DNA of 64,000 nt from an uncultured Ardenticatenaceae bacterium (GCA_964389925.1 CAYMGE010000002.1:47729-111728), one strand, 5' to 3'; shown: positions 1 to 64,000, counted from the first letter of the stretch. Program-made: numbers and translations. The notes: generated by a model not told the origin, from the letters alone.

Positions 1-129
1 CGCTTGATTAGTACACTTACACTCAGTTGGCTTTTGTTAGGCGAACGACTACAGACCGTGTGGCAGGCGGTTGGGGCTGCCATTGTTTTAATAACCGTCT
101 CGATTTATTTGTGGCGACAACGTGGATAA
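1..129 (+). CDS. 3' end of a membrane transporter gene, probably EamA/DMT family (partial, runs off window start)
   Basis: Frame 1 is open from base 1 to TAA at 127-129. The translated tail ...LSWLLLGERLQTVWQAVGAAIVLITVSIYLWRQRG looks like the last TM helix of EamA-type permeases. Too short for the ORF track. Confidence 0.35.
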   Translation, partial: RLISTLTLSWLLLGERLQTVWQAVGAAIVLITVSIYLWRQRG

Positions 130-177
130 AATTAAGCCCCTTGCATTTACAGCCCTTGCCTTCTAGCATCCCCTTTA

Positions 178-1521
178 ATGCCACAAGCTAAACGCAACGT
201 CCACACGATTAACCGTGCTATTTTATTTGCCTATGCTCTTATTGCGCTCACGCTCGTTTATTGGAGTGTCGTGCGTGCCGATTGGCTGATGGTGCGCGAA
301 GACAACCCGCGTGTTATCGAAGCGGAGTTGCGAACGCGGCGCGGCACAATTTTCGATGTAAATGGGGATGTGTTAGTAGAATCGGTTGGGGAGGGGCGCG
401 TCGGCCGAGTTTACGTTGATGGAAGCGGCGCGGCCGTTGGCTATTACAGCCCGCGCTTTGGGACACTGGGGGTGGAGCGCGGATTGAATAGTCATTTGAG
501 CGGTGCGGATGAACCTTCGGCCGAAACATTCGCACGCAATCTGCGTCATGAACCACGCATCGGCCGCGACGTTCGCCTCACTATCAATGACAACTGGCAA
601 CAGCAGGCGGCCGAGTTGCTAAAAGGGCAGAAAGGCGGCATCGTTTTGCTTTCGCTTTCAGATATGTCGCTACGAGCGTTGGCGAGTGCGCCGACGTATG
701 ATCCCAATTTGCTCGATGAGCAGTTTGCTGAGTTGAGTGAGGACGCTGATGCGCCGTTGTTGAATCGGCCGATTCAAGGCCAATATCAGCCCGGTCTCGC
801 CCTAGAGCCGTTTATACTCGCCGATCTGGTCAATCGACGCGCTGTCGAACTCGACCGTGCCATTGCTGACCCAAACGAACCAATCCAGCTTGGTAGCACC
901 ACGTTACAATGTCAATCAGAGGTTGACGAAACTGCTGCGTGGTCGATCACACTAGCTGAAACCTGCCCTGCGCCGCTCATCAGCCTCAAAAATCAATTTA
1001 CGCTCACAACCCTTCAAGCACTATATACAAACTTTGGATTTTATCGTCAGCCCGAACTCGCCTTTGCTGTCGAAGGTGAAACACTGCCAATTCTGCTGCC
1101 CGACAACATCGAACGCGCCCTGCTCGGTCAAGACACTCTCACCATCACCCCTTTGCAGCTTGCCCTCGCGTGGGCCGCGTTGGCACGCTCAGGCGAACTG
1201 CTTCAGCCGCACATCGTAGCCGCTTTGGAAAATCAAGCGGGGGCGATGGTGATTCGTTCGCATGAGCAGGAGGCGAGCCAGACGGTTGAAGGCTGGGCGG
1301 CCGAGCGCATCCTAGAGATTTTGCCTAGGTCAACTATCGCTATCGAACACCGCGCACTGGCGATTGCCGACGAACAGGGCAACACGACCGCATGGTATTT
1401 GGGACTTTTCCCGACCACACAGCCGCGTTATGCGTTAGTTGTCGCTTTAGAGGAAAGCGACCTGCCAACAGTGGAAGCGATTGGTCGCCAATTTATTCGC
1501 TCTGTTTCGGGATCACGCTGA
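178..1521 (+). CDS. Penicillin-binding-protein (PBP2/FtsI-type) transpeptidase-like protein with degenerate active-site motifs
   Basis: 447-aa ORF with an N-terminal TM anchor (AILFAYALIALTLVYWSVV). PBP-type blocks present: RRGTIFDVNGDVL, ASAPTYDPNLL, NRPIQGQYQPG. The expected SxxK box reads LALE and the KTG box reads GNT (see findings). Confidence 0.7.
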   Translation: MPQAKRNVHTINRAILFAYALIALTLVYWSVVRADWLMVREDNPRVIEAELRTRRGTIFDVNGDVLVESVGEGRVGRVYVDGSGAAVGYYSPRFGTLGVERGLNSHLSGADEPSAETFARNLRHEPRIGRDVRLTINDNWQQQAAELLKGQKGGIVLLSLSDMSLRALASAPTYDPNLLDEQFAELSEDADAPLLNRPIQGQYQPGLALEPFILADLVNRRAVELDRAIADPNEPIQLGSTTLQCQSEVDETAAWSITLAETCPAPLISLKNQFTLTTLQALYTNFGFYRQPELAFAVEGETLPILLPDNIERALLGQDTLTITPLQLALAWAALARSGELLQPHIVAALENQAGAMVIRSHEQEASQTVEGWAAERILEILPRSTIAIEHRALAIADEQGNTTAWYLGLFPTTQPRYALVVALEESDLPTVEAIGRQFIRSVSGSR

Positions 1522-1533
1522 GAAGATTTTTTC

Positions 1534-2016
1534 CTACAATTTTTCGTGCAGCGTGCGCGTGATCTGCTCGATGTGGGTCACGTCGTGTAACCCCAACTGC
1601 ATGAGTGCATCTGTCATCGAAAAGCTCTCGCGCTCAGGGTGATTGCCGTGACGTTCCCACTGTTCATCTGTCAATGACTTAAACAAATCAATAAATGCAC
1701 GACGATGCTGCACGAAGTCTGCCAGTACCTCGTTCAAGTCCTGCTCGCTGTAGCGATTATCGATCACCATTTGGTCATGATCGGCCGGCACAAGATCAGG
1801 CAGCTCTTCACTCAACATGCGTTCAACGCGATGTTGAAAGATGTAGTCAAAGTCGCGCAGATGACACAACGCCTCCAACGCCGTCCACCCATCGCCGCTA
1901 TCGCGGTAGGTGGTCGCCGTCTCCTGCGTCACGTCGCCTAAAATGTTTTTCAAGATGTCAGGGGTTGTTTTTGCAAGCCAACCGTTGCGCTTGCGAAGTG
2001 TGTTCATGTCGATCAT
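1534..2016 (-). CDS. DinB-family (DinB/YfiT-like) putative metal-dependent protein
   Basis: 160-aa ORF of DinB size with the DinB His pattern (ALCHLRDFDYIFQHR ... LGLHDVTHIEQI). Confidence 0.75.
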   Translation of the reverse strand: MIDMNTLRKRNGWLAKTTPDILKNILGDVTQETATTYRDSGDGWTALEALCHLRDFDYIFQHRVERMLSEELPDLVPADHDQMVIDNRYSEQDLNEVLADFVQHRRAFIDLFKSLTDEQWERHGNHPERESFSMTDALMQLGLHDVTHIEQITRTLHEKL

Positions 2017-2103
2017 AGATTTGTTGAACGCGACTTGAATAACTGTCCCGTTTGAAGACTGGATTCCCGTCTTGACAGATCAGACAGCAATTGAAATCTC
2101 GAT

Positions 2104-2781
2104 CTAAGTAATTGGTAAAACGTACCAGAAAATACACAGAAAGTGACAAAGACTGCCACCTAGCACAAACAGATGCCAGATTGCATGATTATAAGGCAGC
2201 CGATCCCACAGATAGGGAATCACACCTAATGTGTAAGAGATGCCGCCTGCCAATAGCCAAGCAAAGCCCGCTGTTCCCATTGTGCGAATGACGTTTTCTA
2301 AGACAAAAACGACTAGCCAGCCCATTAGAACATAGGCAGCGGTCGTAATTTTATTATAGCGACCTGTGTAGAAGAGTTTGAGAAAGCTGCCGAGGAGCGC
2401 AAGTGACCAGATAATGATAAACAACGTCCAGCCGCCGCTCCCGCGCATTTTGACGAGCAGAATGGGCGTGTAAGAGCCTGCAATCAGCAGAAAGATGCAG
2501 ACATGATCGCAGACGTGTAGGAAGTGACGAACTTTTTGGCGGATAGTCGGCCGATGAAACGCATGGTACAGCGTCGAAGCTAAGTACAACAGGATCAGCG
2601 ACCCACCATAAATGCTCATGCTGACGATGCGATACACATCCATGCCCAGCATCGCTATAATGACCAAGACAATTGTGCCAACAACGGCCGCCGCCGCGCC
2701 GATGCCGTGTGTGATGGCGTTGGCTAGTTCCTCACGTGCTGTGTGCAAAGCGACAAATCCATTCTCAACTTTTTCGCTCAT
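2104..2781 (-). CDS. Hemolysin III / PAQR family membrane protein
   Basis: 225 aa, 7 predicted TM helices. Family motifs: EELANAITHGIG near the N-terminus, LYLASTLYH, HVCDHVCIFLLIAGSYTP, YNHAIWHLFVLGGSLCHF. Confidence 0.9.
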   Translation of the reverse strand: MSEKVENGFVALHTAREELANAITHGIGAAAAVVGTIVLVIIAMLGMDVYRIVSMSIYGGSLILLYLASTLYHAFHRPTIRQKVRHFLHVCDHVCIFLLIAGSYTPILLVKMRGSGGWTLFIIIWSLALLGSFLKLFYTGRYNKITTAAYVLMGWLVVFVLENVIRTMGTAGFAWLLAGGISYTLGVIPYLWDRLPYNHAIWHLFVLGGSLCHFLCIFWYVLPIT

Positions 2782-2928
2782 AGATTCCTAGAATAGTTGG
2801 AGTCTTCGCTTTACGCTAGCGAAATTATGCGGTTCCAAGCTGTAACACATGCACCTACTAAAAGAAAAGCGCGTATTCCATTAAACATCCACAACAGAAG
2901 AATGGATTCCCACCTATTGAAATACACG

Positions 2929-2962
2929 CAAAAGAAAAAAGCCCCCGTTTGAGGAGCTTTTG
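2929..2962 (-). terminator. Rho-independent terminator candidate downstream of the lipoprotein gene
   Basis: On the minus strand, CAAAAGCUCCUCAAACGGGGGCUUUUUUCUUUU: a GC-containing stem (one mismatch) followed by a long U-run. Confidence 0.5.
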
Positions 2963-3099
2963 AAGAGGAGAAGGAGAAAATGATTCTTAATACCCAAAGG
3001 ATAAAGCATTTTTTCCATTTCCCTCATCCAAATTTTTACATTTTGCGCGTCAATGAAATAACACTTGTCGTGAATGAAACGAACATTAAAGCAAGATAA

Positions 3100-4665
3100 T
3101 CACTCAGATGGTGCAATGATTGCGTCGCACGAGGCACCGTTTAGGTTGAGCGTCTCGGCTGATATCCATCCTGTCTCATTCAAAAACAGCGAGCTGTTCA
3201 TCAAATCAACTCGCACCCACCCGTCTTGACGTTCGATGAGTGCCGCAAAGCTCGTCTCGGCCGAAAGCGTGCCGACCACGGCCGAGTCAGGATTAGGCTC
3301 TGCACGCACCACGACCTCTGCCTGCGGCATTGTGTAACAGCTCGTTGCTTGAACTGCCACGGCAAGCGGTAAGTTCTCACATGTCTCGCTCAACGTATAG
3401 CTGCCGTTGGGCGCAAACCAGCGATAGCGAAAAATACCGGTGTTGGCTGCTTGTGCCATGCCGGGTTCAAAGCCAAACCAGCCTGTGACCGTCTGTGCAT
3501 TTAGGATCACCATCGTCTCGGCCGGCAGCGTTGCAAACACCCCTGACTGCACACGAGGCCGCTGGTAGGTGACACTATCCTCGGTCGTTTTCAAGTGGCA
3601 TGGATTTTCACTAAATGCAGTTGTCGCAGGTTGGGCGCGGTCGATATTAGAAATAAGCCAGCCGTTTTCTACACGTGCCAGATCAAAAAAGATATTTTGC
3701 ACAGTTGACTGATTGAGCGTCACTTTGACACGTACCTCTGTCGCACCGCGCTGCTGAATGCCATAGAAGTAGCTCGCAACCTGTTCTGTAATGCCTGTTA
3801 GCTCTCCAATCCTCTCTGCCTGAATCTCTCTTTTGAGTTTGTTCGTCACAAAGTCGAGGCTGCTCAACCCCGTTGGGTCTTGAAGGTAGGTCTGCATAAA
3901 CGCATTCACCGTGTTGCCGGCGGTGGCTATCTCGGCCGAACTCACCGTTATCTCTTCCGTCTGCACCAGCACCTTCTCTTCCAAGACATAAACAAGTCTT
4001 GCCTCCTCACTAGGGCAACAGGGAGAATCTTCCCGCCCGCGCTGGGTCAAATCGAGCGTCATCCCCTCATCGTCAATCGACATAGCATGAATGATGACGC
4101 GGTCGCCGATCAACACCGTGTCCACGATTGTCGGCATATTTTCGACCATCTCGACAATAAAAAGCTCATAGAAGATGCCTGTTCCACCCGTGTTTGTTGC
4201 CAAGATGACAGCGGCCTCTCTATCGCCGTCTCCATCTAGGTCACCAAAAGCATGAACATCGCTGAGTCGAGAATAGATGCGAATGGGGGAATCGGCCGAT
4301 ACAACCTGCTGAAACTCACCGTCCGTTAATTGAACAGCACCACTTCCGGCAAATGTGGTTGGATAGGGGCTATTTCGCAACAGCTCAAACGTTAGCCTTG
4401 CCATCGGTGTTGGCGTATTGGTTGGCTCAAGTGTCGCGGTCGGCGGTGGGGTCTCTGTTGGCTGGGGCGTATCCGTTGGCTCAAGCGTGTTGGTTGGGCT
4501 AGGTGAAGGCGCAACCGTCGGAAATGTAATCTCTGTGGGTTTTGGCGTTGGTATTAGCACAGTTAGCGGCTCGGTTACTGTTGAGAGAGGGGCGCGTTCT
4601 CGTGGAAGTTGCCCACAAGCTGTCAGCACCAATATAAATAGCAGCCATAGTCGGATTGGTCTCAT
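3100..4665 (-). CDS. Secreted lipoprotein of unknown function (Pro/Thr linker, SH3b-like C-terminal repeats)
   Basis: 521-aa ORF with lipobox LVLTAC after a basic N-terminus. Linker PTPKPTEITFPTVAPSPSPTNTLEPTDTPQPTETPPPT. No catalytic motif recognised. Confidence 0.65.
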   Translation of the reverse strand: MRPIRLWLLFILVLTACGQLPRERAPLSTVTEPLTVLIPTPKPTEITFPTVAPSPSPTNTLEPTDTPQPTETPPPTATLEPTNTPTPMARLTFELLRNSPYPTTFAGSGAVQLTDGEFQQVVSADSPIRIYSRLSDVHAFGDLDGDGDREAAVILATNTGGTGIFYELFIVEMVENMPTIVDTVLIGDRVIIHAMSIDDEGMTLDLTQRGREDSPCCPSEEARLVYVLEEKVLVQTEEITVSSAEIATAGNTVNAFMQTYLQDPTGLSSLDFVTNKLKREIQAERIGELTGITEQVASYFYGIQQRGATEVRVKVTLNQSTVQNIFFDLARVENGWLISNIDRAQPATTAFSENPCHLKTTEDSVTYQRPRVQSGVFATLPAETMVILNAQTVTGWFGFEPGMAQAANTGIFRYRWFAPNGSYTLSETCENLPLAVAVQATSCYTMPQAEVVVRAEPNPDSAVVGTLSAETSFAALIERQDGWVRVDLMNSSLFLNETGWISAETLNLNGASCDAIIAPSE

Positions 4666-5013
4666 GTATACTCCGTTCGTTGATCACGATTACGAGGATA
4701 ATACATGGGAATATCACCTGCATGACCTCCCACTCACAGATGTATAACTTTCATACAACCCGCTCGATAGGAGTCCATGCAAATGCCTCCTCGTCACGCT
4801 GCACATGACCGAGACTGGGAAACAGCATGTGGTAGAAGAGGGTCAACAGGCTCTCATTGACAAATCGGCCGAACAAGCGAGTTTTTCATATCACAATTGT
4901 ATCTCACCTATCCCCACGCATGAATATCGCTTATACCCAGCGTTACCACTGGAAAACTGTGCAAGAGAAGGTCTCTATGTGCGCTCGATTGGGGTTCGTC
5001 ATAAAATCAGGCC

Positions 5014-5835
5014 ATGAGTGTCTCAAAAACAGTGAAAACACGTGGAAAAATTCTTGACGAGATCATGCGCTATCATCGGGAGCAGTTGCCAAAAATCAAG
5101 CGCGATGTCCCGCTACGCGATGTACAGGCGTTTGCGACCATCATGCCGAAACCGTTTGACTTCTATGCGGCACTTGCCAAAGAGGGCGTGTCGTTGATTG
5201 CAGAATGCAAGAAAGCGTCGCCGAGCAAGGGCGTGATCGTGCGTGATTATGATCCTATTCGATTGTCAAGACGGTATGTTCGGGGAGGGGCGGCCGCTAT
5301 TTCAGTGCTGACTGATGCGCGGCATTTTCAGGGGAGTTTGAGCGATCTACGCGATGTGCGCGAGGCAACGTTCGAGGCTGGCATCCCCCTGCTTCGCAAG
5401 GATTTCACCTTTGACCCCTATCACGTCTATGAGGCACGAGCGGCAGGAGCCGATGCAATTCTGTTGATTGCAGCCGTGTTGGGCAAGGGGCAGATGCAGG
5501 AGTTACTTGCGTTGACGGACAGTTTGGGGATGAATGCGCTGGTCGAGGTGCATTCAGAGGCCGAATTGCAACAGGTTCTGGACATTAAGCCGCGCATCAT
5601 CGGCGTGAATAATCGCAATTTACAGACGTTTGAGGTTGATTTTGAAAATACACGCCGTCTGCGAAATATGATCCCAGAGGAGATTTTGGCTGTGGGAGAG
5701 AGTGGGCTGCAATCGGCCGATGATGTCCGCACGATGCGAATTATCGGTGTCAACGCGATTCTGGTCGGTGAAACGCTTGTTAAGAGCAAAAGCCCGCTAG
5801 CGACTGTGCGAGAGTTTGTGGCAGCAGGGCAATAG
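5014..5835 (+). CDS. trpC: Indole-3-glycerol-phosphate synthase
   Basis: 273 aa with IAECKKASPSKGVI, AISVLTD, LRKDF, IGVNNRNLQTFEV, ESGL: canonical IGPS blocks. Confidence 0.93.
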   Translation: MSVSKTVKTRGKILDEIMRYHREQLPKIKRDVPLRDVQAFATIMPKPFDFYAALAKEGVSLIAECKKASPSKGVIVRDYDPIRLSRRYVRGGAAAISVLTDARHFQGSLSDLRDVREATFEAGIPLLRKDFTFDPYHVYEARAAGADAILLIAAVLGKGQMQELLALTDSLGMNALVEVHSEAELQQVLDIKPRIIGVNNRNLQTFEVDFENTRRLRNMIPEEILAVGESGLQSADDVRTMRIIGVNAILVGETLVKSKSPLATVREFVAAGQ

Positions 5836-5850
5836 TGACTATGTTAAACG

Positions 5851-5889
5851 TAAGGCGTATTGCGTGTTCTGTATATGCAATACGCCTTA
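5851..5889. terminator. Bidirectional hairpin terminator between convergent trpC and S8 peptidase genes
   Basis: Perfect 13-bp inverted repeat TAAGGCGTATTGC (5851-5863) / GCAATACGCCTTA (5877-5889) with a 13-nt loop, sitting between two convergent stop codons (5835 and 5908). Confidence 0.6.
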
Positions 5890-5907
5890 CGACCAAATCG
5901 ATCTCCG

Positions 5908-8766
5908 CTATTGCTGTAGCCAGAAGGAGACCCACGGAGATGCGTCCAGCTTGCGCCACCCATCTCCGCCCGTGAGTGCGAGATAAAACTTGAGTTCATG
6001 GCGGAGTCCGGCAGCCGGGTCCATGTGTAGCTCTTCATAGGGCATAAACAACTCAAAGTTTGTGTAGGATTCGTTGGCTGAATTAGGGGTAAATGTCCGT
6101 CCAACGGCGACATCGCCCTGTTGTGTTCGATAGCGGTTGTTGAAGTCACGCAGCGGCCGATTTGCGCTATTATCAAAGTAGAAAAACGCCGTCAAGCCTG
6201 CGGGCTTACCTGCCCCATTGCGAACGTCTAAATTGGCGCGAATCACCATGCCATCGACCCCATCGCGTGTCATATTATGTTGAACGCTGATATTTGAGAT
6301 CGTGCCGCCACCAAGGCGGCCGGCATCGCTGCTATATCTGAAAGAGAGCGGATTGCTGTTTGCCAATGCGTTGCCGTTCGAGTCAAAGATAGCCACTCGA
6401 AAGCTGAGTTGATGTGCGCCAGCCCCTAACTCCAACTCACTGTAGGGTAGAAATAGTGGGTAATCGCTAAAACGTGCGTCATCATAAATTGGCGTAAAGT
6501 CATTTGTTGAAGCGATATTGCCACTTGAATTGACAAATTGTTCATTTCTATCTGGCAACGGGTTGCCCCCGCTGTCGTAGAACGTGGCGACCGCAAAGCC
6601 GCGCTGCTGGTTCATATTGCTGACCCGAAAATCGGTGTAGATCAGCATCCCTTTTTGCTGACTAACATAAACGTTGTGCTCCATCTCAACCGTGTTAATA
6701 GTGGCGGATGGTGTGCCGGCACGTGGGGCGGGATCGGCCGAGCTTGGTGCATTCCCCAGCGTCAAAAACCCACTTCCATACCCATAATCATAGCCGGCGG
6801 GGCCAGCATCTATCGCGTTGTCGAGCAGATAGTTGCGGACATCATCGGCCGATGCCTGTGCATTAGCCGAGAAAAGGATAGCAGCGGCTCCTGCCACGTG
6901 CGGCGCGGAGGCGGAGGTTCCATGAAATGGCTCCCCAATATAGCTACTTCCGCTGACCCCTGCTGGGGCAGAAATATCCGGTTTGTCACGCCCGTCAAGC
7001 GTCGGTCCTTGTGAACTATATTCCGCAAGCGAGCTGTCTTGCCAATTGACGGCTCCCACCGTCAACGCGCTTGGGGCATCACCGGGAGAGAGCAGACTAT
7101 ATTGTGGGTGGGCGTAGGGAAGGTCAACATAGCTGGTAAACAAGTTTAATTTGCTAGGGCGCGTCACATCATATCCCTGAATGACGAGATAGTAGGGTCT
7201 ATTTGCCAACTCCGTCACATATCCTTCAAAAGGGACATCCGTTGCGCTACCTCCCTGCGGATCCCATGCCTTGTGTTCCCAATCTTCTATATCCAAATCT
7301 AGCTCATCGGCACTCACAATAAAAAAGTCAAAATCTTGTGTCGCACCGCCCCAAACGTCATCCCAAGAAAGGAAGACCTGAACCGCGCCAAAATGGTCAA
7401 AAGAGAGCAGTTCACCGCCGTGTGGAAATTCATGAAAGCCGTTGCCATTTTCGTCTGTGAACTCCATGTAGAGATGTTCTTCGGCCGAATTTCCCGCTGC
7501 ATTAACCCACAAAATGCCGTTGTCCGTTGCCCGCTTGACAGCCTCCACATCTGGCCCTGTGCCGTCCATAGGCGCAAAGAAAGTACCGGCCGAATACGAG
7601 ATAATGGCGACATTTTGCGCGATCATCCAATCAACCGCGTTTTCAAATTCAATATGCGTTTCAGCCTGTGCAAAAAAAAGCTCTATGCCGGGAGCCATCT
7701 CGTAAATGATTTCCGCAGACGCTGTTCCATGCACGCCGCGCATCGCGTTGAGCGCGTCTGGTGCTTGCATCGTCGTGACCGATGATGGCAAATCTGTGCC
7801 AAGCAACGCTTGATAATTGCCAAATCCGCCGGGATCGATGACCCCTACCCTGACCCCTTGTCCTGTAAATCCGGCTGCGTGCCACTGATCGGCCGCCGTA
7901 TTTGCAACCCCTTCACCAACGACCTGAGCATTCACGGCCTGCTCCACGATAATATCAGGTGTCCGCACCCCAACGACGTGCGGTGTGTAGGCGAGCTGCA
8001 CAAGACGCACAACCGCATCCTCTGAAGAGGCCGCCTGTTGCAACTCAGACAGTGGAATGCCTATCTCGATCTCATTGCCGTGGCTGCCTAGGTTGGTGAT
8101 GTTGTTCTCCTCTAGGATGGGCGTAATGAGCGACATATCCTCTGTATCGAGGATCAAAACCAAACGCAGTTCGTCATCTTCATTAATGAGCCTGCGCTTG
8201 CGAGCAAGATCGACGGCTGCGTCAAACCCTTCTAACTCATAGGCCAAGGCAAAATCGAGATAGGCAGAATTGAGTTTGATCGCCGTCAATAGCCCTGTCT
8301 CACCCATGATTTCGCGCAAAGCGCGAAACCCTTCCTTCTCGTACATCTCGATCAGCAGACGATAAACTTCACGCAATGTTTGCTCGTCAGACAGATCTAA
8401 ATTTGCCATCAAGGTGGCTATTTCTGGATATTTTTCGATCAACTCGGCTAACTTTGGTGATTTGCTGATGTCGATGCTGCCCGTATCGACAGAGCCGACA
8501 TCGCCCACAATAATGACGGTTGGTACGGGGGTGGGATCGGCCGATTCCCCCTGTTCCCCCGTCTCATCCTCTGGCTCCGTCGTTGCCAACACGGTCGGTA
8601 AAGGAGCCTGCGACTCAAGCGTCACCTCTGTCACCACCTCGCCAACGGGTTGCTCGCTCTCTGGCTCCTCATCGCTGGGTCGCAAATATAGCAAGCCTGC
8701 TAGCCCGATTGCAATCACTAATAACGTCCCAAATAGCGCAAGCATAATAGTCGTCTGTTTTGTCAT
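5908..8766 (-). CDS. Membrane-anchored subtilisin-like (S8) serine peptidase
   Basis: 952 aa with an N-terminal TM helix (IMLALFGTLLVIAIGLAGLLYL). Asp/His/Ser triad blocks VGVIDPGG, HGTASAEII, GTSASAPHVAGAAA. Two related beta-rich C-terminal repeats of about 100 aa. Confidence 0.9.
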   Translation of the reverse strand: MTKQTTIMLALFGTLLVIAIGLAGLLYLRPSDEEPESEQPVGEVVTEVTLESQAPLPTVLATTEPEDETGEQGESADPTPVPTVIIVGDVGSVDTGSIDISKSPKLAELIEKYPEIATLMANLDLSDEQTLREVYRLLIEMYEKEGFRALREIMGETGLLTAIKLNSAYLDFALAYELEGFDAAVDLARKRRLINEDDELRLVLILDTEDMSLITPILEENNITNLGSHGNEIEIGIPLSELQQAASSEDAVVRLVQLAYTPHVVGVRTPDIIVEQAVNAQVVGEGVANTAADQWHAAGFTGQGVRVGVIDPGGFGNYQALLGTDLPSSVTTMQAPDALNAMRGVHGTASAEIIYEMAPGIELFFAQAETHIEFENAVDWMIAQNVAIISYSAGTFFAPMDGTGPDVEAVKRATDNGILWVNAAGNSAEEHLYMEFTDENGNGFHEFPHGGELLSFDHFGAVQVFLSWDDVWGGATQDFDFFIVSADELDLDIEDWEHKAWDPQGGSATDVPFEGYVTELANRPYYLVIQGYDVTRPSKLNLFTSYVDLPYAHPQYSLLSPGDAPSALTVGAVNWQDSSLAEYSSQGPTLDGRDKPDISAPAGVSGSSYIGEPFHGTSASAPHVAGAAAILFSANAQASADDVRNYLLDNAIDAGPAGYDYGYGSGFLTLGNAPSSADPAPRAGTPSATINTVEMEHNVYVSQQKGMLIYTDFRVSNMNQQRGFAVATFYDSGGNPLPDRNEQFVNSSGNIASTNDFTPIYDDARFSDYPLFLPYSELELGAGAHQLSFRVAIFDSNGNALANSNPLSFRYSSDAGRLGGGTISNISVQHNMTRDGVDGMVIRANLDVRNGAGKPAGLTAFFYFDNSANRPLRDFNNRYRTQQGDVAVGRTFTPNSANESYTNFELFMPYEELHMDPAAGLRHELKFYLALTGGDGWRKLDASPWVSFWLQQ

Positions 8767-8800
8767 GAGAAAATCTCCTTGTTTAAGATAAACCCTTTAG

Positions 8801-10306
8801 CTATGCGCTAAAAGCAGCAAGAAAGATACAAGCCCCTACGCCAAGTAAAACCAATCCTGCAATTGCCCAATTGTGCTGGGCTTTGTTGAATTCCTCAACG
8901 CTGTTCCACTGTCGATTACTCCAAGACCACTCACGCCCCTTGAACAAAACAGCGATAGAGAGAACGAGATTGAGCAACATGCCAACCACAGGAATAAATG
9001 AAAGAATCGTTGTGGCAATGATGAGATACCACATTCCATTGCCAAAGCCCCAAAAACCCGTCAGCAAAAAACCACCCCAGCATAAGCCATGTCCTTCAGG
9101 TGGAAGCTGTTTTGACATATAGCCAGACTGTGAAACGGGGGGATTGGGGCTTTCCCATCTGAGCGGCTGGTCGGCCGGTGTTTGCGACTGAAAGGGAGCC
9201 GGCTTGTTATTAGTTACAGCCGGGAAAGGTGGAAATGGATCATGTCTGGGCGGTGGATTTTGCGGTGGCGGGAAGTGAGGGGATGAAAATCCACTGCTTT
9301 GTGGCGGCATTTTGGGCTGACGCAAGGCTGTCCGCATCTCGGCAATTGTGTTCCATCGGTCGGCCGGATTGCGTGCAACGGCCTTGAGAATCGCGTCCTC
9401 CGTGCTATCAGCGATCATCGGATTAAATTTGGTAATAGCTGGAAAGTTGAACGGATCTTCATGCGGTTGGCGCAGCGTCAACAGGTAGTGGAGCGTCGCG
9501 CCGAGCGCGTAGATGTCGCTGCGGGCATCTGTTTGACCAGAGCCATACTGTTCGGGGGGCGCGAAACCAGCCGTACCAAAGCTAGTCGTGTCTGTGCTTT
9601 TGCCCTGCTTGAAAAAGCGCACAATGCCAAAGTCGATCAGCTTGATGCGCTGATCGGCCGTCAGCATGATGTTATCGGGCTTGAGGTCGCGGAAGATAAT
9701 CGGCCGTGGCTGCGTGTGCAGATAGTGCAGCACGTCGCAGAGCTGATCCGCCCACTCAAGCACCTTTTTCTCATCGATTGGTTCGTTTTGCTGTTCAGCA
9801 ATGTCCGCCAACGTTTTGCCCTCGATAAAATCCATCACGAGATAATGCTTGCCACCCTCGTCAAAGTAATCGACCACGTTGGGCAAGTTGGGGTGAACGA
9901 GATTTGAGAGCAGCATTGCCTCTTGTTCAAAAGCGGCAATCGCATCGTTGATTTGTTGCTCGTCTGTCAGAAGCCCATCACTCATCTCTTTGAGCGCCCA
10001 TTGTTTGCCGCGCAGTCGGGTGTCATCGACGAGATAGACGGCTCCCATGCCGCCCTGCCCAAGCACGCGGATGATCATGTAGCGGTCTGCAAGCGTATGG
10101 TTGGTGGGCAAACGGCCTGTTGTACTTTGCCGCTGGAGCGGCCCCGTTTTCAAATCGGCCGCACATTGATAGCAGAAGTTGGCTTGCAGGTTGTTGGCTG
10201 CGCCGCACTGATGGCAGCGGCGCTCAGTGAGCAGTGAGCAGGAACAGTTTGTGCAAAAACGCGAATTCGGCCGATTTTCCGTGCCGCATTGTGGACAGTA
10301 TTTCAT
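8801..10306 (-). CDS. Ser/Thr protein kinase with N-terminal double zinc-ribbon and C-terminal membrane domain
   Basis: 501 aa. CPQCG..CTNC and CHQCG..CYQC ribbons. Hanks motifs GQGGMGAVY, ALKE, FRDLKPDNIM, DFG, GTAGFAPPE. Pro-rich linker and C-terminal TM helices. Its start shares one base with the upstream kinase stop (TAATG). Confidence 0.9.
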   Translation of the reverse strand: MKYCPQCGTENRPNSRFCTNCSCSLLTERRCHQCGAANNLQANFCYQCAADLKTGPLQRQSTTGRLPTNHTLADRYMIIRVLGQGGMGAVYLVDDTRLRGKQWALKEMSDGLLTDEQQINDAIAAFEQEAMLLSNLVHPNLPNVVDYFDEGGKHYLVMDFIEGKTLADIAEQQNEPIDEKKVLEWADQLCDVLHYLHTQPRPIIFRDLKPDNIMLTADQRIKLIDFGIVRFFKQGKSTDTTSFGTAGFAPPEQYGSGQTDARSDIYALGATLHYLLTLRQPHEDPFNFPAITKFNPMIADSTEDAILKAVARNPADRWNTIAEMRTALRQPKMPPQSSGFSSPHFPPPQNPPPRHDPFPPFPAVTNNKPAPFQSQTPADQPLRWESPNPPVSQSGYMSKQLPPEGHGLCWGGFLLTGFWGFGNGMWYLIIATTILSFIPVVGMLLNLVLSIAVLFKGREWSWSNRQWNSVEEFNKAQHNWAIAGLVLLGVGACIFLAAFSA

Positions 10307-12579
10307 TAGCGATCTGCCTCCCGAACAGCTGTGCCTAAGATAATGCGATAGTCACCACTTGTTCCGGAAGCACCTTCAATTTCGATTGTATATTCTCCGA
10401 CAAAGTCTACAACAAAGAAGATCGTTTCATTGTAATTTTCGGAAGCGTAATCGGCCGAGACAACCAAATTTCCCTCTGGATCATAGAGCGAGATGATGCC
10501 GTCGAGTCCGTTGTAACATTCTAGCGTGAGAACGTCTATTGACTCCTCAGCTGTCGTATAGGTATGAGAGGTCGTTTCGCCCGCCGTCACAAAGCCGGTC
10601 ACGCTGTCATCAACAGGCAGCACGAGTAGAAAATAGGGGGTTGGGTCGGTGTCTGCATCTCGGCCGAATTCAGAAATTGCGAGTAGATAATCGGCCGAAC
10701 TCTCTGGTGTAAAGACAACAGAATCGGCATCATTCCCAAAGCTGATCGTTTCTGCCAACGCATTTTCACCAGCCCCATACACCGCAATGTCTAGGTCTGC
10801 ATCTATCTGTGGAACGACCAAAATGAGCAGTTCTTCCCCTGCATTAGCCACAAGCGAGTACGTTTCTATCCCGATCTCATCTCTAATTACCCCATCCACT
10901 TGATCGCCAACAGATATGGTCTCCCCTACAGGGGATTCTGTGGGTGGGGGCGGTTCAGGCGTTGCTAGCGGTATGCCCAACACGATGCTGTCCCGAATCG
11001 CTAGGAAGGTTGGCTGCCAGCGTTCCCATGCGTCCCCTTTCTCTGACACAAGATTGACCATAATCATGGCATTGCCCGACGTGCGAACCGCCGTCAAGTC
11101 GATGATGATGTCTTCGGCATCAGCTAAGTAGGTTGTGGTCGCTGCGCTTTGTCCATTGATAGAAAATAGCTCTGTCTCATTGATAACTTCAAGCGAGTCG
11201 TACTCTTCCCGAAATGATTCAAGCATGAATTCGAGCAGCGCGTCTGGAGCCAACCCCGCCACGCTTGCATCGGCAAACAGTGTTCCGGCTGCACCATCCG
11301 TGAAATCATCCGAATCAAAGCTGGCCTGTGAGTCTGCGTACTCAAAGCCATCGGCCGTCTCTTCCCGCACCCAACTATCGGGCAGCTGAATTGAAATTCC
11401 CCGCGTGCTATGCTCGATTTCGCTAAACCCAGCATAAGGATCGGGGGTGGCAGTTGGTGAAGGTGTCAGCGTGGGCGTTGGAGAGAGCGTTGGGGTCGGG
11501 GTATTCGTTGGTGTGTTGGTGGGCGTGCTTGTCGGCGGCAGCGCTGTTGGCGTGGGTGTTGGGGCAAATGCGGGCAAAATGACCTGCGACCCAAGCCAGC
11601 CAATTAAAATGAGGAGCGCAAGGACACCGCCCCCAATAAAGAGTGGCAGACGTGATTTGTTCGTTCCCGCTGAAGGAGAGGATAACGATGATGTGTCGGG
11701 TGGTGTGTAGGTCGGCTGCCTAACGGTGGCGGCTTGGCTGACGGGAGGCGGTGGGGTAGGTTGGGGGGTGGAAACTGGCGGCGCGGTTGAGAAGAGGGCG
11801 CGGGCGAAGGCATCGGCCGATGGATAGCGATCAGTCGTCGTCAACGCCATCGCCGTGTAGACTGCGCGGTTGACCGCTGGCCCGCTCGTCTGGCTGCGTT
11901 CCGAGACGGCCGGCAAACGCACATTGCTAAACTGACGCGAAATGCTATCGGTCGGCTCTTCCCCAGTCAGCAAACAGTAAACGGTTGCCCCCAATGAGTA
12001 AACATCCGAATAAGGGCCTGTTCGCCCACCGTACTGTTCAGGTGGACTAAAGCCGGGTGAGACCGCTTTTGCCGCAACCTGTGTCTTGGCTTGCGCCGAG
12101 TTTAGTTTTGAGATGCCAAAATCGACCAGCATCGCCTGATTATTTTCAGTGATGATGATATTGGCTGGCTTGATGTCGCGGTGGATAATCGACTGGTTGT
12201 GTAGATAGGAGACCGCATCACAAACCTGCTCAATCCACGGCTTGATCTCTGCCAGCGTGAAAGGGCGTTCCTGCGCCCGCATCCGATCTTGCAGGTTTGT
12301 GCCATCCACAAAGTCCATCACGAGATATTGACCTTGCTCTGGAATGATAAAGTGATCTGTGACGCGAGGCAGGTTGGGATGGCGCAAGTTTGCCAGCGTG
12401 GAGGCTTCATGTTGAAACTGCTGGCGGGCTTCGGCCGAACTCTCCGTACTTTCCTTGAGCGCAACACGCGCCCGTAGCGATATATCCCACGCTCGATAGA
12501 CGTTGCCATAGCCACCGCCGCCGACAAACTCAACGATGCGGTAGCGATTGTAAATCACCTGACCTTTTTGAAGCTGCAT
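10306..12579 (-). CDS. Ser/Thr protein kinase, single-pass, with large extracytoplasmic domain
   Basis: 757 aa. GGGGYGNVY, ALKE, HRDIKPANII, DFG, SPGFSPPE. TM helix LPLFIGGGVLALLILIGWLG. Pro/Thr linker, then an outside domain of about 380 aa with unknown fold. Confidence 0.9.
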   Translation of the reverse strand: MQLQKGQVIYNRYRIVEFVGGGGYGNVYRAWDISLRARVALKESTESSAEARQQFQHEASTLANLRHPNLPRVTDHFIIPEQGQYLVMDFVDGTNLQDRMRAQERPFTLAEIKPWIEQVCDAVSYLHNQSIIHRDIKPANIIITENNQAMLVDFGISKLNSAQAKTQVAAKAVSPGFSPPEQYGGRTGPYSDVYSLGATVYCLLTGEEPTDSISRQFSNVRLPAVSERSQTSGPAVNRAVYTAMALTTTDRYPSADAFARALFSTAPPVSTPQPTPPPPVSQAATVRQPTYTPPDTSSLSSPSAGTNKSRLPLFIGGGVLALLILIGWLGSQVILPAFAPTPTPTALPPTSTPTNTPTNTPTPTLSPTPTLTPSPTATPDPYAGFSEIEHSTRGISIQLPDSWVREETADGFEYADSQASFDSDDFTDGAAGTLFADASVAGLAPDALLEFMLESFREEYDSLEVINETELFSINGQSAATTTYLADAEDIIIDLTAVRTSGNAMIMVNLVSEKGDAWERWQPTFLAIRDSIVLGIPLATPEPPPPTESPVGETISVGDQVDGVIRDEIGIETYSLVANAGEELLILVVPQIDADLDIAVYGAGENALAETISFGNDADSVVFTPESSADYLLAISEFGRDADTDPTPYFLLVLPVDDSVTGFVTAGETTSHTYTTAEESIDVLTLECYNGLDGIISLYDPEGNLVVSADYASENYNETIFFVVDFVGEYTIEIEGASGTSGDYRIILGTAVREADR

Positions 12580-12595
12580 GTCCGTTTCCTTTTAA

Positions 12596-14194
12596 CTAAT
12601 CACGCCATTTGAGACCAGTTTGCTTGAGAAAGAGATACCCTTGTATTAAATCACCGACAAACCAACCGAGACCACCAAGCAAAAACGCGCTAATCCACGC
12701 GACCCCGTTGATTGCAAAACTCATATAGCTGCTGATGACGGCAAAAATGATGTGTCCAATAATGGCTGTGAAGCCAAGCCAAGCTGCCTCACGCTGCCAT
12801 GCGCCGGGATCATCCCGTCTGAGTGACCCCATGATTTTGGGCAACAACATGATCATGCCTTCAATCACCAATGCACTCGCAACCGCCCCAATGAGCAGAT
12901 TGGCAGAGTTCGTTGCGTAGTCTAGCTGTGACCAAGTAATAATGCCCCCAATAAATCCGACGCTAAAGTGTGCGATGGCGGCCGCCCAACGTCTGCGGGT
13001 AGCTGCATACGCCAACGGTGCGATTATTGCAATCGTCGGAACATTGCTCCACAGCCATGTGTTGATCAGATAGGGTGTGACGAGCCACAGTACCACAAGC
13101 AACGTGAGCAGCAAGCTGCCTCCGGCAGTGAGCAGTTGTCGAGTGGTGTAAGCGGACGCTTTAATTAGCATCTGCGTCGTTAGGCGGGAGGTCTTGATAC
13201 CACCTGTTGACGGTCGATTGGGCGGTTTGATGGGAGGCTGGACTGGGGTGTGGATGGGAGAGACCGTGGAGGGCAACAAGGCAAGCTGCATTGTGCGTGC
13301 GTCTCGAAAGCGTTTGGCTGGATTGTAAGCGGTGGCGGTGGCGATCAGGTTGTCGGTATCGGCCGATATTCCCCGCCTTTTTGAACGCACACGCGGCAAC
13401 GCTTGCATCGGCGGATAGTCGCTCACATCTTCGCCCGTCAACAACGCGAAGAGCGTCACGCCAAGTGAATAGATGTCACTGCGCGTCGATGTTTGTCCGC
13501 TAAATGCCTCCGGCGCAGCATAGCCCAACGTTCCTAAGGCGACCGTATCCTTCTGTTGACCGGGCTTAAAAAATCGCACGATGCCAAAGTCGATCAGCTT
13601 CACGTCACCGGAGCGCGTGAGCATGATATTGTCGGGCTTGAGATCGCGGAAGATGATCGGCTGTGGCTGCTTGTGCAAATAGGACAACACATCACATAGT
13701 TGACGAGACCAAGCCAAGACCGTCTTTTCGGGGAACTGACCTTTTTCATCGAGCATCTCTTGCAATGTCTGACCCTCAATAAATTCCATTACCAAATAAT
13801 GGCGGTCATCAATGACAAATTTATCGCTGACATTGGGGAGATGCACATGGTTGAGCCGCGTCAGCAACTCCGCCTCCCGCTCAAATGAGGCAATCGCCCG
13901 CGCCTTTTCGTCTTGGTCAAAGATAGCAGAGTTGGACATCTCCTTGATGGCAACCGTTTTATCCGTTTTTGTGTCCACCGCCTTGTAAACCGCTCCCATG
14001 CCCCCTTGTCCCACTTTGCCGAGTAAAATGTAGCGATTGTTGAGAAAGGTGTTTGCAGGCAAACGACCTGTTGCCATGTTCGGAAAAGTTTGTGGGGTCG
14101 CGCTGACGGTTGAGAGAGAGACACCACATTTACGACAGAAGCGTGAGCCATCACGATTTGTTTCACCACATTGAGAGCAGAGTTGTTGGTTCAT
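12596..14194 (-). CDS. Ser/Thr protein kinase with N-terminal zinc-ribbon and polytopic C-terminal membrane domain
   Basis: 532 aa. CSQCG...CRKCG ribbon. GQGGMGAVY, AIKE, FRDLKPDNIM, DFG, GTLGYAAPE. The C-terminal ~190 aa contain several TM helices. Confidence 0.9.
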   Translation of the reverse strand: MNQQLCSQCGETNRDGSRFCRKCGVSLSTVSATPQTFPNMATGRLPANTFLNNRYILLGKVGQGGMGAVYKAVDTKTDKTVAIKEMSNSAIFDQDEKARAIASFEREAELLTRLNHVHLPNVSDKFVIDDRHYLVMEFIEGQTLQEMLDEKGQFPEKTVLAWSRQLCDVLSYLHKQPQPIIFRDLKPDNIMLTRSGDVKLIDFGIVRFFKPGQQKDTVALGTLGYAAPEAFSGQTSTRSDIYSLGVTLFALLTGEDVSDYPPMQALPRVRSKRRGISADTDNLIATATAYNPAKRFRDARTMQLALLPSTVSPIHTPVQPPIKPPNRPSTGGIKTSRLTTQMLIKASAYTTRQLLTAGGSLLLTLLVVLWLVTPYLINTWLWSNVPTIAIIAPLAYAATRRRWAAAIAHFSVGFIGGIITWSQLDYATNSANLLIGAVASALVIEGMIMLLPKIMGSLRRDDPGAWQREAAWLGFTAIIGHIIFAVISSYMSFAINGVAWISAFLLGGLGWFVGDLIQGYLFLKQTGLKWRD

Positions 14195-14641
14195 AAGTCA
14201 CTTGATGAACGAAACCCACAAGAGCGCCGTTCGTGTATTCGTGACAGATATACCGTTTATAGCTCTTTATTTGCTGTTTTGATGAAAATTGGTGTGAAGA
14301 TGTCGTTGATAAGGGTTGTGCGTATTGCGTGTCTGGCTTACGCAGGGCGTTGCTTATAAGTACTTAATCAAAAGTAATCGGGTGTTCGGTATTCGGTGTG
14401 CGTTCTACCACAGGTCAATACCGAACGCTGATTACCGTTTACCATTGCCCCAAAACTTTTTCCTGACTACTTATGTCTTGCCATTTTGCTTCTTGTCCCA
14501 ACAGCTCCATTAATGTATCGTACAGACTTAGCTTGTTTTCCATCCGTCTTTTCCTTTTGATTGTCAGATTTCTTCTGGAAGAAGATCGTTTTTTTGCCTT
14601 TTGGAAAATATCCCTCTCACCCTTTTTATCAGTCAATCAGT

Positions 14642-17600
14642 ATGCTTCTCTTTAATGCAAATGCCCTTGTCTTGTTTAGCCAGCTACTTGTAGCTCTGAT
14701 TTTGCTTGGGCAAATCCTCCGAACGCCAGACAAAGATGAACACACTTACCTCGTGATTTGGGGTGATGGCATCATCGTTGGGTATGTCGTTCTATTTTGT
14801 CTCGCCACTTTGCTTGCTCCGTGGTCTCGTTTCCAAAATGACATCAACATCGCGCTTCAGGTATTCGTGATCGTTGGGTTTGTTGGGTTTGCCAATATGA
14901 CCTATACAGTCCCCACACGCAGGGCGGAGTGGGAACGAGAACGCTGGATTGTCACTTGCATAGCGATAGTGATGCTTTTGTGGGTTGTCACCAATCTGCC
15001 GCTTGCGGGTGTGTTATGGGGGGTCTCTCTGGGAACGGCTTGGACAGTTGCGGTCGTATCGGCCGAACGAAGCATTCAGCGAGCCATGCAGTCGGTTGGA
15101 CTCCTGTTGCTGCTAATCATGGGCTGGCGCACTTTATTTCATTCGTTTGCTGGCATTGAGTTATCTCGTTTTGTTGACAATTGGGGTGAAGCAGCGGGCG
15201 GCGCATCTGTTGCGAGCTTGGCCTTATGGGGTTTATTTGTGTTGATACGGCGTACGCGGCTTGAAGAGTCAGAGCAAATGCAGCGTATGTTGCGAGCCTT
15301 TGGGCGCGTGGGATTGGTGTCTGGTGTGGGTGGTGTAGTTGTTTTATTAGGTCAGTTACTGGCTCCCTTTGTGCCTATCCCGCTTACAAATGTGTTGGTT
15401 GGTCTGGTCATTGGGGCAATTGTGTTGGCAATGGGGATTGCATACTTCAATTACGCACCGCAGCCCATTTCGTTTTTGAACAAAATTAATCTGACGGTTG
15501 TTGTCGTTGTGTTGTCCACGGTTGGCACGTTGGGAATTTGGTTGACACCATTTTTGGAGCGCACGTATCAACCCTCGGAGCTTATATCTAGTCAGCAAAC
15601 CATTCAGTGGACACGCAACGGGCGTGGCTTTGTCTATGAAACATTGCCATCCCAACTTGACCCACAATGGGGTAGACGTTTGGATATTGGGCGAGGGGAG
15701 TGCGTCATTTGGGAAGCCTCTTTCGATCTGTTTGCCGGGCTACCCGCATCGGGGCAGATGCCAAAGGTTTGCAAAGATGGGTATGTTATTGCAGCGGCAG
15801 ACAGGCGCATGACAGATCGTGGCGCATTGGTACGGGAGGCCACGGTGGGTTATGTGCCATTGGCAACGGACTTTGAAGCAGTCTATGTACGGAGCACAAT
15901 CGATCAATTTGTTGTCACATGGGAACAAACTGAACCGCATCCAATTATAACCCAACTGGTGGTATATGCTGATGGCGTTGTGAATATGTCGTATGGCGAG
16001 GTGGCACTTGAGCGCACCTATATTGATGATCAGTTTGGGAACAATGGACTCGTTGGGATTGTGCAGCAATCAAGCGAATCGGCGCAGTTGGTGTCCAGTT
16101 TTGTGGCGGAGCCAAATTCGGCCGAATCTGCCCACTCTGTTTATGCTTTCTTCGCCGCAGAAGCGCGTTTACATGCCCATCAACTGCTCTTACCAGTCGT
16201 CTTTTTACTCGTTCTTCTGGCAATCTTATTGTTAATCACGCTGCCGCTATTGTTGAGACCGGGGCTGTTCCAACCGCTACAGGCTTTGGTGACAGGGGTG
16301 GAACAAGTCAATCAGGGGGCGTTGGATACCCGTGTGCGGGTTCAGTTCAACGATGAAATTGGATTTTTAACACAATCATTTAACCAGATGGTATCGTCCG
16401 TGCAGGAAACCCAAATGACGTTGGAGACGCGAGTGCAAGAGCGGACAGCAGATTTGGAGGTGGCGAAAAATTCGGCCGAAGCCGCCAATCAAGCCAAAAG
16501 CCGTTTTCTCGCCAACATGAGCCATGAACTACGAACGCCCCTCAACGCGATTCTCGGCTATGCACAAATCTTTCGTCGGCAACCGCCCACCGAACGCACG
16601 TTGACCATCATTCAAGATAGTGGTCAACATCTTCTAGGCTTGATCAATGATCTGCTCGACTTGGCAAAAATCGAAGCTGGTAAGGTAACGCTCCAGCCAG
16701 ATTCTGCCAATTTGCCTCATTTGCTGCACATGCTCGACAACATGGTGCGCCCACAGGCCGAACAGAAGCATCTGGAACTACACACACACTTTCCAACTGT
16801 TTCGTCAGACTCATACATTTTTGATGAGAAGCGGCTGCGTCAAATTTGTCTCAATCTGCTTGGTAATGCGATCAAATTCACTGAGCAGGGACAGGTTTTC
16901 TTTTCAGTCACGATTTTGGCGCATTCGGCCGAAGCGCCTACATTCAAATTCTCCATTCGGGACTCAGGCCCCGGCCTCTCACCCAGCGAACTGCTAAAAA
17001 TTCAGGAGCCATTTTATCGCACCCGCTATGCCGAACAGCAAAAGCAAGGCACAGGGCTAGGGTTAGCTCTCGTCAAACAGCTTCTGGAACTGATGGGAAG
17101 CGAACTCCACATTGAAAGTCGTGAAGGAGAAGGCACCCATTGCTCGTTTGTGCTACAGCTCCCCATTGTCATGACCAACCCAACGCTCGAACCCCAGCAA
17201 AGGACAATTCGAGGCGTGCAGGGCGCACCCCCACATCTTTTGATTGTGGATGACAAATGGGAGAACCGCACATTCTTGACTGATCTGCTTGCCCCGTTAG
17301 GGTTTAAAACAACTGAAGCTAGAGACGGGCGGGTTGCGCTCGAACTGCTCCAAACGCACGCTGCGCCCGATTTAGTTCTGACCGATTTGGTCATGCCCAA
17401 TTTAGATGGCTTTGCCCTTGTCAGGAAAATTCGCCATCATCAACAACTTGCACATATCCCAATCATCGCGCTTTCAGCCTCTGTGCTGGAACAGGATGAC
17501 TCCGTTGCCGTCGATGGGTTCCTGCTCAAGCCGATCCAGACGGAGCAACTCCTCGAAAAAATCGGGACGCTACTCAACCTCACGTGGGAATACGATACAG

Positions 17601-17827
17601 TTGCAGATCAATCTTCTGCTGAACTGATTTTCCCACCGCAGGAAGAGATTGCCCAACTGCAGGCACTTTTGAGGCGAGGTGATGTCAAAGGGGCAAAACA
17701 ACTGATCGAGGGCTTTTCAGCCGATTTTCCAGCCTTCACATCCCACACCTTGTCACTGTTGTCGGCTTTCCGCTTACGAGAGCTACGCATGTGGCTTGCA
17801 GATCAACAGCTACCATACGGCAAGTAG
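14642..17827 (+). CDS. Hybrid sensor histidine kinase (multi-TM sensor, HAMP, HisKA, HATPase, receiver)
   Basis: The ORF-track start at 14561 is TTG; the first ATG is at 14642 (MLLFNANAL). H-box [18 protein letters not shown] boxes LLGNAIKFT and GTGLGLALV, receiver [11 protein letters not shown]...[10 protein letters not shown]. Confidence 0.9.
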
Positions 17828-17847
17828 ATTACATACTGCCAAATTAG

Positions 17848-17899
17848 GAATGGCGAATGGTGAATGAGAAGCGCATCTTCAACCTACCATTCGCCGTTC
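17848..17899. terminator. Hairpin between convergent histidine kinase and katG genes (heptamer-repeat family)
   Basis: GGAATGGCGAATGG (17848-17860) pairs with CCATTCGCCGTTC (17887-17899): 13 bp including one G-U, ~26-nt loop, T-rich tail (ACCATTTTCAACTTTTA). Built from GAATGGY heptads. Confidence 0.4.
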
Positions 17900-17913
17900 A
17901 CCATTTTCAACTT

Positions 17914-20166
<2,253 letters not shown>

Positions 20167-20547
20167 GCGCCCATCCACTGTCGCCGCAAGCGGTCTTATA
20201 TGGTGTCCACAGGCGTTACGCCGCTGTAGCCCAGCGGCGGCGACTTTTCTGGGGTCGCCTTCCTTTTTCAGACTTCTTCTATGTTTTCATCTATCATCTT
20301 GGTTTTCAACGCAGATTGCCACATATTATCCATCTTGGCTGATTATAAAACGTCCCCTGTCTCTGTCAAGTTGCACCCACCACAAGCCACATCGAGCGAC
20401 AAGTGGTTTTATGGCGCGATGTCGGAAGTGACGGGCAAACCGCCATTGGGTGTCTTCGGCAAAGGCACAACGGGTGTTAGGGGTGACGTTTCGGCCGATG
20501 CGCGACTCCATCCACGATGAAATTACTTGGTTCCGTATAAGCTTTCC

Positions 20548-21690
20548 TTAGAAGGCTGCCCGATACATTTCTTCTAATTGACTTTCTGTCGGCTGAATTG
20601 GATTTGTCCACCAGTTCAAATCTTTGAAGGCAAAGGCGGCTAACGTTTCGATCTGATCTTCCTGTACGCCACATGCGCTCAGTCGAGTTGGCAAGCCAAT
20701 ATCGGCCGCCAATGCCTCAACCAAATCCCCCGCCTTGGTTCCATCGCGCTCCCCAGCCAGCGCAAACGCCACTTCTGCATACCGCTCGGCCGCCCAATCA
20801 TGACTAAAGCGCATCTGTGGTGGCAACATCAAAGAACAGGCTAGCCCGTGATGAATGTCACAAAACGTCGAGAGCTGATGGGCTAAAGAGTGGGCTGCTC
20901 CTAGCCAGTTTGAGCTAAGTGCAACCCCACCCAGCATAGATGCCTCCAGCATCGCAGCACGCGCTCCTAGGTTATCAGCCTCTGCAACCGCCGTGCGAAG
21001 ATGTTGTCCGATCAGCGCGATCCCCTGCAAAATCAACGGATCAAGCGTTTTTTGCGCGTTGGTTGACACATAGGCTTCAATTAGGTGGGACAACGCATCC
21101 ATGCCCGTCGCAGCCGTCAGATGAGATGGCAGCGAAACGGTTAGCTGTGGGTCGAGCAGCGCAACGTTGGGAATTAGGTTTGTGCCGATGCCTGCCTTCT
21201 GTTGTGTCTCTTTGTCTGTGACGACACCCCATGGTGTCACCTCGCTACCGGTTCCGCTCGTCGTCGGAACAGCTATCATCGGCGGCATCGCGGCAAGGGA
21301 AGGATTCGGCCGCCTATTTTCCCCCAACGTAGATAGATATTCTGCCACGCTAACACCATCTGGCGAGCCTGCCAAAATCCGCACCCCCTTTGCCATATCA
21401 AGCGCACTGCCGCCGCCGACCCCAACGATACAATCTGCGCCGCACGCTCGATATGCCGCATAGGCTGCATCGACATGTTTGGCATCGGGATTGCCGATCA
21501 CGTCGTCGAAATAGGTTATCTGAATCGCGGTGCGGGCGAGGGCGGAGGTGATGTCGGCCGAAATATCCCTCACGCCCGGGTCAATCAGCACAAACAGATG
21601 CGTTTTGTCCAGCACCCCTACTTGGTCTGCCAAATGAGCCAATGCGCCTACGCCAAAAATTGTTGTTCCCGGCCATAAAATCGTTTGCAT
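20548..21690 (-). CDS. Iron-containing (group III) alcohol dehydrogenase
   Basis: 380 aa. GVGGGSALDMAKG nucleotide-binding block, metal-ligand His blocks (MDALSHLIEAY, AHSLAHQL). Confidence 0.88.
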   Translation of the reverse strand: MQTILWPGTTIFGVGALAHLADQVGVLDKTHLFVLIDPGVRDISADITSALARTAIQITYFDDVIGNPDAKHVDAAYAAYRACGADCIVGVGGGSALDMAKGVRILAGSPDGVSVAEYLSTLGENRRPNPSLAAMPPMIAVPTTSGTGSEVTPWGVVTDKETQQKAGIGTNLIPNVALLDPQLTVSLPSHLTAATGMDALSHLIEAYVSTNAQKTLDPLILQGIALIGQHLRTAVAEADNLGARAAMLEASMLGGVALSSNWLGAAHSLAHQLSTFCDIHHGLACSLMLPPQMRFSHDWAAERYAEVAFALAGERDGTKAGDLVEALAADIGLPTRLSACGVQEDQIETLAAFAFKDLNWWTNPIQPTESQLEEMYRAAF

Positions 21691-21713
21691 AATATAGTCC
21701 TAAGTTTCATGAT

Positions 21714-22955
21714 TCACAGTTGATCTTTCAAGATAGCTCCATCTTTCATCACAAAAGCGATATTGTTGGTATTCTCTAGCCCCTTTAGGTTTGTCAAAGG
21801 ATCAACGCGGGAAATGATGACATCTGCCAGCTTGCCAGCTTCAAGCGTGCCAACCCGATCTTGCCAGCCGAGACAATCGGCCGCCGTCTTCGTCGTCGCC
21901 ACAATTGTCTCCATCGGCGACATCCCAATGCCCGCCATCAAGCCCAATTCGCGCAGATTTGTGCCGTGTGGCATCACGCCCGCATCTGTCCCCATCGCAA
22001 TGTTGACCCCCATTTTGTGGGCTAGGGCGATGCTCTCGCGGTGGGCTTCGATGACTTCGGCCGATTTGCGAATCCCATAGTCTGGCATCCCGCTCGCCTT
22101 GCCTTGCTCTAAAACAGAAACAGGAGCCAATAGCGTCGGCACAATATAGGTTCCGCGCTCGATCATCAATTCGCAAAGCGGCTCATCGAGATAGATCGCA
22201 TGTTCAATCGAGTGAACGCCTGCCTCAACCGCGTTGCGAATCCCTTCTAACCCCTGTGCGTGGCTCATCACCTTGACCCCTTTACGATAGGCCGCCTCGC
22301 GCACAATCACGTCTAACTCTTCGGGCGAAAATTGAGTGAACTCAGGGTGATCGGTTGGCGACAATACGCCACCCGTCGAACAAATTTTAACCACGTCAGC
22401 CCCAGCTCGTAACACTTCGCGCACTTTGCGTCGCACGCCCTCAACCCCGTCACAGATGTTATCTGGTCTGCCCGGTGTGGATGGGAAAAAGCTCAAATTG
22501 ACGCCGCTGGGCATCATGCCGTCCCCATGACCGCCCGTAATTGAAAGCGCGGTAATGCTGATTTGCATTCGGGGGCCGATGACAAGCCCTTGCTCAACCG
22601 CCTGCTTCATCCCCAAATCAGCTCCCCCCGCATCGCGCACCGTTGTGATGCCCGCGTCAATCGTCGCAGCCATGTACTTGGCGGCCTTGTAGTAGGAGAG
22701 CGAGTAGGGCATTTGCATCATGGCAACGAGGTTGATGTCCTGCATGAGCAGGTGAACGTGCGTGTCGATCAGGCCGGGCAACAGCGTGCCGCCTTTTGCG
22801 TCGATCTGTTTGATCGTGGCGTTGGGGAGTTTGATACCCTGCTCTGTGCCAACGGCCTCAATTTTGTTATCTCGGATAAGAATAGCGGCGTTTTGAAGTG
22901 GCTTGCCACCGTTGCCATCGATCAGGGTTGTGTTGCGGATTAGTGTGTGCGTCAT
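21714..22955 (-). CDS. Amidohydrolase-superfamily metal-dependent hydrolase
   Basis: 413 aa. GLIDTHVHL metal-binding motif, later HAQG and GTDAG blocks typical of the amidohydrolase TIM barrel. Substrate unknown. Confidence 0.85.
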   Translation of the reverse strand: MTHTLIRNTTLIDGNGGKPLQNAAILIRDNKIEAVGTEQGIKLPNATIKQIDAKGGTLLPGLIDTHVHLLMQDINLVAMMQMPYSLSYYKAAKYMAATIDAGITTVRDAGGADLGMKQAVEQGLVIGPRMQISITALSITGGHGDGMMPSGVNLSFFPSTPGRPDNICDGVEGVRRKVREVLRAGADVVKICSTGGVLSPTDHPEFTQFSPEELDVIVREAAYRKGVKVMSHAQGLEGIRNAVEAGVHSIEHAIYLDEPLCELMIERGTYIVPTLLAPVSVLEQGKASGMPDYGIRKSAEVIEAHRESIALAHKMGVNIAMGTDAGVMPHGTNLRELGLMAGIGMSPMETIVATTKTAADCLGWQDRVGTLEAGKLADVIISRVDPLTNLKGLENTNNIAFVMKDGAILKDQL

Positions 22956-23023
22956 TTATTTTTTTTCGGCCGAATTGCCCCAAACAAATTTCTCATCTCA
23001 AATTAAAGTAATTGAAGCATCAG

Positions 23024-25672
23024 TCAAGATATTGATTGTAACCGATCTCTGTGGCTTTTGACGAGTGCATTCAAGCTAACCGCACACAACAGCACAGCCA
23101 TGAGTAGGATAGGATAAAGTGCGTTTTTTTCGTGTAGTACTGTGTTTTGGAGCGAGATAGCAACAGGGACTTCGGCCGACTCATACCCAAACCCCACCAT
23201 CGAATAGGGCGCAAGCACCACCGTGCTCGAGGCGTTAAGACTCAGGGGAACGGTCTCAAGTTGTACGTTTTGTGCTAGTTCGTTGTTGGATGTAATGTAC
23301 TCACCCGACAGAATTTTCATGTCTACTGTGCCGCGTGTCGTCGGCTGTGGCAGCTTCAAATCAACTGTGACTGTCTCTGTCAAGCTCAGGTTAAACAGCA
23401 TCACAGAAACATCTGAGTCATTCTTGAAAGCGAACCCCTGCACAAGTGGCAGTTCAACTGGAACCGTTAACTCATTGATTGGTGGCACGGTAATTGATGG
23501 GATATTTTCTCCCTGTACATGAATCATATCGCCAGCAATGAGTGGGTTGACAAGCTCTAAGCCTAACCACGTCGGCCGCTTGCGTCCCGTCGCCTCCAAA
23601 TCACGCAGCATTCCCCATAGGCGCACAAACTCAGTGTCAGTTTGCCTATTAGTCGATTGCAACTCATATAGTTGATCGTCGAACTGTTCGCGCTGATACC
23701 ATGGGGGGGCGGCCGAGCGGCTTACATTAAAAACAGGATACGAATACTGCAACATTGTAAACGCCGTCTGATCTCGAATCCCTAAATCACGCAAATAGGT
23801 CAACATGTGCAGCGGCAGCGCGATCCCGCCACCCAGACCTGTCACATAATCATTGCGAATATCGAGCGGAACCGTTCCGCTTGTCGTGTGAAAATTGATC
23901 TCGTAAATAGCAGGGGTTGTGCCGCGATCTGCTAGCAACTGTGTGGTGCTAAAAACATTGCGCTCCCCACCGACGGCCGATTGATAAAGCGGTTCGGCAA
24001 ATAGTGGGTAGTAGATATCGGCCGTTGTCGAGTATGTGGACAGTTTGCCAAAGTAGGGGGCAAGTGCCATGCTGTCGTGCGTCGTGCTGTTGTTTTCGAT
24101 ATGCACATTCTGTGGAAGATAGCGCGTCTGCCCACCAATAATCAGATTAAACTGCGACGCATCAAAATACTCAGAGGCGCGTATGGCTGAGAAGCGGTCG
24201 TGCGAGATTTGTCCCAGCCGCTGCCCGCCACGCACCGTTGCGCCCCAAAATGGATCACCGCCATAGCCACTGCCCCACATCTCATTGCCAAATTCGAGAT
24301 GAATTTTTGAAAAAACATCTGTCCATGGTTCAGTTTGTCCATGTTCCTGACGCAGTAGAGCATATTCATGACCGCTGCTGATAGGGGCAGCGAGATAGGC
24401 GGCGAGGTTTTCCATCTCTTCATTTAAGGTTGTCGGCGCGATCACATACCATGGCTCCGCACCGACTTCGCGGCACAGTTCCATGAATTCGCCAAGCGAA
24501 AAGTGAAAGGCGCGTGCCTTTGTTTTGCTGGGCGACCAACCGGTTGTTTTGCGTGCATATGTTGGCGCAAGCTGATTGTCGAGCGTGCTGCCCAATTGAT
24601 TGTTGCCCCAGTTGCGTAAAATACCCGGCTCTAGCTCTTTTAGATATCGGACATATTTGTCGGAAAAAACGGTCAGGTTTGTCTCATCGCTGCGAGAGAA
24701 TGAAATATCGTCCAGCCAAACGGCCTCTGCGTTGTTTGTTAAGTTCATCGTCAGTGCAAACACCGTAGAAGTTGTTGTGATTGGCTCAACAATTGTGAAT
24801 TGTCGTTCAATCAGTTGCCATTCTTGTGTTAAGGTAATCGTCTCCTGAAAGTATGGTGGAATGCCACCCTCACGTAGCACGCTTACTTCAAGCGGCTCAT
24901 TCATTTTGTGGGCTTTCACCCAAAACGAAAGTCGCCAGTTGCCATCGAAATTGACCAATCGGCCGGCACTCACATCCCCGTCACGTCCATAGCTGTCCAT
25001 GTAATAGCTGTAACTGAGCCACTTTCTGGCGGTCGAATCAGGCGCCAACATCTTGAGCGACTGCTCACCAACCGAACCCGGGCGTGTCTGACTGCGATCC
25101 GGCACTGCGTTTGCATTGCCGCAACACCCCTCCACCGTCTCAGTCATCACGCGCCGAACAACAAACACATCCCCCTCGGCCGGCTGCACATCATTTTTGT
25201 CAAAGTGAAAGGTTTGATATTGGCTTTGCTGGATCAATTGATGCGGCTCGTGTGTGAACGCTGCAACTGTGCCGCTGCGCCCTTTCGATGCCCCATAGAT
25301 AGAGTGATAGGTCGCGCCATTCCAAAAACCAACCGATTGACCATCGGTGATAACAGCCGCTTGATCCCACTGAAAGTACCAATTTTCAGCCTGTATCGTT
25401 GTCTCGGTCGCCCCATCCTCAACGATAACAATCATGCCGTATTCACCCGCTTCAAAGCCGGGGTTGAGGATGACATTTTTGAGAATTTGCGACGAGCCGA
25501 AAGGGTTGTGTGCGCCGATGTTGATGCCAAACGGCTTGACATCGGTGACGATTGCTTGCGGGTTGACGGTGAGGGTGGGTGTGGTGGTCTCGGCCGAAAC
25601 CGGCACCAGCCAAATAAGACCCCCTAATAGTAAAAATGGCAGCAATAAATAAATCAAACGATTCTCTTTCAT
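23024..25672 (-). CDS. Secreted, C-terminally anchored glycoside-hydrolase-like protein (clan GH-A / GH51-like, with CBM-like insert)
   Basis: 882 aa with signal/anchor LLLPFLLLGGLIWLV. LNPGFE start, GILRNWGNN and HLEFGNEMWG (NE acid/base-type motif), C-terminal TM helix (ILLMAVLLCAVSLNAL). Family assignment is by eye only. Confidence 0.5.
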   Translation of the reverse strand: MKENRLIYLLLPFLLLGGLIWLVPVSAETTTPTLTVNPQAIVTDVKPFGINIGAHNPFGSSQILKNVILNPGFEAGEYGMIVIVEDGATETTIQAENWYFQWDQAAVITDGQSVGFWNGATYHSIYGASKGRSGTVAAFTHEPHQLIQQSQYQTFHFDKNDVQPAEGDVFVVRRVMTETVEGCCGNANAVPDRSQTRPGSVGEQSLKMLAPDSTARKWLSYSYYMDSYGRDGDVSAGRLVNFDGNWRLSFWVKAHKMNEPLEVSVLREGGIPPYFQETITLTQEWQLIERQFTIVEPITTTSTVFALTMNLTNNAEAVWLDDISFSRSDETNLTVFSDKYVRYLKELEPGILRNWGNNQLGSTLDNQLAPTYARKTTGWSPSKTKARAFHFSLGEFMELCREVGAEPWYVIAPTTLNEEMENLAAYLAAPISSGHEYALLRQEHGQTEPWTDVFSKIHLEFGNEMWGSGYGGDPFWGATVRGGQRLGQISHDRFSAIRASEYFDASQFNLIIGGQTRYLPQNVHIENNSTTHDSMALAPYFGKLSTYSTTADIYYPLFAEPLYQSAVGGERNVFSTTQLLADRGTTPAIYEINFHTTSGTVPLDIRNDYVTGLGGGIALPLHMLTYLRDLGIRDQTAFTMLQYSYPVFNVSRSAAPPWYQREQFDDQLYELQSTNRQTDTEFVRLWGMLRDLEATGRKRPTWLGLELVNPLIAGDMIHVQGENIPSITVPPINELTVPVELPLVQGFAFKNDSDVSVMLFNLSLTETVTVDLKLPQPTTRGTVDMKILSGEYITSNNELAQNVQLETVPLSLNASSTVVLAPYSMVGFGYESAEVPVAISLQNTVLHEKNALYPILLMAVLLCAVSLNALVKSHRDRLQSIS

Positions 25673-25885
25673 AATGACCCATCAATATGTGTCGTGCCTT
25701 TATGACGACAGCGACTACTGTAAATAATTTGCACTTTGTAACCAATAATATCCGTGTGAAATGGGATGCGAAACGACGATTTATATCTTAGCATAGTGGT
25801 AAAAATCGCAATATGTTGGGATAATGCACCAACACTTTCTTATACGCACTATATAGAGACCCAACTTGTTGAATGGAGAAATATT

Positions 25886-27826
25886 ATGCCTAAAGCAGTA
25901 GCAACCCTCGCAGACATCGAAGAGATGGAGCGGATTCCACTAGAAGACCGCAATTTGCCTCCTAGCACGTATGCCGCGATTAAGCGTTCAGCGCAAAATC
26001 ATCCCAGTCAAACGGCGATTGGTTTTTTCCTTCAGGCGACCGAATACGAAAATGCAGTCATGTACAATTACACTGAGTTTCTTGGCATGATAAACCAAAC
26101 GGCAAACATGCTGCATGATTTGGGTGTCGGCCGAAATGATGTCGTCAGCTACATCTTGCCCAACACGCCACAAACCTACCTGACTCTGTTTGGCTCAGAA
26201 GCAGTTGGCATCTCTAACCCGATTAACCCCTTGCTTGAACCACACGTGATGGCGGAAATCATGAACGCCGCCAAGACAAAGGTGCTAGTCACCATTGCCT
26301 CTTTTCCCAAAACAAATATCTGGGAACAGGTTACTAGCATTGCCAACGACGTTCCTACGCTCGAAACGATCATCACCATCGATCTCGCTGCCTTCCTAAG
26401 CGGCATCAAAAGGGTGATCGTGAGCGGTTTACGCATCGTCAAAGGCAGCATGAGTACAAAAGGTATTCGTGCCAAGGTGATCGACTTTGATAGCACCATC
26501 AAGAAATATCCCAAAAATAAGATTAACTTCTCGGAACCAAAACCCAACGACATTGCCGCCTATTTTCACACAGGCGGTACGACCGGCACACCAAAACTAG
26601 CGATGCACACCCACCGTAACCAAGTCTTTGACGGCTGGGCAGCCGGTCTCGCCATTGGCGGCGAAGCGGGCAAAATGACCTATCTCGGTCTGCCGCTTTT
26701 TCACAACTTTGGCGCAATTGCCATCGGTGTCCAGAGTTTTGTTTATGGTTGCGGCATTATCATGGGAACACCATCTGGTTTTCGTGGTGAAGGAACCTTC
26801 CCAAACTTCTGGAAAATCGTTGACCACTACAAAATCAACCTGTTTGGCGGTGTACCAACTGTTTACAAAGAGTTGCTCAATCACCCTGTCAATGCAGACA
26901 TTAGTTCGCTCGAAATGGCAAACTGTGGTGCCGCGCCACTACCAGTTGAACTCGCTAACCAGTTTGAGAAACATGCCGGCATCAACATTTTGGAGGGGTA
27001 TGGCCTCACGGAAGGAACCTCTGTCTGTTCAGTCAACCCACGTGATGGTGAACCAAAATATGGCTCAATTGGGTATCGTTTACCCTACCAAGAGATGGCA
27101 ATTGCCGAAATTGAAGATGGAAATTTTAAGCGTTTCTGCGACGATGATGAAGTTGGCGTTGTGATTCTGCGCGGGCCAAACGTATTCGCCGGCTATAACG
27201 ATGATTTCTACAATCAGACTGCATACGTTGACACAGGCGATGGCAAAGATAAATGGCTGAACACAGGTGATACAGGGCGGCGCGACAAAGATGGCTACTT
27301 TTGGCTGACAGGCCGCAAGAAAGAGCTAATCATTCGCGGGGGTCACAACATCGATCCGCAAATCATTGAAGAGGTGTTGATGCAGCATCCAGCGGTTGCA
27401 CTATCGGCCGCCGTCGGCCGACCAGACTCCCGCGTTGGCGAAATGCCCGTCGCCTTTGTCGAGCTGAAACCCGACTCCACCACCACAAGCAAAGAACTTG
27501 AGGAATTTGCCGCGAGCAACATTGGCGAACGTGCCGCTGTACCAAAAACAGTAACAATTTTGCCTGAAATTCCACTAACCGCTGTTGGAAAAATCTTCAA
27601 ACCCGCACTGACACGTCAATTAGTCAAGGATGTTTACGAAGGTGAAATCAATAAGCTGTCTGGCGTACAAAGCGTGACTGTGACAGCGGAAGGTGATAAA
27701 CGTCTTGGCACGCTTGCCCGCATCAACGTGACAACTGCGGCTGGGCAGGACCAAAAAGCTCTCGAAGAGGCTATTCGCTCTGCATTAGGCGGCTATACGG
27801 TTCACTACGAATTGAATATCAGCTAA
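25886..27826 (+). CDS. AMP-forming acyl-CoA synthetase / AMP-dependent ligase
   Basis: Start moved to the ATG at 25886 (GGAGAA SD 6 nt upstream). YFHTGGTTGTPK, GYGLTEG, TGDTGRRDKDGYFWLTGRKKELIIRGGHNI. Confidence 0.88.
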   Translation: MPKAVATLADIEEMERIPLEDRNLPPSTYAAIKRSAQNHPSQTAIGFFLQATEYENAVMYNYTEFLGMINQTANMLHDLGVGRNDVVSYILPNTPQTYLTLFGSEAVGISNPINPLLEPHVMAEIMNAAKTKVLVTIASFPKTNIWEQVTSIANDVPTLETIITIDLAAFLSGIKRVIVSGLRIVKGSMSTKGIRAKVIDFDSTIKKYPKNKINFSEPKPNDIAAYFHTGGTTGTPKLAMHTHRNQVFDGWAAGLAIGGEAGKMTYLGLPLFHNFGAIAIGVQSFVYGCGIIMGTPSGFRGEGTFPNFWKIVDHYKINLFGGVPTVYKELLNHPVNADISSLEMANCGAAPLPVELANQFEKHAGINILEGYGLTEGTSVCSVNPRDGEPKYGSIGYRLPYQEMAIAEIEDGNFKRFCDDDEVGVVILRGPNVFAGYNDDFYNQTAYVDTGDGKDKWLNTGDTGRRDKDGYFWLTGRKKELIIRGGHNIDPQIIEEVLMQHPAVALSAAVGRPDSRVGEMPVAFVELKPDSTTTSKELEEFAASNIGERAAVPKTVTILPEIPLTAVGKIFKPALTRQLVKDVYEGEINKLSGVQSVTVTAEGDKRLGTLARINVTTAAGQDQKALEEAIRSALGGYTVHYELNIS

Positions 27827-27838
27827 CGCACTAATAAA

Positions 27839-27884
27839 GTCAACGACTACCGCCTTGAACTGGTAGTCGTTGACATCTTTTTTC
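27839..27884 (+). terminator. Rho-independent terminator of the acyl-CoA synthetase gene (overlaps 3' end of the convergent gene)
   Basis: Perfect 13-bp stem GTCAACGACTACC / GGTAGTCGTTGAC (27839-27851 / 27862-27874), 10-nt loop, then ATCTTTTTTC. Confidence 0.65.
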
Positions 27885-29100
27885 TGGCTTTACGCCAAAC
27901 GCTGACGGTGTGAATTTGAAATGTTTGGGGAAGGGTGTCAATCGGCCGAATTTTCACCATCTCATACCCTGCGCCCACCAAGTTACGCGCGTCTCGCGCC
28001 ATTGTGGAAATGTTTGGATTGCTATAAACAATGCGGGGCGCACCGTGATTGACAATCTCAAACCCCGCCTCGTTGCTTAACCCATTTTCGTCACAATCGA
28101 GAACGAGAACGTCGGCTGTTCGGCCGATGTTTGGCAAAGCCGTCTCGACCCAATCGTTGTAGAGCGCAACGTTGTCGGTGTGATCCAGATTGACCGCAGC
28201 ATCTTCAATCGCATCTGCGTTCACCTCCACACCGATCACCTCGCGGGCAAATACCGACAGCGCGTTTGTCAAAACACCAACACCGCTATAACAGTCGATG
28301 ACCAATTCATCGCCGTACAACATCGTCAAATCCGAAACAGCTGTTGCAACCATTTCTGCGCTGTCTGGGCTGACGTGAAAGTGGCTGCCCGGTGACACGC
28401 GATAGGGGCATCCCGCTATGCGCTGTACTTGATAGGGGTCGCCAATTAAGGTTGCCGCGATCCCGTCAGGCATGACAAGCGCGACCGAAACGGGAAAATC
28501 GATCTCAATGGTGGGTGGTTCCGCGTCGCGCATCTCGAAAGCGAGCAGCACGTTGTCCTCAGAATCGACGCGCACGTGTAGCTTGATCAGGTTATCAAGC
28601 TCAAGGTCAATGTCGCTCAGAACATTTTGCAGCGTCGGATGCAGCACGGGGCATGTGGGTGAGGGCAGGACCTTGCGCTGGCTGCGTGACCAATAGCCGA
28701 GTCTATTATCGGCCGTCTTGCTCAACGTCGTCATCATGCGATAGCCCCATCGCTGCGGGTGTGGAACGATGGGATCGGCCGTGATATTTTTCAGCCGCCC
28801 GACACGCTGCAACTGGTCGAGCATAATTTGCTCTTTGAAACGCAGTTGTGCCTTATAGTTGATGTGCTGAAAATCAGCGATTGGAATATCGGCCGGCTGA
28901 CAGCGTGGCTCTATCCGCTCTTTTGCCGCTTTGAGGATTTCGACGATTTCGGCTTCGGCCGATTGTCCTTTTTGTTTGACAATCCGCGCTCGCACCGTCT
29001 CGTTGGGCAACCCACCCGCCACAAAAATCGTCTGATTATTTGCTTTGGCAATCGCCTTTGCACCGTGCGCCATCTTGGTCAATTTGAGCGTTGTTGTCAT
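27847..29100 (-). CDS. TRAM-domain RumA/TrmA-like SAM methyltransferase homologue with degenerate catalytic motifs
   Basis: 417 aa. N-terminal TRAM-like OB fold (GAKAIAKANNQTIFVAGGLPNETVRARIV), SAM motif I VIDCYSGVGVLT. The DPPR, SCNP and HVE catalytic blocks are replaced (see findings). Confidence 0.7.
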   Translation of the reverse strand: MTTTLKLTKMAHGAKAIAKANNQTIFVAGGLPNETVRARIVKQKGQSAEAEIVEILKAAKERIEPRCQPADIPIADFQHINYKAQLRFKEQIMLDQLQRVGRLKNITADPIVPHPQRWGYRMMTTLSKTADNRLGYWSRSQRKVLPSPTCPVLHPTLQNVLSDIDLELDNLIKLHVRVDSEDNVLLAFEMRDAEPPTIEIDFPVSVALVMPDGIAATLIGDPYQVQRIAGCPYRVSPGSHFHVSPDSAEMVATAVSDLTMLYGDELVIDCYSGVGVLTNALSVFAREVIGVEVNADAIEDAAVNLDHTDNVALYNDWVETALPNIGRTADVLVLDCDENGLSNEAGFEIVNHGAPRIVYSNPNISTMARDARNLVGAGYEMVKIRPIDTLPQTFQIHTVSVWRKARKKMSTTTSSRR

Positions 29101-29122
29101 AGAAACATACCTAGCAGTCTGC

Positions 29123-31066
29123 CTACATCAAACGACCAGCCAACCCCAGCCCATACCCCGCCAGCCAAGCCGGCAGCGTGCCGCGCACGGTGCGCGTGAT
29201 GGCGCGTTCGGGATGACGGTAGGCACTCAACGCCATCACATTTGCCATTGTACCCGTCAAGCCCATCACCTGCGCCGGTGTAAACTCGCCATCGGCAAAC
29301 GACAACGCTAGCGGCCCCAACCATGCCCATTTGCGTGCAGGCTTCAGCCCTAATTTCATCGACAAATCTCCCACAATCCGGTTGGCGACTGAAACGTGAT
29401 GCGTATGCCCTTCGGCATGTGGTGCATCAATTTTGTCCAGCAGGTCGCCATTGCGCTGCGCGGCAAGCCACGCGCCTGTCAATGCCGCAATCATGATCGC
29501 TTTTGTCTTTGCGTTTTCAAATTGCAGAGCCGCGACAGTGAGCGGCACAAACCAATCTAAATTCCAACCGCGAAATTCTTCGACACGCTGACGATAGGCT
29601 GCTTCAGACGTAGCGGCCGCCAACGTGATAGCTCCCGCCTCCATATAGGCTTGGCCGATCAACCAATCCAACCAGCCAGTTCTCTGTGCGCTTGTGAGCG
29701 TCGCGGCGGGGGCAAGCGTAGAGGTAGCGAGGGCGATTAGCTTGGGCGAAAATGAGGTCTGCATGGGGGAAACATCCCCGCTGTCATGATGGTGATGCCC
29801 ACCGCCACCGTGCGCATGAATTGTGCTGACACCGTTCAGCGAATGTGTGTGTGACTGTTCATGCTCGCTATCGTCGCCGTGTGAATGTGGGGCAGGGGTG
29901 AGCATTCCCTTCTGCTCGACAAAAGGCAATGCGGCCGCACCAAGCGCAGCAAGTCCGACGCAGGGAACAGCCAACGACTCAGGCATATCGAGCATGTCAT
30001 TGATGGCGGCCGCACCAATCCCTGCTGCCGCAAGCCCCACAAGCGCAAGTTCTTGCGGTTCAACCTCGCTCCGCTTCACTGCTGCCTCATCGACTGACAA
30101 CTCTTGGCTCAATTGGTAGCCAGCATCTTCGAGCGCGTGCTTGAGATAGTGAACGTAGTCAAGCCCTTCAAGTGGCTCTGTTGCGTGCAGGACGCGGAAA
30201 AAGTTGAGGTAGCAGAGCCGTACCCCGCGTTCGTTGGCGAGATGTACCCACGTGTGGGCGGCCGAATGGTAGTCCATCTCCATCATTTCAGCTTGGGTAA
30301 AACGATGGGCGAGAACAACATGTGGCAAACGCCCTTTGGCGATGAACCAGTCGCCGCGCTGATGGCGTGACTCGGCAAAATAGGCCATCGTGAGGCCATA
30401 GCTGTTCATTGCCTTGAGCGTGTCGTTGATCTGCATCTCGTGACCGAGAACCCAATCCCCCTCAAACGCGACCAGCTTGCCGACGTGGCCGGCCGAGTGC
30501 AGCCCGTGGTCTATCAACTCAGGATCAGGCCAATCGTAGCTGGCAGGGCGCGGCACGACAGCGAGGCCAAGCGACTGTAAGTGTTTGCCGAACGCCTCAT
30601 CAAAGCCGAGTCCAAGATCACCATGTGCGAGCAAGCTGCCAGCAAAGACGAGTGTGTTGTCGTCGAGCTGCTGCCCTTTGAGCTGGGGCAGTCGCCAGTT
30701 GAGCGCACTTTCGATGATCGGGATAAATTGGGCTGTTCCGTGCAGATAGATCCATTGCCCCAGTGGAGGGGCTTCTGCAAGCCTATCGGCCGGCACCATC
30801 GGCCGCAACACCCCACGCTGAATCAACCCATTAAGTGTCATTTCAGGCAGTGAAATGTGCGTTGCGCCTTTAGCGACAAGCTGTTTAGCGAGATCGTCAA
30901 ACGTGATGCCAGCCCGCAGCGCGGCGACGGTCACATCGTCAAAATCGACACAAATGCCAACTTTTTTGTTGCGCTTTTCTTGCGCGTGACGTTTTTGCAA
31001 CACTTTTGTGCTGGCGACTGTGCCAACAGTGGTTGCAGCGAGGGAAAGAATACGGGAAAGCTTCAA
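29123..31066 (-). CDS. Large polytopic membrane protein with N-terminal soluble domain and His-rich loop (function unknown)
   Basis: 647 aa. N-terminal anchor, soluble domain of about 330 aa, then about 8 or more hydrophobic helices. Loop HSHGDDSEHEQSHTHSLNGVSTIHAHGGGGHHHHDSGD. From memory it resembles DUF5693-type proteins; unverified. Confidence 0.65.
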   Translation of the reverse strand: MKLSRILSLAATTVGTVASTKVLQKRHAQEKRNKKVGICVDFDDVTVAALRAGITFDDLAKQLVAKGATHISLPEMTLNGLIQRGVLRPMVPADRLAEAPPLGQWIYLHGTAQFIPIIESALNWRLPQLKGQQLDDNTLVFAGSLLAHGDLGLGFDEAFGKHLQSLGLAVVPRPASYDWPDPELIDHGLHSAGHVGKLVAFEGDWVLGHEMQINDTLKAMNSYGLTMAYFAESRHQRGDWFIAKGRLPHVVLAHRFTQAEMMEMDYHSAAHTWVHLANERGVRLCYLNFFRVLHATEPLEGLDYVHYLKHALEDAGYQLSQELSVDEAAVKRSEVEPQELALVGLAAAGIGAAAINDMLDMPESLAVPCVGLAALGAAALPFVEQKGMLTPAPHSHGDDSEHEQSHTHSLNGVSTIHAHGGGGHHHHDSGDVSPMQTSFSPKLIALATSTLAPAATLTSAQRTGWLDWLIGQAYMEAGAITLAAATSEAAYRQRVEEFRGWNLDWFVPLTVAALQFENAKTKAIMIAALTGAWLAAQRNGDLLDKIDAPHAEGHTHHVSVANRIVGDLSMKLGLKPARKWAWLGPLALSFADGEFTPAQVMGLTGTMANVMALSAYRHPERAITRTVRGTLPAWLAGYGLGLAGRLM

Positions 31067-31119
31067 CGAAAACTCCGAAATTCAGCGAGCAGTAAGCCGA
31101 GAAAGCTGCTGTTCACTGT

Positions 31120-32319
31120 TTATTGTTTGCTGTCTATTGCGGTCTTTAACTGCTTGCCAAGCAACATTCGCCCTGTATCGGTTTTGAATACGTCGATGAG
31201 GGTGCGCCAGACGGCGAGCTTGCTGCGGAAATCGGCCGACCATTGAGCCGTTGCCGCACGATCTTCAACACCGCGCTTGATGCGGTCGGTTAATGTTTGG
31301 ACAGGTTTTTGCTGGCTGCGTTTGAGGATGTCAGAAAGACCGAGTGTGGCGATATGGTCACGCAGTTTCGCGGGTGTTGCACCTGCCAAACGCTGCATGA
31401 CATCGGCGGGGACAGGCGCACTCAATAGCTTTTGTGCAAGCGCCAGACCCGCAAGGGCATAGGGCGCAGCGCGGCGGTCGATAGCGCGTTGTGTGAACGT
31501 TTGCCAGTCGATATTACCGGCATGACTGACGCGCATGATGTCGGTGAACTGAACGAGAGACGGTGCGCCTTCGATCAGATGAAAGCAAAAGTGAACGCAG
31601 ACATGCAGAAGCAAATCTTCGCGGCTCAGAACACGGCAAGTGTGGTCGCCAAATTGAGCAATTTCAGCACGTTCACGGATGCCGGGTGTGATGTTGACTT
31701 TAAGACCATACCACGACTCTTCAATCGAGCTATGCGGTTCGATCATTCGGTCATTCTTGGCGGAAAGATAGGGGTTTGGGGTGTTATCAGCCGCCCCCTC
31801 GCGCTTAAATGTCGAAGTATGCTTTGTCACGCCTGCACCTGACTCGGCCGATTTATGCTTCCCGCCATAGCCTATCTCGCTCAACATCTGTTCTGCTTGC
31901 GCCAACTGCGCTGGCTCAAATAGCAGGTCAATGTCGTTCATCGGGCGCAGGGCGGGTTCAGGGTAAACGTGCGCGGCGAGGTGTGCGCCTTTGAGGGCAA
32001 TCGGCCGAATGCCTCGCACTTCGCACGCCGCCAACACGTCGTCTAGCTGCGTGTAAATGGCTGTCGCCCGTTTAGCTTGCGCGGCGTGTGTCACCTTGAG
32101 TTTGGCAAATGCACGTATTGGCAGGTCGAGTTGCCACTCGCTGACGCGATGGTAAAGCTGGGGAGCCAGCCCTAACACAATTGCACGAATAGCGACATCG
32201 TCCCACACGCTATCCTCTGCGAGTCGATCACCCCACTTGGTTTGCCATTGCTCGGCCGACCAATCGGGGCGTAATGCGTCTAAGATAAATTCAGTTGCTT
32301 GTAATGGGGATTTTTTCAT
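31120..32319 (-). CDS. Nucleotidyltransferase, NTP_transf_5 (PF14907-like) family
   Basis: The ORF-track start at 32328 is TTG; ATG at 32319 (MKKSPLQ) has GAGG upstream. Signature IALKGAHLAAHVYPEPALRPMNDIDLLFEP (G...DxD of the pol-beta NTase fold). Confidence 0.75.
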   Translation of the reverse strand: MKKSPLQATEFILDALRPDWSAEQWQTKWGDRLAEDSVWDDVAIRAIVLGLAPQLYHRVSEWQLDLPIRAFAKLKVTHAAQAKRATAIYTQLDDVLAACEVRGIRPIALKGAHLAAHVYPEPALRPMNDIDLLFEPAQLAQAEQMLSEIGYGGKHKSAESGAGVTKHTSTFKREGAADNTPNPYLSAKNDRMIEPHSSIEESWYGLKVNITPGIRERAEIAQFGDHTCRVLSREDLLLHVCVHFCFHLIEGAPSLVQFTDIMRVSHAGNIDWQTFTQRAIDRRAAPYALAGLALAQKLLSAPVPADVMQRLAGATPAKLRDHIATLGLSDILKRSQQKPVQTLTDRIKRGVEDRAATAQWSADFRSKLAVWRTLIDVFKTDTGRMLLGKQLKTAIDSKQ

Positions 32320-32323
32320 TTGC

Positions 32324-32342
32324 CTCAATTGCCAAAGAGAGA
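32324..32342. repeat. Left arm of a perfect 19-bp inverted repeat flanking the twin peptide genes
   Basis: CTCAATTGCCAAAGAGAGA is the exact reverse complement of 32718-32736. It overlaps the SD region of the nucleotidyltransferase gene. Confidence 0.9.
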
Positions 32343-32421
32343 CGCGCTACCAAACGAGTTGATGTTCAGTCTGTGCGGCAACGTTTGTTACCGGATGGCT
32401 TACGCCATCAATAAAATCGGT

Positions 32422-32487
32422 TTAGTGAGAGCTAAAGGTAACTTGAGAAAGTTCTTCGTGCTTTTGGATTTCTGGCTTTACGTACAT
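32422..32487 (-). CDS. Small peptide gene, copy 1 (21 aa: MYVKPEIQKHEELSQVTFSSH)
   Basis: ATG with AGGAG 7 nt upstream, TAA stop. The peptide is identical to copy 2, and all differences between the copies are synonymous. Confidence 0.7.
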   Translation of the reverse strand: MYVKPEIQKHEELSQVTFSSH

Positions 32488-32616
32488 GGGAATGCTCCTA
32501 TGATTAAAGTTGTGATTGTGTTTGATACGTTTGTATCGGGTTGTGGATACTGTTGTATCCATGGTCACGTGTGTGACCGTGCGCTTATGCGCTGAATTAG
32601 AGACGCGATCTTCGGC

Positions 32617-32682
32617 TTAGTGAGAGCTGAAGGTAACTTGAGACAATTCTTCGTGCTTTTGAATTTCTGGTTTTACGTACAT
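32617..32682 (-). CDS. Small peptide gene, copy 2 (21 aa: MYVKPEIQKHEELSQVTFSSH)
   Basis: ATG with AGGAGA 6 nt upstream, TAA stop. Differs from copy 1 at AAA/AAG, ATT/ATC, TTG/CTT, TTC/TTT only. Confidence 0.7.
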   Translation of the reverse strand: MYVKPEIQKHEELSQVTFSSH

Positions 32683-32717
32683 AAGGTTCTCCTAAAAGGA
32701 TAATGTCTGTTAGCGAA

Positions 32718-32736
32718 TCTCTCTTTGGCAATTGAG
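32718..32736. repeat. Right arm of the perfect 19-bp inverted repeat
   Basis: TCTCTCTTTGGCAATTGAG. Lies 36-54 nt upstream of peptide copy 2 and just downstream of the predicted promoter. Confidence 0.9.
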
Positions 32737-32749
32737 CATCGTAACAGGG

Positions 32750-32778
32750 TGTATAACGCAGTTTTTCAGATTTGTCCA
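32750..32778 (-). promoter_or_regulatory. Sigma-70-like promoter candidate for the peptide operon
   Basis: On the minus strand, TGGACA-17 nt-TATACA. This would place the 5' end of the transcript a few nt before the right IR arm. Prediction by eye only. Confidence 0.35.
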
Positions 32779-32818
32779 GCAAATGGCTCGTTTTGGGGGG
32801 GTAGAACGGGGTTGGATG

Positions 32819-32840
32819 ATTGATTTCGGCCGAAATCAAT
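32819..32840. repeat. Perfect 22-bp palindrome ATTGATTTCGGCCGAAATCAAT (extended TCGGCCGA site)
   Basis: Self-complementary over 22 bp. Lies between the rimM stop (32907) and the predicted peptide-operon promoter. No U-run follows on either strand. Confidence 0.8.
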
Positions 32841-32906
32841 GCAATTTACGCCATTCAGCGTATAACTACCTCTCATCACTTCGAGCTGCACCAATGGACA
32901 AACGGC

Positions 32907-33464
32907 TCAAAGCAACCCGTCTGGCAAATGCACAAGCAGTTGCCCATTGGCAATGTCAACCTCTAGTATCACCCCTTCAATATCGGGAATCAAAATCTCG
33001 CCTTGCTCACCCTGCACAATGAAGACATCATTTGCACCCGTTTCGAGGATTTGGCTGACTGTGCCAAGCTGTTCTCCCGTATCGGTCAGCACGTTGATGC
33101 CAATGGCTTGAAATGCGTAGAATTCATCTTCTGCGAGCGGTAGCGCATCCTCTAGCGTGACAAAAAGCCAGTGTTGACGTAGTGTCCCAGCCTCTTCGCG
33201 CCCGTTGATTTCGGCAAATTTGACGAGGGCTTCTTCTTTGTTGAAGCGCACGTTTTCAACGGTCAGGGGGCGTGGGTTAGCGTCATTCGGCCGACGCGAC
33301 ACATATACGCGCTCTAAATCAAAGAAACGCGCAGGTTCATCGCTTTCAACGGAAACCTTTAGTTCCCCCATCACGCCGTGCGGCTTACGAATAAACCCTA
33401 TAATCAAAAAACGAGGTTCCGCAGAACCTCGCTCCCTTTCTCTTGGTGAAAGATTGTTTGTCAT
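32907..33464 (-). CDS. rimM: 16S rRNA processing protein RimM
   Basis: 185 aa. IGFIRKPHGVMGELKV N-terminal barrel block plus a PRC-barrel C-terminus. Conserved position after rpsP and the KH gene. Confidence 0.9.
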   Translation of the reverse strand: MTNNLSPRERERGSAEPRFLIIGFIRKPHGVMGELKVSVESDEPARFFDLERVYVSRRPNDANPRPLTVENVRFNKEEALVKFAEINGREEAGTLRQHWLFVTLEDALPLAEDEFYAFQAIGINVLTDTGEQLGTVSQILETGANDVFIVQGEQGEILIPDIEGVILEVDIANGQLLVHLPDGLL

Positions 33465-33691
33465 AATACTTCGAGCGTGACCCGTTTGCCCTCTTTTGCG
33501 CCAAGCGACTGAACAATCGTGCGGAGGGCATTGATGACACGTCCTTTGCGGCCGATGACGCGCCCTGTATCCTCATCTGCAACACGCACCTCAACGATGA
33601 TAGATGACTCACCTGCCATCTCTGTCACTTCGACCATATCTGGTTCATCAACCAGCGATTTCACCATATATTCGACTAAATCTTTAAACAT
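33461..33691 (-). CDS. KH-domain RNA-binding protein (UPF0109 / YlqC-like)
   Basis: Start set at the ATG at 33691 (MFKDLVEYMV) with GAGGGA upstream. GXXG motif in VIGRKGRVINALRTIV. Overlaps the rimM start by 4 nt. Confidence 0.85.
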   Translation of the reverse strand: MFKDLVEYMVKSLVDEPDMVEVTEMAGESSIIVEVRVADEDTGRVIGRKGRVINALRTIVQSLGAKEGKRVTLEVL

Positions 33692-33843
33692 AATTCCCTC
33701 AAGGTGTTTACCCAAAATAGTTGTACGTTATTCTCATCTTCACAGTGCTTATGATTGTATGCCCTAATGAAGAAATCGCAACGCGCAGACTGCCAAAATG
33801 GCTATTTATATCTCAAAACAGCCATTTTGATAACTATTTGAAA

Positions 33844-34356
33844 CTATGCTTCGCTCGTTTCGTCGGTCTCATCGTTTCCAGTAACAGCGTCAACAAGATT
33901 GCTGACCACGTTAGAAACCACCTCAACTGCGTCTGACGCAGCTTCGCTAACAGCTTCACTCACGGCCGCGGCCGCATCACTCACAGTCTCTTGCACAGAC
34001 TCAATGACGCTGCTTGCAGTCTCCTCAGCCTCTTCAACGATGGGCGGCCATGGCGTGCCTTCAAACTCAGCGACCAACTTGCCCATTTCTTCACCGGCAC
34101 GGAAGCGTGCAAGGCGATCTAGTGTGCCTTGTTTTTCCAAGAGACGACGAACCGCATCTGATGGCTGTGCGCCAACGCTCAACCAGTGCAAGGCACGTCC
34201 TTCTTCAACTTTATAAACAATGGGATCAACCATTGGATTATAATAGCCAATCTGCTCAACAAAACGACCATCGCGCTTAGAGCTACTTTCTGCTACCACA
34301 ACGCGATAACTTGGTTGCCGTTTCTTCCCACGGCGTGCTAAACGAATACGTAACAT
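33844..34356 (-). CDS. rpsP: 30S ribosomal protein S16 with a C-terminal extension of about 85 aa
   Basis: Start set at the ATG at 34356 (MLRIRLARRGKKRQPSYRVVVAES) with GGAGAA upstream. The core S16 is followed by an Ala/Val/Ser/Glu-rich tail. Confidence 0.9.
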   Translation of the reverse strand: MLRIRLARRGKKRQPSYRVVVAESSSKRDGRFVEQIGYYNPMVDPIVYKVEEGRALHWLSVGAQPSDAVRRLLEKQGTLDRLARFRAGEEMGKLVAEFEGTPWPPIVEEAEETASSVIESVQETVSDAAAAVSEAVSEAASDAVEVVSNVVSNLVDAVTGNDETDETSEA

Positions 34357-34645
34357 TTTTAATTCTCCACAATCATTCGATTCTACTGCCATCTCAGCAG
34401 AACCATGTTTTTGTCGCTTGATTGCGACGCAAACCAGTGTTCGGTGAAGTCGAACGACACCCTGTTGAGCAAACGTCCGTCTGCTCATGACACTGACAAA
34501 GCGATCACAGATGGTCAATCACCCATCGCTATGGACGAATTCAAGCTCGTCCACAGCGACAGACTATCAACCGCATCGTAAAGTATATTGCGTGTTCAGT
34601 TTACGCAATACTGCTGCATACGGCATCAAAATGTGCGCTGTATGC

Positions 34646-34702
34646 GTGAAAAATCGTAAATGGTGAAAGTGAGGCACACGCCCTTCATTACCATTCACCG
34701 TT
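34646..34702 (-). terminator. Hairpin/attenuator just downstream of ffh (heptamer-repeat family)
   Basis: On the minus strand, AACGGUGAA ... UUCACCAUU (one mismatch) followed by UACGAUUUUUC. The right side is made of heptads CATTACC ATTCACC GTTGACA ATTTACC ATTGTGC (34686-34720). Confidence 0.4.
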
Positions 34703-34720
34703 GACAATTTACCATTGTGC

Positions 34721-36055
34721 TTAGATACCTAAGCTCCGCATTAAATTTTTAAGACCCTTCCCCTTCCCACGAGTGAGCTTTTTCATTGTCCCCTGCATTT
34801 CGCGGAATTGACGTAGCAGCGCATTGACATCCTGCACTGTTGTTCCTGAGCCTTTTGCGATTCGACGCTTGCGATTTGCCTTCATGAGCTTGGGGTTCCG
34901 TCGTTCAGCGGGGGTCATCGACTGAATGATGGCTTCAATGCGCTTCATGTCGCCCTCGGCCTCATTCATATCGACCTCTTTCATCATCTGGTTCATACCG
35001 GGCAACATCGACATGATTGAACCAATTGAGCCAAGCTTTTTGATCTGCTGCATTTGGCTCAAGAAATCTTCAAGGTCGAACTTCCCGTCCATCAGGCGTT
35101 GCCCTGCCCGTTCGGACACCTCTTGGTCAAGCTGAAGCTGCGCTTTCTCAACGAGGGTTAGCACATCACCCATGCCGAGAATACGATCAGCGAGGCGGTC
35201 AGGATGGAACTCTTGCAATGCGTCGAGCTTTTCGCCGACACCGAGATATTTGATCGGCACGCCAGTCACTTCGCGCACTGAAATCGCCGCACCACCACGT
35301 GCATCGCCGTCTACCTTTGTCATGATTAGGCCGGTGATGTCAACGGCGTTATCGAAGTCCCGTGCCACGCCGACAGCCGTTTGCCCTGTCATCGCATCAA
35401 CGACCAGAATTGTCTCGATGGGATCGACCCGCGCTTTGATGTCGCGGATTTCATCCATTTTCATCTCATCTATGTTGAGTCGGCCGGCTGTGTCCAGAAT
35501 GACCACAGTGTGACCATTTTGCTTGGCAAATTCGACCCCATTGGCGCAAATATCGCGGGGGTCTGCGTCCGTCCCCTCGTCGTAGACAGGAATGTTAAGC
35601 TGTTTGCCAACCGTGATGAGCTGATTAACGGCAGCGGGTCGATAGACATCGGCCGCCACCAACAGCGGCCGACTACCCTTGCGCCGCAACTGCAAAGCTA
35701 GCTTGCCAGAGGTCGTCGTCTTACCTGACCCCTGTAACCCAACCATCATGATAACGGTTGGGTGCTGCACACCAAGCTGCAAACGACCGGGTTCACCCAG
35801 AAGCTCCACCAGCTCGTCATGCACAATTTTGACGACCTGCTGTGAGGGCGAAATGTTTCGCATCACCTCATCGCCAATCGAACGTTCTTTAACACGCTTG
35901 ACGAAGCTCTTAACAACTTTGAAATCGACATCGGCCGCGATCAGCGCCAAGCGAACTTGACGCATTGCCATGTTAATATCTTCTTCCGTCAATCGGCCCT
36001 GCCGAGACAGGTCATCAAACACATTTTGTAAGCGGTCGCCTAAAGCCTCAAACAT
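34721..36055 (-). CDS. ffh: Signal recognition particle protein Ffh
   Basis: Start set at the ATG at 36055 (MFEALGDRLQ). GLQGSGKTTTSGKLA, DTAGRL, TKVDGDARGG, Met-rich M domain (MLPGMNQMMKEVDM). Confidence 0.95.
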   Translation of the reverse strand: MFEALGDRLQNVFDDLSRQGRLTEEDINMAMRQVRLALIAADVDFKVVKSFVKRVKERSIGDEVMRNISPSQQVVKIVHDELVELLGEPGRLQLGVQHPTVIMMVGLQGSGKTTTSGKLALQLRRKGSRPLLVAADVYRPAAVNQLITVGKQLNIPVYDEGTDADPRDICANGVEFAKQNGHTVVILDTAGRLNIDEMKMDEIRDIKARVDPIETILVVDAMTGQTAVGVARDFDNAVDITGLIMTKVDGDARGGAAISVREVTGVPIKYLGVGEKLDALQEFHPDRLADRILGMGDVLTLVEKAQLQLDQEVSERAGQRLMDGKFDLEDFLSQMQQIKKLGSIGSIMSMLPGMNQMMKEVDMNEAEGDMKRIEAIIQSMTPAERRNPKLMKANRKRRIAKGSGTTVQDVNALLRQFREMQGTMKKLTRGKGKGLKNLMRSLGI

Positions 36056-36267
36056 AGTTATTTTTGTGCAATCTGCACGCAATCACAACTCGCAAGCTCT
36101 CATGTTTTGAGCGTTGAGAATTCCCAAAACATAGATTCTATTTTGCGATTTGATGGTTGCGTTAAATTGCAGGTGGGGGACTCCACAAGGGGTCAAATGA
36201 TAGCTAAGGACAGATTTTGTGTCAACTGTCGACCGCTACGCTGCGAGAGTTCTGATGTTAATGGATG

Positions 36268-38316
36268 TCAATCCTCCATTAGTGCGTCCCATTCGGCCGA
36301 TAGCTCCCCAACCTCTTGCTCGACCCGCGCCAACGCTTGCTCTAAGTCGCTCACTAGCTCGTCTATACCCAGCAGTTTCGCGTCTGCAAGCTGCATCTGC
36401 AACGTCTCTAGGCGTGCTTCGGCCGCGTCAAGCAGCGGCTCCAGTTCACCGAGCCGCTTGCGCCACTGTTTAGACGATAGTTCCTCGTCAAAATCATGCT
36501 GAAAGGTAAGGATGCTATCGATTGATTTTTCGAGTGCCTCATCGGTCTTTTGCGGTTCCTTCCCCTTTTCTATTTCCTGTTCAAGCTCGCGTTTCTCAAG
36601 ATAAGTCGCATAACCATCTTCATAGACATATAGTTTGCCATCACGAATTGACCATATTTGCGTCGCTAATTTGCTGACGAGATAGCGATCATGACTAACA
36701 AAGATCAGCGTGCCGTCGTACTGTTCCAACACAGATTGCAGCACTTCTTGTGAGGGAATATCGAGATGGTTGGTCGGCTCATCAAGCAGCAAGAAATTTG
36801 CGCCCTGTGTCGCCAGAATTGCCAATGCCAATCGGCCGCGCTCGCCTCCGCTCAAGTCACGAACCTTTTTGAAAACGGTGTGACCACGAAACAGATAGCT
36901 TGCCAAGATATTGCGTGCCTGCTGCGTGCCAATTGGGGCAGCGTTGATGAGTTCGTCGATCACGCGATTGGCAGGATTCAGTTGGTCATGTGCTTGGGCA
37001 AAATAACCAAGCGCCAAGTTTTCGCCAACTTTTACGTCCCCTAACGTCCAAAGCTGTCCGCTATCAGCAAAGCGTTGTTGGCAGCTTTTCAAAATCGCTT
37101 TGATGAACGTCGATTTTCCGCTGCCGTTTTCGCCCAGAATGGCAATGCGGTCGCCGCGCTCAATGCGGAGCCGCTCGGAGGTGACAAGCGGTTTATCCTC
37201 GTAGCCAGCTCGTAGGTTTTTTGATTGGAGGACGAGTTTATCGCTTGTTTCGGCCGATTCCAGCCGAACTTTCATCACGGGTGGCTTGCTACTCACCATC
37301 CGCAATCCACGCAGCCGCCTTCGCGCTTCATTGGTCGAAAATGTGCGCGTGCGCCCTCCAACCTCAATCCAGCTTTTCCCCTCCAATTCGGTCGGGGGGA
37401 AGTTTTCCAACAGGACGATTTCCCGCGTCAGCCGCTTGAGCTTCCCCTTCGCCTGATCGCTCTGTCCATCGGCAATGTGCTGGCGAATAAAGTCAAACTC
37501 TTTTTCGAGCCTTCCCTTTTTGGCCTTGAATAAGGACGCTTCGCGCTCCCAATCTTGCATTCGACGTGCCACATAGTTGGTGTAGTCGCCCTGATATGTT
37601 TTTAGTGCAGAGGGGGTGAGTTCCCAAATAGCCGTCGCAATTTTGTTCAAGAAGTAACGATCATGGCTGACGATGAGTAGTGTGCCAGCCCATTTTCGCA
37701 GCGTATTTTCGAGCCATTCAACGGCCGACCAGTCAAGATGGTTGGTTGGTTCATCCAAAATCAACAGATCGGGTTTTTCCAGCAACAGACGAGCCAACAA
37801 GACGCGCGTTTTTTGTCCGCCACTCAAGTGAGAGAGAGGGGTTTGCCATGTCGCTTCGGGGAAGCCAAGACCGATGAGCGTTAGCTTGATTTCGGCCGAA
37901 AAATCCCAACCACCGCCCATCTCAAACGCATTTTGCACCCTTCCATATCTTTCAAGTAGCTCCTCTGAAAAATCGCCTGCTTCCATGCACGTTTCCATCT
38001 GGCGCATCTGTTCTTGTAATGCAGTCAAATCCCCAAACACGGTCAACATTTCTTCGTAAATCGTGTTTTCCTGACCCCGAAACGCCAAGACTGCTTCCTG
38101 TTGCAATACCCCTAACGACAGCTCGCGCTGCGTCACAACCTCGCCCGTGCGCGGTTCCTGCAATCCCGCCAAAATATGTAGCAGCGTTGTTTTGCCACAC
38201 CCATTTGCACCCACCAACCCAACGCGCTCCTTCACGTTGAGCCGCACGTCAATTTCGCTAAATAAATCTTCAGCCCCAAACGACTGCGCTAAATTTCTGG
38301 CACTTAATATCGTCAT
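36268..38316 (-). CDS. ABC-F family ATPase (two NBDs, no TMD, C-terminal coiled coil)
   Basis: 682 aa. Walker A GANGCGKTTLL and GENGSGKSTFI, signatures LSGGQKTRVLLA and LSGGERGRLALA, charged linker between the NBDs. Confidence 0.9.
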   Translation of the reverse strand: MTILSARNLAQSFGAEDLFSEIDVRLNVKERVGLVGANGCGKTTLLHILAGLQEPRTGEVVTQRELSLGVLQQEAVLAFRGQENTIYEEMLTVFGDLTALQEQMRQMETCMEAGDFSEELLERYGRVQNAFEMGGGWDFSAEIKLTLIGLGFPEATWQTPLSHLSGGQKTRVLLARLLLEKPDLLILDEPTNHLDWSAVEWLENTLRKWAGTLLIVSHDRYFLNKIATAIWELTPSALKTYQGDYTNYVARRMQDWEREASLFKAKKGRLEKEFDFIRQHIADGQSDQAKGKLKRLTREIVLLENFPPTELEGKSWIEVGGRTRTFSTNEARRRLRGLRMVSSKPPVMKVRLESAETSDKLVLQSKNLRAGYEDKPLVTSERLRIERGDRIAILGENGSGKSTFIKAILKSCQQRFADSGQLWTLGDVKVGENLALGYFAQAHDQLNPANRVIDELINAAPIGTQQARNILASYLFRGHTVFKKVRDLSGGERGRLALAILATQGANFLLLDEPTNHLDIPSQEVLQSVLEQYDGTLIFVSHDRYLVSKLATQIWSIRDGKLYVYEDGYATYLEKRELEQEIEKGKEPQKTDEALEKSIDSILTFQHDFDEELSSKQWRKRLGELEPLLDAAEARLETLQMQLADAKLLGIDELVSDLEQALARVEQEVGELSAEWDALMED

Positions 38317-38319
38317 CTT

Positions 38320-39498
38320 TCACCAAACACGGCAAAGTAGCCCTTTCAAATAAAACGACTCTGGAAATGTCAGCAAAACGGGATGGTCGGGTGCTTGCGT
38401 CAACTGCTGGATGATTTGGGCGTTACGCCCGCTGTCGATGACTGCCCCGAAGACGATCTTTTGATAGAGATCGGCCGAGACTAACCCCGAACAGCTAAAC
38501 GTTGCCAAAATACCATTTTTACGCAAAAGTTGGAACGCCAATAAGTTGATGTCCTTATACCCACGTGCTGCACGTCTCAAATCACGCTGGCTGTTCACAA
38601 ACTTCGGTGGATCAAGCACAATCACGTCAAATTTTTGCCCTTCATCTCGATAGTAGCGCAGGAGGTCGAAGGCATCGGCCGCAATAAACTCCCCCTCTAA
38701 TCCATTGCGCTCAAAATTGCGCTCCGCCAGCTCCAATACTTCAACTGAGCTATCTACATTCACAACGGACGTTGCCGCCGCGGCTGCTGCATGAACGCCA
38801 AAACCGCCCGTGTAGCTAAAAACATTGAGCACGTCTTTCCCTTCACACAGTTTTGCAACGATTGCATGATTCTCGCGCTGATCGACGTAGAATCCCGTTT
38901 TATGCCCATCCGACAGGTTCACGCCAAAGCGCAAACCATGTTCCACAACTTCAAGCTCATCAGGCGGCGCATCTCCGCGCAATACGCCCGTCACCTTTCG
39001 CAGCCCTTCCTTACGCCGCACGCTCGCATCTGACCGCTCAACAATCCCGCTTGCCCCCGTCACTGCAATCAGCGCGTCAGCGATCTGCTGTTTCCGCACG
39101 TCGATCCCCAGCGTCAGGCATTGCATGACCAGCCACTCACCATACTGATCGACGACCAAACCGGGTAACTTATCTGCTTCCCCGAAAATGAGTCGTATTG
39201 CCGTTGCGTCGATATTTAGTTGCTTGCGGCGTTCGGCCGCTGCTTCAATCCGCGACAGCCAAAATGCCTCATTAATTGGCTCATCTTGCCACGTCAACAA
39301 ACGCACGCGAATTTGGGAGTTTTTGTTAAAGTAACCAACAGCGAGCGGTTGATTGTCATTTGATAAAACGCGCACAAGATCGCCATTTTTGACCTCCCCA
39401 TCAACCCGCGCAATCGCGCCCGAAAATATCCAAGGATGCCCCTGTCGCACAGGTTTGTCTTTTTTCTTTTTTAGAACGACTTTTCCACTTATCTTCAA
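38320..39498 (-). CDS. rlmI: PUA-domain class I SAM-dependent rRNA (cytosine-C5) methyltransferase, RlmI-like
   Basis: 392 aa. QGHPWIFSGAI at the N-terminus, FSYTGGFG motif I, VIVLDPPKF, TFSCSG catalytic Cys block. Confidence 0.8.
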   Translation of the reverse strand: MKISGKVVLKKKKDKPVRQGHPWIFSGAIARVDGEVKNGDLVRVLSNDNQPLAVGYFNKNSQIRVRLLTWQDEPINEAFWLSRIEAAAERRKQLNIDATAIRLIFGEADKLPGLVVDQYGEWLVMQCLTLGIDVRKQQIADALIAVTGASGIVERSDASVRRKEGLRKVTGVLRGDAPPDELEVVEHGLRFGVNLSDGHKTGFYVDQRENHAIVAKLCEGKDVLNVFSYTGGFGVHAAAAAATSVVNVDSSVEVLELAERNFERNGLEGEFIAADAFDLLRYYRDEGQKFDVIVLDPPKFVNSQRDLRRAARGYKDINLLAFQLLRKNGILATFSCSGLVSADLYQKIVFGAVIDSGRNAQIIQQLTQAPDHPVLLTFPESFYLKGLLCRVW

Positions 39499-39501
39499 AA
39501 T

Positions 39502-40290
39502 TTACTCCACTACCACCCCAACCAACTCTCCAACTGTCTCTCGCCAATCAAACCCGACATCCGCACCCCGCAACCACACCAAAAACTCGATGTTCCCATC
39601 CGAGCCTTCAATTGAACTGTGCGTTAATCCTGCTGGAAACAGGTCGTTTTTGATGCACCAGTCCAGAATATCTTCCAGAACTGCCCGGTGCACCGCTGGC
39701 TCGCGCACAATGCCACCGCTCCCCACCTGTTTTCTCCCCGCCTCAAACTGTGGCTTTATCAGCGCAACGATGTCAAACGAGTCGGTCAGCCACTTTTGCA
39801 CGGCTGGCAAAATCAGCTTTAGTGAGATGAATGACGTGTCGATTGCGACAAACTCAACGGGTTCGCCCAATGTCTCTAAGTAGCGTGCGTTTGTGCGCTC
39901 AATCACAATAACACGATTATCTGAGCGCAATTTCCAATCAAGTTGCCCATAGCCAACGTCAATCGCATGAACCCGCGCCGCGCCATTTTGCAACATGACA
40001 TCGGTGAATCCACCGGTACATGCCCCGACATCCGCACAGATTGCGCCTGACAGATCGATGCCAAATTTTTCTAGCGCACCTGCCAGTTTGTAGCCGCCGC
40101 GACTGACGTAAGGCATTTGGTTGATTAGTTGTAGGCGGGCATCGGCCGAAATCCGCATCCCCGCCTTCGTCACCACTTCTTCGTTAACCCGCACCTCGCC
40201 TGCCATCACGTAAGCCTGCGCCTTTGCTCGCGTTGCCACCAGCCCACGCTCAACAAGTAATTTGTCTAGTCTCTCTTTCCGCTTTGCCAT
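39502..40290 (-). CDS. tlyA: TlyA-family rRNA 2'-O-methyltransferase (S4 + FtsJ-like domains)
   Basis: 262 aa. RLDKLLVERGLVATRAKAQAYVMAG S4 block, DVGACTGGFTDVML SAM motif. Confidence 0.88.
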   Translation of the reverse strand: MAKRKERLDKLLVERGLVATRAKAQAYVMAGEVRVNEEVVTKAGMRISADARLQLINQMPYVSRGGYKLAGALEKFGIDLSGAICADVGACTGGFTDVMLQNGAARVHAIDVGYGQLDWKLRSDNRVIVIERTNARYLETLGEPVEFVAIDTSFISLKLILPAVQKWLTDSFDIVALIKPQFEAGRKQVGSGGIVREPAVHRAVLEDILDWCIKNDLFPAGLTHSSIEGSDGNIEFLVWLRGADVGFDWRETVGELVGVVVE

Positions 40291-40363
40291 CTGTGAAGTG
40301 TACTACGAATTTGGATTTTGTCTGTGCAAGCCGTATGATGGGAATTTGTGTGAATGGCTCCCA

Positions 40364-41047
40364 TTAAGTTTCAGGTGTTGAAAATAAGCTAACCAGCCTT
40401 GCGACCACAAACGTCAAATACAAAACACCAAGCAACGCCTGTAGCTGCGTCACCGCCCGCGCCCACGGACTAAGCGGTATGACATCCCCAAATCCCACTG
40501 TTGTTAACACGCTAGTGCTGTAATAAATCAGTGTTTGCCATGGAAATGTTTCACCAACTTGCGTAACGTTATCTGAAAAAGCGTGGTGTCCACCCGTTTG
40601 CATAAATGTAATCGTTTCAATCGAATCGTATATAGGCATGAAAATGGAGCCAATCAGCAGATAAACGGCAGAGGCAGCCAATAAGACACCTGTTGTGATG
40701 CTTTCTGCTTTGAGAATATAAACGGATAGCATTGCCACAAGCCCAAATTGAAAAATCGTTACAATGAGGTAGCCTACTAGCAGCGGCCAGCTTGCACTGG
40801 GGAGGAAGAACGAAATTACAGCGGTCACACCCCACAAGGCACCCAAACCCATCAATGCGTGTCGAATCTTTCGATAATCGCGTGCAGAGAGAATGCCTAG
40901 CACCATTTGCGCTACAGCGAGTAGCTGGTAGAGCAGGATCATGTTTGGCAGGCTCCGCCCATCGACTGCCCCAATATAGGTTATCGGCCACAAAGTTTGT
41001 ACGAGGAGAATGAAAAGAAACAGATAGGGTAGGGCGCGTTCGTCCAT
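40364..41047 (-). CDS. Potassium-channel-like ion transport protein
   Basis: 227 aa, about 6 TM helices, pore/selectivity filter TTVGFGDV. No RCK domain. Confidence 0.8.
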   Translation of the reverse strand: MDERALPYLFLFILLVQTLWPITYIGAVDGRSLPNMILLYQLLAVAQMVLGILSARDYRKIRHALMGLGALWGVTAVISFFLPSASWPLLVGYLIVTIFQFGLVAMLSVYILKAESITTGVLLAASAVYLLIGSIFMPIYDSIETITFMQTGGHHAFSDNVTQVGETFPWQTLIYYSTSVLTTVGFGDVIPLSPWARAVTQLQALLGVLYLTFVVARLVSLFSTPET

Positions 41048-41087
41048 TACTAGATACTCAACTTCTAAAGTCAGGGGTATTGTTAAA

Positions 41088-42281
41088 CTAGTTTATATCA
41101 CCGACTATTGTATTGGGAATAAACTCACAAAACGAAAATCGCATCAAATAGGGGTGCAAAAATGAGCGGTCAATCGTCGGACAATCAAGCCCTTCCTCCG
41201 TTAAAATAGCCGCCGTCTTGCAAGCATCGAATACAGGTTTGGGCTTGAACATGTAGATCGGCGCACGTAGTAAGTGGCGCAAAACTGACCAGAGCTTTTT
41301 ATCCCGCTCTGCCCGCCCTCGCTGTTTAATCGCCACGACCCATTCACTGTAGGGAACCTCTTTGAGAGGATAACCATTCTCACAGATGGCGTGCCAAAAG
41401 GTGCGCCACTCGGTCTGCTGCGGATTGCAGATGTGAAAAATTTGCCCAGACAGATGAGATTGTTGTGAAAGGGAGATAATGGCGCGGCTGGCGAAATCGA
41501 CGGGGATCAGGTTGAGGGCGGTTTCGGCCGATGGAAAAGCCCCCAACTGTACACAAGCTTGCACAATCGTCCCCAGCAAATCCCCAAACTGTGTCATGAT
41601 TCCCGTTTGGCTATGCCCCCAAATACGTCCTGCGCGATGAATCGTCACAGGCAGCCCGCGCCTGTGAGCCATGCGAACCAACTCCTCCGCGACCCATTTG
41701 CTCTGCTTATAGCCGCCGCGCATCGAGCCATCATCCGCGATTGGCTCCTCCTCTGTTACCGTTTTGCCGACATACCGATCACTAAGGTAAACCCCCAATG
41801 TCGAGACAAAGTGAACGGGTTTTGTTTTGTGCTGACTGGCGAGGCGCAACACTTCTTGCGTTCCCAAAACGTTGCTTGGTTTTAATCGCGAGTAGGGGTA
41901 CATCGCGTTGACTTGTGCGCCGTTGTGATAGATCACATCGACGCGCTCTGCCAATTCGCCGTAACGGTCGCCCAAGCCTAAGCAAGGCTGGGCTAAGTCA
42001 CCGATGACGGGGAGGATGCGTTCGGCCGATTCCTCACGCCATATCTCATAAAATTGCAGCTTGCGCTTGAGCCGCTCCATCCCGCTTGCCTCATCGTCAC
42101 CGCGAATCAGACAGTAGATGGCGGCATCCGTTGTGCGTAGCAACTCGTCGAGCAGATAGGCTCCGAGAAAGCCCGTTGCGCCCGTCAAAAAAATGTAGGC
42201 AGCTTTTGCTGGTTCTGCTGGTTTTGTAAACTGAATAGAGGGATCGAGCACCGCCTCTGTGTGCAGGTCAATTGAACTCAT
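41088..42281 (-). CDS. Stand-alone thioester-reductase-type SDR (NRPS/PKS terminal reductase homologue)
   Basis: 397 aa. FLTGATGFLGAYLLDELL Rossmann motif, YKQSKWVAE (YxxxK). No attached carrier domain. Confidence 0.85.
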   Translation of the reverse strand: MSSIDLHTEAVLDPSIQFTKPAEPAKAAYIFLTGATGFLGAYLLDELLRTTDAAIYCLIRGDDEASGMERLKRKLQFYEIWREESAERILPVIGDLAQPCLGLGDRYGELAERVDVIYHNGAQVNAMYPYSRLKPSNVLGTQEVLRLASQHKTKPVHFVSTLGVYLSDRYVGKTVTEEEPIADDGSMRGGYKQSKWVAEELVRMAHRRGLPVTIHRAGRIWGHSQTGIMTQFGDLLGTIVQACVQLGAFPSAETALNLIPVDFASRAIISLSQQSHLSGQIFHICNPQQTEWRTFWHAICENGYPLKEVPYSEWVVAIKQRGRAERDKKLWSVLRHLLRAPIYMFKPKPVFDACKTAAILTEEGLDCPTIDRSFLHPYLMRFSFCEFIPNTIVGDIN

Positions 42282-42283
42282 TG

Positions 42284-43891
42284 TTATAATGGCATGTTGC
42301 CGTGCTTTTTGGGGAGGCTGTTGTCCCGCTTGTTGCGAAGCATTTTGAGAGCGCGATGCAGATAATCTCGCGTTTCAGCAGGCTCGATGATGTCATCGAC
42401 ATAACCATATTCGGCCGCCACAAATGGATTGGCGAACGTCTGGCGATAGTCGGCGGTGAGGGCTGTTTTTGTGGCGACCGGATCGGCCGATTGTGCCAAC
42501 TCACGCCGAAAAATGATGTTGACTGCACCATCTGGCCCCATCACGGCGAGTTCGGCCGAAGGCCATGCCAGCACCAAATCCGCGCCGATCTGTTTGCAGT
42601 TCATCGTCAAATACGCCCCACCATACGCTTTGCGCGTCACCACCGTGATTTTTGGCACGGTTGCCTCACAAAACGCAAAGAGCAACTTGGCTCCTTCCCG
42701 AATAATGCCGCCCTGCTCTTGGTCAAGACCCGGCATAAAGCCCGGCACATCCTCTAGCACAATCAATGGAATGTTGAACGCATCGCAAAAGCGCACAAAT
42801 CGCGCCCCTTTGCGACTCGCCGCAATGTCAAGCGCACCTGCTAGCACCAGTGGTTGATTGCCGACGATGCCAACAGTTTGCCCATTCATACGTGCAAATC
42901 CAACAACAATATTCTCCGCATAGTTGGGCTGAATCTCGTAAAATGACCCCTCATCCGCAAGCAGGGTGATTACTTCTTTGATGTCATACGGCTTGCTTGG
43001 GTTGGCTGGCACAACATTGTTCAGCTTATTGATGGTCGCTTTCGGCACCGTCGCATCCAGCGCGGTCGGCTCCTGCATATTATTGTCGGGCAGATAGCTC
43101 AACAGTTGCCGCGCCTCAAAAATCGCCGCGACATCGTTGGGACACGCCCGATGCGCCACACCGCTCATCTCTGTGTGCGTGCTGGCCCCACCTAACTCCT
43201 CAAACGTCGCCGTCTCGCCTGTCACTGCCTTGACCACGTCTGGCCCTGTGACAAACATCTGGCTTGTTTGCTCAACCATGAAAATAAAGTCGGTCAGGGC
43301 AGGGGAATACACTGCCCCACCTGCACACGGCCCCATGATGAGGCTAATCTGCGGAATCACGCCCGACCCCTTCACGTTGCGAAGAAAAATATCGGCGTAG
43401 CCCCCCAGCCCAACAACCCCCTCCTGAATACGTGCGCCACCGCTGTCGTTGATGCCGATAATCGGTGCGCCGTTTTGCAGAGCCATGTCGAAGACCTTGC
43501 AAATTTTGTCGGCGTGAACGCGGCTGACGCTGCCGCCAAAAACGGTGAAATCTTGACTGTAGACGTAGACTAATCGGCCGTCAACCTCCCCCCAGCCCGT
43601 GACCACGCTATCTCCCATGGCGCGCTTTTTGTCCATGCCAAAGTTGCGTTCCCGATGGCGCACAAACGGGTCAATCTCTTGAAACGTCCCCACGTCGAGC
43701 AAAAGCTCAATGCGCTCACGTGCCGTCAACTGCCCATTCGCACGACGACGAGCGGCGATCTTCTCGTTGCCGTGCGCCTGCGATTCAGCCCGCATTTGCT
43801 TGAGTTTGGTCACACGATTGATGGAGATGCCATGACCATTCACACCATTGTGATGATAGCCATTCTGTGCGGTCTTTGGATTCATTAACAT
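42284..43891 (-). CDS. Acyl-CoA carboxylase carboxyltransferase (beta) subunit, copy 1
   Basis: Start set at the ATG at 43891 (MLMNPK), avoiding overlap with the upstream PKS. Propionyl/methylmalonyl-CoA carboxyltransferase blocks [45 protein letters not shown]. Confidence 0.9.
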
Positions 43892-43928
43892 AAGGTTGCT
43901 CTGTCGATTTGCTTGGTTAGACGATACG

Positions 43929-46900
43929 TCAACGGTTTCTAACTTTGGATAGTCGTTTATCAATCCGCCGCTCTGAATCTATAATAAACGCCTCCAATAC
44001 CTGCTCAAACTCGCCAATCATCTTCTGAAATGTCACTTTATCAAACAGCGCAGGCTTATATTCCCACCAGCCCTGCAATGTTCTCTCTTGTTCCCAAATC
44101 ATTAGCCCAACGTCGGGCATTAGTGCCACATCGCCGTTCTGTTCCGATGTGGCTGTCAAGCCGTGCAACTCAAATTTGCTCGGCGCACTCGGCAAAAAGC
44201 TGACAAAGGCGCGATGTGGGAGTTCGTGCGGCTTGCGTTCTGGCTGGATCGCTCGAACAGCTTGGGTAAACGGGATGAGCTGATGCGAAATTGCCTCCGC
44301 CATCACGTTGCGAACGTGCGGCAGTAGCTCTTGAAACGGCTGATCCGCATTCATGCGAAGAATTAGCAAGCGGCTAAATTGACCGATTAGTGGCTCAGTT
44401 TCCCAGTGAGTGCGGTTGGCAAATGGGGTTGCAATTGTGATCTCGTCCTGTCCACTCAACTCATGTAGCCATTTTGCCATTGCCGCTTGAATGATGACGA
44501 ACAGCGTAGCACCCGTGCGTCGGGAGAGTAAATGCAGTTGGGTGGTGAGATCGGCCGAAAACTCAAACCACACCCTTTCTCCCACAAGTGTCGGCGTTGC
44601 AGGCCGTGGTCTATCCAACGGCAACGCCAACTGCGGCGGCTCAGTTGCCAACCAATCGCGCCAGTATTCCTGTGTTGTCTCCAACACATCGGGGGTCAAT
44701 GATTGCCGCTGATGATACGCATAGTCGGCGTACTGCAACGGCAGTTCGGGCAGAATGACGGGGTCATTTGTTGCGAAGCCAGCATAGAGCGTTGCGAGTT
44801 CATCGAAAAAGATGGTGAGCGACCACGCATCGGCCGCAATGTGATGTGGCGAGAAGAGCAGATGATGTACATTCTCCTCCAGCTTCACAACCGTCACGCG
44901 CAGCAGCGGCCCATTGTCAAAATCAAACCGTTTCTCCTGCACTTCCTCTCGCACCAACTTTGCCAATCTATCTGCTTGCTCACCTGTCGGCAACTGTGAC
45001 CAATTGAGCTGCTGTATCATTACTGATTCAGGAAGCGTGACCACCTGAACAGGTGCCCCACCAACAGCGGGGAACGTTGTCCGCAAACTCTCATGCCGCT
45101 CGACAAGGGCATCAAAGCTGGCTTGCAATGCTGTCATATCCAACGCGCCGACTAGACGGAAATTGAAAAATGTATTGCTGTTGCCGATGTAGTTGGGATT
45201 CGCATGGTGACGCATCCACATACGCTCTTGTTGTAGCGAAAGGGGAATGGTTTGGTTGCGTGATACAGGGGCAAGGTCGTTTTCGGGGGTGATGATGGGG
45301 ATTTCGGCCGAAATTCCATTCAGCCCCAACGCATCATGCGCCAAATAATTGCTCATCTCAGCGACCGTCGAATGCTCAAACGCCAGCGTTGGTGGCAGTG
45401 AGATTTGCAGGCTGCGCTTAAGTTGTTTGGTCAACTCAATTGACATCAGCGAATCCATCCCTATTTGGAAGAAATCCGCATTCACATCGATTAGTGCCAC
45501 ATCGCCAATTCCTAGCACGCCGGCGACCGTCTCGCGCACATGCTGATTGAGCTGCGCGGCCTGTTCATCCGTGTTTAATAAGGATAGTTGCTCCCAAACA
45601 GGTAACGTTGTTTGCGCCTCATACTGCTCCGCTGTTTGTAACTTCGCATAAAAAGCGGGCGCATCCTGTGTATGGGTGAAGTAGCGCGACCAGTTCATCG
45701 GCGTGACACCGACCTGCACAGCATCTTGACTCAGAAGATGAGAGAATGCCGTCAGCCCAAGCTCTGGCGCGATAAAGCCATACCCGATCTCTGCCAATCG
45801 CTGCTTGACTGGCTCGCTCAACGCTGCCGCCGCACCAATTTCGGCCCAGCCACCCCAGTTGATACTCAACGCTGTCAATCCTTGCGCCCGCCGATAGCGC
45901 ACAAACGAGTCGAGAAACGCATTCGCCGCTGCATGATTGGCCTGACCGACATTGCCCATCACGCCCACCATTGACGAGAACAGCACGAAAAAGTCGAGTT
46001 CATTATCCTTTGTCAACTCATGCAGGTTCAATGTTCCCTGCACTTTGGGAGCTAGCACCGTTTCAAAATTGCCCCAGTTTTGGTTGATGAGTGCGCCATC
46101 ACGCAGTACCCCCGCGCTGTGGACGACCCCTTTGAGCGGGAAGCGATCTTCGATTTGCGAAAGAGCCTTTGTCAGATCAGCCACCTTTGTCACATCCGCT
46201 TGTGCAGTGGTGACAGTTACGCCTTGCTTGGCGAGATTTTCCAACGCATTACGTGCTTCGGCCGATGGCTGACTGCGCCCGATGAGCAACAAATGGCGTG
46301 CGCCGCGCTCGGCTAACTCTTGTGCAACGCTCAACCCCAATCCGCGCAAGCCGCCCGTAATGAGATAGGTGGCGCGTGGGTCACACTCGATTGCGGTTGT
46401 TTCTGGTTTGGTTTGTTGCAATCGTGCCACATAGCGACCATCGGGGCGTAGAGCGATCTGCTCTTCATTTTCAGTAATGGTTGTGATCTCTTCGCAGAGG
46501 GTTGTCATGCTAGTTTCGGCCGAAATATCAACCCGCACACATCCCAACTCTGGATGCTCCAACCCAATCACTTTCCCCATCCCCCACAACGGCGCGTGTG
46601 CAAACCCGCCCACGCTGTCCTGCGCGGCAACCCCCTGAGCCTCTCGCGTCACCAACCATAACCCCGAAATATCAATTTGCGTTTGCGTCAACGTCTGTGT
46701 TAACGTCAACACCGACTGCCCCGTTAAATCAAAAGGCTTGTCATCCAAACTCCACAAATGGACAATTCCCGTTGTGTCGCGCGTAGCGTTGAGAAGTTGG
46801 GCATAGCTTGCCTGATCTTGCCCAACGCAAAATGCCCGTTCGCTAACTTCCTGAAATGTTTCTCCCGCGTAAATAAGTGTGGCTTGATCGCCGCGTTGCC

Positions 46901-49900
46901 GCATCTCGTTCGCCAGTGTCGCTGCGTGGCCTTTTTTGTCGGCAAAGATGAGCCATGATTGTCCTGTCGGCCGAAGTTGGGCAGGCAACGCTTGCGATTC
47001 CCACGAAATCTCATACAGCCAGTCGCGCCATGCGTCTGTGCTTTGGAGGGATTCGGCCGATGCCGCCCGCACCTCAAACCCCTCTATCCCAACCAGCACC
47101 GCCCCCACCTCATCCAAAAGCTGAATGTCCCATTTGTTCTCGTCAATCTGCCGCGTATAGCACCACCACGCAGCGACCTCGTGCGCGGACTGATAGAGAT
47201 GCAGGGCGCTGATCGCAAACGGCAGCTTCGTCTCATTCGCGCTCATCGCGCCAACCGCCTGAAAACACGCATCCAGCAGCGCGGGATGCAGCAAATAGCC
47301 ACTTGTGCGCTTCACTGCGTCGGGGAGGGCGAGCTGTGCGAGGGTTTCATTTTTGGTTCGCCACAATCCCGCCACCCATTGAAATTGTTCCCCAAATGTG
47401 ATCGTCTCATGCCTGTAAAGAGTATTCAGTTCGGCCGTTGCATCTCGACTAATCCGCTCTCGCAACGCTGCAATATCGATCTTCTGACGTGTTTCGGGGC
47501 TAGGATTTCCCGAAACGGCTCCAAGCATATGCGTCGTCGCCTCCCCTGTGGGATCAACAAAGCTAATCACCTTAAATTCCCCATCAGGCGACAAAACCAT
47601 CTGAACCGTGCGCTCTGTTTCTTCGGGCAGCACAAGTGCTTGCGGTAAAACGATGTCGCGCAATGTCTGTGCCGTTTGCTTATTCACCAGATTCGCCGCG
47701 CTCAACGCCAGCGACAAATAGCTCGCGCCCGGCGCAACCACCTCACCAAAAACGCGATGATCTGCCAAAAACGGCACGTCTTCAACGCTAAATGTCATCT
47801 CGAAGATCGTCTCTTTAATCGCGGGTGACTGCACCATCTTGCCAATCAGCGGGCGCAACGCCTCAACATTACGTTTCTTTTTCGGTGTGTCGATCCAGTA
47901 GCGTTGTCGCTGAAACGGGTATGTAGGCAACGTAATTTTTTTGTAGACAAAATCTCCGTCAACTGTCTGCCAATTGACTTCAACCTTACGTTCATACAGC
48001 TTGCCCAAGCTGCCTAATATATATTGAGAAGCGTTCTCTCCTTTCTTCAAACTAGGCAAATAGTCGATCTCAATGTCATCATTAATCGTCTGCCGCGCAA
48101 TTCCTAACAGCGTCGATTGCGGCCCCGCCTCTAGCAAAATGTTCACCTCCAGCTTTTCCAACGTCTGAACCGCATCGCCAAAACGCACTGTGTTCCGTAG
48201 CTGTGACCGCCAGTACGCGGGAGAGGTCAATTCCTCTTTGACGACGCGCCCCGTCATGCTGGACACGACGGGACAGGTTGGGGATGAAAGGGGGATGCGG
48301 CGCACGGCCGACTCAAAGCGAGCCAAAACAGGGTCGAGCATCGGGGAGTGCGCCGCGACGGGAATATCGAGTTTGCGCGTCTTAAATCCTGCCGCGCTAA
48401 GTTTCTCTGTAATCGCTGCGATGCCCGTATGACTGCCGGACAAAACAACCCCTTTTGGGCCGTTGATGACACCAACCGTCACATCGTCAAAATTGGCGAC
48501 ATAAGGGGCGACCTCTGTCTCGGTTGCCAGAATAGAGACCATGCTGCCTTCTGCGCGTTCCATCAACTGCCCGCGCAACGTCACCAGCCGCAACCCGTCC
48601 TCCAGCGCAATCACACCCGCCGTGTACGCCGCCGCATAATCCCCCAAGCTATGTCCCAACACAACATCTGGCTGCACACCCCACGATTTCCACAAATCTG
48701 CCAGCGCACACTCAATCGCGTAATTACTGGCCTGACCAACAGGATGCGATTCAAGCAGCTCATCGTTTTCGGTGTAGATGTAGTCGAGAAGGGACGAGCC
48801 GAACGCCTCCCGAAATGCAACGTCACAGCGATCAAGTCTGTCGCGGAAAAGCGGTTCCGTATCATACAGTTCGCGCCCCATGTTGACGTATTGGGAGCCT
48901 TGACCAGTGAAGAGGAAGGCGGTTTTTGGGGGTGCGTGGTGCGTGGTGCGTGGTGCGTGGAGTTGGGATTTTAGGGTTTCGGCCGAATCCGCCACGAACG
49001 ATGCCCGATAGTCAAAATGGGTGCGCCCGACATGCGAGGTGTAGGCTAAATCTGCCAAGTTCACGTCTGGATTTTCGGCAAGGAAAGTGCGGTATTTTTT
49101 CACATAATCACGTAAGGCGGGTTCGCTTTTTGCGGAGATGGTCAGCAGATGATGGGAGCGGATTGGTGTGTGGTCAGGCTGATTGGCAACGGGTGGAGCC
49201 TCGCCCACGATGACGTGCGCGTTAGTGCCGCTAACGCCAAACGAACTGACACCACCGATACGCTCATCGGCCGACCACTCAATCACGCTCTCTGGCACTT
49301 GCACATTCGCCGTCTCAAAGTCGATCAACGGATTGGGCGTGTTGAGGTGTAGATTGGGTGGAATTTTGCCATGTTGCACCGCCAGCGCGAGCTTCATCAC
49401 ACCCGCAACGCCCGCTGCGAATTCGAGATGACCGATATTCGTCTTGATTGAGCCGACGTAAAGTGGCTCTTCGCGCTTCTTGAACACGCCGCTGAGTGCG
49501 CCAATTTCAATTGGGTCGCCGAGCGGTGTGCCTGTGCCGTGTGCCTCAATGTAAGAAATCTGCGCTGGCTTGAGCCGCGCATCGGTCAGCGCACGCCGAA
49601 TGACACGCTCTTGCGATGGGCCATTTGGCACAGTCAATCCACCGCTGGGGCCATCCTGATTGATCGCCGTTCCGCGAATGGTCGCAATGATGTTGTCACC
49701 TGCTGCCTGTGCATCAGAGAGCCGTTTCAACAAAATCATGCCGCATCCTTCGCCGCGCACGTAGCCATTGGCAGCCGCGTCGAACGTTTTACAGCGAGTA
49801 TCGGCCGAAAGCGCGTTCCCGTTAGTCATCATCGTCGTGATGTCATCATCCAAAATCAGGTTGACACCCCCCGCTAACGCCGCGTCACACTCCCTGTTGC

Positions 49901-50579
49901 GAAGACTCTGACACGCTAAATGCAGCGAGGCTAGCGACGATGAACACGCTGTCTCAATCGAAACACATGGTCCCGTCAGCCCAAACAAGTAGGCGATGCG
50001 CCCTGCTGCTGTGCTGGCTGAGTTGCCTGTGATCGTGTAAAACTCGCGGGTTTGCGAAACTAACTGCTTGAGATATTCGCTGACCCCAATGCCGAGAAAG
50101 ACCCCCGTCTCACTATTATAGAGATCGCTGGGTACAACATTCGCCGCTTCCATCGCCTCCCATGCCGTTTCCAGCAATAGTCGATGTGTCGGATCCATCA
50201 CCACAACCTCACGCGGTGATAGCCCAAAAAAAAGTGGGTCAAATGTGTCTACCTGCTCTAAAAATCCCCCATGTAACCGCACCGACTGGTCGGCACGGTC
50301 GCTAAAGGTCGGCATGTCCGTCTTACGCATTGCGGGTAGTTCGATGATCGCATCCACGCCAGCGAGCAGCATCTCCCAGAATTGGGCAGATGTCTCAACA
50401 CCGCTTGGAAAGCGACATCCCATCCCGACGATTGCAATCGGTTCATGATAGGCGGATAGTTGTTTTTTATACTTCCGGATAACTTTGGCTGATTTTTGCA
50501 GCGCGGCGGTTAGCTGTTGCTCTTTATTAGATGAAGGCATGGCGTTTGTCCCAACAATGTTCAACAAGGTCTGACTCAT
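43929..50579 (-). CDS. Type I PKS with C-terminal NRPS condensation domain (KS-AT-DH-KR-ACP-C)
   Basis: The ORF-track start at 50618 is TTG; in-frame ATGs at 50579 and 50540. KS (ACSSSL, EAHGTGT, NIGH), AT (GHSLG), DH ([11 protein letters not shown]), KR (TGGLRGLG), ACP (GMDSL), C (HHIAADAWS). Confidence 0.95.
48931..48960. repeat. Tandem heptanucleotide repeat (GGTGCGT) x4.3 inside the PKS coding sequence
   Basis: GGTGCGTGGTGCGTGGTGCGTGGTGCGTGG. Read on the minus strand it encodes [11 protein letters not shown] in the KS-AT linker. Confidence 0.9.
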
Positions 50580-50895
50580 TGAACAGCGAGAACGCCTTTT
50601 TTGTGCAGATTTTGACAAGATTAGCGCAACGGTATTGGTTTCGCAATGTTGCCTTAGATGGAAGAGTTGTACAATAACACGCTGAAGGAATGTTTGATCG
50701 TGCCGACGATAGATGATTATGCGATCAAATTTACCTTACGATAATGGCGATTAGCGCAACACACGTTTGAATTAACACGTTTTGAGCAAGTTGGTTTCGC
50801 ACTCTAAAGAAATTAATGAGATTTCTCACAACTGAAAATCGGCCGAATATACTACGGGTTACAAGTATGGGACTAAACACGAGAAGAGTGATTTT

Positions 50896-53800
50896 ATGCG
50901 ACAATTTCTGATTATCGGCCGAACAATGACATATTCCCCCGCCGTCGCAATTTCTGCAAGTCGGGCGGGTGGACTTGGGCTACTTGATTTGACAGAGGCA
51001 GATTTAGCAACGGCGCGAAAGGCGTTAGCAGAAGTCTCTCGCTATGCGAGGGATGAGATCTCTCGGCCTGAAGGTGATAACATTGGGGTTATTTTTTCGG
51101 CCGAAGTCACCCCCACCCTCCTCGCTGAATTACCTCATTGGATCACAACCGTCGTTTTTTCGGCACAAAACTATCGCAAAACGTGGCTCAAAAAAGCGCA
51201 ACGTATGGGTCTCAGCGCGTGGGTTGAGATATTTGATGGCTTAGAGGCGGAAAAAGCTGAAAAGTGGGGCGCAGATGGCCTCCTGTTACGCAATGCGTCG
51301 CGTCTAACTGCGCTTCGTGAACAGGTCAGCTTACCGATTTACGTACAGGGGGCAATCGGCCGCGAAACGGCGCGACAACTGTGGAATGACCATGCAGCCG
51401 GTATTGTCTTGCGCGAAGAACTGGCCTTAACTCGTGAGGCACAGTTACCCTTACATGTGCAGGCTGTAATTCGGGCGCGTCAATTTGACAAGCTCCCACG
51501 TCAGTTTGGGGCAGGTGTTAAGTTTGCGCCAGACTACGCAGAGGATTGTCGGACAGTCGGTGGCGTTCTGCGCGAATTGCGGCTCACAACCCCGCCTCCG
51601 CTCGTAATTCCAAAGCCGGCCGAGATTGCAATCATTGGCATTGAATGTGTCCTGCCCGGCGCAAAAAATAAACAGCAATTTTGGGAGAACATTCTCAATA
51701 GTGTTTATGCGATTCAGGAGGTGCCGGCCGATCGTTGGGACAGCGACTTATATTTTGACCCAGATCGTAAAGCAAAAGATAAATTGTATTCAAAGTGGGG
51801 CGGCTTTATTGATGACGTGCCATTTGACCCGCTTGAGTTTGGGATGCCACCCAACTCGCTAAAGGCGATTGACCCGATGCAACTGCTTGCGTTGAAGGTG
51901 GCAAAAGGGGCGTTACAGGATGCGGGGTACGCGGGGCGTGAAGTCAATCAGCGTAACACGGGCGTGATTTTGGGGTGTAGCGGTGGCTTGGGGGATGTTG
52001 GGCAATACTATTTGTTGCGAACGATGTTGCCGTCGGTGATTGGGCAGGGAGCGGCCGACTTTCAGCAAAATACCAACCTGCCAGAGTGGACAGAAGATTC
52101 ATTCGCTGGTTTATTGCCCAATGTGACAGCGGGGCGGATCGCCAATCGGCTCGATTTTGGCGCGGTCAACTATGTCGTCGATGCAGCATGTGGCTCGTCA
52201 TTGGCAGCCGTGCATCTGGCGACAAAAGAGCTAAACAGCCACAATGCCGATCTGATGGTCGTCGGCGGAGTTGATACGGTGCAGTCGCCATTTGGCTTTA
52301 TGTGCTTTAGCGCGACAGGTGCGCTCACGCCGACGGGACACCCGCGCCCATTTGACGCAGAGTCGGACGGAATCGCCATCAGCGAAGGCGTGGTGATGCT
52401 GGTGTTAAAGCGGCTGGCAGATGCAGAACATGATGGAGATCGAATCTATGCCGTTTTGCAAGGAGTCAGTGGCAGCAGCGATGGGCGTGCGCTAGGGATG
52501 ACGGCTCCACGTTTGGAGGGGCAGCAATTGGCCTTGCAGCGCGTCTACGAGCAGTCAGGCGTTGACCCAACGACAGTCGATCTGTTTGAGGCACATGGTA
52601 CGGGAACAGCGGTCGGGGATCGCACCGAAGCGAAGTCGCTCAATCAATTCTTGGAGTCACGCGGCGCAGAGACAAATCGACAAGCCATTGGCTCAGTTAA
52701 GTCGATGATTGGGCATACGAAGGCGGCCGCTGGCGTGGCAGGACTGGCGAAAATCGCGCTGGCACTGCATCATAAGACGTTGCCACCCACATTAGGCGTG
52801 GCAACACCCAATCCGAAGGCGGGGTTTGGGTCGGGGCCGCTGTATGTCAACAGTCAAACTCGGCCGTGGATCAAAACAAACGACATGCGACGGGCAGCAG
52901 TCAGCGCGTTTGGGTTTGGGGGAACAAACTTCCATGCGCTACTGGAGGCGTATCCAGATGATTTTGTGCGGGTTGGGGCGCGGAAGAATTGGTCGGCCGA
53001 ACTATTCTGGTTTGCGGCCGAGACCTCTGAACAGCTAACCGATCAACTAAGTTTAGTCCAACGACAACTAACCGACCAAGTGAATTTAGCAGACTTAGCT
53101 CATTCAGTTTGGGCAAATCGTTCGGGAGGCGTACAAGTTGCCTTTGTTGCAACAGATACCAGCGATCTTCAAAAACAGATTGAAAACGCTTTAAGATATT
53201 CCATTTTTTCAAAAAATGGAATATCTGGACAGGTGGCATTCTTGTTTTCAGGGCAAGGGTCGCAATATGTCAATATGGGGCGCGAGTTAGCGATTCATTT
53301 TGATGAGGTGCGGGAAGCATTTGAAGAAGCAGATAGCATTTTAGAAAGAGGATTGAGTGGATTCATTTTTCCACCCCCTGCATTTGACAAAGCGACTGAG
53401 AAAGCACAGCAAGCAGCGTTGACGGCAACAAATGTGGCGCAACCAGCGTTGGGGGCAGTCGAGTTGGGCATGTTGCGCTTGTTAAAGGCGTTGGGGGTTA
53501 CGCCTGATGTAACCGCTGGACACAGCTATGGGGAGTACGCCGCCCTGCACGCAGCGGGCGTGTTTGATGCGCGGACGTTGTTGACGCTATCGGCCGAAAG
53601 AGGCCGCTGCATGGTCGAAGCTGGCGGGGATGAGATGGGGACAATGGCGGCGGTTTCGGCCGATGCAGATACCGTGCAAGCTCACATCAAACCACTCAAG
53701 GATGTTTGGATTGCCAACATCAATTCTCCACAACAGACAATTATTGCGGGGACAGACGTTGGCGTTGCAGATGCAGTCAAAACGCTACAAGCGGCGGGGT

Positions 53801-55995
53801 TGACCGTCAAGAAGATGAACGTCGCGGCGGCATTCCATTCGCCAATTGTGGCAAAGGCGCGGGATGCGTTTGCAGAGATATTAAAAGAGGTTGATTTTCA
53901 GAAACCTCATATTGGCGTGTACGGGAATGGGGCGGCAGAGCTTCACAAATCACGAAAACTAGCCAAGTCGATGGCTGACCACATGGCGCAACCCGTGCGC
54001 TTCGTCGAGCAAATCGAAACAATGTATGCGGACGGCGTGCGGACATTCGTCGAAGTAGGCCCGCGCAAAATTTTAACCAACTTGACCCGCTCTATTTTGG
54101 ACGGCCGAGATTTCTGCGCCGTTGCGCTGGATGGTGACAAATCAGACGGGCTACGCGGACTGCTATTGGCACTGACGACATTGATCGAGTGCGGCGTTGA
54201 TGTTGACATTGAACGACTGTTTGCTGGGCGCGACTTGAAGCTGTTGGATTTGGAGGATATTGCACCAAAGCAAGAGGTCTCGCGGACAACTTGGTTTGTG
54301 AATGGGGGTGGTGTGCGGCGACAGGATGAGGCGCACACGATGATTACCCCATTAACGCCTAAGAAAAGCACGCCCGACCCAGCAACTAAAGCCCGTCAGA
54401 GCGAGACAGCACGACCAAGTGCGAAGCAAAAACTGCAACCGCAGCAACGCGCTGTCCCAACACCACAACACCCCCGTCCAATTAACCCATCCATCATGCA
54501 CCAATACAGCCAGTTGATGCAGACATTTTTGCACAACCAGCGCGATATTATGGTCGCGGCACTAGGCGGTGAGTCTCAAACAACGAGACCAGTTGTGCCA
54601 ATCAAAACATCCGCCCCCGATTCGCCGAAACGACAGGTGATGCAGTTGGTTGATGCACCGCTTGCAAACGGGGCGCAACAGTTGGTCGTGGATTACCCCG
54701 TATTGGTGGCGGGGAATTTAGCGGCGACCGTGGCGGCCGTCATTCAAGGCGTGGGTGGTCGCGTTGGAACACAAGGAGAGCTGCACGGCGCGATCTACGC
54801 GAGTCAAGAATTTGACGCAGAAGCGGCCTTTGCCATCGCAAAGCGCGTGCAGTTTGCGCGGTCTGTCCCCCCATTTTTCCTACTCGTGACGGTTGGGGAC
54901 GTGCGTGGCGGACATGCAGCGCGTGGGTTTGCGCTGACGCTGGCGCAGGAGTGGACGGACATTACGGTGCGGCATCTTCATTTTGAGCGCGTTGGGCAAA
55001 TGAGCCAATTGTTGGGGGCAGAGATTTGGGCGCATGAGTCGGCCGTTTGGCACACAAATGGCGTGCGAAAAACGTGGCAGATTGTCGAAAATAAAATCAA
55101 AAACGCACCGCAATTTGCGCTGGAGAGCCAAGATGTGATCGTCGTGACAGGCGGGGCGCGGGGAATCACAGCGGCGGTTATGGAGCGACTGGGGAAGTAT
55201 CGACCGAACATTGTGATTATCGGCCGATCCCCCCTCCCCACACAACCCGAATCCTCAACAACTGCTAAACTGACCGATCCAATGATGATCAAAAAGCAGC
55301 TCATCGCAGCGCGAAAAGCGACGGGCAAACCGATCATTCTCGCAGAAGTTGAACAAGAATTTAAGACCTTGCTGAAACAACGGGAGTTGCGCGAGTCGTT
55401 GGCAACGCTAGCAGGGACAGGTGCGACCGTGCGCTATCATGCGGCCGATGTGCGCGACAAACAGTCAGTCGCTGCGGTCGTTGAGGCGACGCAGCGTGAG
55501 TTTGGCAAGGTGACGGGCGTGATTCATGCGGCGGGCGTGATTGAAGATAAACGGGTGGCGGCGAAATCGACCGAGTCGTTCACTCGCGTCTACCAAACAA
55601 AAGTTGAAGGGGCAAACGTGCTTCTTTCGCTTTTGCCTCACGCTGATCTCAAATTTGCCGCTTTCTTTTCATCCGCCGCCAGCGCGTTTGGCAACATCGG
55701 TCAAGTTGATTACGCGGCTGGCAATGGGTATTTGAACGGGCTTGCGGTTGAACTGAGTCAAAAAATACGCGCCGTAGCGGTCTGTTGGGGCGCATGGCGC
55801 GGTGGGATGGTGTCGGCCGAACTCGAACGCCAATTTGAACAGCGCGGCATCCCCTTAATCGAAATCGCCGATGGCTGCCAAGCCTTTGAACACGAACTTT
55901 TCTGCGGTAATGAGCCAATCGTCGTCTATGCAGATGGCGATTGGGCAACACAAACAATCAATACGGGCGACCATGCCCTAGCAACTAGCAACTAG
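50896..55995 (+). CDS. PUFA/heterocyst-glycolipid-synthase-like PKS subunit (NMO/ER-like N-domain, KS, AT, KR; no ACP)
   Basis: 1699 aa. SASRAGGLGLLD (nitronate-monooxygenase-like, about 230 aa), KS (DAACGSSL, EAHGTGT, GHTKAAAG), AT (GHSYGEY, AAFHS), KR (VTGGARGIT ... GQVDYAAGN). Confidence 0.92.
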   Translation: MRQFLIIGRTMTYSPAVAISASRAGGLGLLDLTEADLATARKALAEVSRYARDEISRPEGDNIGVIFSAEVTPTLLAELPHWITTVVFSAQNYRKTWLKKAQRMGLSAWVEIFDGLEAEKAEKWGADGLLLRNASRLTALREQVSLPIYVQGAIGRETARQLWNDHAAGIVLREELALTREAQLPLHVQAVIRARQFDKLPRQFGAGVKFAPDYAEDCRTVGGVLRELRLTTPPPLVIPKPAEIAIIGIECVLPGAKNKQQFWENILNSVYAIQEVPADRWDSDLYFDPDRKAKDKLYSKWGGFIDDVPFDPLEFGMPPNSLKAIDPMQLLALKVAKGALQDAGYAGREVNQRNTGVILGCSGGLGDVGQYYLLRTMLPSVIGQGAADFQQNTNLPEWTEDSFAGLLPNVTAGRIANRLDFGAVNYVVDAACGSSLAAVHLATKELNSHNADLMVVGGVDTVQSPFGFMCFSATGALTPTGHPRPFDAESDGIAISEGVVMLVLKRLADAEHDGDRIYAVLQGVSGSSDGRALGMTAPRLEGQQLALQRVYEQSGVDPTTVDLFEAHGTGTAVGDRTEAKSLNQFLESRGAETNRQAIGSVKSMIGHTKAAAGVAGLAKIALALHHKTLPPTLGVATPNPKAGFGSGPLYVNSQTRPWIKTNDMRRAAVSAFGFGGTNFHALLEAYPDDFVRVGARKNWSAELFWFAAETSEQLTDQLSLVQRQLTDQVNLADLAHSVWANRSGGVQVAFVATDTSDLQKQIENALRYSIFSKNGISGQVAFLFSGQGSQYVNMGRELAIHFDEVREAFEEADSILERGLSGFIFPPPAFDKATEKAQQAALTATNVAQPALGAVELGMLRLLKALGVTPDVTAGHSYGEYAALHAAGVFDARTLLTLSAERGRCMVEAGGDEMGTMAAVSADADTVQAHIKPLKDVWIANINSPQQTIIAGTDVGVADAVKTLQAAGLTVKKMNVAAAFHSPIVAKARDAFAEILKEVDFQKPHIGVYGNGAAELHKSRKLAKSMADHMAQPVRFVEQIETMYADGVRTFVEVGPRKILTNLTRSILDGRDFCAVALDGDKSDGLRGLLLALTTLIECGVDVDIERLFAGRDLKLLDLEDIAPKQEVSRTTWFVNGGGVRRQDEAHTMITPLTPKKSTPDPATKARQSETARPSAKQKLQPQQRAVPTPQHPRPINPSIMHQYSQLMQTFLHNQRDIMVAALGGESQTTRPVVPIKTSAPDSPKRQVMQLVDAPLANGAQQLVVDYPVLVAGNLAATVAAVIQGVGGRVGTQGELHGAIYASQEFDAEAAFAIAKRVQFARSVPPFFLLVTVGDVRGGHAARGFALTLAQEWTDITVRHLHFERVGQMSQLLGAEIWAHESAVWHTNGVRKTWQIVENKIKNAPQFALESQDVIVVTGGARGITAAVMERLGKYRPNIVIIGRSPLPTQPESSTTAKLTDPMMIKKQLIAARKATGKPIILAEVEQEFKTLLKQRELRESLATLAGTGATVRYHAADVRDKQSVAAVVEATQREFGKVTGVIHAAGVIEDKRVAAKSTESFTRVYQTKVEGANVLLSLLPHADLKFAAFFSSAASAFGNIGQVDYAAGNGYLNGLAVELSQKIRAVAVCWGAWRGGMVSAELERQFEQRGIPLIEIADGCQAFEHELFCGNEPIVVYADGDWATQTINTGDHALATSN

Positions 55996-56000
55996 CAACT

Positions 56001-59000
56001 ATGCAAAACGAACCTATCGCTATCATCGGCATGGCAGGGCTATTTCCAAATGCCCCCGATGTCCATACTTATTGGCACAACATTTTGAACAACGTGCCGG
56101 GCATTAGTGATCCCGCCAATGCCAATTGGGATACAAACATTCGCGGTGGCTATTTGGGCGATCTGGCACGCTTTAATCCAAAAAAGTTTGGCATAAAAGC
56201 ACGCGCCCTTGACGGCACAGAACCGGCTCAATGGCTAGCCCTCTCCATGGCAAAAGCGGCTCTCGATGATGCTGATTTTGACAGCTTCAAAACAGAGGCC
56301 ATTCGCGCCCGAACTGCCGTCATTTTGGGCAATGGTGCGTACATCAATCGCGGCAACACAACCCATTATCAAGCGGGAACCCTTGTGGATGAGACGGTTG
56401 AATTGATCGGCCGACTCAATCTAGGGCTAGAAGCCGAACAACTCAACGGCCTGCGTGATGAATTACAGAGCCATTTACCACCGCTCAACGCCCGTGTGGC
56501 ACGAGGATTGATCCCAAACATCATTGCGGGGCGTGTCGCCAATCGGCTCGACTTGATGGGCGGTGCGTACACTGTTGATGCGGCATGTGCATCGGCAATT
56601 TTCGCAATTGAGCAAGCGGTACGTGGCTTGCAGCGGGGGGAAATTGACTGCGCTATCGTCGGCGGTGCATATATCGCCAGCCCAAGCCCCATGACGAAAC
56701 TATTTGGGAAGCTGGGCATTGTCTCAGCAAATGGTCAAATTGAGCCATTTGGGGCGGGTGAAGGTGGCACGCTGCTTGGTGAAGGGATTGCGATGCTGGT
56801 GTTGCGTCGCCTCTCTGATACAGCCCCAAAGTCAGTTTATGCCGTGATTCGTGGGATTGGCACAGGTAGCGACGGTGGAGACATCAACGTACTTGCCCCT
56901 AAATTTCAGGGTGCAGTGCGGGTCATGCAAAAGGCTCTCGCTGATGCGGAGGTCGAAAAAGCGTCCATCGACCTGATTGAGTCACATGGGCTTGGCACAA
57001 AAGTGGGCGACCATACCGAATTTGCGGCGTTGGCAACCGTCTATGGTGGCAAAAAGTCGCGCATCATTGGGACAGTCAAGCCGATGACAGGACACACGAT
57101 GCCAGCGTCGGGGGCAAACGCGATTATCAAAGCAGCGTTGGCGATTCAAACGGGAACGTTGCCACCGACGATCAACGCGAGCAATCCCGATCCTAAGCTG
57201 GACTGGGAGAAGGCAAATATGCGTTTTTTGCAGAAATCGGCCGAATGGTCATCCCAAACACGTCGCGCCGCTGTCAACTCTTATGGCTTTGGCGGTGTGG
57301 CTGCACACGTCATTCTCGAAAACGCGCCGGCCGAAAAACAGCGCGAGACGTTGCCACAACCCATTCCACTCGACGAAAACGCGATTGTGTTGGAGACAAA
57401 TCGGCGCACGTTAGTTGTGTCAGATGAGTTCGTAGAGAAGTTGCAAGCGGCAAGTGAGTTCGTGGGTAGCGATGATGGGGGCAAAGTGGAAAGTGTCAGA
57501 ACGAATAAGAATAAAGAATCTAGGGAGGACAAGGTTGCAAGTTACAACTTGCAACTTGCAACTTCTCCAAAAGAGGGTGATATGAATTCTGTAATGAGTG
57601 ATTACTTTAATTTGATGGAGACATTTTTGCATGTGCAGCGCGACGTGATGCTGGCGGCGATGGGTGGGGAGATGCCCCCAATGATGGCACAACCACAACA
57701 GACTGTCTACGAGATACCACAGCAGCCAGCCCAACCACCTGCCCCACAACCTATTTATGAGCCATACACACCTCCGACCACTAATACAAATGGGCAGACA
57801 GCCGTCAAAGAGACCGTTGTGGAGGTTGCACCAACGGTGACATCACAATCGTCGGATAGTGGCGCGGATGCGATGCGTGACGCGCTGGTTGAGATTGTGG
57901 CGGTGCAGACGGGGTATCCGGCCGACATGATTGGGACTGATTTGGATTTAGAGGCAGAGTTGGGGATCGATTCGATTAAGCGGGTCGAGATTTTGACAGC
58001 GTTTCAGGAGCAGTTTGGGGATGCGGTACGCTCCGACCAGATGGATGATTTGTCAGAGTTGAAGACATTGGATGAGATTGTGGGGTTTGTCGGGGGGGAT
58101 AGCGCAAATTTTAAGCGAGGGGGAGCGGATGCCCCCGTCCTTGACTTTCCGTACATCCGCAACGTCGTGGCTCGTTCAGCAAATCACCTTGAAGTGACCA
58201 ATGTGACCGACGTACAGACTGAGATTTTGCTGCGAGACCACGCTTTTGGGCGGGGAGTATCGGCCGATCCAACAATAGTCGGCCTCCCCGTCCTTCCTAT
58301 GACTGGTGCCATCGAGATGATGGCTGAGGCAGCGCAACTGCTAGAGCCATCGCGTCAGTTGGTGGGCTTACGCGATGTGCGCTCGTTGCGCTGGATAACG
58401 GCTCCGAGCGGCGTTTTGCAAACGCGCACGGTTGCCGAGCGAACGGAGGAAGGGGTGAAAGTTCGCCTGTTTGTGGTGGGAGATCGGTTGCACGCGGCGG
58501 AGATGACTGTGCTTTTTGCGGCCGACTATCCGCTTCTCACATCTCAATCGACGGTTTGTGAGCAGACTGAAATCCGCTCCATCTGGGAGAACATTTATGC
58601 AGAGAGTGGGCTATTTCACGGGGAGGGGTTACAGAACATTCAGGAGATTAGTACCTATTCAGACGAGCATATTTGCGCCACCTTGCAAGTGAAGCCAAAC
58701 GAATGCTGGCTGCTTGACCCAATTTTGTTGGATGGGTTGGCACAACTATCGGGGTGTTGGGGGACGTTAACACAAGATGCGTTGGTGCTGCCCATGGCGA
58801 TTGAGGCGGTTGATTTTGCCGCTCCACTCAATTTGAGCGCAGGCAGCATCGTGCGCTGTGAGTCGCAGATGTCGATGGAAGATGGGCTTGCGGTCACAAA
58901 TTTACACCTATTCACTGGTGACAGGTTGCTGCTCACCACCACAGCGTGGCGCGGACAACTATTCGCACTACCGCAGCAGCTCACAGACTTTCTCCTCAAG

Positions 59001-59393
59001 CGATCTACAAACTGGTTGGGTAAATGGAAAAATGAGCAAATAAAAATAAACCGCAACGATTTTCCGTTACCTGTGTTCTCTAAAGCAGGTGGGGTTTGGA
59101 CGGACGCGCTGGCATTTGCCATCTTGCACCCAAAAGAGCGCGAAACATTTCAAACCATCACATTACCACCAGCACATAGATTAAAAATAATTTTACAGAT
59201 GATTGCCGCAAAAGAGTGGCTGCGGCGCAATGGGGTCGATGGTCTTTCGGCCGATATTCCCCTGTCTAAAACAGAGACCGGATTTTATTTCCGAGATTTT
59301 TACGTGGATGTTGTGGTTTCGGCCGAGAACATCATCGCGCAGAAAGCGGAAACGACATTTGAAAGAGAGAGAATGGATCATGATGAAAATTAG
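56001..59393 (+). CDS. PKS subunit KS-ACP-DH with C-terminal AcpS/PPTase-like segment
   Basis: 1130 aa. KS with Cys/His/His (DAACASA, ESHGLGT, GHTMPASG), ACP (LGIDSIKRVEIL), DH (LLRDHAFGRG...LPVLPMTG), C-terminal GVWTDA...IAAKEWLRRNG. Confidence 0.92.
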   Translation: MQNEPIAIIGMAGLFPNAPDVHTYWHNILNNVPGISDPANANWDTNIRGGYLGDLARFNPKKFGIKARALDGTEPAQWLALSMAKAALDDADFDSFKTEAIRARTAVILGNGAYINRGNTTHYQAGTLVDETVELIGRLNLGLEAEQLNGLRDELQSHLPPLNARVARGLIPNIIAGRVANRLDLMGGAYTVDAACASAIFAIEQAVRGLQRGEIDCAIVGGAYIASPSPMTKLFGKLGIVSANGQIEPFGAGEGGTLLGEGIAMLVLRRLSDTAPKSVYAVIRGIGTGSDGGDINVLAPKFQGAVRVMQKALADAEVEKASIDLIESHGLGTKVGDHTEFAALATVYGGKKSRIIGTVKPMTGHTMPASGANAIIKAALAIQTGTLPPTINASNPDPKLDWEKANMRFLQKSAEWSSQTRRAAVNSYGFGGVAAHVILENAPAEKQRETLPQPIPLDENAIVLETNRRTLVVSDEFVEKLQAASEFVGSDDGGKVESVRTNKNKESREDKVASYNLQLATSPKEGDMNSVMSDYFNLMETFLHVQRDVMLAAMGGEMPPMMAQPQQTVYEIPQQPAQPPAPQPIYEPYTPPTTNTNGQTAVKETVVEVAPTVTSQSSDSGADAMRDALVEIVAVQTGYPADMIGTDLDLEAELGIDSIKRVEILTAFQEQFGDAVRSDQMDDLSELKTLDEIVGFVGGDSANFKRGGADAPVLDFPYIRNVVARSANHLEVTNVTDVQTEILLRDHAFGRGVSADPTIVGLPVLPMTGAIEMMAEAAQLLEPSRQLVGLRDVRSLRWITAPSGVLQTRTVAERTEEGVKVRLFVVGDRLHAAEMTVLFAADYPLLTSQSTVCEQTEIRSIWENIYAESGLFHGEGLQNIQEISTYSDEHICATLQVKPNECWLLDPILLDGLAQLSGCWGTLTQDALVLPMAIEAVDFAAPLNLSAGSIVRCESQMSMEDGLAVTNLHLFTGDRLLLTTTAWRGQLFALPQQLTDFLLKRSTNWLGKWKNEQIKINRNDFPLPVFSKAGGVWTDALAFAILHPKERETFQTITLPPAHRLKIILQMIAAKEWLRRNGVDGLSADIPLSKTETGFYFRDFYVDVVVSAENIIAQKAETTFERERMDHDEN

Positions 59394-60984
59394 AGATGCA
59401 GCAAACGGTGTTCAAGACAAAACGAAAATCAATGGATTTGGCGGTGGTACGCACTGCCCAACGCCAGCGAGTAAGCTAGCCGACCTACGCAACCAAGCGC
59501 AGCAAGCGGGTAGTGCGCGTGTCGCAGAACGTCGTCAGGCGCAGGGCAAACTCAACGCCCGTGAGCGCATCGATATGCTGCTCGATCCCGGTTCATTTCA
59601 AGAACTTGACACCTTTATGCGCCACCGTGAGCGCAACTTTGGGATGGACAAAAAACGTCCCGTTGGCGACAGCGTGATTACAGGTTGGGGAACGATTGCG
59701 GGGCGACTCGTCTACGTTTACAGCCAAGATTTCACGACGTTTGGCGGCAGCGTCAGCCGTGTTCATGCGGATAAAATTTGCAAAGTGATGGATCTCGCGC
59801 TGGAGAACGGCGCACCGATTATCGGCATCAACGATAGTGGTGGCGCACGGATTCAGGAAGGCGTTGTTGGGCTAGGTGGCTATGGGGATATTTTCCTCCG
59901 CAACGTCAAAGCATCGGGCGTGATCCCGCAAATCAGTCTCATCATGGGGCCGTGTGCAGGTGGTGCTGTTTACTCACCAGCCCTGACCGATTTTATCGTG
60001 ATGGTTGAAGAGACGAGCCACATGTTCGTGACGGGGCCGGACGTAGTTGAAGCGGTGACGGGTGAAAAATGTACATTTGAGGAGCTAGGCGGGGCGCAGA
60101 CACATGCCAAAGAGAGCGGTGTCGCCCATGTGACGGCGAGCAATGAGTTTGAAGCGATTATGAAGGTGCGTGATCTGTTGGCGTATTTGCCCAACAACAA
60201 CACCGAACATGCAGCGACCGCTTATGAGATTGATCGGCCGAATACCACCACCCTCGACAACATCATCCCAGACAACCCCAACAAACCGTATGACATCAAA
60301 GACGTAATCACGGGCTTGGTCGATGTCGATTCTTTCTACGAAATTCACGCTGACTACGCCGAAAATATCGTCGTTGGCTTGGCGCGACTGAATGGCGAAA
60401 CGGTTGGCATTGTAGCAAATCAACCGCTGGTTTTAGCAGGCGTTTTGGACATTAACTCTAGCCGCAAAGGGGCGCGATTTGTGCGCTTCTGCGATGCGTT
60501 CAACATTCCGCTCGTCGTGCTAGAGGATGTGCCGGGCTTTATGCCGGGTATGGATCAGGAGCATAACGGCATTATCCGTGAAGGAGCCAAGCTGCTCTAT
60601 GCGTTCTGTGAGGCGACTGTGCCGAAAATCACCGTTGTGACGCGCAAAGCATACGGTGGCGCGTACCTGACGATGAACTCAAAGCATATTGGGGCCGACT
60701 TGTGCTTTGGATGGTGTTCGGCCGAGATCGCCGTCATGGGTCCCGATGGCGCGGTCAAAATTCTGTTCCGTCGTGAAATTGCGGAAGACCCATCTCAAAA
60801 ACCACTTTTGATTGAGGAGTACAAGCGTATGTTTGCCCATCCTTATGTGGCGGCCGAACATGGCTATTTAGATGACGTGATCGAGCCAAGCGAGACACGG
60901 GAAAAGGTTATGCTTGGGTTGCAAATGCTCCAAAACAAGCGCAAGCAAACACCGCCAAAGAAACACGGGAATATGCCGCTTTAG
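59380..60984 (+). CDS. Acyl-CoA carboxylase carboxyltransferase (beta) subunit, copy 2
   Basis: Start set at the ATGATG at 59380 (MMKIRDAANG), overlapping the upstream stop by 14 nt. Same blocks as copy 1, identical C-terminus PKKHGNMPL. Confidence 0.9.
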   Translation: MMKIRDAANGVQDKTKINGFGGGTHCPTPASKLADLRNQAQQAGSARVAERRQAQGKLNARERIDMLLDPGSFQELDTFMRHRERNFGMDKKRPVGDSVITGWGTIAGRLVYVYSQDFTTFGGSVSRVHADKICKVMDLALENGAPIIGINDSGGARIQEGVVGLGGYGDIFLRNVKASGVIPQISLIMGPCAGGAVYSPALTDFIVMVEETSHMFVTGPDVVEAVTGEKCTFEELGGAQTHAKESGVAHVTASNEFEAIMKVRDLLAYLPNNNTEHAATAYEIDRPNTTTLDNIIPDNPNKPYDIKDVITGLVDVDSFYEIHADYAENIVVGLARLNGETVGIVANQPLVLAGVLDINSSRKGARFVRFCDAFNIPLVVLEDVPGFMPGMDQEHNGIIREGAKLLYAFCEATVPKITVVTRKAYGGAYLTMNSKHIGADLCFGWCSAEIAVMGPDGAVKILFRREIAEDPSQKPLLIEEYKRMFAHPYVAAEHGYLDDVIEPSETREKVMLGLQMLQNKRKQTPPKKHGNMPL

Positions 60985-61023
60985 GCTCACCATAAATTTT
61001 AGACCGACCGACTGCAAAAGAAG

Positions 61024-61056
61024 ACGGCCTGCATCTGAGGATGTAGGCCGTTTTGT
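61024..61056 (+). terminator. Rho-independent terminator after the carboxyltransferase gene
   Basis: ACGGCCTGCAT / ATGTAGGCCGT stem (11 bp, one G-U), 6-nt loop, then TTTTGT. Confidence 0.65.
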
Positions 61057-61085
61057 ATCTTCGCGGCAACTGTGCGTACCTACCG

Positions 61086-61134
61086 TCTGCTACCTTAAAC
61101 GTGTGCAAAAGTGTGCAACACGCTATAAGTACCT
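61086..61134. repeat. 49-bp intergenic repeat, copy B
   Basis: TCTGCTACCTTAAACGTGTGCAAAAGTGTGCAACACGCTATAAGTACCT. 48/49 identical to 20118-20166. Confidence 0.85.
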
Positions 61135-61308
61135 CTGTCAACCCCTTTTTACAATCAGCTTGATCGCTCAGATGGTTGTGACGGATGTATTTCGGGGTAG
61201 AATTCGGTGGAAGTAAGAATAAGTTTTTGAAACAGTAGTAAGCGGCTTGCGGTGTCCGCTCGACCAGAGGTCAGCACCGAGTCCCGTTCACTGACTAGAT
61301 ATATAGCG

Positions 61309-61656
61309 ATGCTTACCCCAACGGAACTACGAGAACAGTGCTTGCGCCAAAAAGGGGCGTATGAAGATTTTCCATTTGGCTCTGATGTTGCGGTTTATAA
61401 GGTGATGGGCAAGATGTTTGCGCTCATCTCGGACAACGGCATCTCGCTCAAGTGTGAGCCGCTACTCGCTCAACTGCTGCGCGAAAAATACGCGGCTGTT
61501 ACCGCGGGCTATCATCTCAACAAACGCCACTGGAACTCAATTGAAATTGACGGCTCGGTTCCCAATGATGAGCTAATTGAGTTAATCGAGCATTCTTACG
61601 CACTCGTTGTCAAAAAGCTACGCAAAGCAGATCGAGAAAAATTACATTGCAAATAA
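61309..61656 (+). CDS. MmcQ/YjbR-family protein
   Basis: Start set at the ATG at 61309 (MLTPTELREQ). FPFGSDVAVYKVMGKMFALI and HLNKRHWNSI blocks typical of YjbR. Confidence 0.75.
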   Translation: MLTPTELREQCLRQKGAYEDFPFGSDVAVYKVMGKMFALISDNGISLKCEPLLAQLLREKYAAVTAGYHLNKRHWNSIEIDGSVPNDELIELIEHSYALVVKKLRKADREKLHCK

Positions 61657-61685
61657 CCTTTGGCCTCAAATAGAAAAATTTCATC

Positions 61686-62426
61686 ATGAACGGACAAACC
61701 ACACTAATCACAGGCGGCGGCGGCGGCATTGGCAGCGCGATTGCACGACGGCTGGCAGAGGCCGGATCACAAGTCGTCATCACCTACAATAGTAATGCAG
61801 AAAAGGCACAGCGTGCGCTCGACAGCTTGGCGGGTGATGGGCATTGGGCAGTACAAGCGTCGGTGAAAGACAGCCAGCGTATGCAAGCGTTGGCGGCCGA
61901 GATTGCAGAAAGGTACGGCCGACTCGATTTGGTCGTCAACAATGCGGGGGTGACAATACCTGTTCCACATGACGATCTCGACGGACTGGAAGACGATTGG
62001 ATCGACCACATTTTTCAAACCAACTGGCGCGGTTCATTTGCGACGACGCGAGCCTGCAAATCGCTTTTGATGGCGGGAGACGGCGGCACAATTGTCAACA
62101 TCTCCTCAATTGCGGGGCAGACGGGCGTTGGCAGCAATGTCGCTTACTGTGCATCAAAGGCTGCAATGGACTCGATGACGCGCTCGTTGGCGCGTGCGCT
62201 GGCTCCCAAAGTGCGCGTGGTAAGCGTCTCACCGGGCTGGGTGCTGGGAGAGTATGCCAAACGATTTCCGCAGGCGTACATCGACGAGCAAGCAAACGCC
62301 ACACCGCTCAAACGGTTGGCAACCCCTGAAGATGTCGCCGAAACGGTTTGGGCTGTTCACAATGCGCTGCCGATGGCGACAGGCGTGATCGTGCCGGTTG
62401 ATGGCGGTCGGCCGCTTGGCATCTAA
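61686..62426 (+). CDS. Short-chain dehydrogenase/reductase (FabG-like)
   Basis: 246 aa. TGGGGGIGSAIA, NNAG, YCASKAA catalytic YxxxK. Confidence 0.9.
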   Translation: MNGQTTLITGGGGGIGSAIARRLAEAGSQVVITYNSNAEKAQRALDSLAGDGHWAVQASVKDSQRMQALAAEIAERYGRLDLVVNNAGVTIPVPHDDLDGLEDDWIDHIFQTNWRGSFATTRACKSLLMAGDGGTIVNISSIAGQTGVGSNVAYCASKAAMDSMTRSLARALAPKVRVVSVSPGWVLGEYAKRFPQAYIDEQANATPLKRLATPEDVAETVWAVHNALPMATGVIVPVDGGRPLGI

Positions 62427-62445
62427 AACGATAAACCACACAACT

Positions 62446-62898
62446 ATGTTTACGTCAACTGTGCAACCCGACTGGATCGACCACAATGGTCACATGAATG
62501 TCGCCTACTACGTGCTGGCATTTGACTTGGCAACGGATGAGATGTATGAATGTTGGGGGCTGGGGCTTGATTATCCTGAGCGTGGCTATTCCGTCTATAC
62601 ATTGGGCATGAACGTCGATTATCGGGCAGAGATGTTGGCGGGAGAGCCGTTTCGTGTCGAGTCTGCTCTGATTGATTTTGATCACAAGCGCGTCCACTAT
62701 TTTCACACGATGTATCGCGGTGAGACGCAGGAAGTTGTGGCAACAAACGAATGTTTGGCGATGAACGTCAATTTAGCAACGCGGCGCTCGGCCGATTTTC
62801 CCCCAGACATCCAAGCAAAACTTGCCTCCATCAAATCAGATAACGTGCCAAGGAGCTTCGGCCGAAAATTACAAATCAGGAGAAAAGATGTCGCTTAA
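62446..62898 (+). CDS. Hotdog-fold (4HBT/YbgC-like) acyl-CoA thioesterase
   Basis: Start set at the ATG at 62446 (MFTSTVQPDWIDHNGHMNVAYY). Size of about 150 aa and the N-terminal D-x-N-x-H-(V/M)-N block are typical of 4HBT thioesterases. Confidence 0.75.
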   Translation: MFTSTVQPDWIDHNGHMNVAYYVLAFDLATDEMYECWGLGLDYPERGYSVYTLGMNVDYRAEMLAGEPFRVESALIDFDHKRVHYFHTMYRGETQEVVATNECLAMNVNLATRRSADFPPDIQAKLASIKSDNVPRSFGRKLQIRRKDVA

Positions 62899-63787
62899 TG
62901 TCGAGATACGCGAACCAAGTTTTAGAGACGTTGTGGAAATTGAACACGATCTCGAACAGCTCGCTACGGGCTTTGATTTCACCGAAGGCCCCATCTGGCA
63001 TCCAGCTTATCAAAGCGTGCTGTTCAGTGACATTATGGGCAACTCGCTGTTTAGCTGGTCGGCCGATGCTGGCATCGTCAAACGCAATCGTCACAGCTAC
63101 ATGGCGAATGGCAATGCCTACGATTTGCAGGGTCGCCTCATTACTTGCGAACATGCCACTAGCCGTTTGACGCGCACCGACCTCACAACAGGAACGTATG
63201 AGGTTCTCGCCTCTCACTTCGAGGGTAAACAGTTAAACAGCCCAAACGATGTCGTTGTGAAGTCAGATAGCACGATCTATTTCACTGATCCAACTAGCGG
63301 CCGAAGTGCCGGATTTGGCGTGCCACGTGAGCCTGAGCTGTCCTTTCGCGGCGTTTATCGGCTCAACCCGGAAAATGGTGCGCTAATGTTGCTGGTCGAT
63401 GATTTTTCAAAGCCAAATGGACTGTGTTTCTCACGTGATGAAAACCAGCTATTTGTCAATGATACGGACAGACTGCACATTCGCGTATTTGATGTTTTGG
63501 AAGACGGCACATTAGCAAATGGTCGCGTTTGGGCTGAGACGATTGGGACAGGCAAAGGTGTTCCCGACGGCATGAAGATCGACACGCAGGACAATATCTA
63601 CTGCTGTGGGCCGGGCGGCATTTACGTGTTCGATGCAAACGCCGTTTGTCTAGGCGTAATTCTCATGCCTGAGCAGACAGCCAACTTTGTGTTTGGGAAC
63701 GCTGATTTTCGCAGTCTATACGTTACGGCCTCAACCTCACTCTATCGTCTGCGCGTCCGTATTGCGGGACATCCGACATTTTTGTAA
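62888..63787 (+). CDS. SMP-30 / gluconolactonase / LRE-like beta-propeller protein
   Basis: Start set at the ATG at 62888 (AGGAGAAAAG upstream). EGPIWHP, NSPNDVVV, PNGLCFS, PDGMKID blocks. Confidence 0.85.
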   Translation: MSLNVEIREPSFRDVVEIEHDLEQLATGFDFTEGPIWHPAYQSVLFSDIMGNSLFSWSADAGIVKRNRHSYMANGNAYDLQGRLITCEHATSRLTRTDLTTGTYEVLASHFEGKQLNSPNDVVVKSDSTIYFTDPTSGRSAGFGVPREPELSFRGVYRLNPENGALMLLVDDFSKPNGLCFSRDENQLFVNDTDRLHIRVFDVLEDGTLANGRVWAETIGTGKGVPDGMKIDTQDNIYCCGPGGIYVFDANAVCLGVILMPEQTANFVFGNADFRSLYVTASTSLYRLRVRIAGHPTFL

Positions 63788-64000
63788 TTCGGACTATGCA
63801 GAAATTGTGAAGACTGCATTTAGCAATCGTTTAACTCAGCTTGTGGTGTATCTCATTGACAAAAGCTAAAACAAGGGGAGAATATATGCTGTGTTCAAAA
63901 GAGCATATTTTTTGTAATCGTCTTGCATACCTATGCAAGCATAAAATGAGACATATTTATGAAACATCCGCACATATCAAACGAAGAGATGTTGAGTCGC

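Follow-up and report, generated by a model that had tools for sequence, protein, structure and literature searches.

Two back-to-back lipid/polyketide gene sets, one with a proposed reduced PfaA/ArsAD-like synthase, in an uncultured Anaerolineae-like bacterium

What kind of biosynthetic machinery is encoded where a modular PKS and a split, PfaA-like synthase lie back to back, as in the window analysed here, a 64-kb stretch of DNA (64,000 nucleotides) from an uncultured bacterium? Searches with Pfam and NCBIfam HMMs bore out the genes and domains that the original prediction had described and, as it had found too, no match to a characterised cluster was obtained. What it took for a single integrated hybrid island, however, is a composite of two uncharacterised lipid/polyketide gene sets, units A and B (Table 1), in an Anaerolineae-like organism, and in the closest relative these halves occur at separate loci; the genome itself has an uncultured Anaerolineae (Chloroflexota) MAG as its closest public relative. 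Both units are variants of known machinery rather than something of a new type. We lean towards a reading in which they are two evolutionarily separable operons, A being a reduced PfaA/ArsAD-like iterative FAS/PKS and B the terminal module of a modular PKS line. Unit A is a very rare, stripped-down two-protein synthase of fatty-acid type with a carboxyltransferase of its own.

Table 1. Positions of the units, genes and domains, counted from the first nucleotide of the window
Feature	Position	Strand	Description
Ion_trans_2 channel gene	40364-41047	-	PF07885; syntenic neighbour of TR
Unit B	41088-50540	-	PKS1, CT1, TR
TR	41088-42281	-	Stand-alone thioester reductase; 397 aa; PF07993 NAD_binding_4 7e-68; TIGR01746 344 bits (cutoff 213)
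CT1	42284-43963	-	Acyl-CoA carboxylase beta-subunit type; PF01039 full length at 1e-189
PKS1	43929-50540	-	Single cis-AT module KS-AT-DH-KR-ACP-C; called gene P0121, 2203 aa
PKS1 C	43959-45254	-	Pfam; HHIAADA, intact HHxxxD
PKS1 ACP	45342-45542	-	Pfam; GMDSL
PKS1 KR	45840-46373	-	Pfam; QANHAAAN
PKS1 DH	47043-47852	-	Pfam; HxxxGxxxxP
PKS1 AT	48024-48917	-	Pfam; GHSLG with VAAH
PKS1 KS	49344-50444	-	Pfam; Cys-His-His
Divergent intergenic region, unit B/unit A	50541-50895	.	355 bp, no ORF
Unit A	50896-60984	+	PKS2, PKS3, CT2
PKS2	50896-55995	+	[vestigial NMO/ER]-KS-AT-KR; first subunit of split PfaA/ArsAD-like iterative synthase
PKS2 vestigial NMO-like domain	50896-51600	+	
PKS2 KS	51622-52800	+	Pfam
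PKS2 AT	53239-54093	+	Pfam
PKS2 KR	55138-55818	+	Pfam
PKS3	56001-59393	+	KS-ACP-DH-[vestigial PPTase]; second subunit
PKS3 KS	56010-57179	+	Pfam; Cys-His-His
PKS3 ACP	57879-58088	+	Pfam
PKS3 DH	58206-58922	+	Pfam; PKS-type
PKS3 vestigial PPTase	58971-59390	+	N-terminal half only
CT2	59380-60984	+	534 aa; PF01039 at 5e-199; conserved third cassette gene
YjbR, SDR, 4HBT_2 thioesterase, SMP-30/SGL	61252-63787	+	Pfam

The best NCBIfam model for both KS proteins of unit A is PfaA (TIGR02813), and PKS2, which had been likened to PfaA for its KS-AT...KR layout, reaches 963 bits against it, below the cutoff of 1010. A sensitive ACP HMM detected no carrier domain in PKS2, as anticipated; read from the sequence, its AT carries GHSYGE with AAFH, and the Tyr of its KR is present. 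The N-terminus (aa 1-235), originally described as NMO/enoyl-reductase-like, is indeed homologous to an NMO domain, but only as a vestige: it has no Pfam match, corresponds solely to the first of the two tandem NMO-like domains of its relatives (E 5e-13 to 5e-7; seen in L022, L004, L006 and L024) and lacks, in the alignment, the loop facing their 'EAGG...' segment, and nothing is left of the second, His-bearing, PfaD-like domain. The supposed AcpS-like tail of PKS3 likewise stands as a homolog, aligning upstream of the relatives' Pfam ACPS match (E 1e-15), but the part into which this match falls in P0003 and P0004 has been deleted, and with it the segment bearing their GVD[IV]E and WCAKE motifs. 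The KS of PKS3 possesses the catalytic residues ascribed to it, and the ACP motif, LGIDSIKRVEI, is PfaA-like. From end to end, the PKS3 architecture occurs in only 3 clusters (50% identity) among 1.84 billion (1.84e9) representatives.

The reading frames are intact across the 2203, 1699 and 1130 codons of PKS1, PKS2 and PKS3, and dN/dS lies between 0.03 and 0.34 in every estimable domain, vestiges included, these values being rough with dS saturated (>1). PKS2 is 79% identical to its ortholog in L001, the closest relative, an Anaerolineae MAG; for the KS alone, identity is 94% and dN/dS 0.03 (a rough value, again with saturated dS). Every estimable domain of unit A appears to be under purifying selection, despite the loss of the ER and PPTase catalytic parts.

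Where do these deletions stand among the relatives? The three-gene cassette is also found in five further metagenomic lineages, with the order first subunit, second subunit, carboxyltransferase kept in L001/L010, L004/5, L006 and L024; L025 comprises only a KS-ACP subunit and the carboxyltransferase, and the latter gene lies 3' of the second subunit in L001, L004/5, L006 (partial), L024 and L025. In L001 the cassette sits among housekeeping genes, between ArgRS and PEP carboxylase, with no PKS1-like gene near it. In distant relatives the PfaD-like ER and the Sfp-type PPTase are both complete: L004 and L006 have tandem NMO domains in the first subunit (2191 and 2309 aa, respectively) and Pfam ACPS in the second. 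It is exactly the ER and PPTase catalytic parts of such relatives that the window and L001 lack, and L024 is an independent ER-less, PPT-less variant. As the relatives carry an ER, the cassette ancestor appears to have been FAS-like. In the wider family, NMO-KS-AT-(ACP)-KR is paired with KS-AT-(ACP)-DH-PPT, at loci from Caldilineae, Streptomyces, Sporichthyaceae, Solirubrobacteraceae and Desulfobulbaceae and, partly detected, in Amycolatopsis. The 'extra' catalytic KS is no oddity: at each of 9 loci examined, the active-site Cys is retained in both KSs, as are both His motifs wherever the pattern search found them; from two further sequences no Cys motif was recovered. We therefore read unit A as belonging, in reduced form, to the PfaA/ArsAD-like "secondary lipid synthase" family.

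Within this family, the type I fatty acid synthase ArsA/ArsD supplies phenolic lipids with C22-C26 acyl chains and has ER-, KS-, AT-, KR-, DH- and PPTase-type functions fused, in this order, into two proteins. Judged by this domain order and the published description only, unit A resembles it as a two-subunit iterative synthase, and the ArsA/ArsD layout is found in the wider family at L016, L017, L020 and L022 and partly detected at L021. Unlike ArsA/ArsD, unit A has no type III PKS genes nearby, its PKS3 is without an AT, its ACP is found on the second subunit instead, it has lost the catalytic parts of ER and PPTase, and it has gained a carboxyltransferase. In Azotobacter vinelandii, ArsA is a FAS and ArsD carries PPTase function (PMC4824345, PMC3098273), and the pair represents Type P of the pfa-like 'secondary lipid synthases', Types A-T of Shulse & Allen 2011 (PMC3098273). 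With PfaA, unit A shares the domain order of PKS2, the top HMM and the ACP motif, and by analogy it may share iterative, FAS-like synthesis; it departs from PfaA in scoring below the family cutoff and in having, instead of tandem ACPs, a single one on the second protein. Unlike a PUFA synthase, moreover, it has no PfaB and no PfaC-type KS-CLF, its DH is PKS-type rather than FabA-type, and its ER and PPTase, though fused, are vestigial.

Both predicted carboxyltransferase genes are Carboxyl_trans by Pfam, with the start of CT2 moved from 59203 to about 59380 by comparison with a relative, and that of CT1 probably at Met24/26 of its ORF, about 43888-43894. CT2 is 95% identical to the carboxyltransferase of L001 and 68% to that of L004; CT1 shares 67-73% identity with every full-length carboxyltransferase of the cassette type. 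Like Streptomyces PccB/AccB, both are full-length and PccB-like (1e-199 to PDB 1XNV/1XNW), PccB being the best solved match of CT2 at 1e-199. Unlike PccB, they have Leu in place of Asp at the position equivalent to D422 (GGAYLTMN in CT1), as well as an Asn/Gly/His-rich N-terminal extension; PccB D422L/I/V mutant structures score slightly above other PccB entries. In mycobacteria, AccD6 goes with FAS-II and AccD4 with Pks13 by operon context, and like accD6 and accD4, CT1 and CT2 stand in the middle or at the end of synthase operons. Unlike acyl-CoA carboxylases in lipid operons, they have no alpha and epsilon subunits at the locus. A precedent for an ACC-component gene within a pfa-like cluster is the Koribacter Type R cluster (PMC3098273).

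Unit B has its own relatives. PKS1, predicted at over 2200 aa with the architecture given in Table 1, has an ORF of 2229 aa (43929-50618, minus strand), within which the called gene starts at 50540. In L023, its ortholog P0122 (67% identity) is preceded by a sulfotransferase and a loading-module PKS of 2745 aa and followed by TR (68% identity) and Ion_trans_2. The loader PKS and sulfotransferase are missing beside PKS1 in the window, and L023 has neither CT1 nor any other carboxyltransferase or pfa-like gene at its locus, the cassette being carried in the same sequencing run on another contig (L003). At the N-terminus of PKS1, a docking helix is better conserved with the ortholog than the protein is on average. 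In both proteins the catalytic Tyr of the KR is replaced by His; all other catalytic motifs of PKS1, PKS2, PKS3 and TR are present. TR, the last biosynthetic gene of unit B, has intact GATGFLG Rossmann and YKQSK (YxxxK) motifs and, as predicted, no fused carrier domain. Among solved structures, the C domain comes closest to the NRPS C domains of Txo2/Txo1, and its homologues, at most 45% identical, are mostly C-A proteins; an adenylation or PCP partner was not found in the window, in agreement with the original prediction. C or C-like domains can off-load a polyketide through acyl transfer, and PKS1, ending in ACP-C, resembles other modules that end in a condensation domain, such as mycobacterial PpsE with PapA5 or those at PKS-NRPS junctions. 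It differs from these in that its C is an ordinary NRPS-type C, that no acceptor module is present and that a carrier-less, stand-alone reductase follows.

Do the two units work together? That unit A feeds unit B, or otherwise cooperates with it, is possible but doubtful. In one integrated hybrid pathway, the acyl chain of the split synthase would prime PKS1, or an aldehyde or alcohol formed by TR would be the nucleophile for the C domain, yielding a long-chain keto-lipid, ester or amide. The two operons are divergent and 355 bp apart, and the cassette sits where L023 has its upstream PKS; chance adjacency of two PKS-type loci is unlikely, which favours some functional link, as does the precise insertion of the cassette-clade CT1 between PKS1 and TR, seen only in the window. 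At L022, moreover, a related pfa-like pair is immediately preceded by a FAAL-ACP-KS megasynthase. Published PUFA-synthase-like/PKS/NRPS/reductase hybrids, namely those for zeamines, fabclavines and chitinimines (PMC13291983, PMC3547906), likewise have a pfa-like synthase adjoining a modular PKS, and as there, a thioester reductase and C domain could join the lipid to a second building block. Unlike in these hybrids, the window has no adenylation/PCP module or aminotransferase, its pfa-like part is of the two-subunit ER/PPT-fused family rather than PfaABCD, and the two parts lie apart in the closest relative. A FAAL is not adjacent either, the nearest AMP-binding gene (25766-27826) lying 13 kb off. 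The conserved docking helix of PKS1 fits a still-cognate modular upstream partner, and PKS2 and PKS3 have no matching acidic C-terminal docking tail, that of PKS3 not even being conserved. Finally, in run X1 a related population gives good coverage of unit A but poor coverage of unit B, and no independent contig spanning the junction was found. On balance, we consider a single pathway rather unlikely.

As a split, enediyne-PKSE-like synthase, unit A would make a conjugated polyene freed by the hotdog thioesterase. The sum of its domains (KS, AT, ACP, KR, DH, PPTase-like) agrees with PKSEs of the SgcE/CalE8 type, the lineage in the window is without a cis ER, its DH is PKS-type, and the 4HBT_2 gene lies 1.4 kb downstream. 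However, this analogy, drawn in the original prediction, is highly improbable: unit A is split over two proteins with two KSs of apparently active type, which is the norm in its family; PfaA is the best HMM for both, with no PKSE model among the matches listed; the full ER of its relatives indicates a reducing FAS as ancestor; the PPTase is truncated; no other enediyne accessory genes lie within the window; and the 4HBT_2 protein matches generic hotdog proteins, not the thioesterase structures of CalE7/DynE7, and its gene is not conserved next to the cassette. This evidence speaks against PKSE membership only, not against an ER-less polyene product as such. We attach just as little weight to an HglE-like pathway, in which the synthase and TR would yield a long-chain alcohol or diol that is later glycosylated, although a related FAS/PKS makes heterocyst glycolipid alkyl chains (PMC3098273). 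A PfaA-like synthase and an NAD_binding_4 reductase do lie within the same 20 kb, but the window contains no glycosyltransferase and unit A no CLF-type KS. The HglB/HetM reductase has a fused ACP, which TR lacks, and in L023 the reductase gene accompanies PKS1 rather than the cassette; the heterocyst-glycolipid reading thus has neither a glycosyltransferase nor an ACP-fused reductase behind it. Nor are both units at all likely to be decaying, non-functional remnants on the way to pseudogenes. The deleted ER and PPTase parts, the loader PKS and sulfotransferase missing beside PKS1 and the Tyr-to-His change in its KR would fit, but the frames and the other catalytic motifs are intact, the deletions and the Tyr-to-His change are shared by a relative at 67-79% identity, the rough dN/dS values are low throughout, and L024 is an independent variant lacking ER and PPTase.

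Taking the locus as two separable operons, how might it function? CT2, with a biotin carboxylase/BCCP subunit encoded elsewhere, would provide malonyl-CoA, which the single AT of PKS2, whose AAFH motif we take to denote malonyl-type specificity, would load onto the one ACP that PKS3 carries. Phosphopantetheinylation of this ACP would have to take place in trans, as the catalytic half of the fused PPTase is gone; neither a PPTase, a trans ER nor a carboxylase alpha subunit was found within the 64-kb window. The two KSs, with their catalytic motifs, would extend the chain iteratively, with KR and PKS-type DH processing each round; with the cis ER deleted, an unsaturated or partly reduced long acyl chain would result, unless a trans ER acts. 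PKS1 would add one extender, picked by its atypical 'VAAH' AT, and probably leaves a beta-keto group, because the catalytic Tyr of its KR is His. Off-loading may then proceed through the NRPS-type C onto an amine or alcohol nucleophile, or through the stand-alone TR.

The flanking SDR, thioesterase and SMP-30 genes, once proposed as tailoring enzymes, are not conserved neighbours in the closest relative: together with YjbR they are missing beside the L001 cassette, where PEP carboxylase, DUF3179 and NUDIX genes stand instead, and all four probably lie outside both units. The intergenic region has a sigma-70-like match at 50825-50853 (plus strand), but promoter-like matches occur at chance frequency. 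At the far end of unit B, the Ion_trans_2 channel gene, 59% identical to its counterpart after TR in L023, is probably not biosynthetic.

What do the polyketide synthase genes of this window encode? Open reading frame listing and HMM scans found the genes and domains that had been read from the sequence by eye, in the places originally given. Catalytic motifs are intact in every KS, AT, DH, ACP, C and TR domain and in the PKS2 KR, the PKS1 KR being excepted. We interpret the region as a pair of separable operons, a plus-strand unit A (the cassette of PKS2, PKS3 and CT2) and a minus-strand unit B (PKS1, CT1 and TR). The locus is real and very rare, and is best classed as a very rare relative of the pfa/ArsAD-like secondary-lipid synthases, adjoining a PKS-C/TR operon with which it may cooperate.

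Genes of the two units, with window positions, strand and basis of assignment
Feature	Position	Strand	Basis
PKS1, KS-AT-DH-KR-ACP-Condensation	43929-50618	-	HMM scans and ORF listing; called gene 2203 aa, start 50540
CT1, full-length Carboxyl_trans	42284-43963	-	HMM
TR, stand-alone thioester reductase	41088-42281	-	TIGR01746, 344 bits vs cutoff 213
PKS2, KS + AT + KR, 1699 aa	50896-55995	+	HMM
PKS3, KS + ACP + PKS-type DH, 1130 aa	56001-59393	+	HMM
CT2, second carboxyltransferase	start ~59380 by comparison with relative	+	HMM

From its sequence, we read unit A as a putative reduced iterative synthase that is coupled to a carboxyltransferase (CT) and has neither enoyl reductase (ER) nor PPTase. 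Full-length relatives of PKS3 are limited to P0002 (73% identity), P0003 (40%) and P0004 (38%); clustered at 50% identity, these three were the only end-to-end matches when phmmer was run exhaustively over 1.84 billion representatives. Multi-module PKSs, whose KS scores add up, flooded both this search and that for full-length PKS1 homologues, and the true orthologs of PKS1 and PKS3 were singled out only by coverage and length. A Pfam ACPS domain is present in P0003 and P0004, and it is exactly the ACPS-matching part (GVD[IV]E and WCAKE in these two) that PKS3 and P0002 lack, keeping only the half that precedes it (alignment A1). Similarly, the first subunits paired with P0003 and P0004, of 2191 and 2309 aa, carry two tandem NMO-like domains at the N-terminus. 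The second of these, with the PfaD-like segment ECGGHIGPRSS, is present in the CT-linked loci L004 and L006 and missing from PKS2 and its 79% identical relative (alignment A2); the first is kept in the window, minus a loop that aligns with the 'EAGG...' segment of the relatives. The two deletions leave the window lineage without a cis-acting ER and without a functional fused PPTase, and the NMO/enoyl-reductase-like and AcpS-like domains that had been proposed in brackets are thus vestiges whose catalytic parts are deleted.

The homology of these vestiges was set via the relatives (E 5e-13 for the N-terminal one of PKS2, 1e-15 for the C-terminal one of PKS3), as Pfam assigned no significant family to the isolated N-terminal 237 aa, the C-terminal 144 aa or the AT-KR linker, and a PDB sequence search with the two vestiges returned only FabK/NMO at E=0.17 and no PPTase. 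Their dN/dS values are 0.21 and 0.34, as compared with 0.03 to 0.11 in the catalytic domains and CT2; all of these are rough, with dS saturated and no estimate for the ACP and the first PKS3 linker. By this rough measure, the vestiges would still evolve under constraint, as would the other domains, and a pseudogene reading of the region failed specific tests. PKS2 also has no carrier domain, be it by PP-binding match or with a family-specific ACP HMM (--max). The motif Y..LM.TFL..QRD[IV]M.AA.GG occurs in both PKS2 (~54480-54555, aa ~1195-1220) and PKS3 (~57600-57670, aa ~535-556). In relatives it stands ahead of ACP domains; in PKS2, where it is the sole remnant of the ACP region and no ACP follows, it resembles the leftover of an ACP linker that has been lost.

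A set of 185,579 species genomes contains a single close match to the cassette, in an Anaerolineae MAG (GCA_030425205.1; L001/L010). The order of first subunit, second subunit and CT is shared by this locus and the CT-linked loci L004/5, L006 and L024, of which L024 is shuffled (KS-AT-KR-DH, KS-ACP, then CT) and likewise without ER or PPTase. L025 has KS-ACP and CT alone; these lie within 3085-10467, directly behind urease and cobW genes, with no KS-AT-KR first subunit upstream. The wider family consists of NMO-KS-AT-(ACP)n-KR proteins paired with KS-AT-(ACP)-DH-PPT proteins, present in loci of Caldilineae, Streptomyces, Sporichthyaceae, Solirubrobacteraceae and Desulfobulbaceae and, as a pair detected in part, in Amycolatopsis. 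Domain maps by tblastn show such pairs in L011, L016, L017, L020 and L022, and part of one in L021. The window cassette is homologous to such NMO-KS-AT-...-KR / KS-...-DH-PPT pairs, as seen in A1 and A2 with L004 and L006, and falls short of them in a catalytically complete ER and PPTase. The original prediction had singled out an extra, catalytic KS that is not a CLF. Its Cys-His-His residues are indeed present, but it is no oddity: both KSs keep the catalytic Cys in the nine loci where the motif search succeeded, making two active KSs the family norm. In each of the six loci whose second subunit is AT-less (window, L010, L004, L006, L024, L025), a CT comes next; none of the six loci whose second subunit has an AT (L011, L016, L017, L020, L021, L022) shows a CT within the fetched flanks.

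What could the carboxyltransferases contribute? With a Carboxyl_trans match (PF01039) at 5e-199 over positions 3-493 of 493 and a PDB match to PccB at 1e-199, CT2 is a full-length protein that stands close to characterised PccB/AccB. It shares 95% identity with the CT of the closest relative and 68% with that of L004, unlike the synthases of the same loci, which go down to 40-48%. CT1 shares 67-73% identity with each of the full-length CTs of the cassettes, which identifies it as an old paralogue within the clade and not as a recent copy of CT2. CT1 and all cassette CTs have in common the motif GGAYLTMN and an N-terminus rich in Asn, Gly and His; the latter is a low-complexity extension before the PccB-like core (59380-59560 and 43790-43894 in the window, 13875-14000 in L004, 8914-9050 in L024). 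The Leu of GGAYLTMN aligns with PccB D422, and among the PccB entries those of the mutants D422L, D422I and D422V have slightly better scores than the rest. In PccB/AccB enzymes, a hydrophobic residue at this position widens specificity to acetyl-CoA; the Leu would fit a role in malonyl-CoA supply, like that of accD6 within the FAS-II operon of mycobacteria. No biotin carboxylase/BCCP (alpha) partner is encoded within the 64-kb window.

How does unit A relate to known synthases? Of the curated models, PfaA (TIGR02813) fits the two KS proteins best, yet both stay below its cutoff of 1010.1 bits, PKS2 at 963.3 and PKS3 at 332 over the KS region only. PfaA carries tandem ACPs between AT and KR on one protein, whereas PKS2 has none. 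PUFA synthases (PfaABCD/E) employ a PfaC-type KS-CLF pair, a FabA-like DH and the PfaD enoyl reductase; in the window, however, both KSs are of the Cys-His-His kind, the DH is of the PS-DH type, and the PfaD-like domain of L004/L006 is deleted. The ER/PPT-fused two-subunit layout is presumably that of ArsA/ArsD of Azotobacter vinelandii. ArsA/ArsD corresponds to Type P of Shulse and Allen (PMC3098273), and the ArsA/ArsD-like group as a whole to their Types M-P. A type III PKS, as it is found beside ArsA/ArsD, does not occur within the 64-kb window. The proposed likeness to enediyne PKSE does not hold up, as the domains are spread over two proteins, each with a KS, and the PPTase is shortened, versus a single KS-AT-ACP-KR-DH-PPTase polypeptide. 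The window also offers no CalE7/DynE7/SgcE10-type thioesterase, its 4HBT_2 protein having no PDB matches beyond generic hotdog proteins, and no candidates for further enediyne accessory genes. The suggested affinity to the heterocyst glycolipid synthases (HglE/D/C/B) has to be given up as well: TR has no carrier domain, versus the ACP-fused reductase HglB/HetM, and neither a CLF (versus the KS-CLF-AT protein HglC) nor a glycosyltransferase is found within the window.

In unit B, TR has both the Rossmann motif GATGFLG and the catalytic YxxxK as YKQSK. The sole full-length ortholog of PKS1, P0122 (67%), lies on contig L023; the cassette of the relative was found in the same run, but on a separate contig (L003). 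L023 encodes, in order, a sulfotransferase, a 2745-aa PKS, the PKS1 ortholog, TR and Ion_trans_2. The sulfotransferase is stand-alone, and the PKS (together 544-9750) has an N-terminal loading region, made up of 270 unassigned aa and an ACP, then KS-AT-AT-DH-ER-KR-ACP with two consecutive ATs. PKS1, TR and Ion_trans_2 are common to both loci; the window alone has CT1 as an insert that separates PKS1 from TR, and here the divergent cassette takes the place of the upstream PKS. Both orthologs have an atypical AT motif, VAAH, and both have a His for the catalytic Tyr of the KR (QANHAAAN; window 45840-46373, L023 14117-14644), aligned with the Tyr of solved KRs (gqgnYsaAN, gqpgYaaAN). PKS1 is thus without the KR Tyr of a reducing cis-AT module, and the exchange predicts that the beta-keto group would be retained. 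An apparently intact DH precedes this KR, and the change is conserved and presumably selected. The C domain matches PF00668 at 1e-71 (positions 3-442 of 456) and has its HHxxxD motif as HHIAADA; searches with it found ordinary NRPS C domains of at most 45% identity and no informative PKS-C family. It was correctly noted to be terminal and unpartnered, as no A-PCP is encoded at the locus in either the window or L023.

If each unit follows its domain content, unit A would build a long acyl chain, probably unsaturated or partly reduced, on a trans-activated ACP, and unit B would provide a terminal PKS module whose chain is released via the C domain or TR. That the two cooperate, as the adjacency of the units, the insertion of CT1 into unit B and the precedents of L022 and zeamine-type systems (PMC13291983) suggest, we nevertheless consider doubtful. 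The units are unlinked in the relative. In PKS1, conservation of the N-terminal docking helix exceeds that of the full protein. The upstream PKS of L023 ends in an acidic docking tail that is found on neither PKS2 nor PKS3. Together, these observations suggest that the partner for which PKS1 remains adapted is a modular one, encoded at another place. Non-linkage and docking likewise speak against the single hybrid island originally proposed, in favor of two separable operons. Also counting against cooperation, unit B is poorly covered in a related population: a search of sequencing runs found one, X1, with ~5% of the window's words and relatives of roughly 90-95% nucleotide identity. Over 52482-60983 its contigs are roughly 90-95% identical to PKS2, PKS3 and CT2 at a depth of 20-120, with almost nothing matching most of PKS1, which suggests a population that has the cassette and in which unit B is missing or more divergent. 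The junction between the operons is uncovered by X1 contigs and has no independent assembly support, and scans for sigma-70 promoters and terminators gave chance-level matches.

A more far-reaching proposal, which we regard as quite improbable, is that the CT-linked synthases with an AT-less second subunit form a distinct, apparently very rare class of bacterial lipid synthase with the CT as obligate catalytic partner, and that the ER-less window form cooperates with PKS1-CT1-TR. Such a class may comprise the window, L001, L004/5, L006, L024 and L025. Its CT might be more than a malonyl-CoA supplier and stand in for the lost second AT, or alternatively might make an alpha-carboxylated acyl extender; the joint product, via the VAAH AT and the Tyr-to-His KR, would be an Anaerolineae hybrid lipid, keto or branched, of a kind not seen before.

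Pfa-like "secondary lipid" synthases, and the hybrids that they form with PKS/NRPS lines, continue to yield new lipids; for Chloroflexota, to our knowledge, next to nothing is known of them. The cassette comes close to a minimal form of the two-subunit ER/PPT-fused synthase, in which ER, PPTase, second AT and tandem ACPs appear dispensable with selection maintained. The strict tie of a PccB-like CT to the AT-less form is directly testable, and the three-gene unit is small enough to be expressed, which could reveal what lipid uncultured Anaerolineae make. Should the PKS-C/TR operon use the product of unit A, this would constitute a new head-to-tail lipid assembly logic; should it not, the case cautions that neighbouring PKS genes in one window need not be one cluster.

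The remainder of the window is housekeeping or unrelated, including kinases, KatG, SRP54, an ABC-F protein and rRNA methyltransferases. The YjbR, SDR, 4HBT_2 and SGL genes are not beside the cassette in the relative, so that the flanking SDR, hotdog thioesterase and SMP-30 genes, once considered for tailoring or release, were set aside; the thioesterase is unrelated to enediyne CalE7/DynE7. A search past the window end by way of the SDR gene yielded only short contigs of other runs. For three long ORFs (3100-4665, 23024-25672 and 27847-29100; 521, 882 and 417 aa), Pfam gives no match at E<=1e-8. An S8 subtilase gene and a hybrid histidine kinase/response regulator gene adjoin a tandem of three Ser/Thr protein kinase genes, in a stretch that takes in 8801-14194 (minus strand), 5908-8766 and 14561-17827. 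An uncharacterised NTP_transf_5 nucleotidyltransferase follows the CT in L024 (10726-11607) and recurs in the window at 31120-32328, 19 kb from the cassette, which is probably a coincidence.
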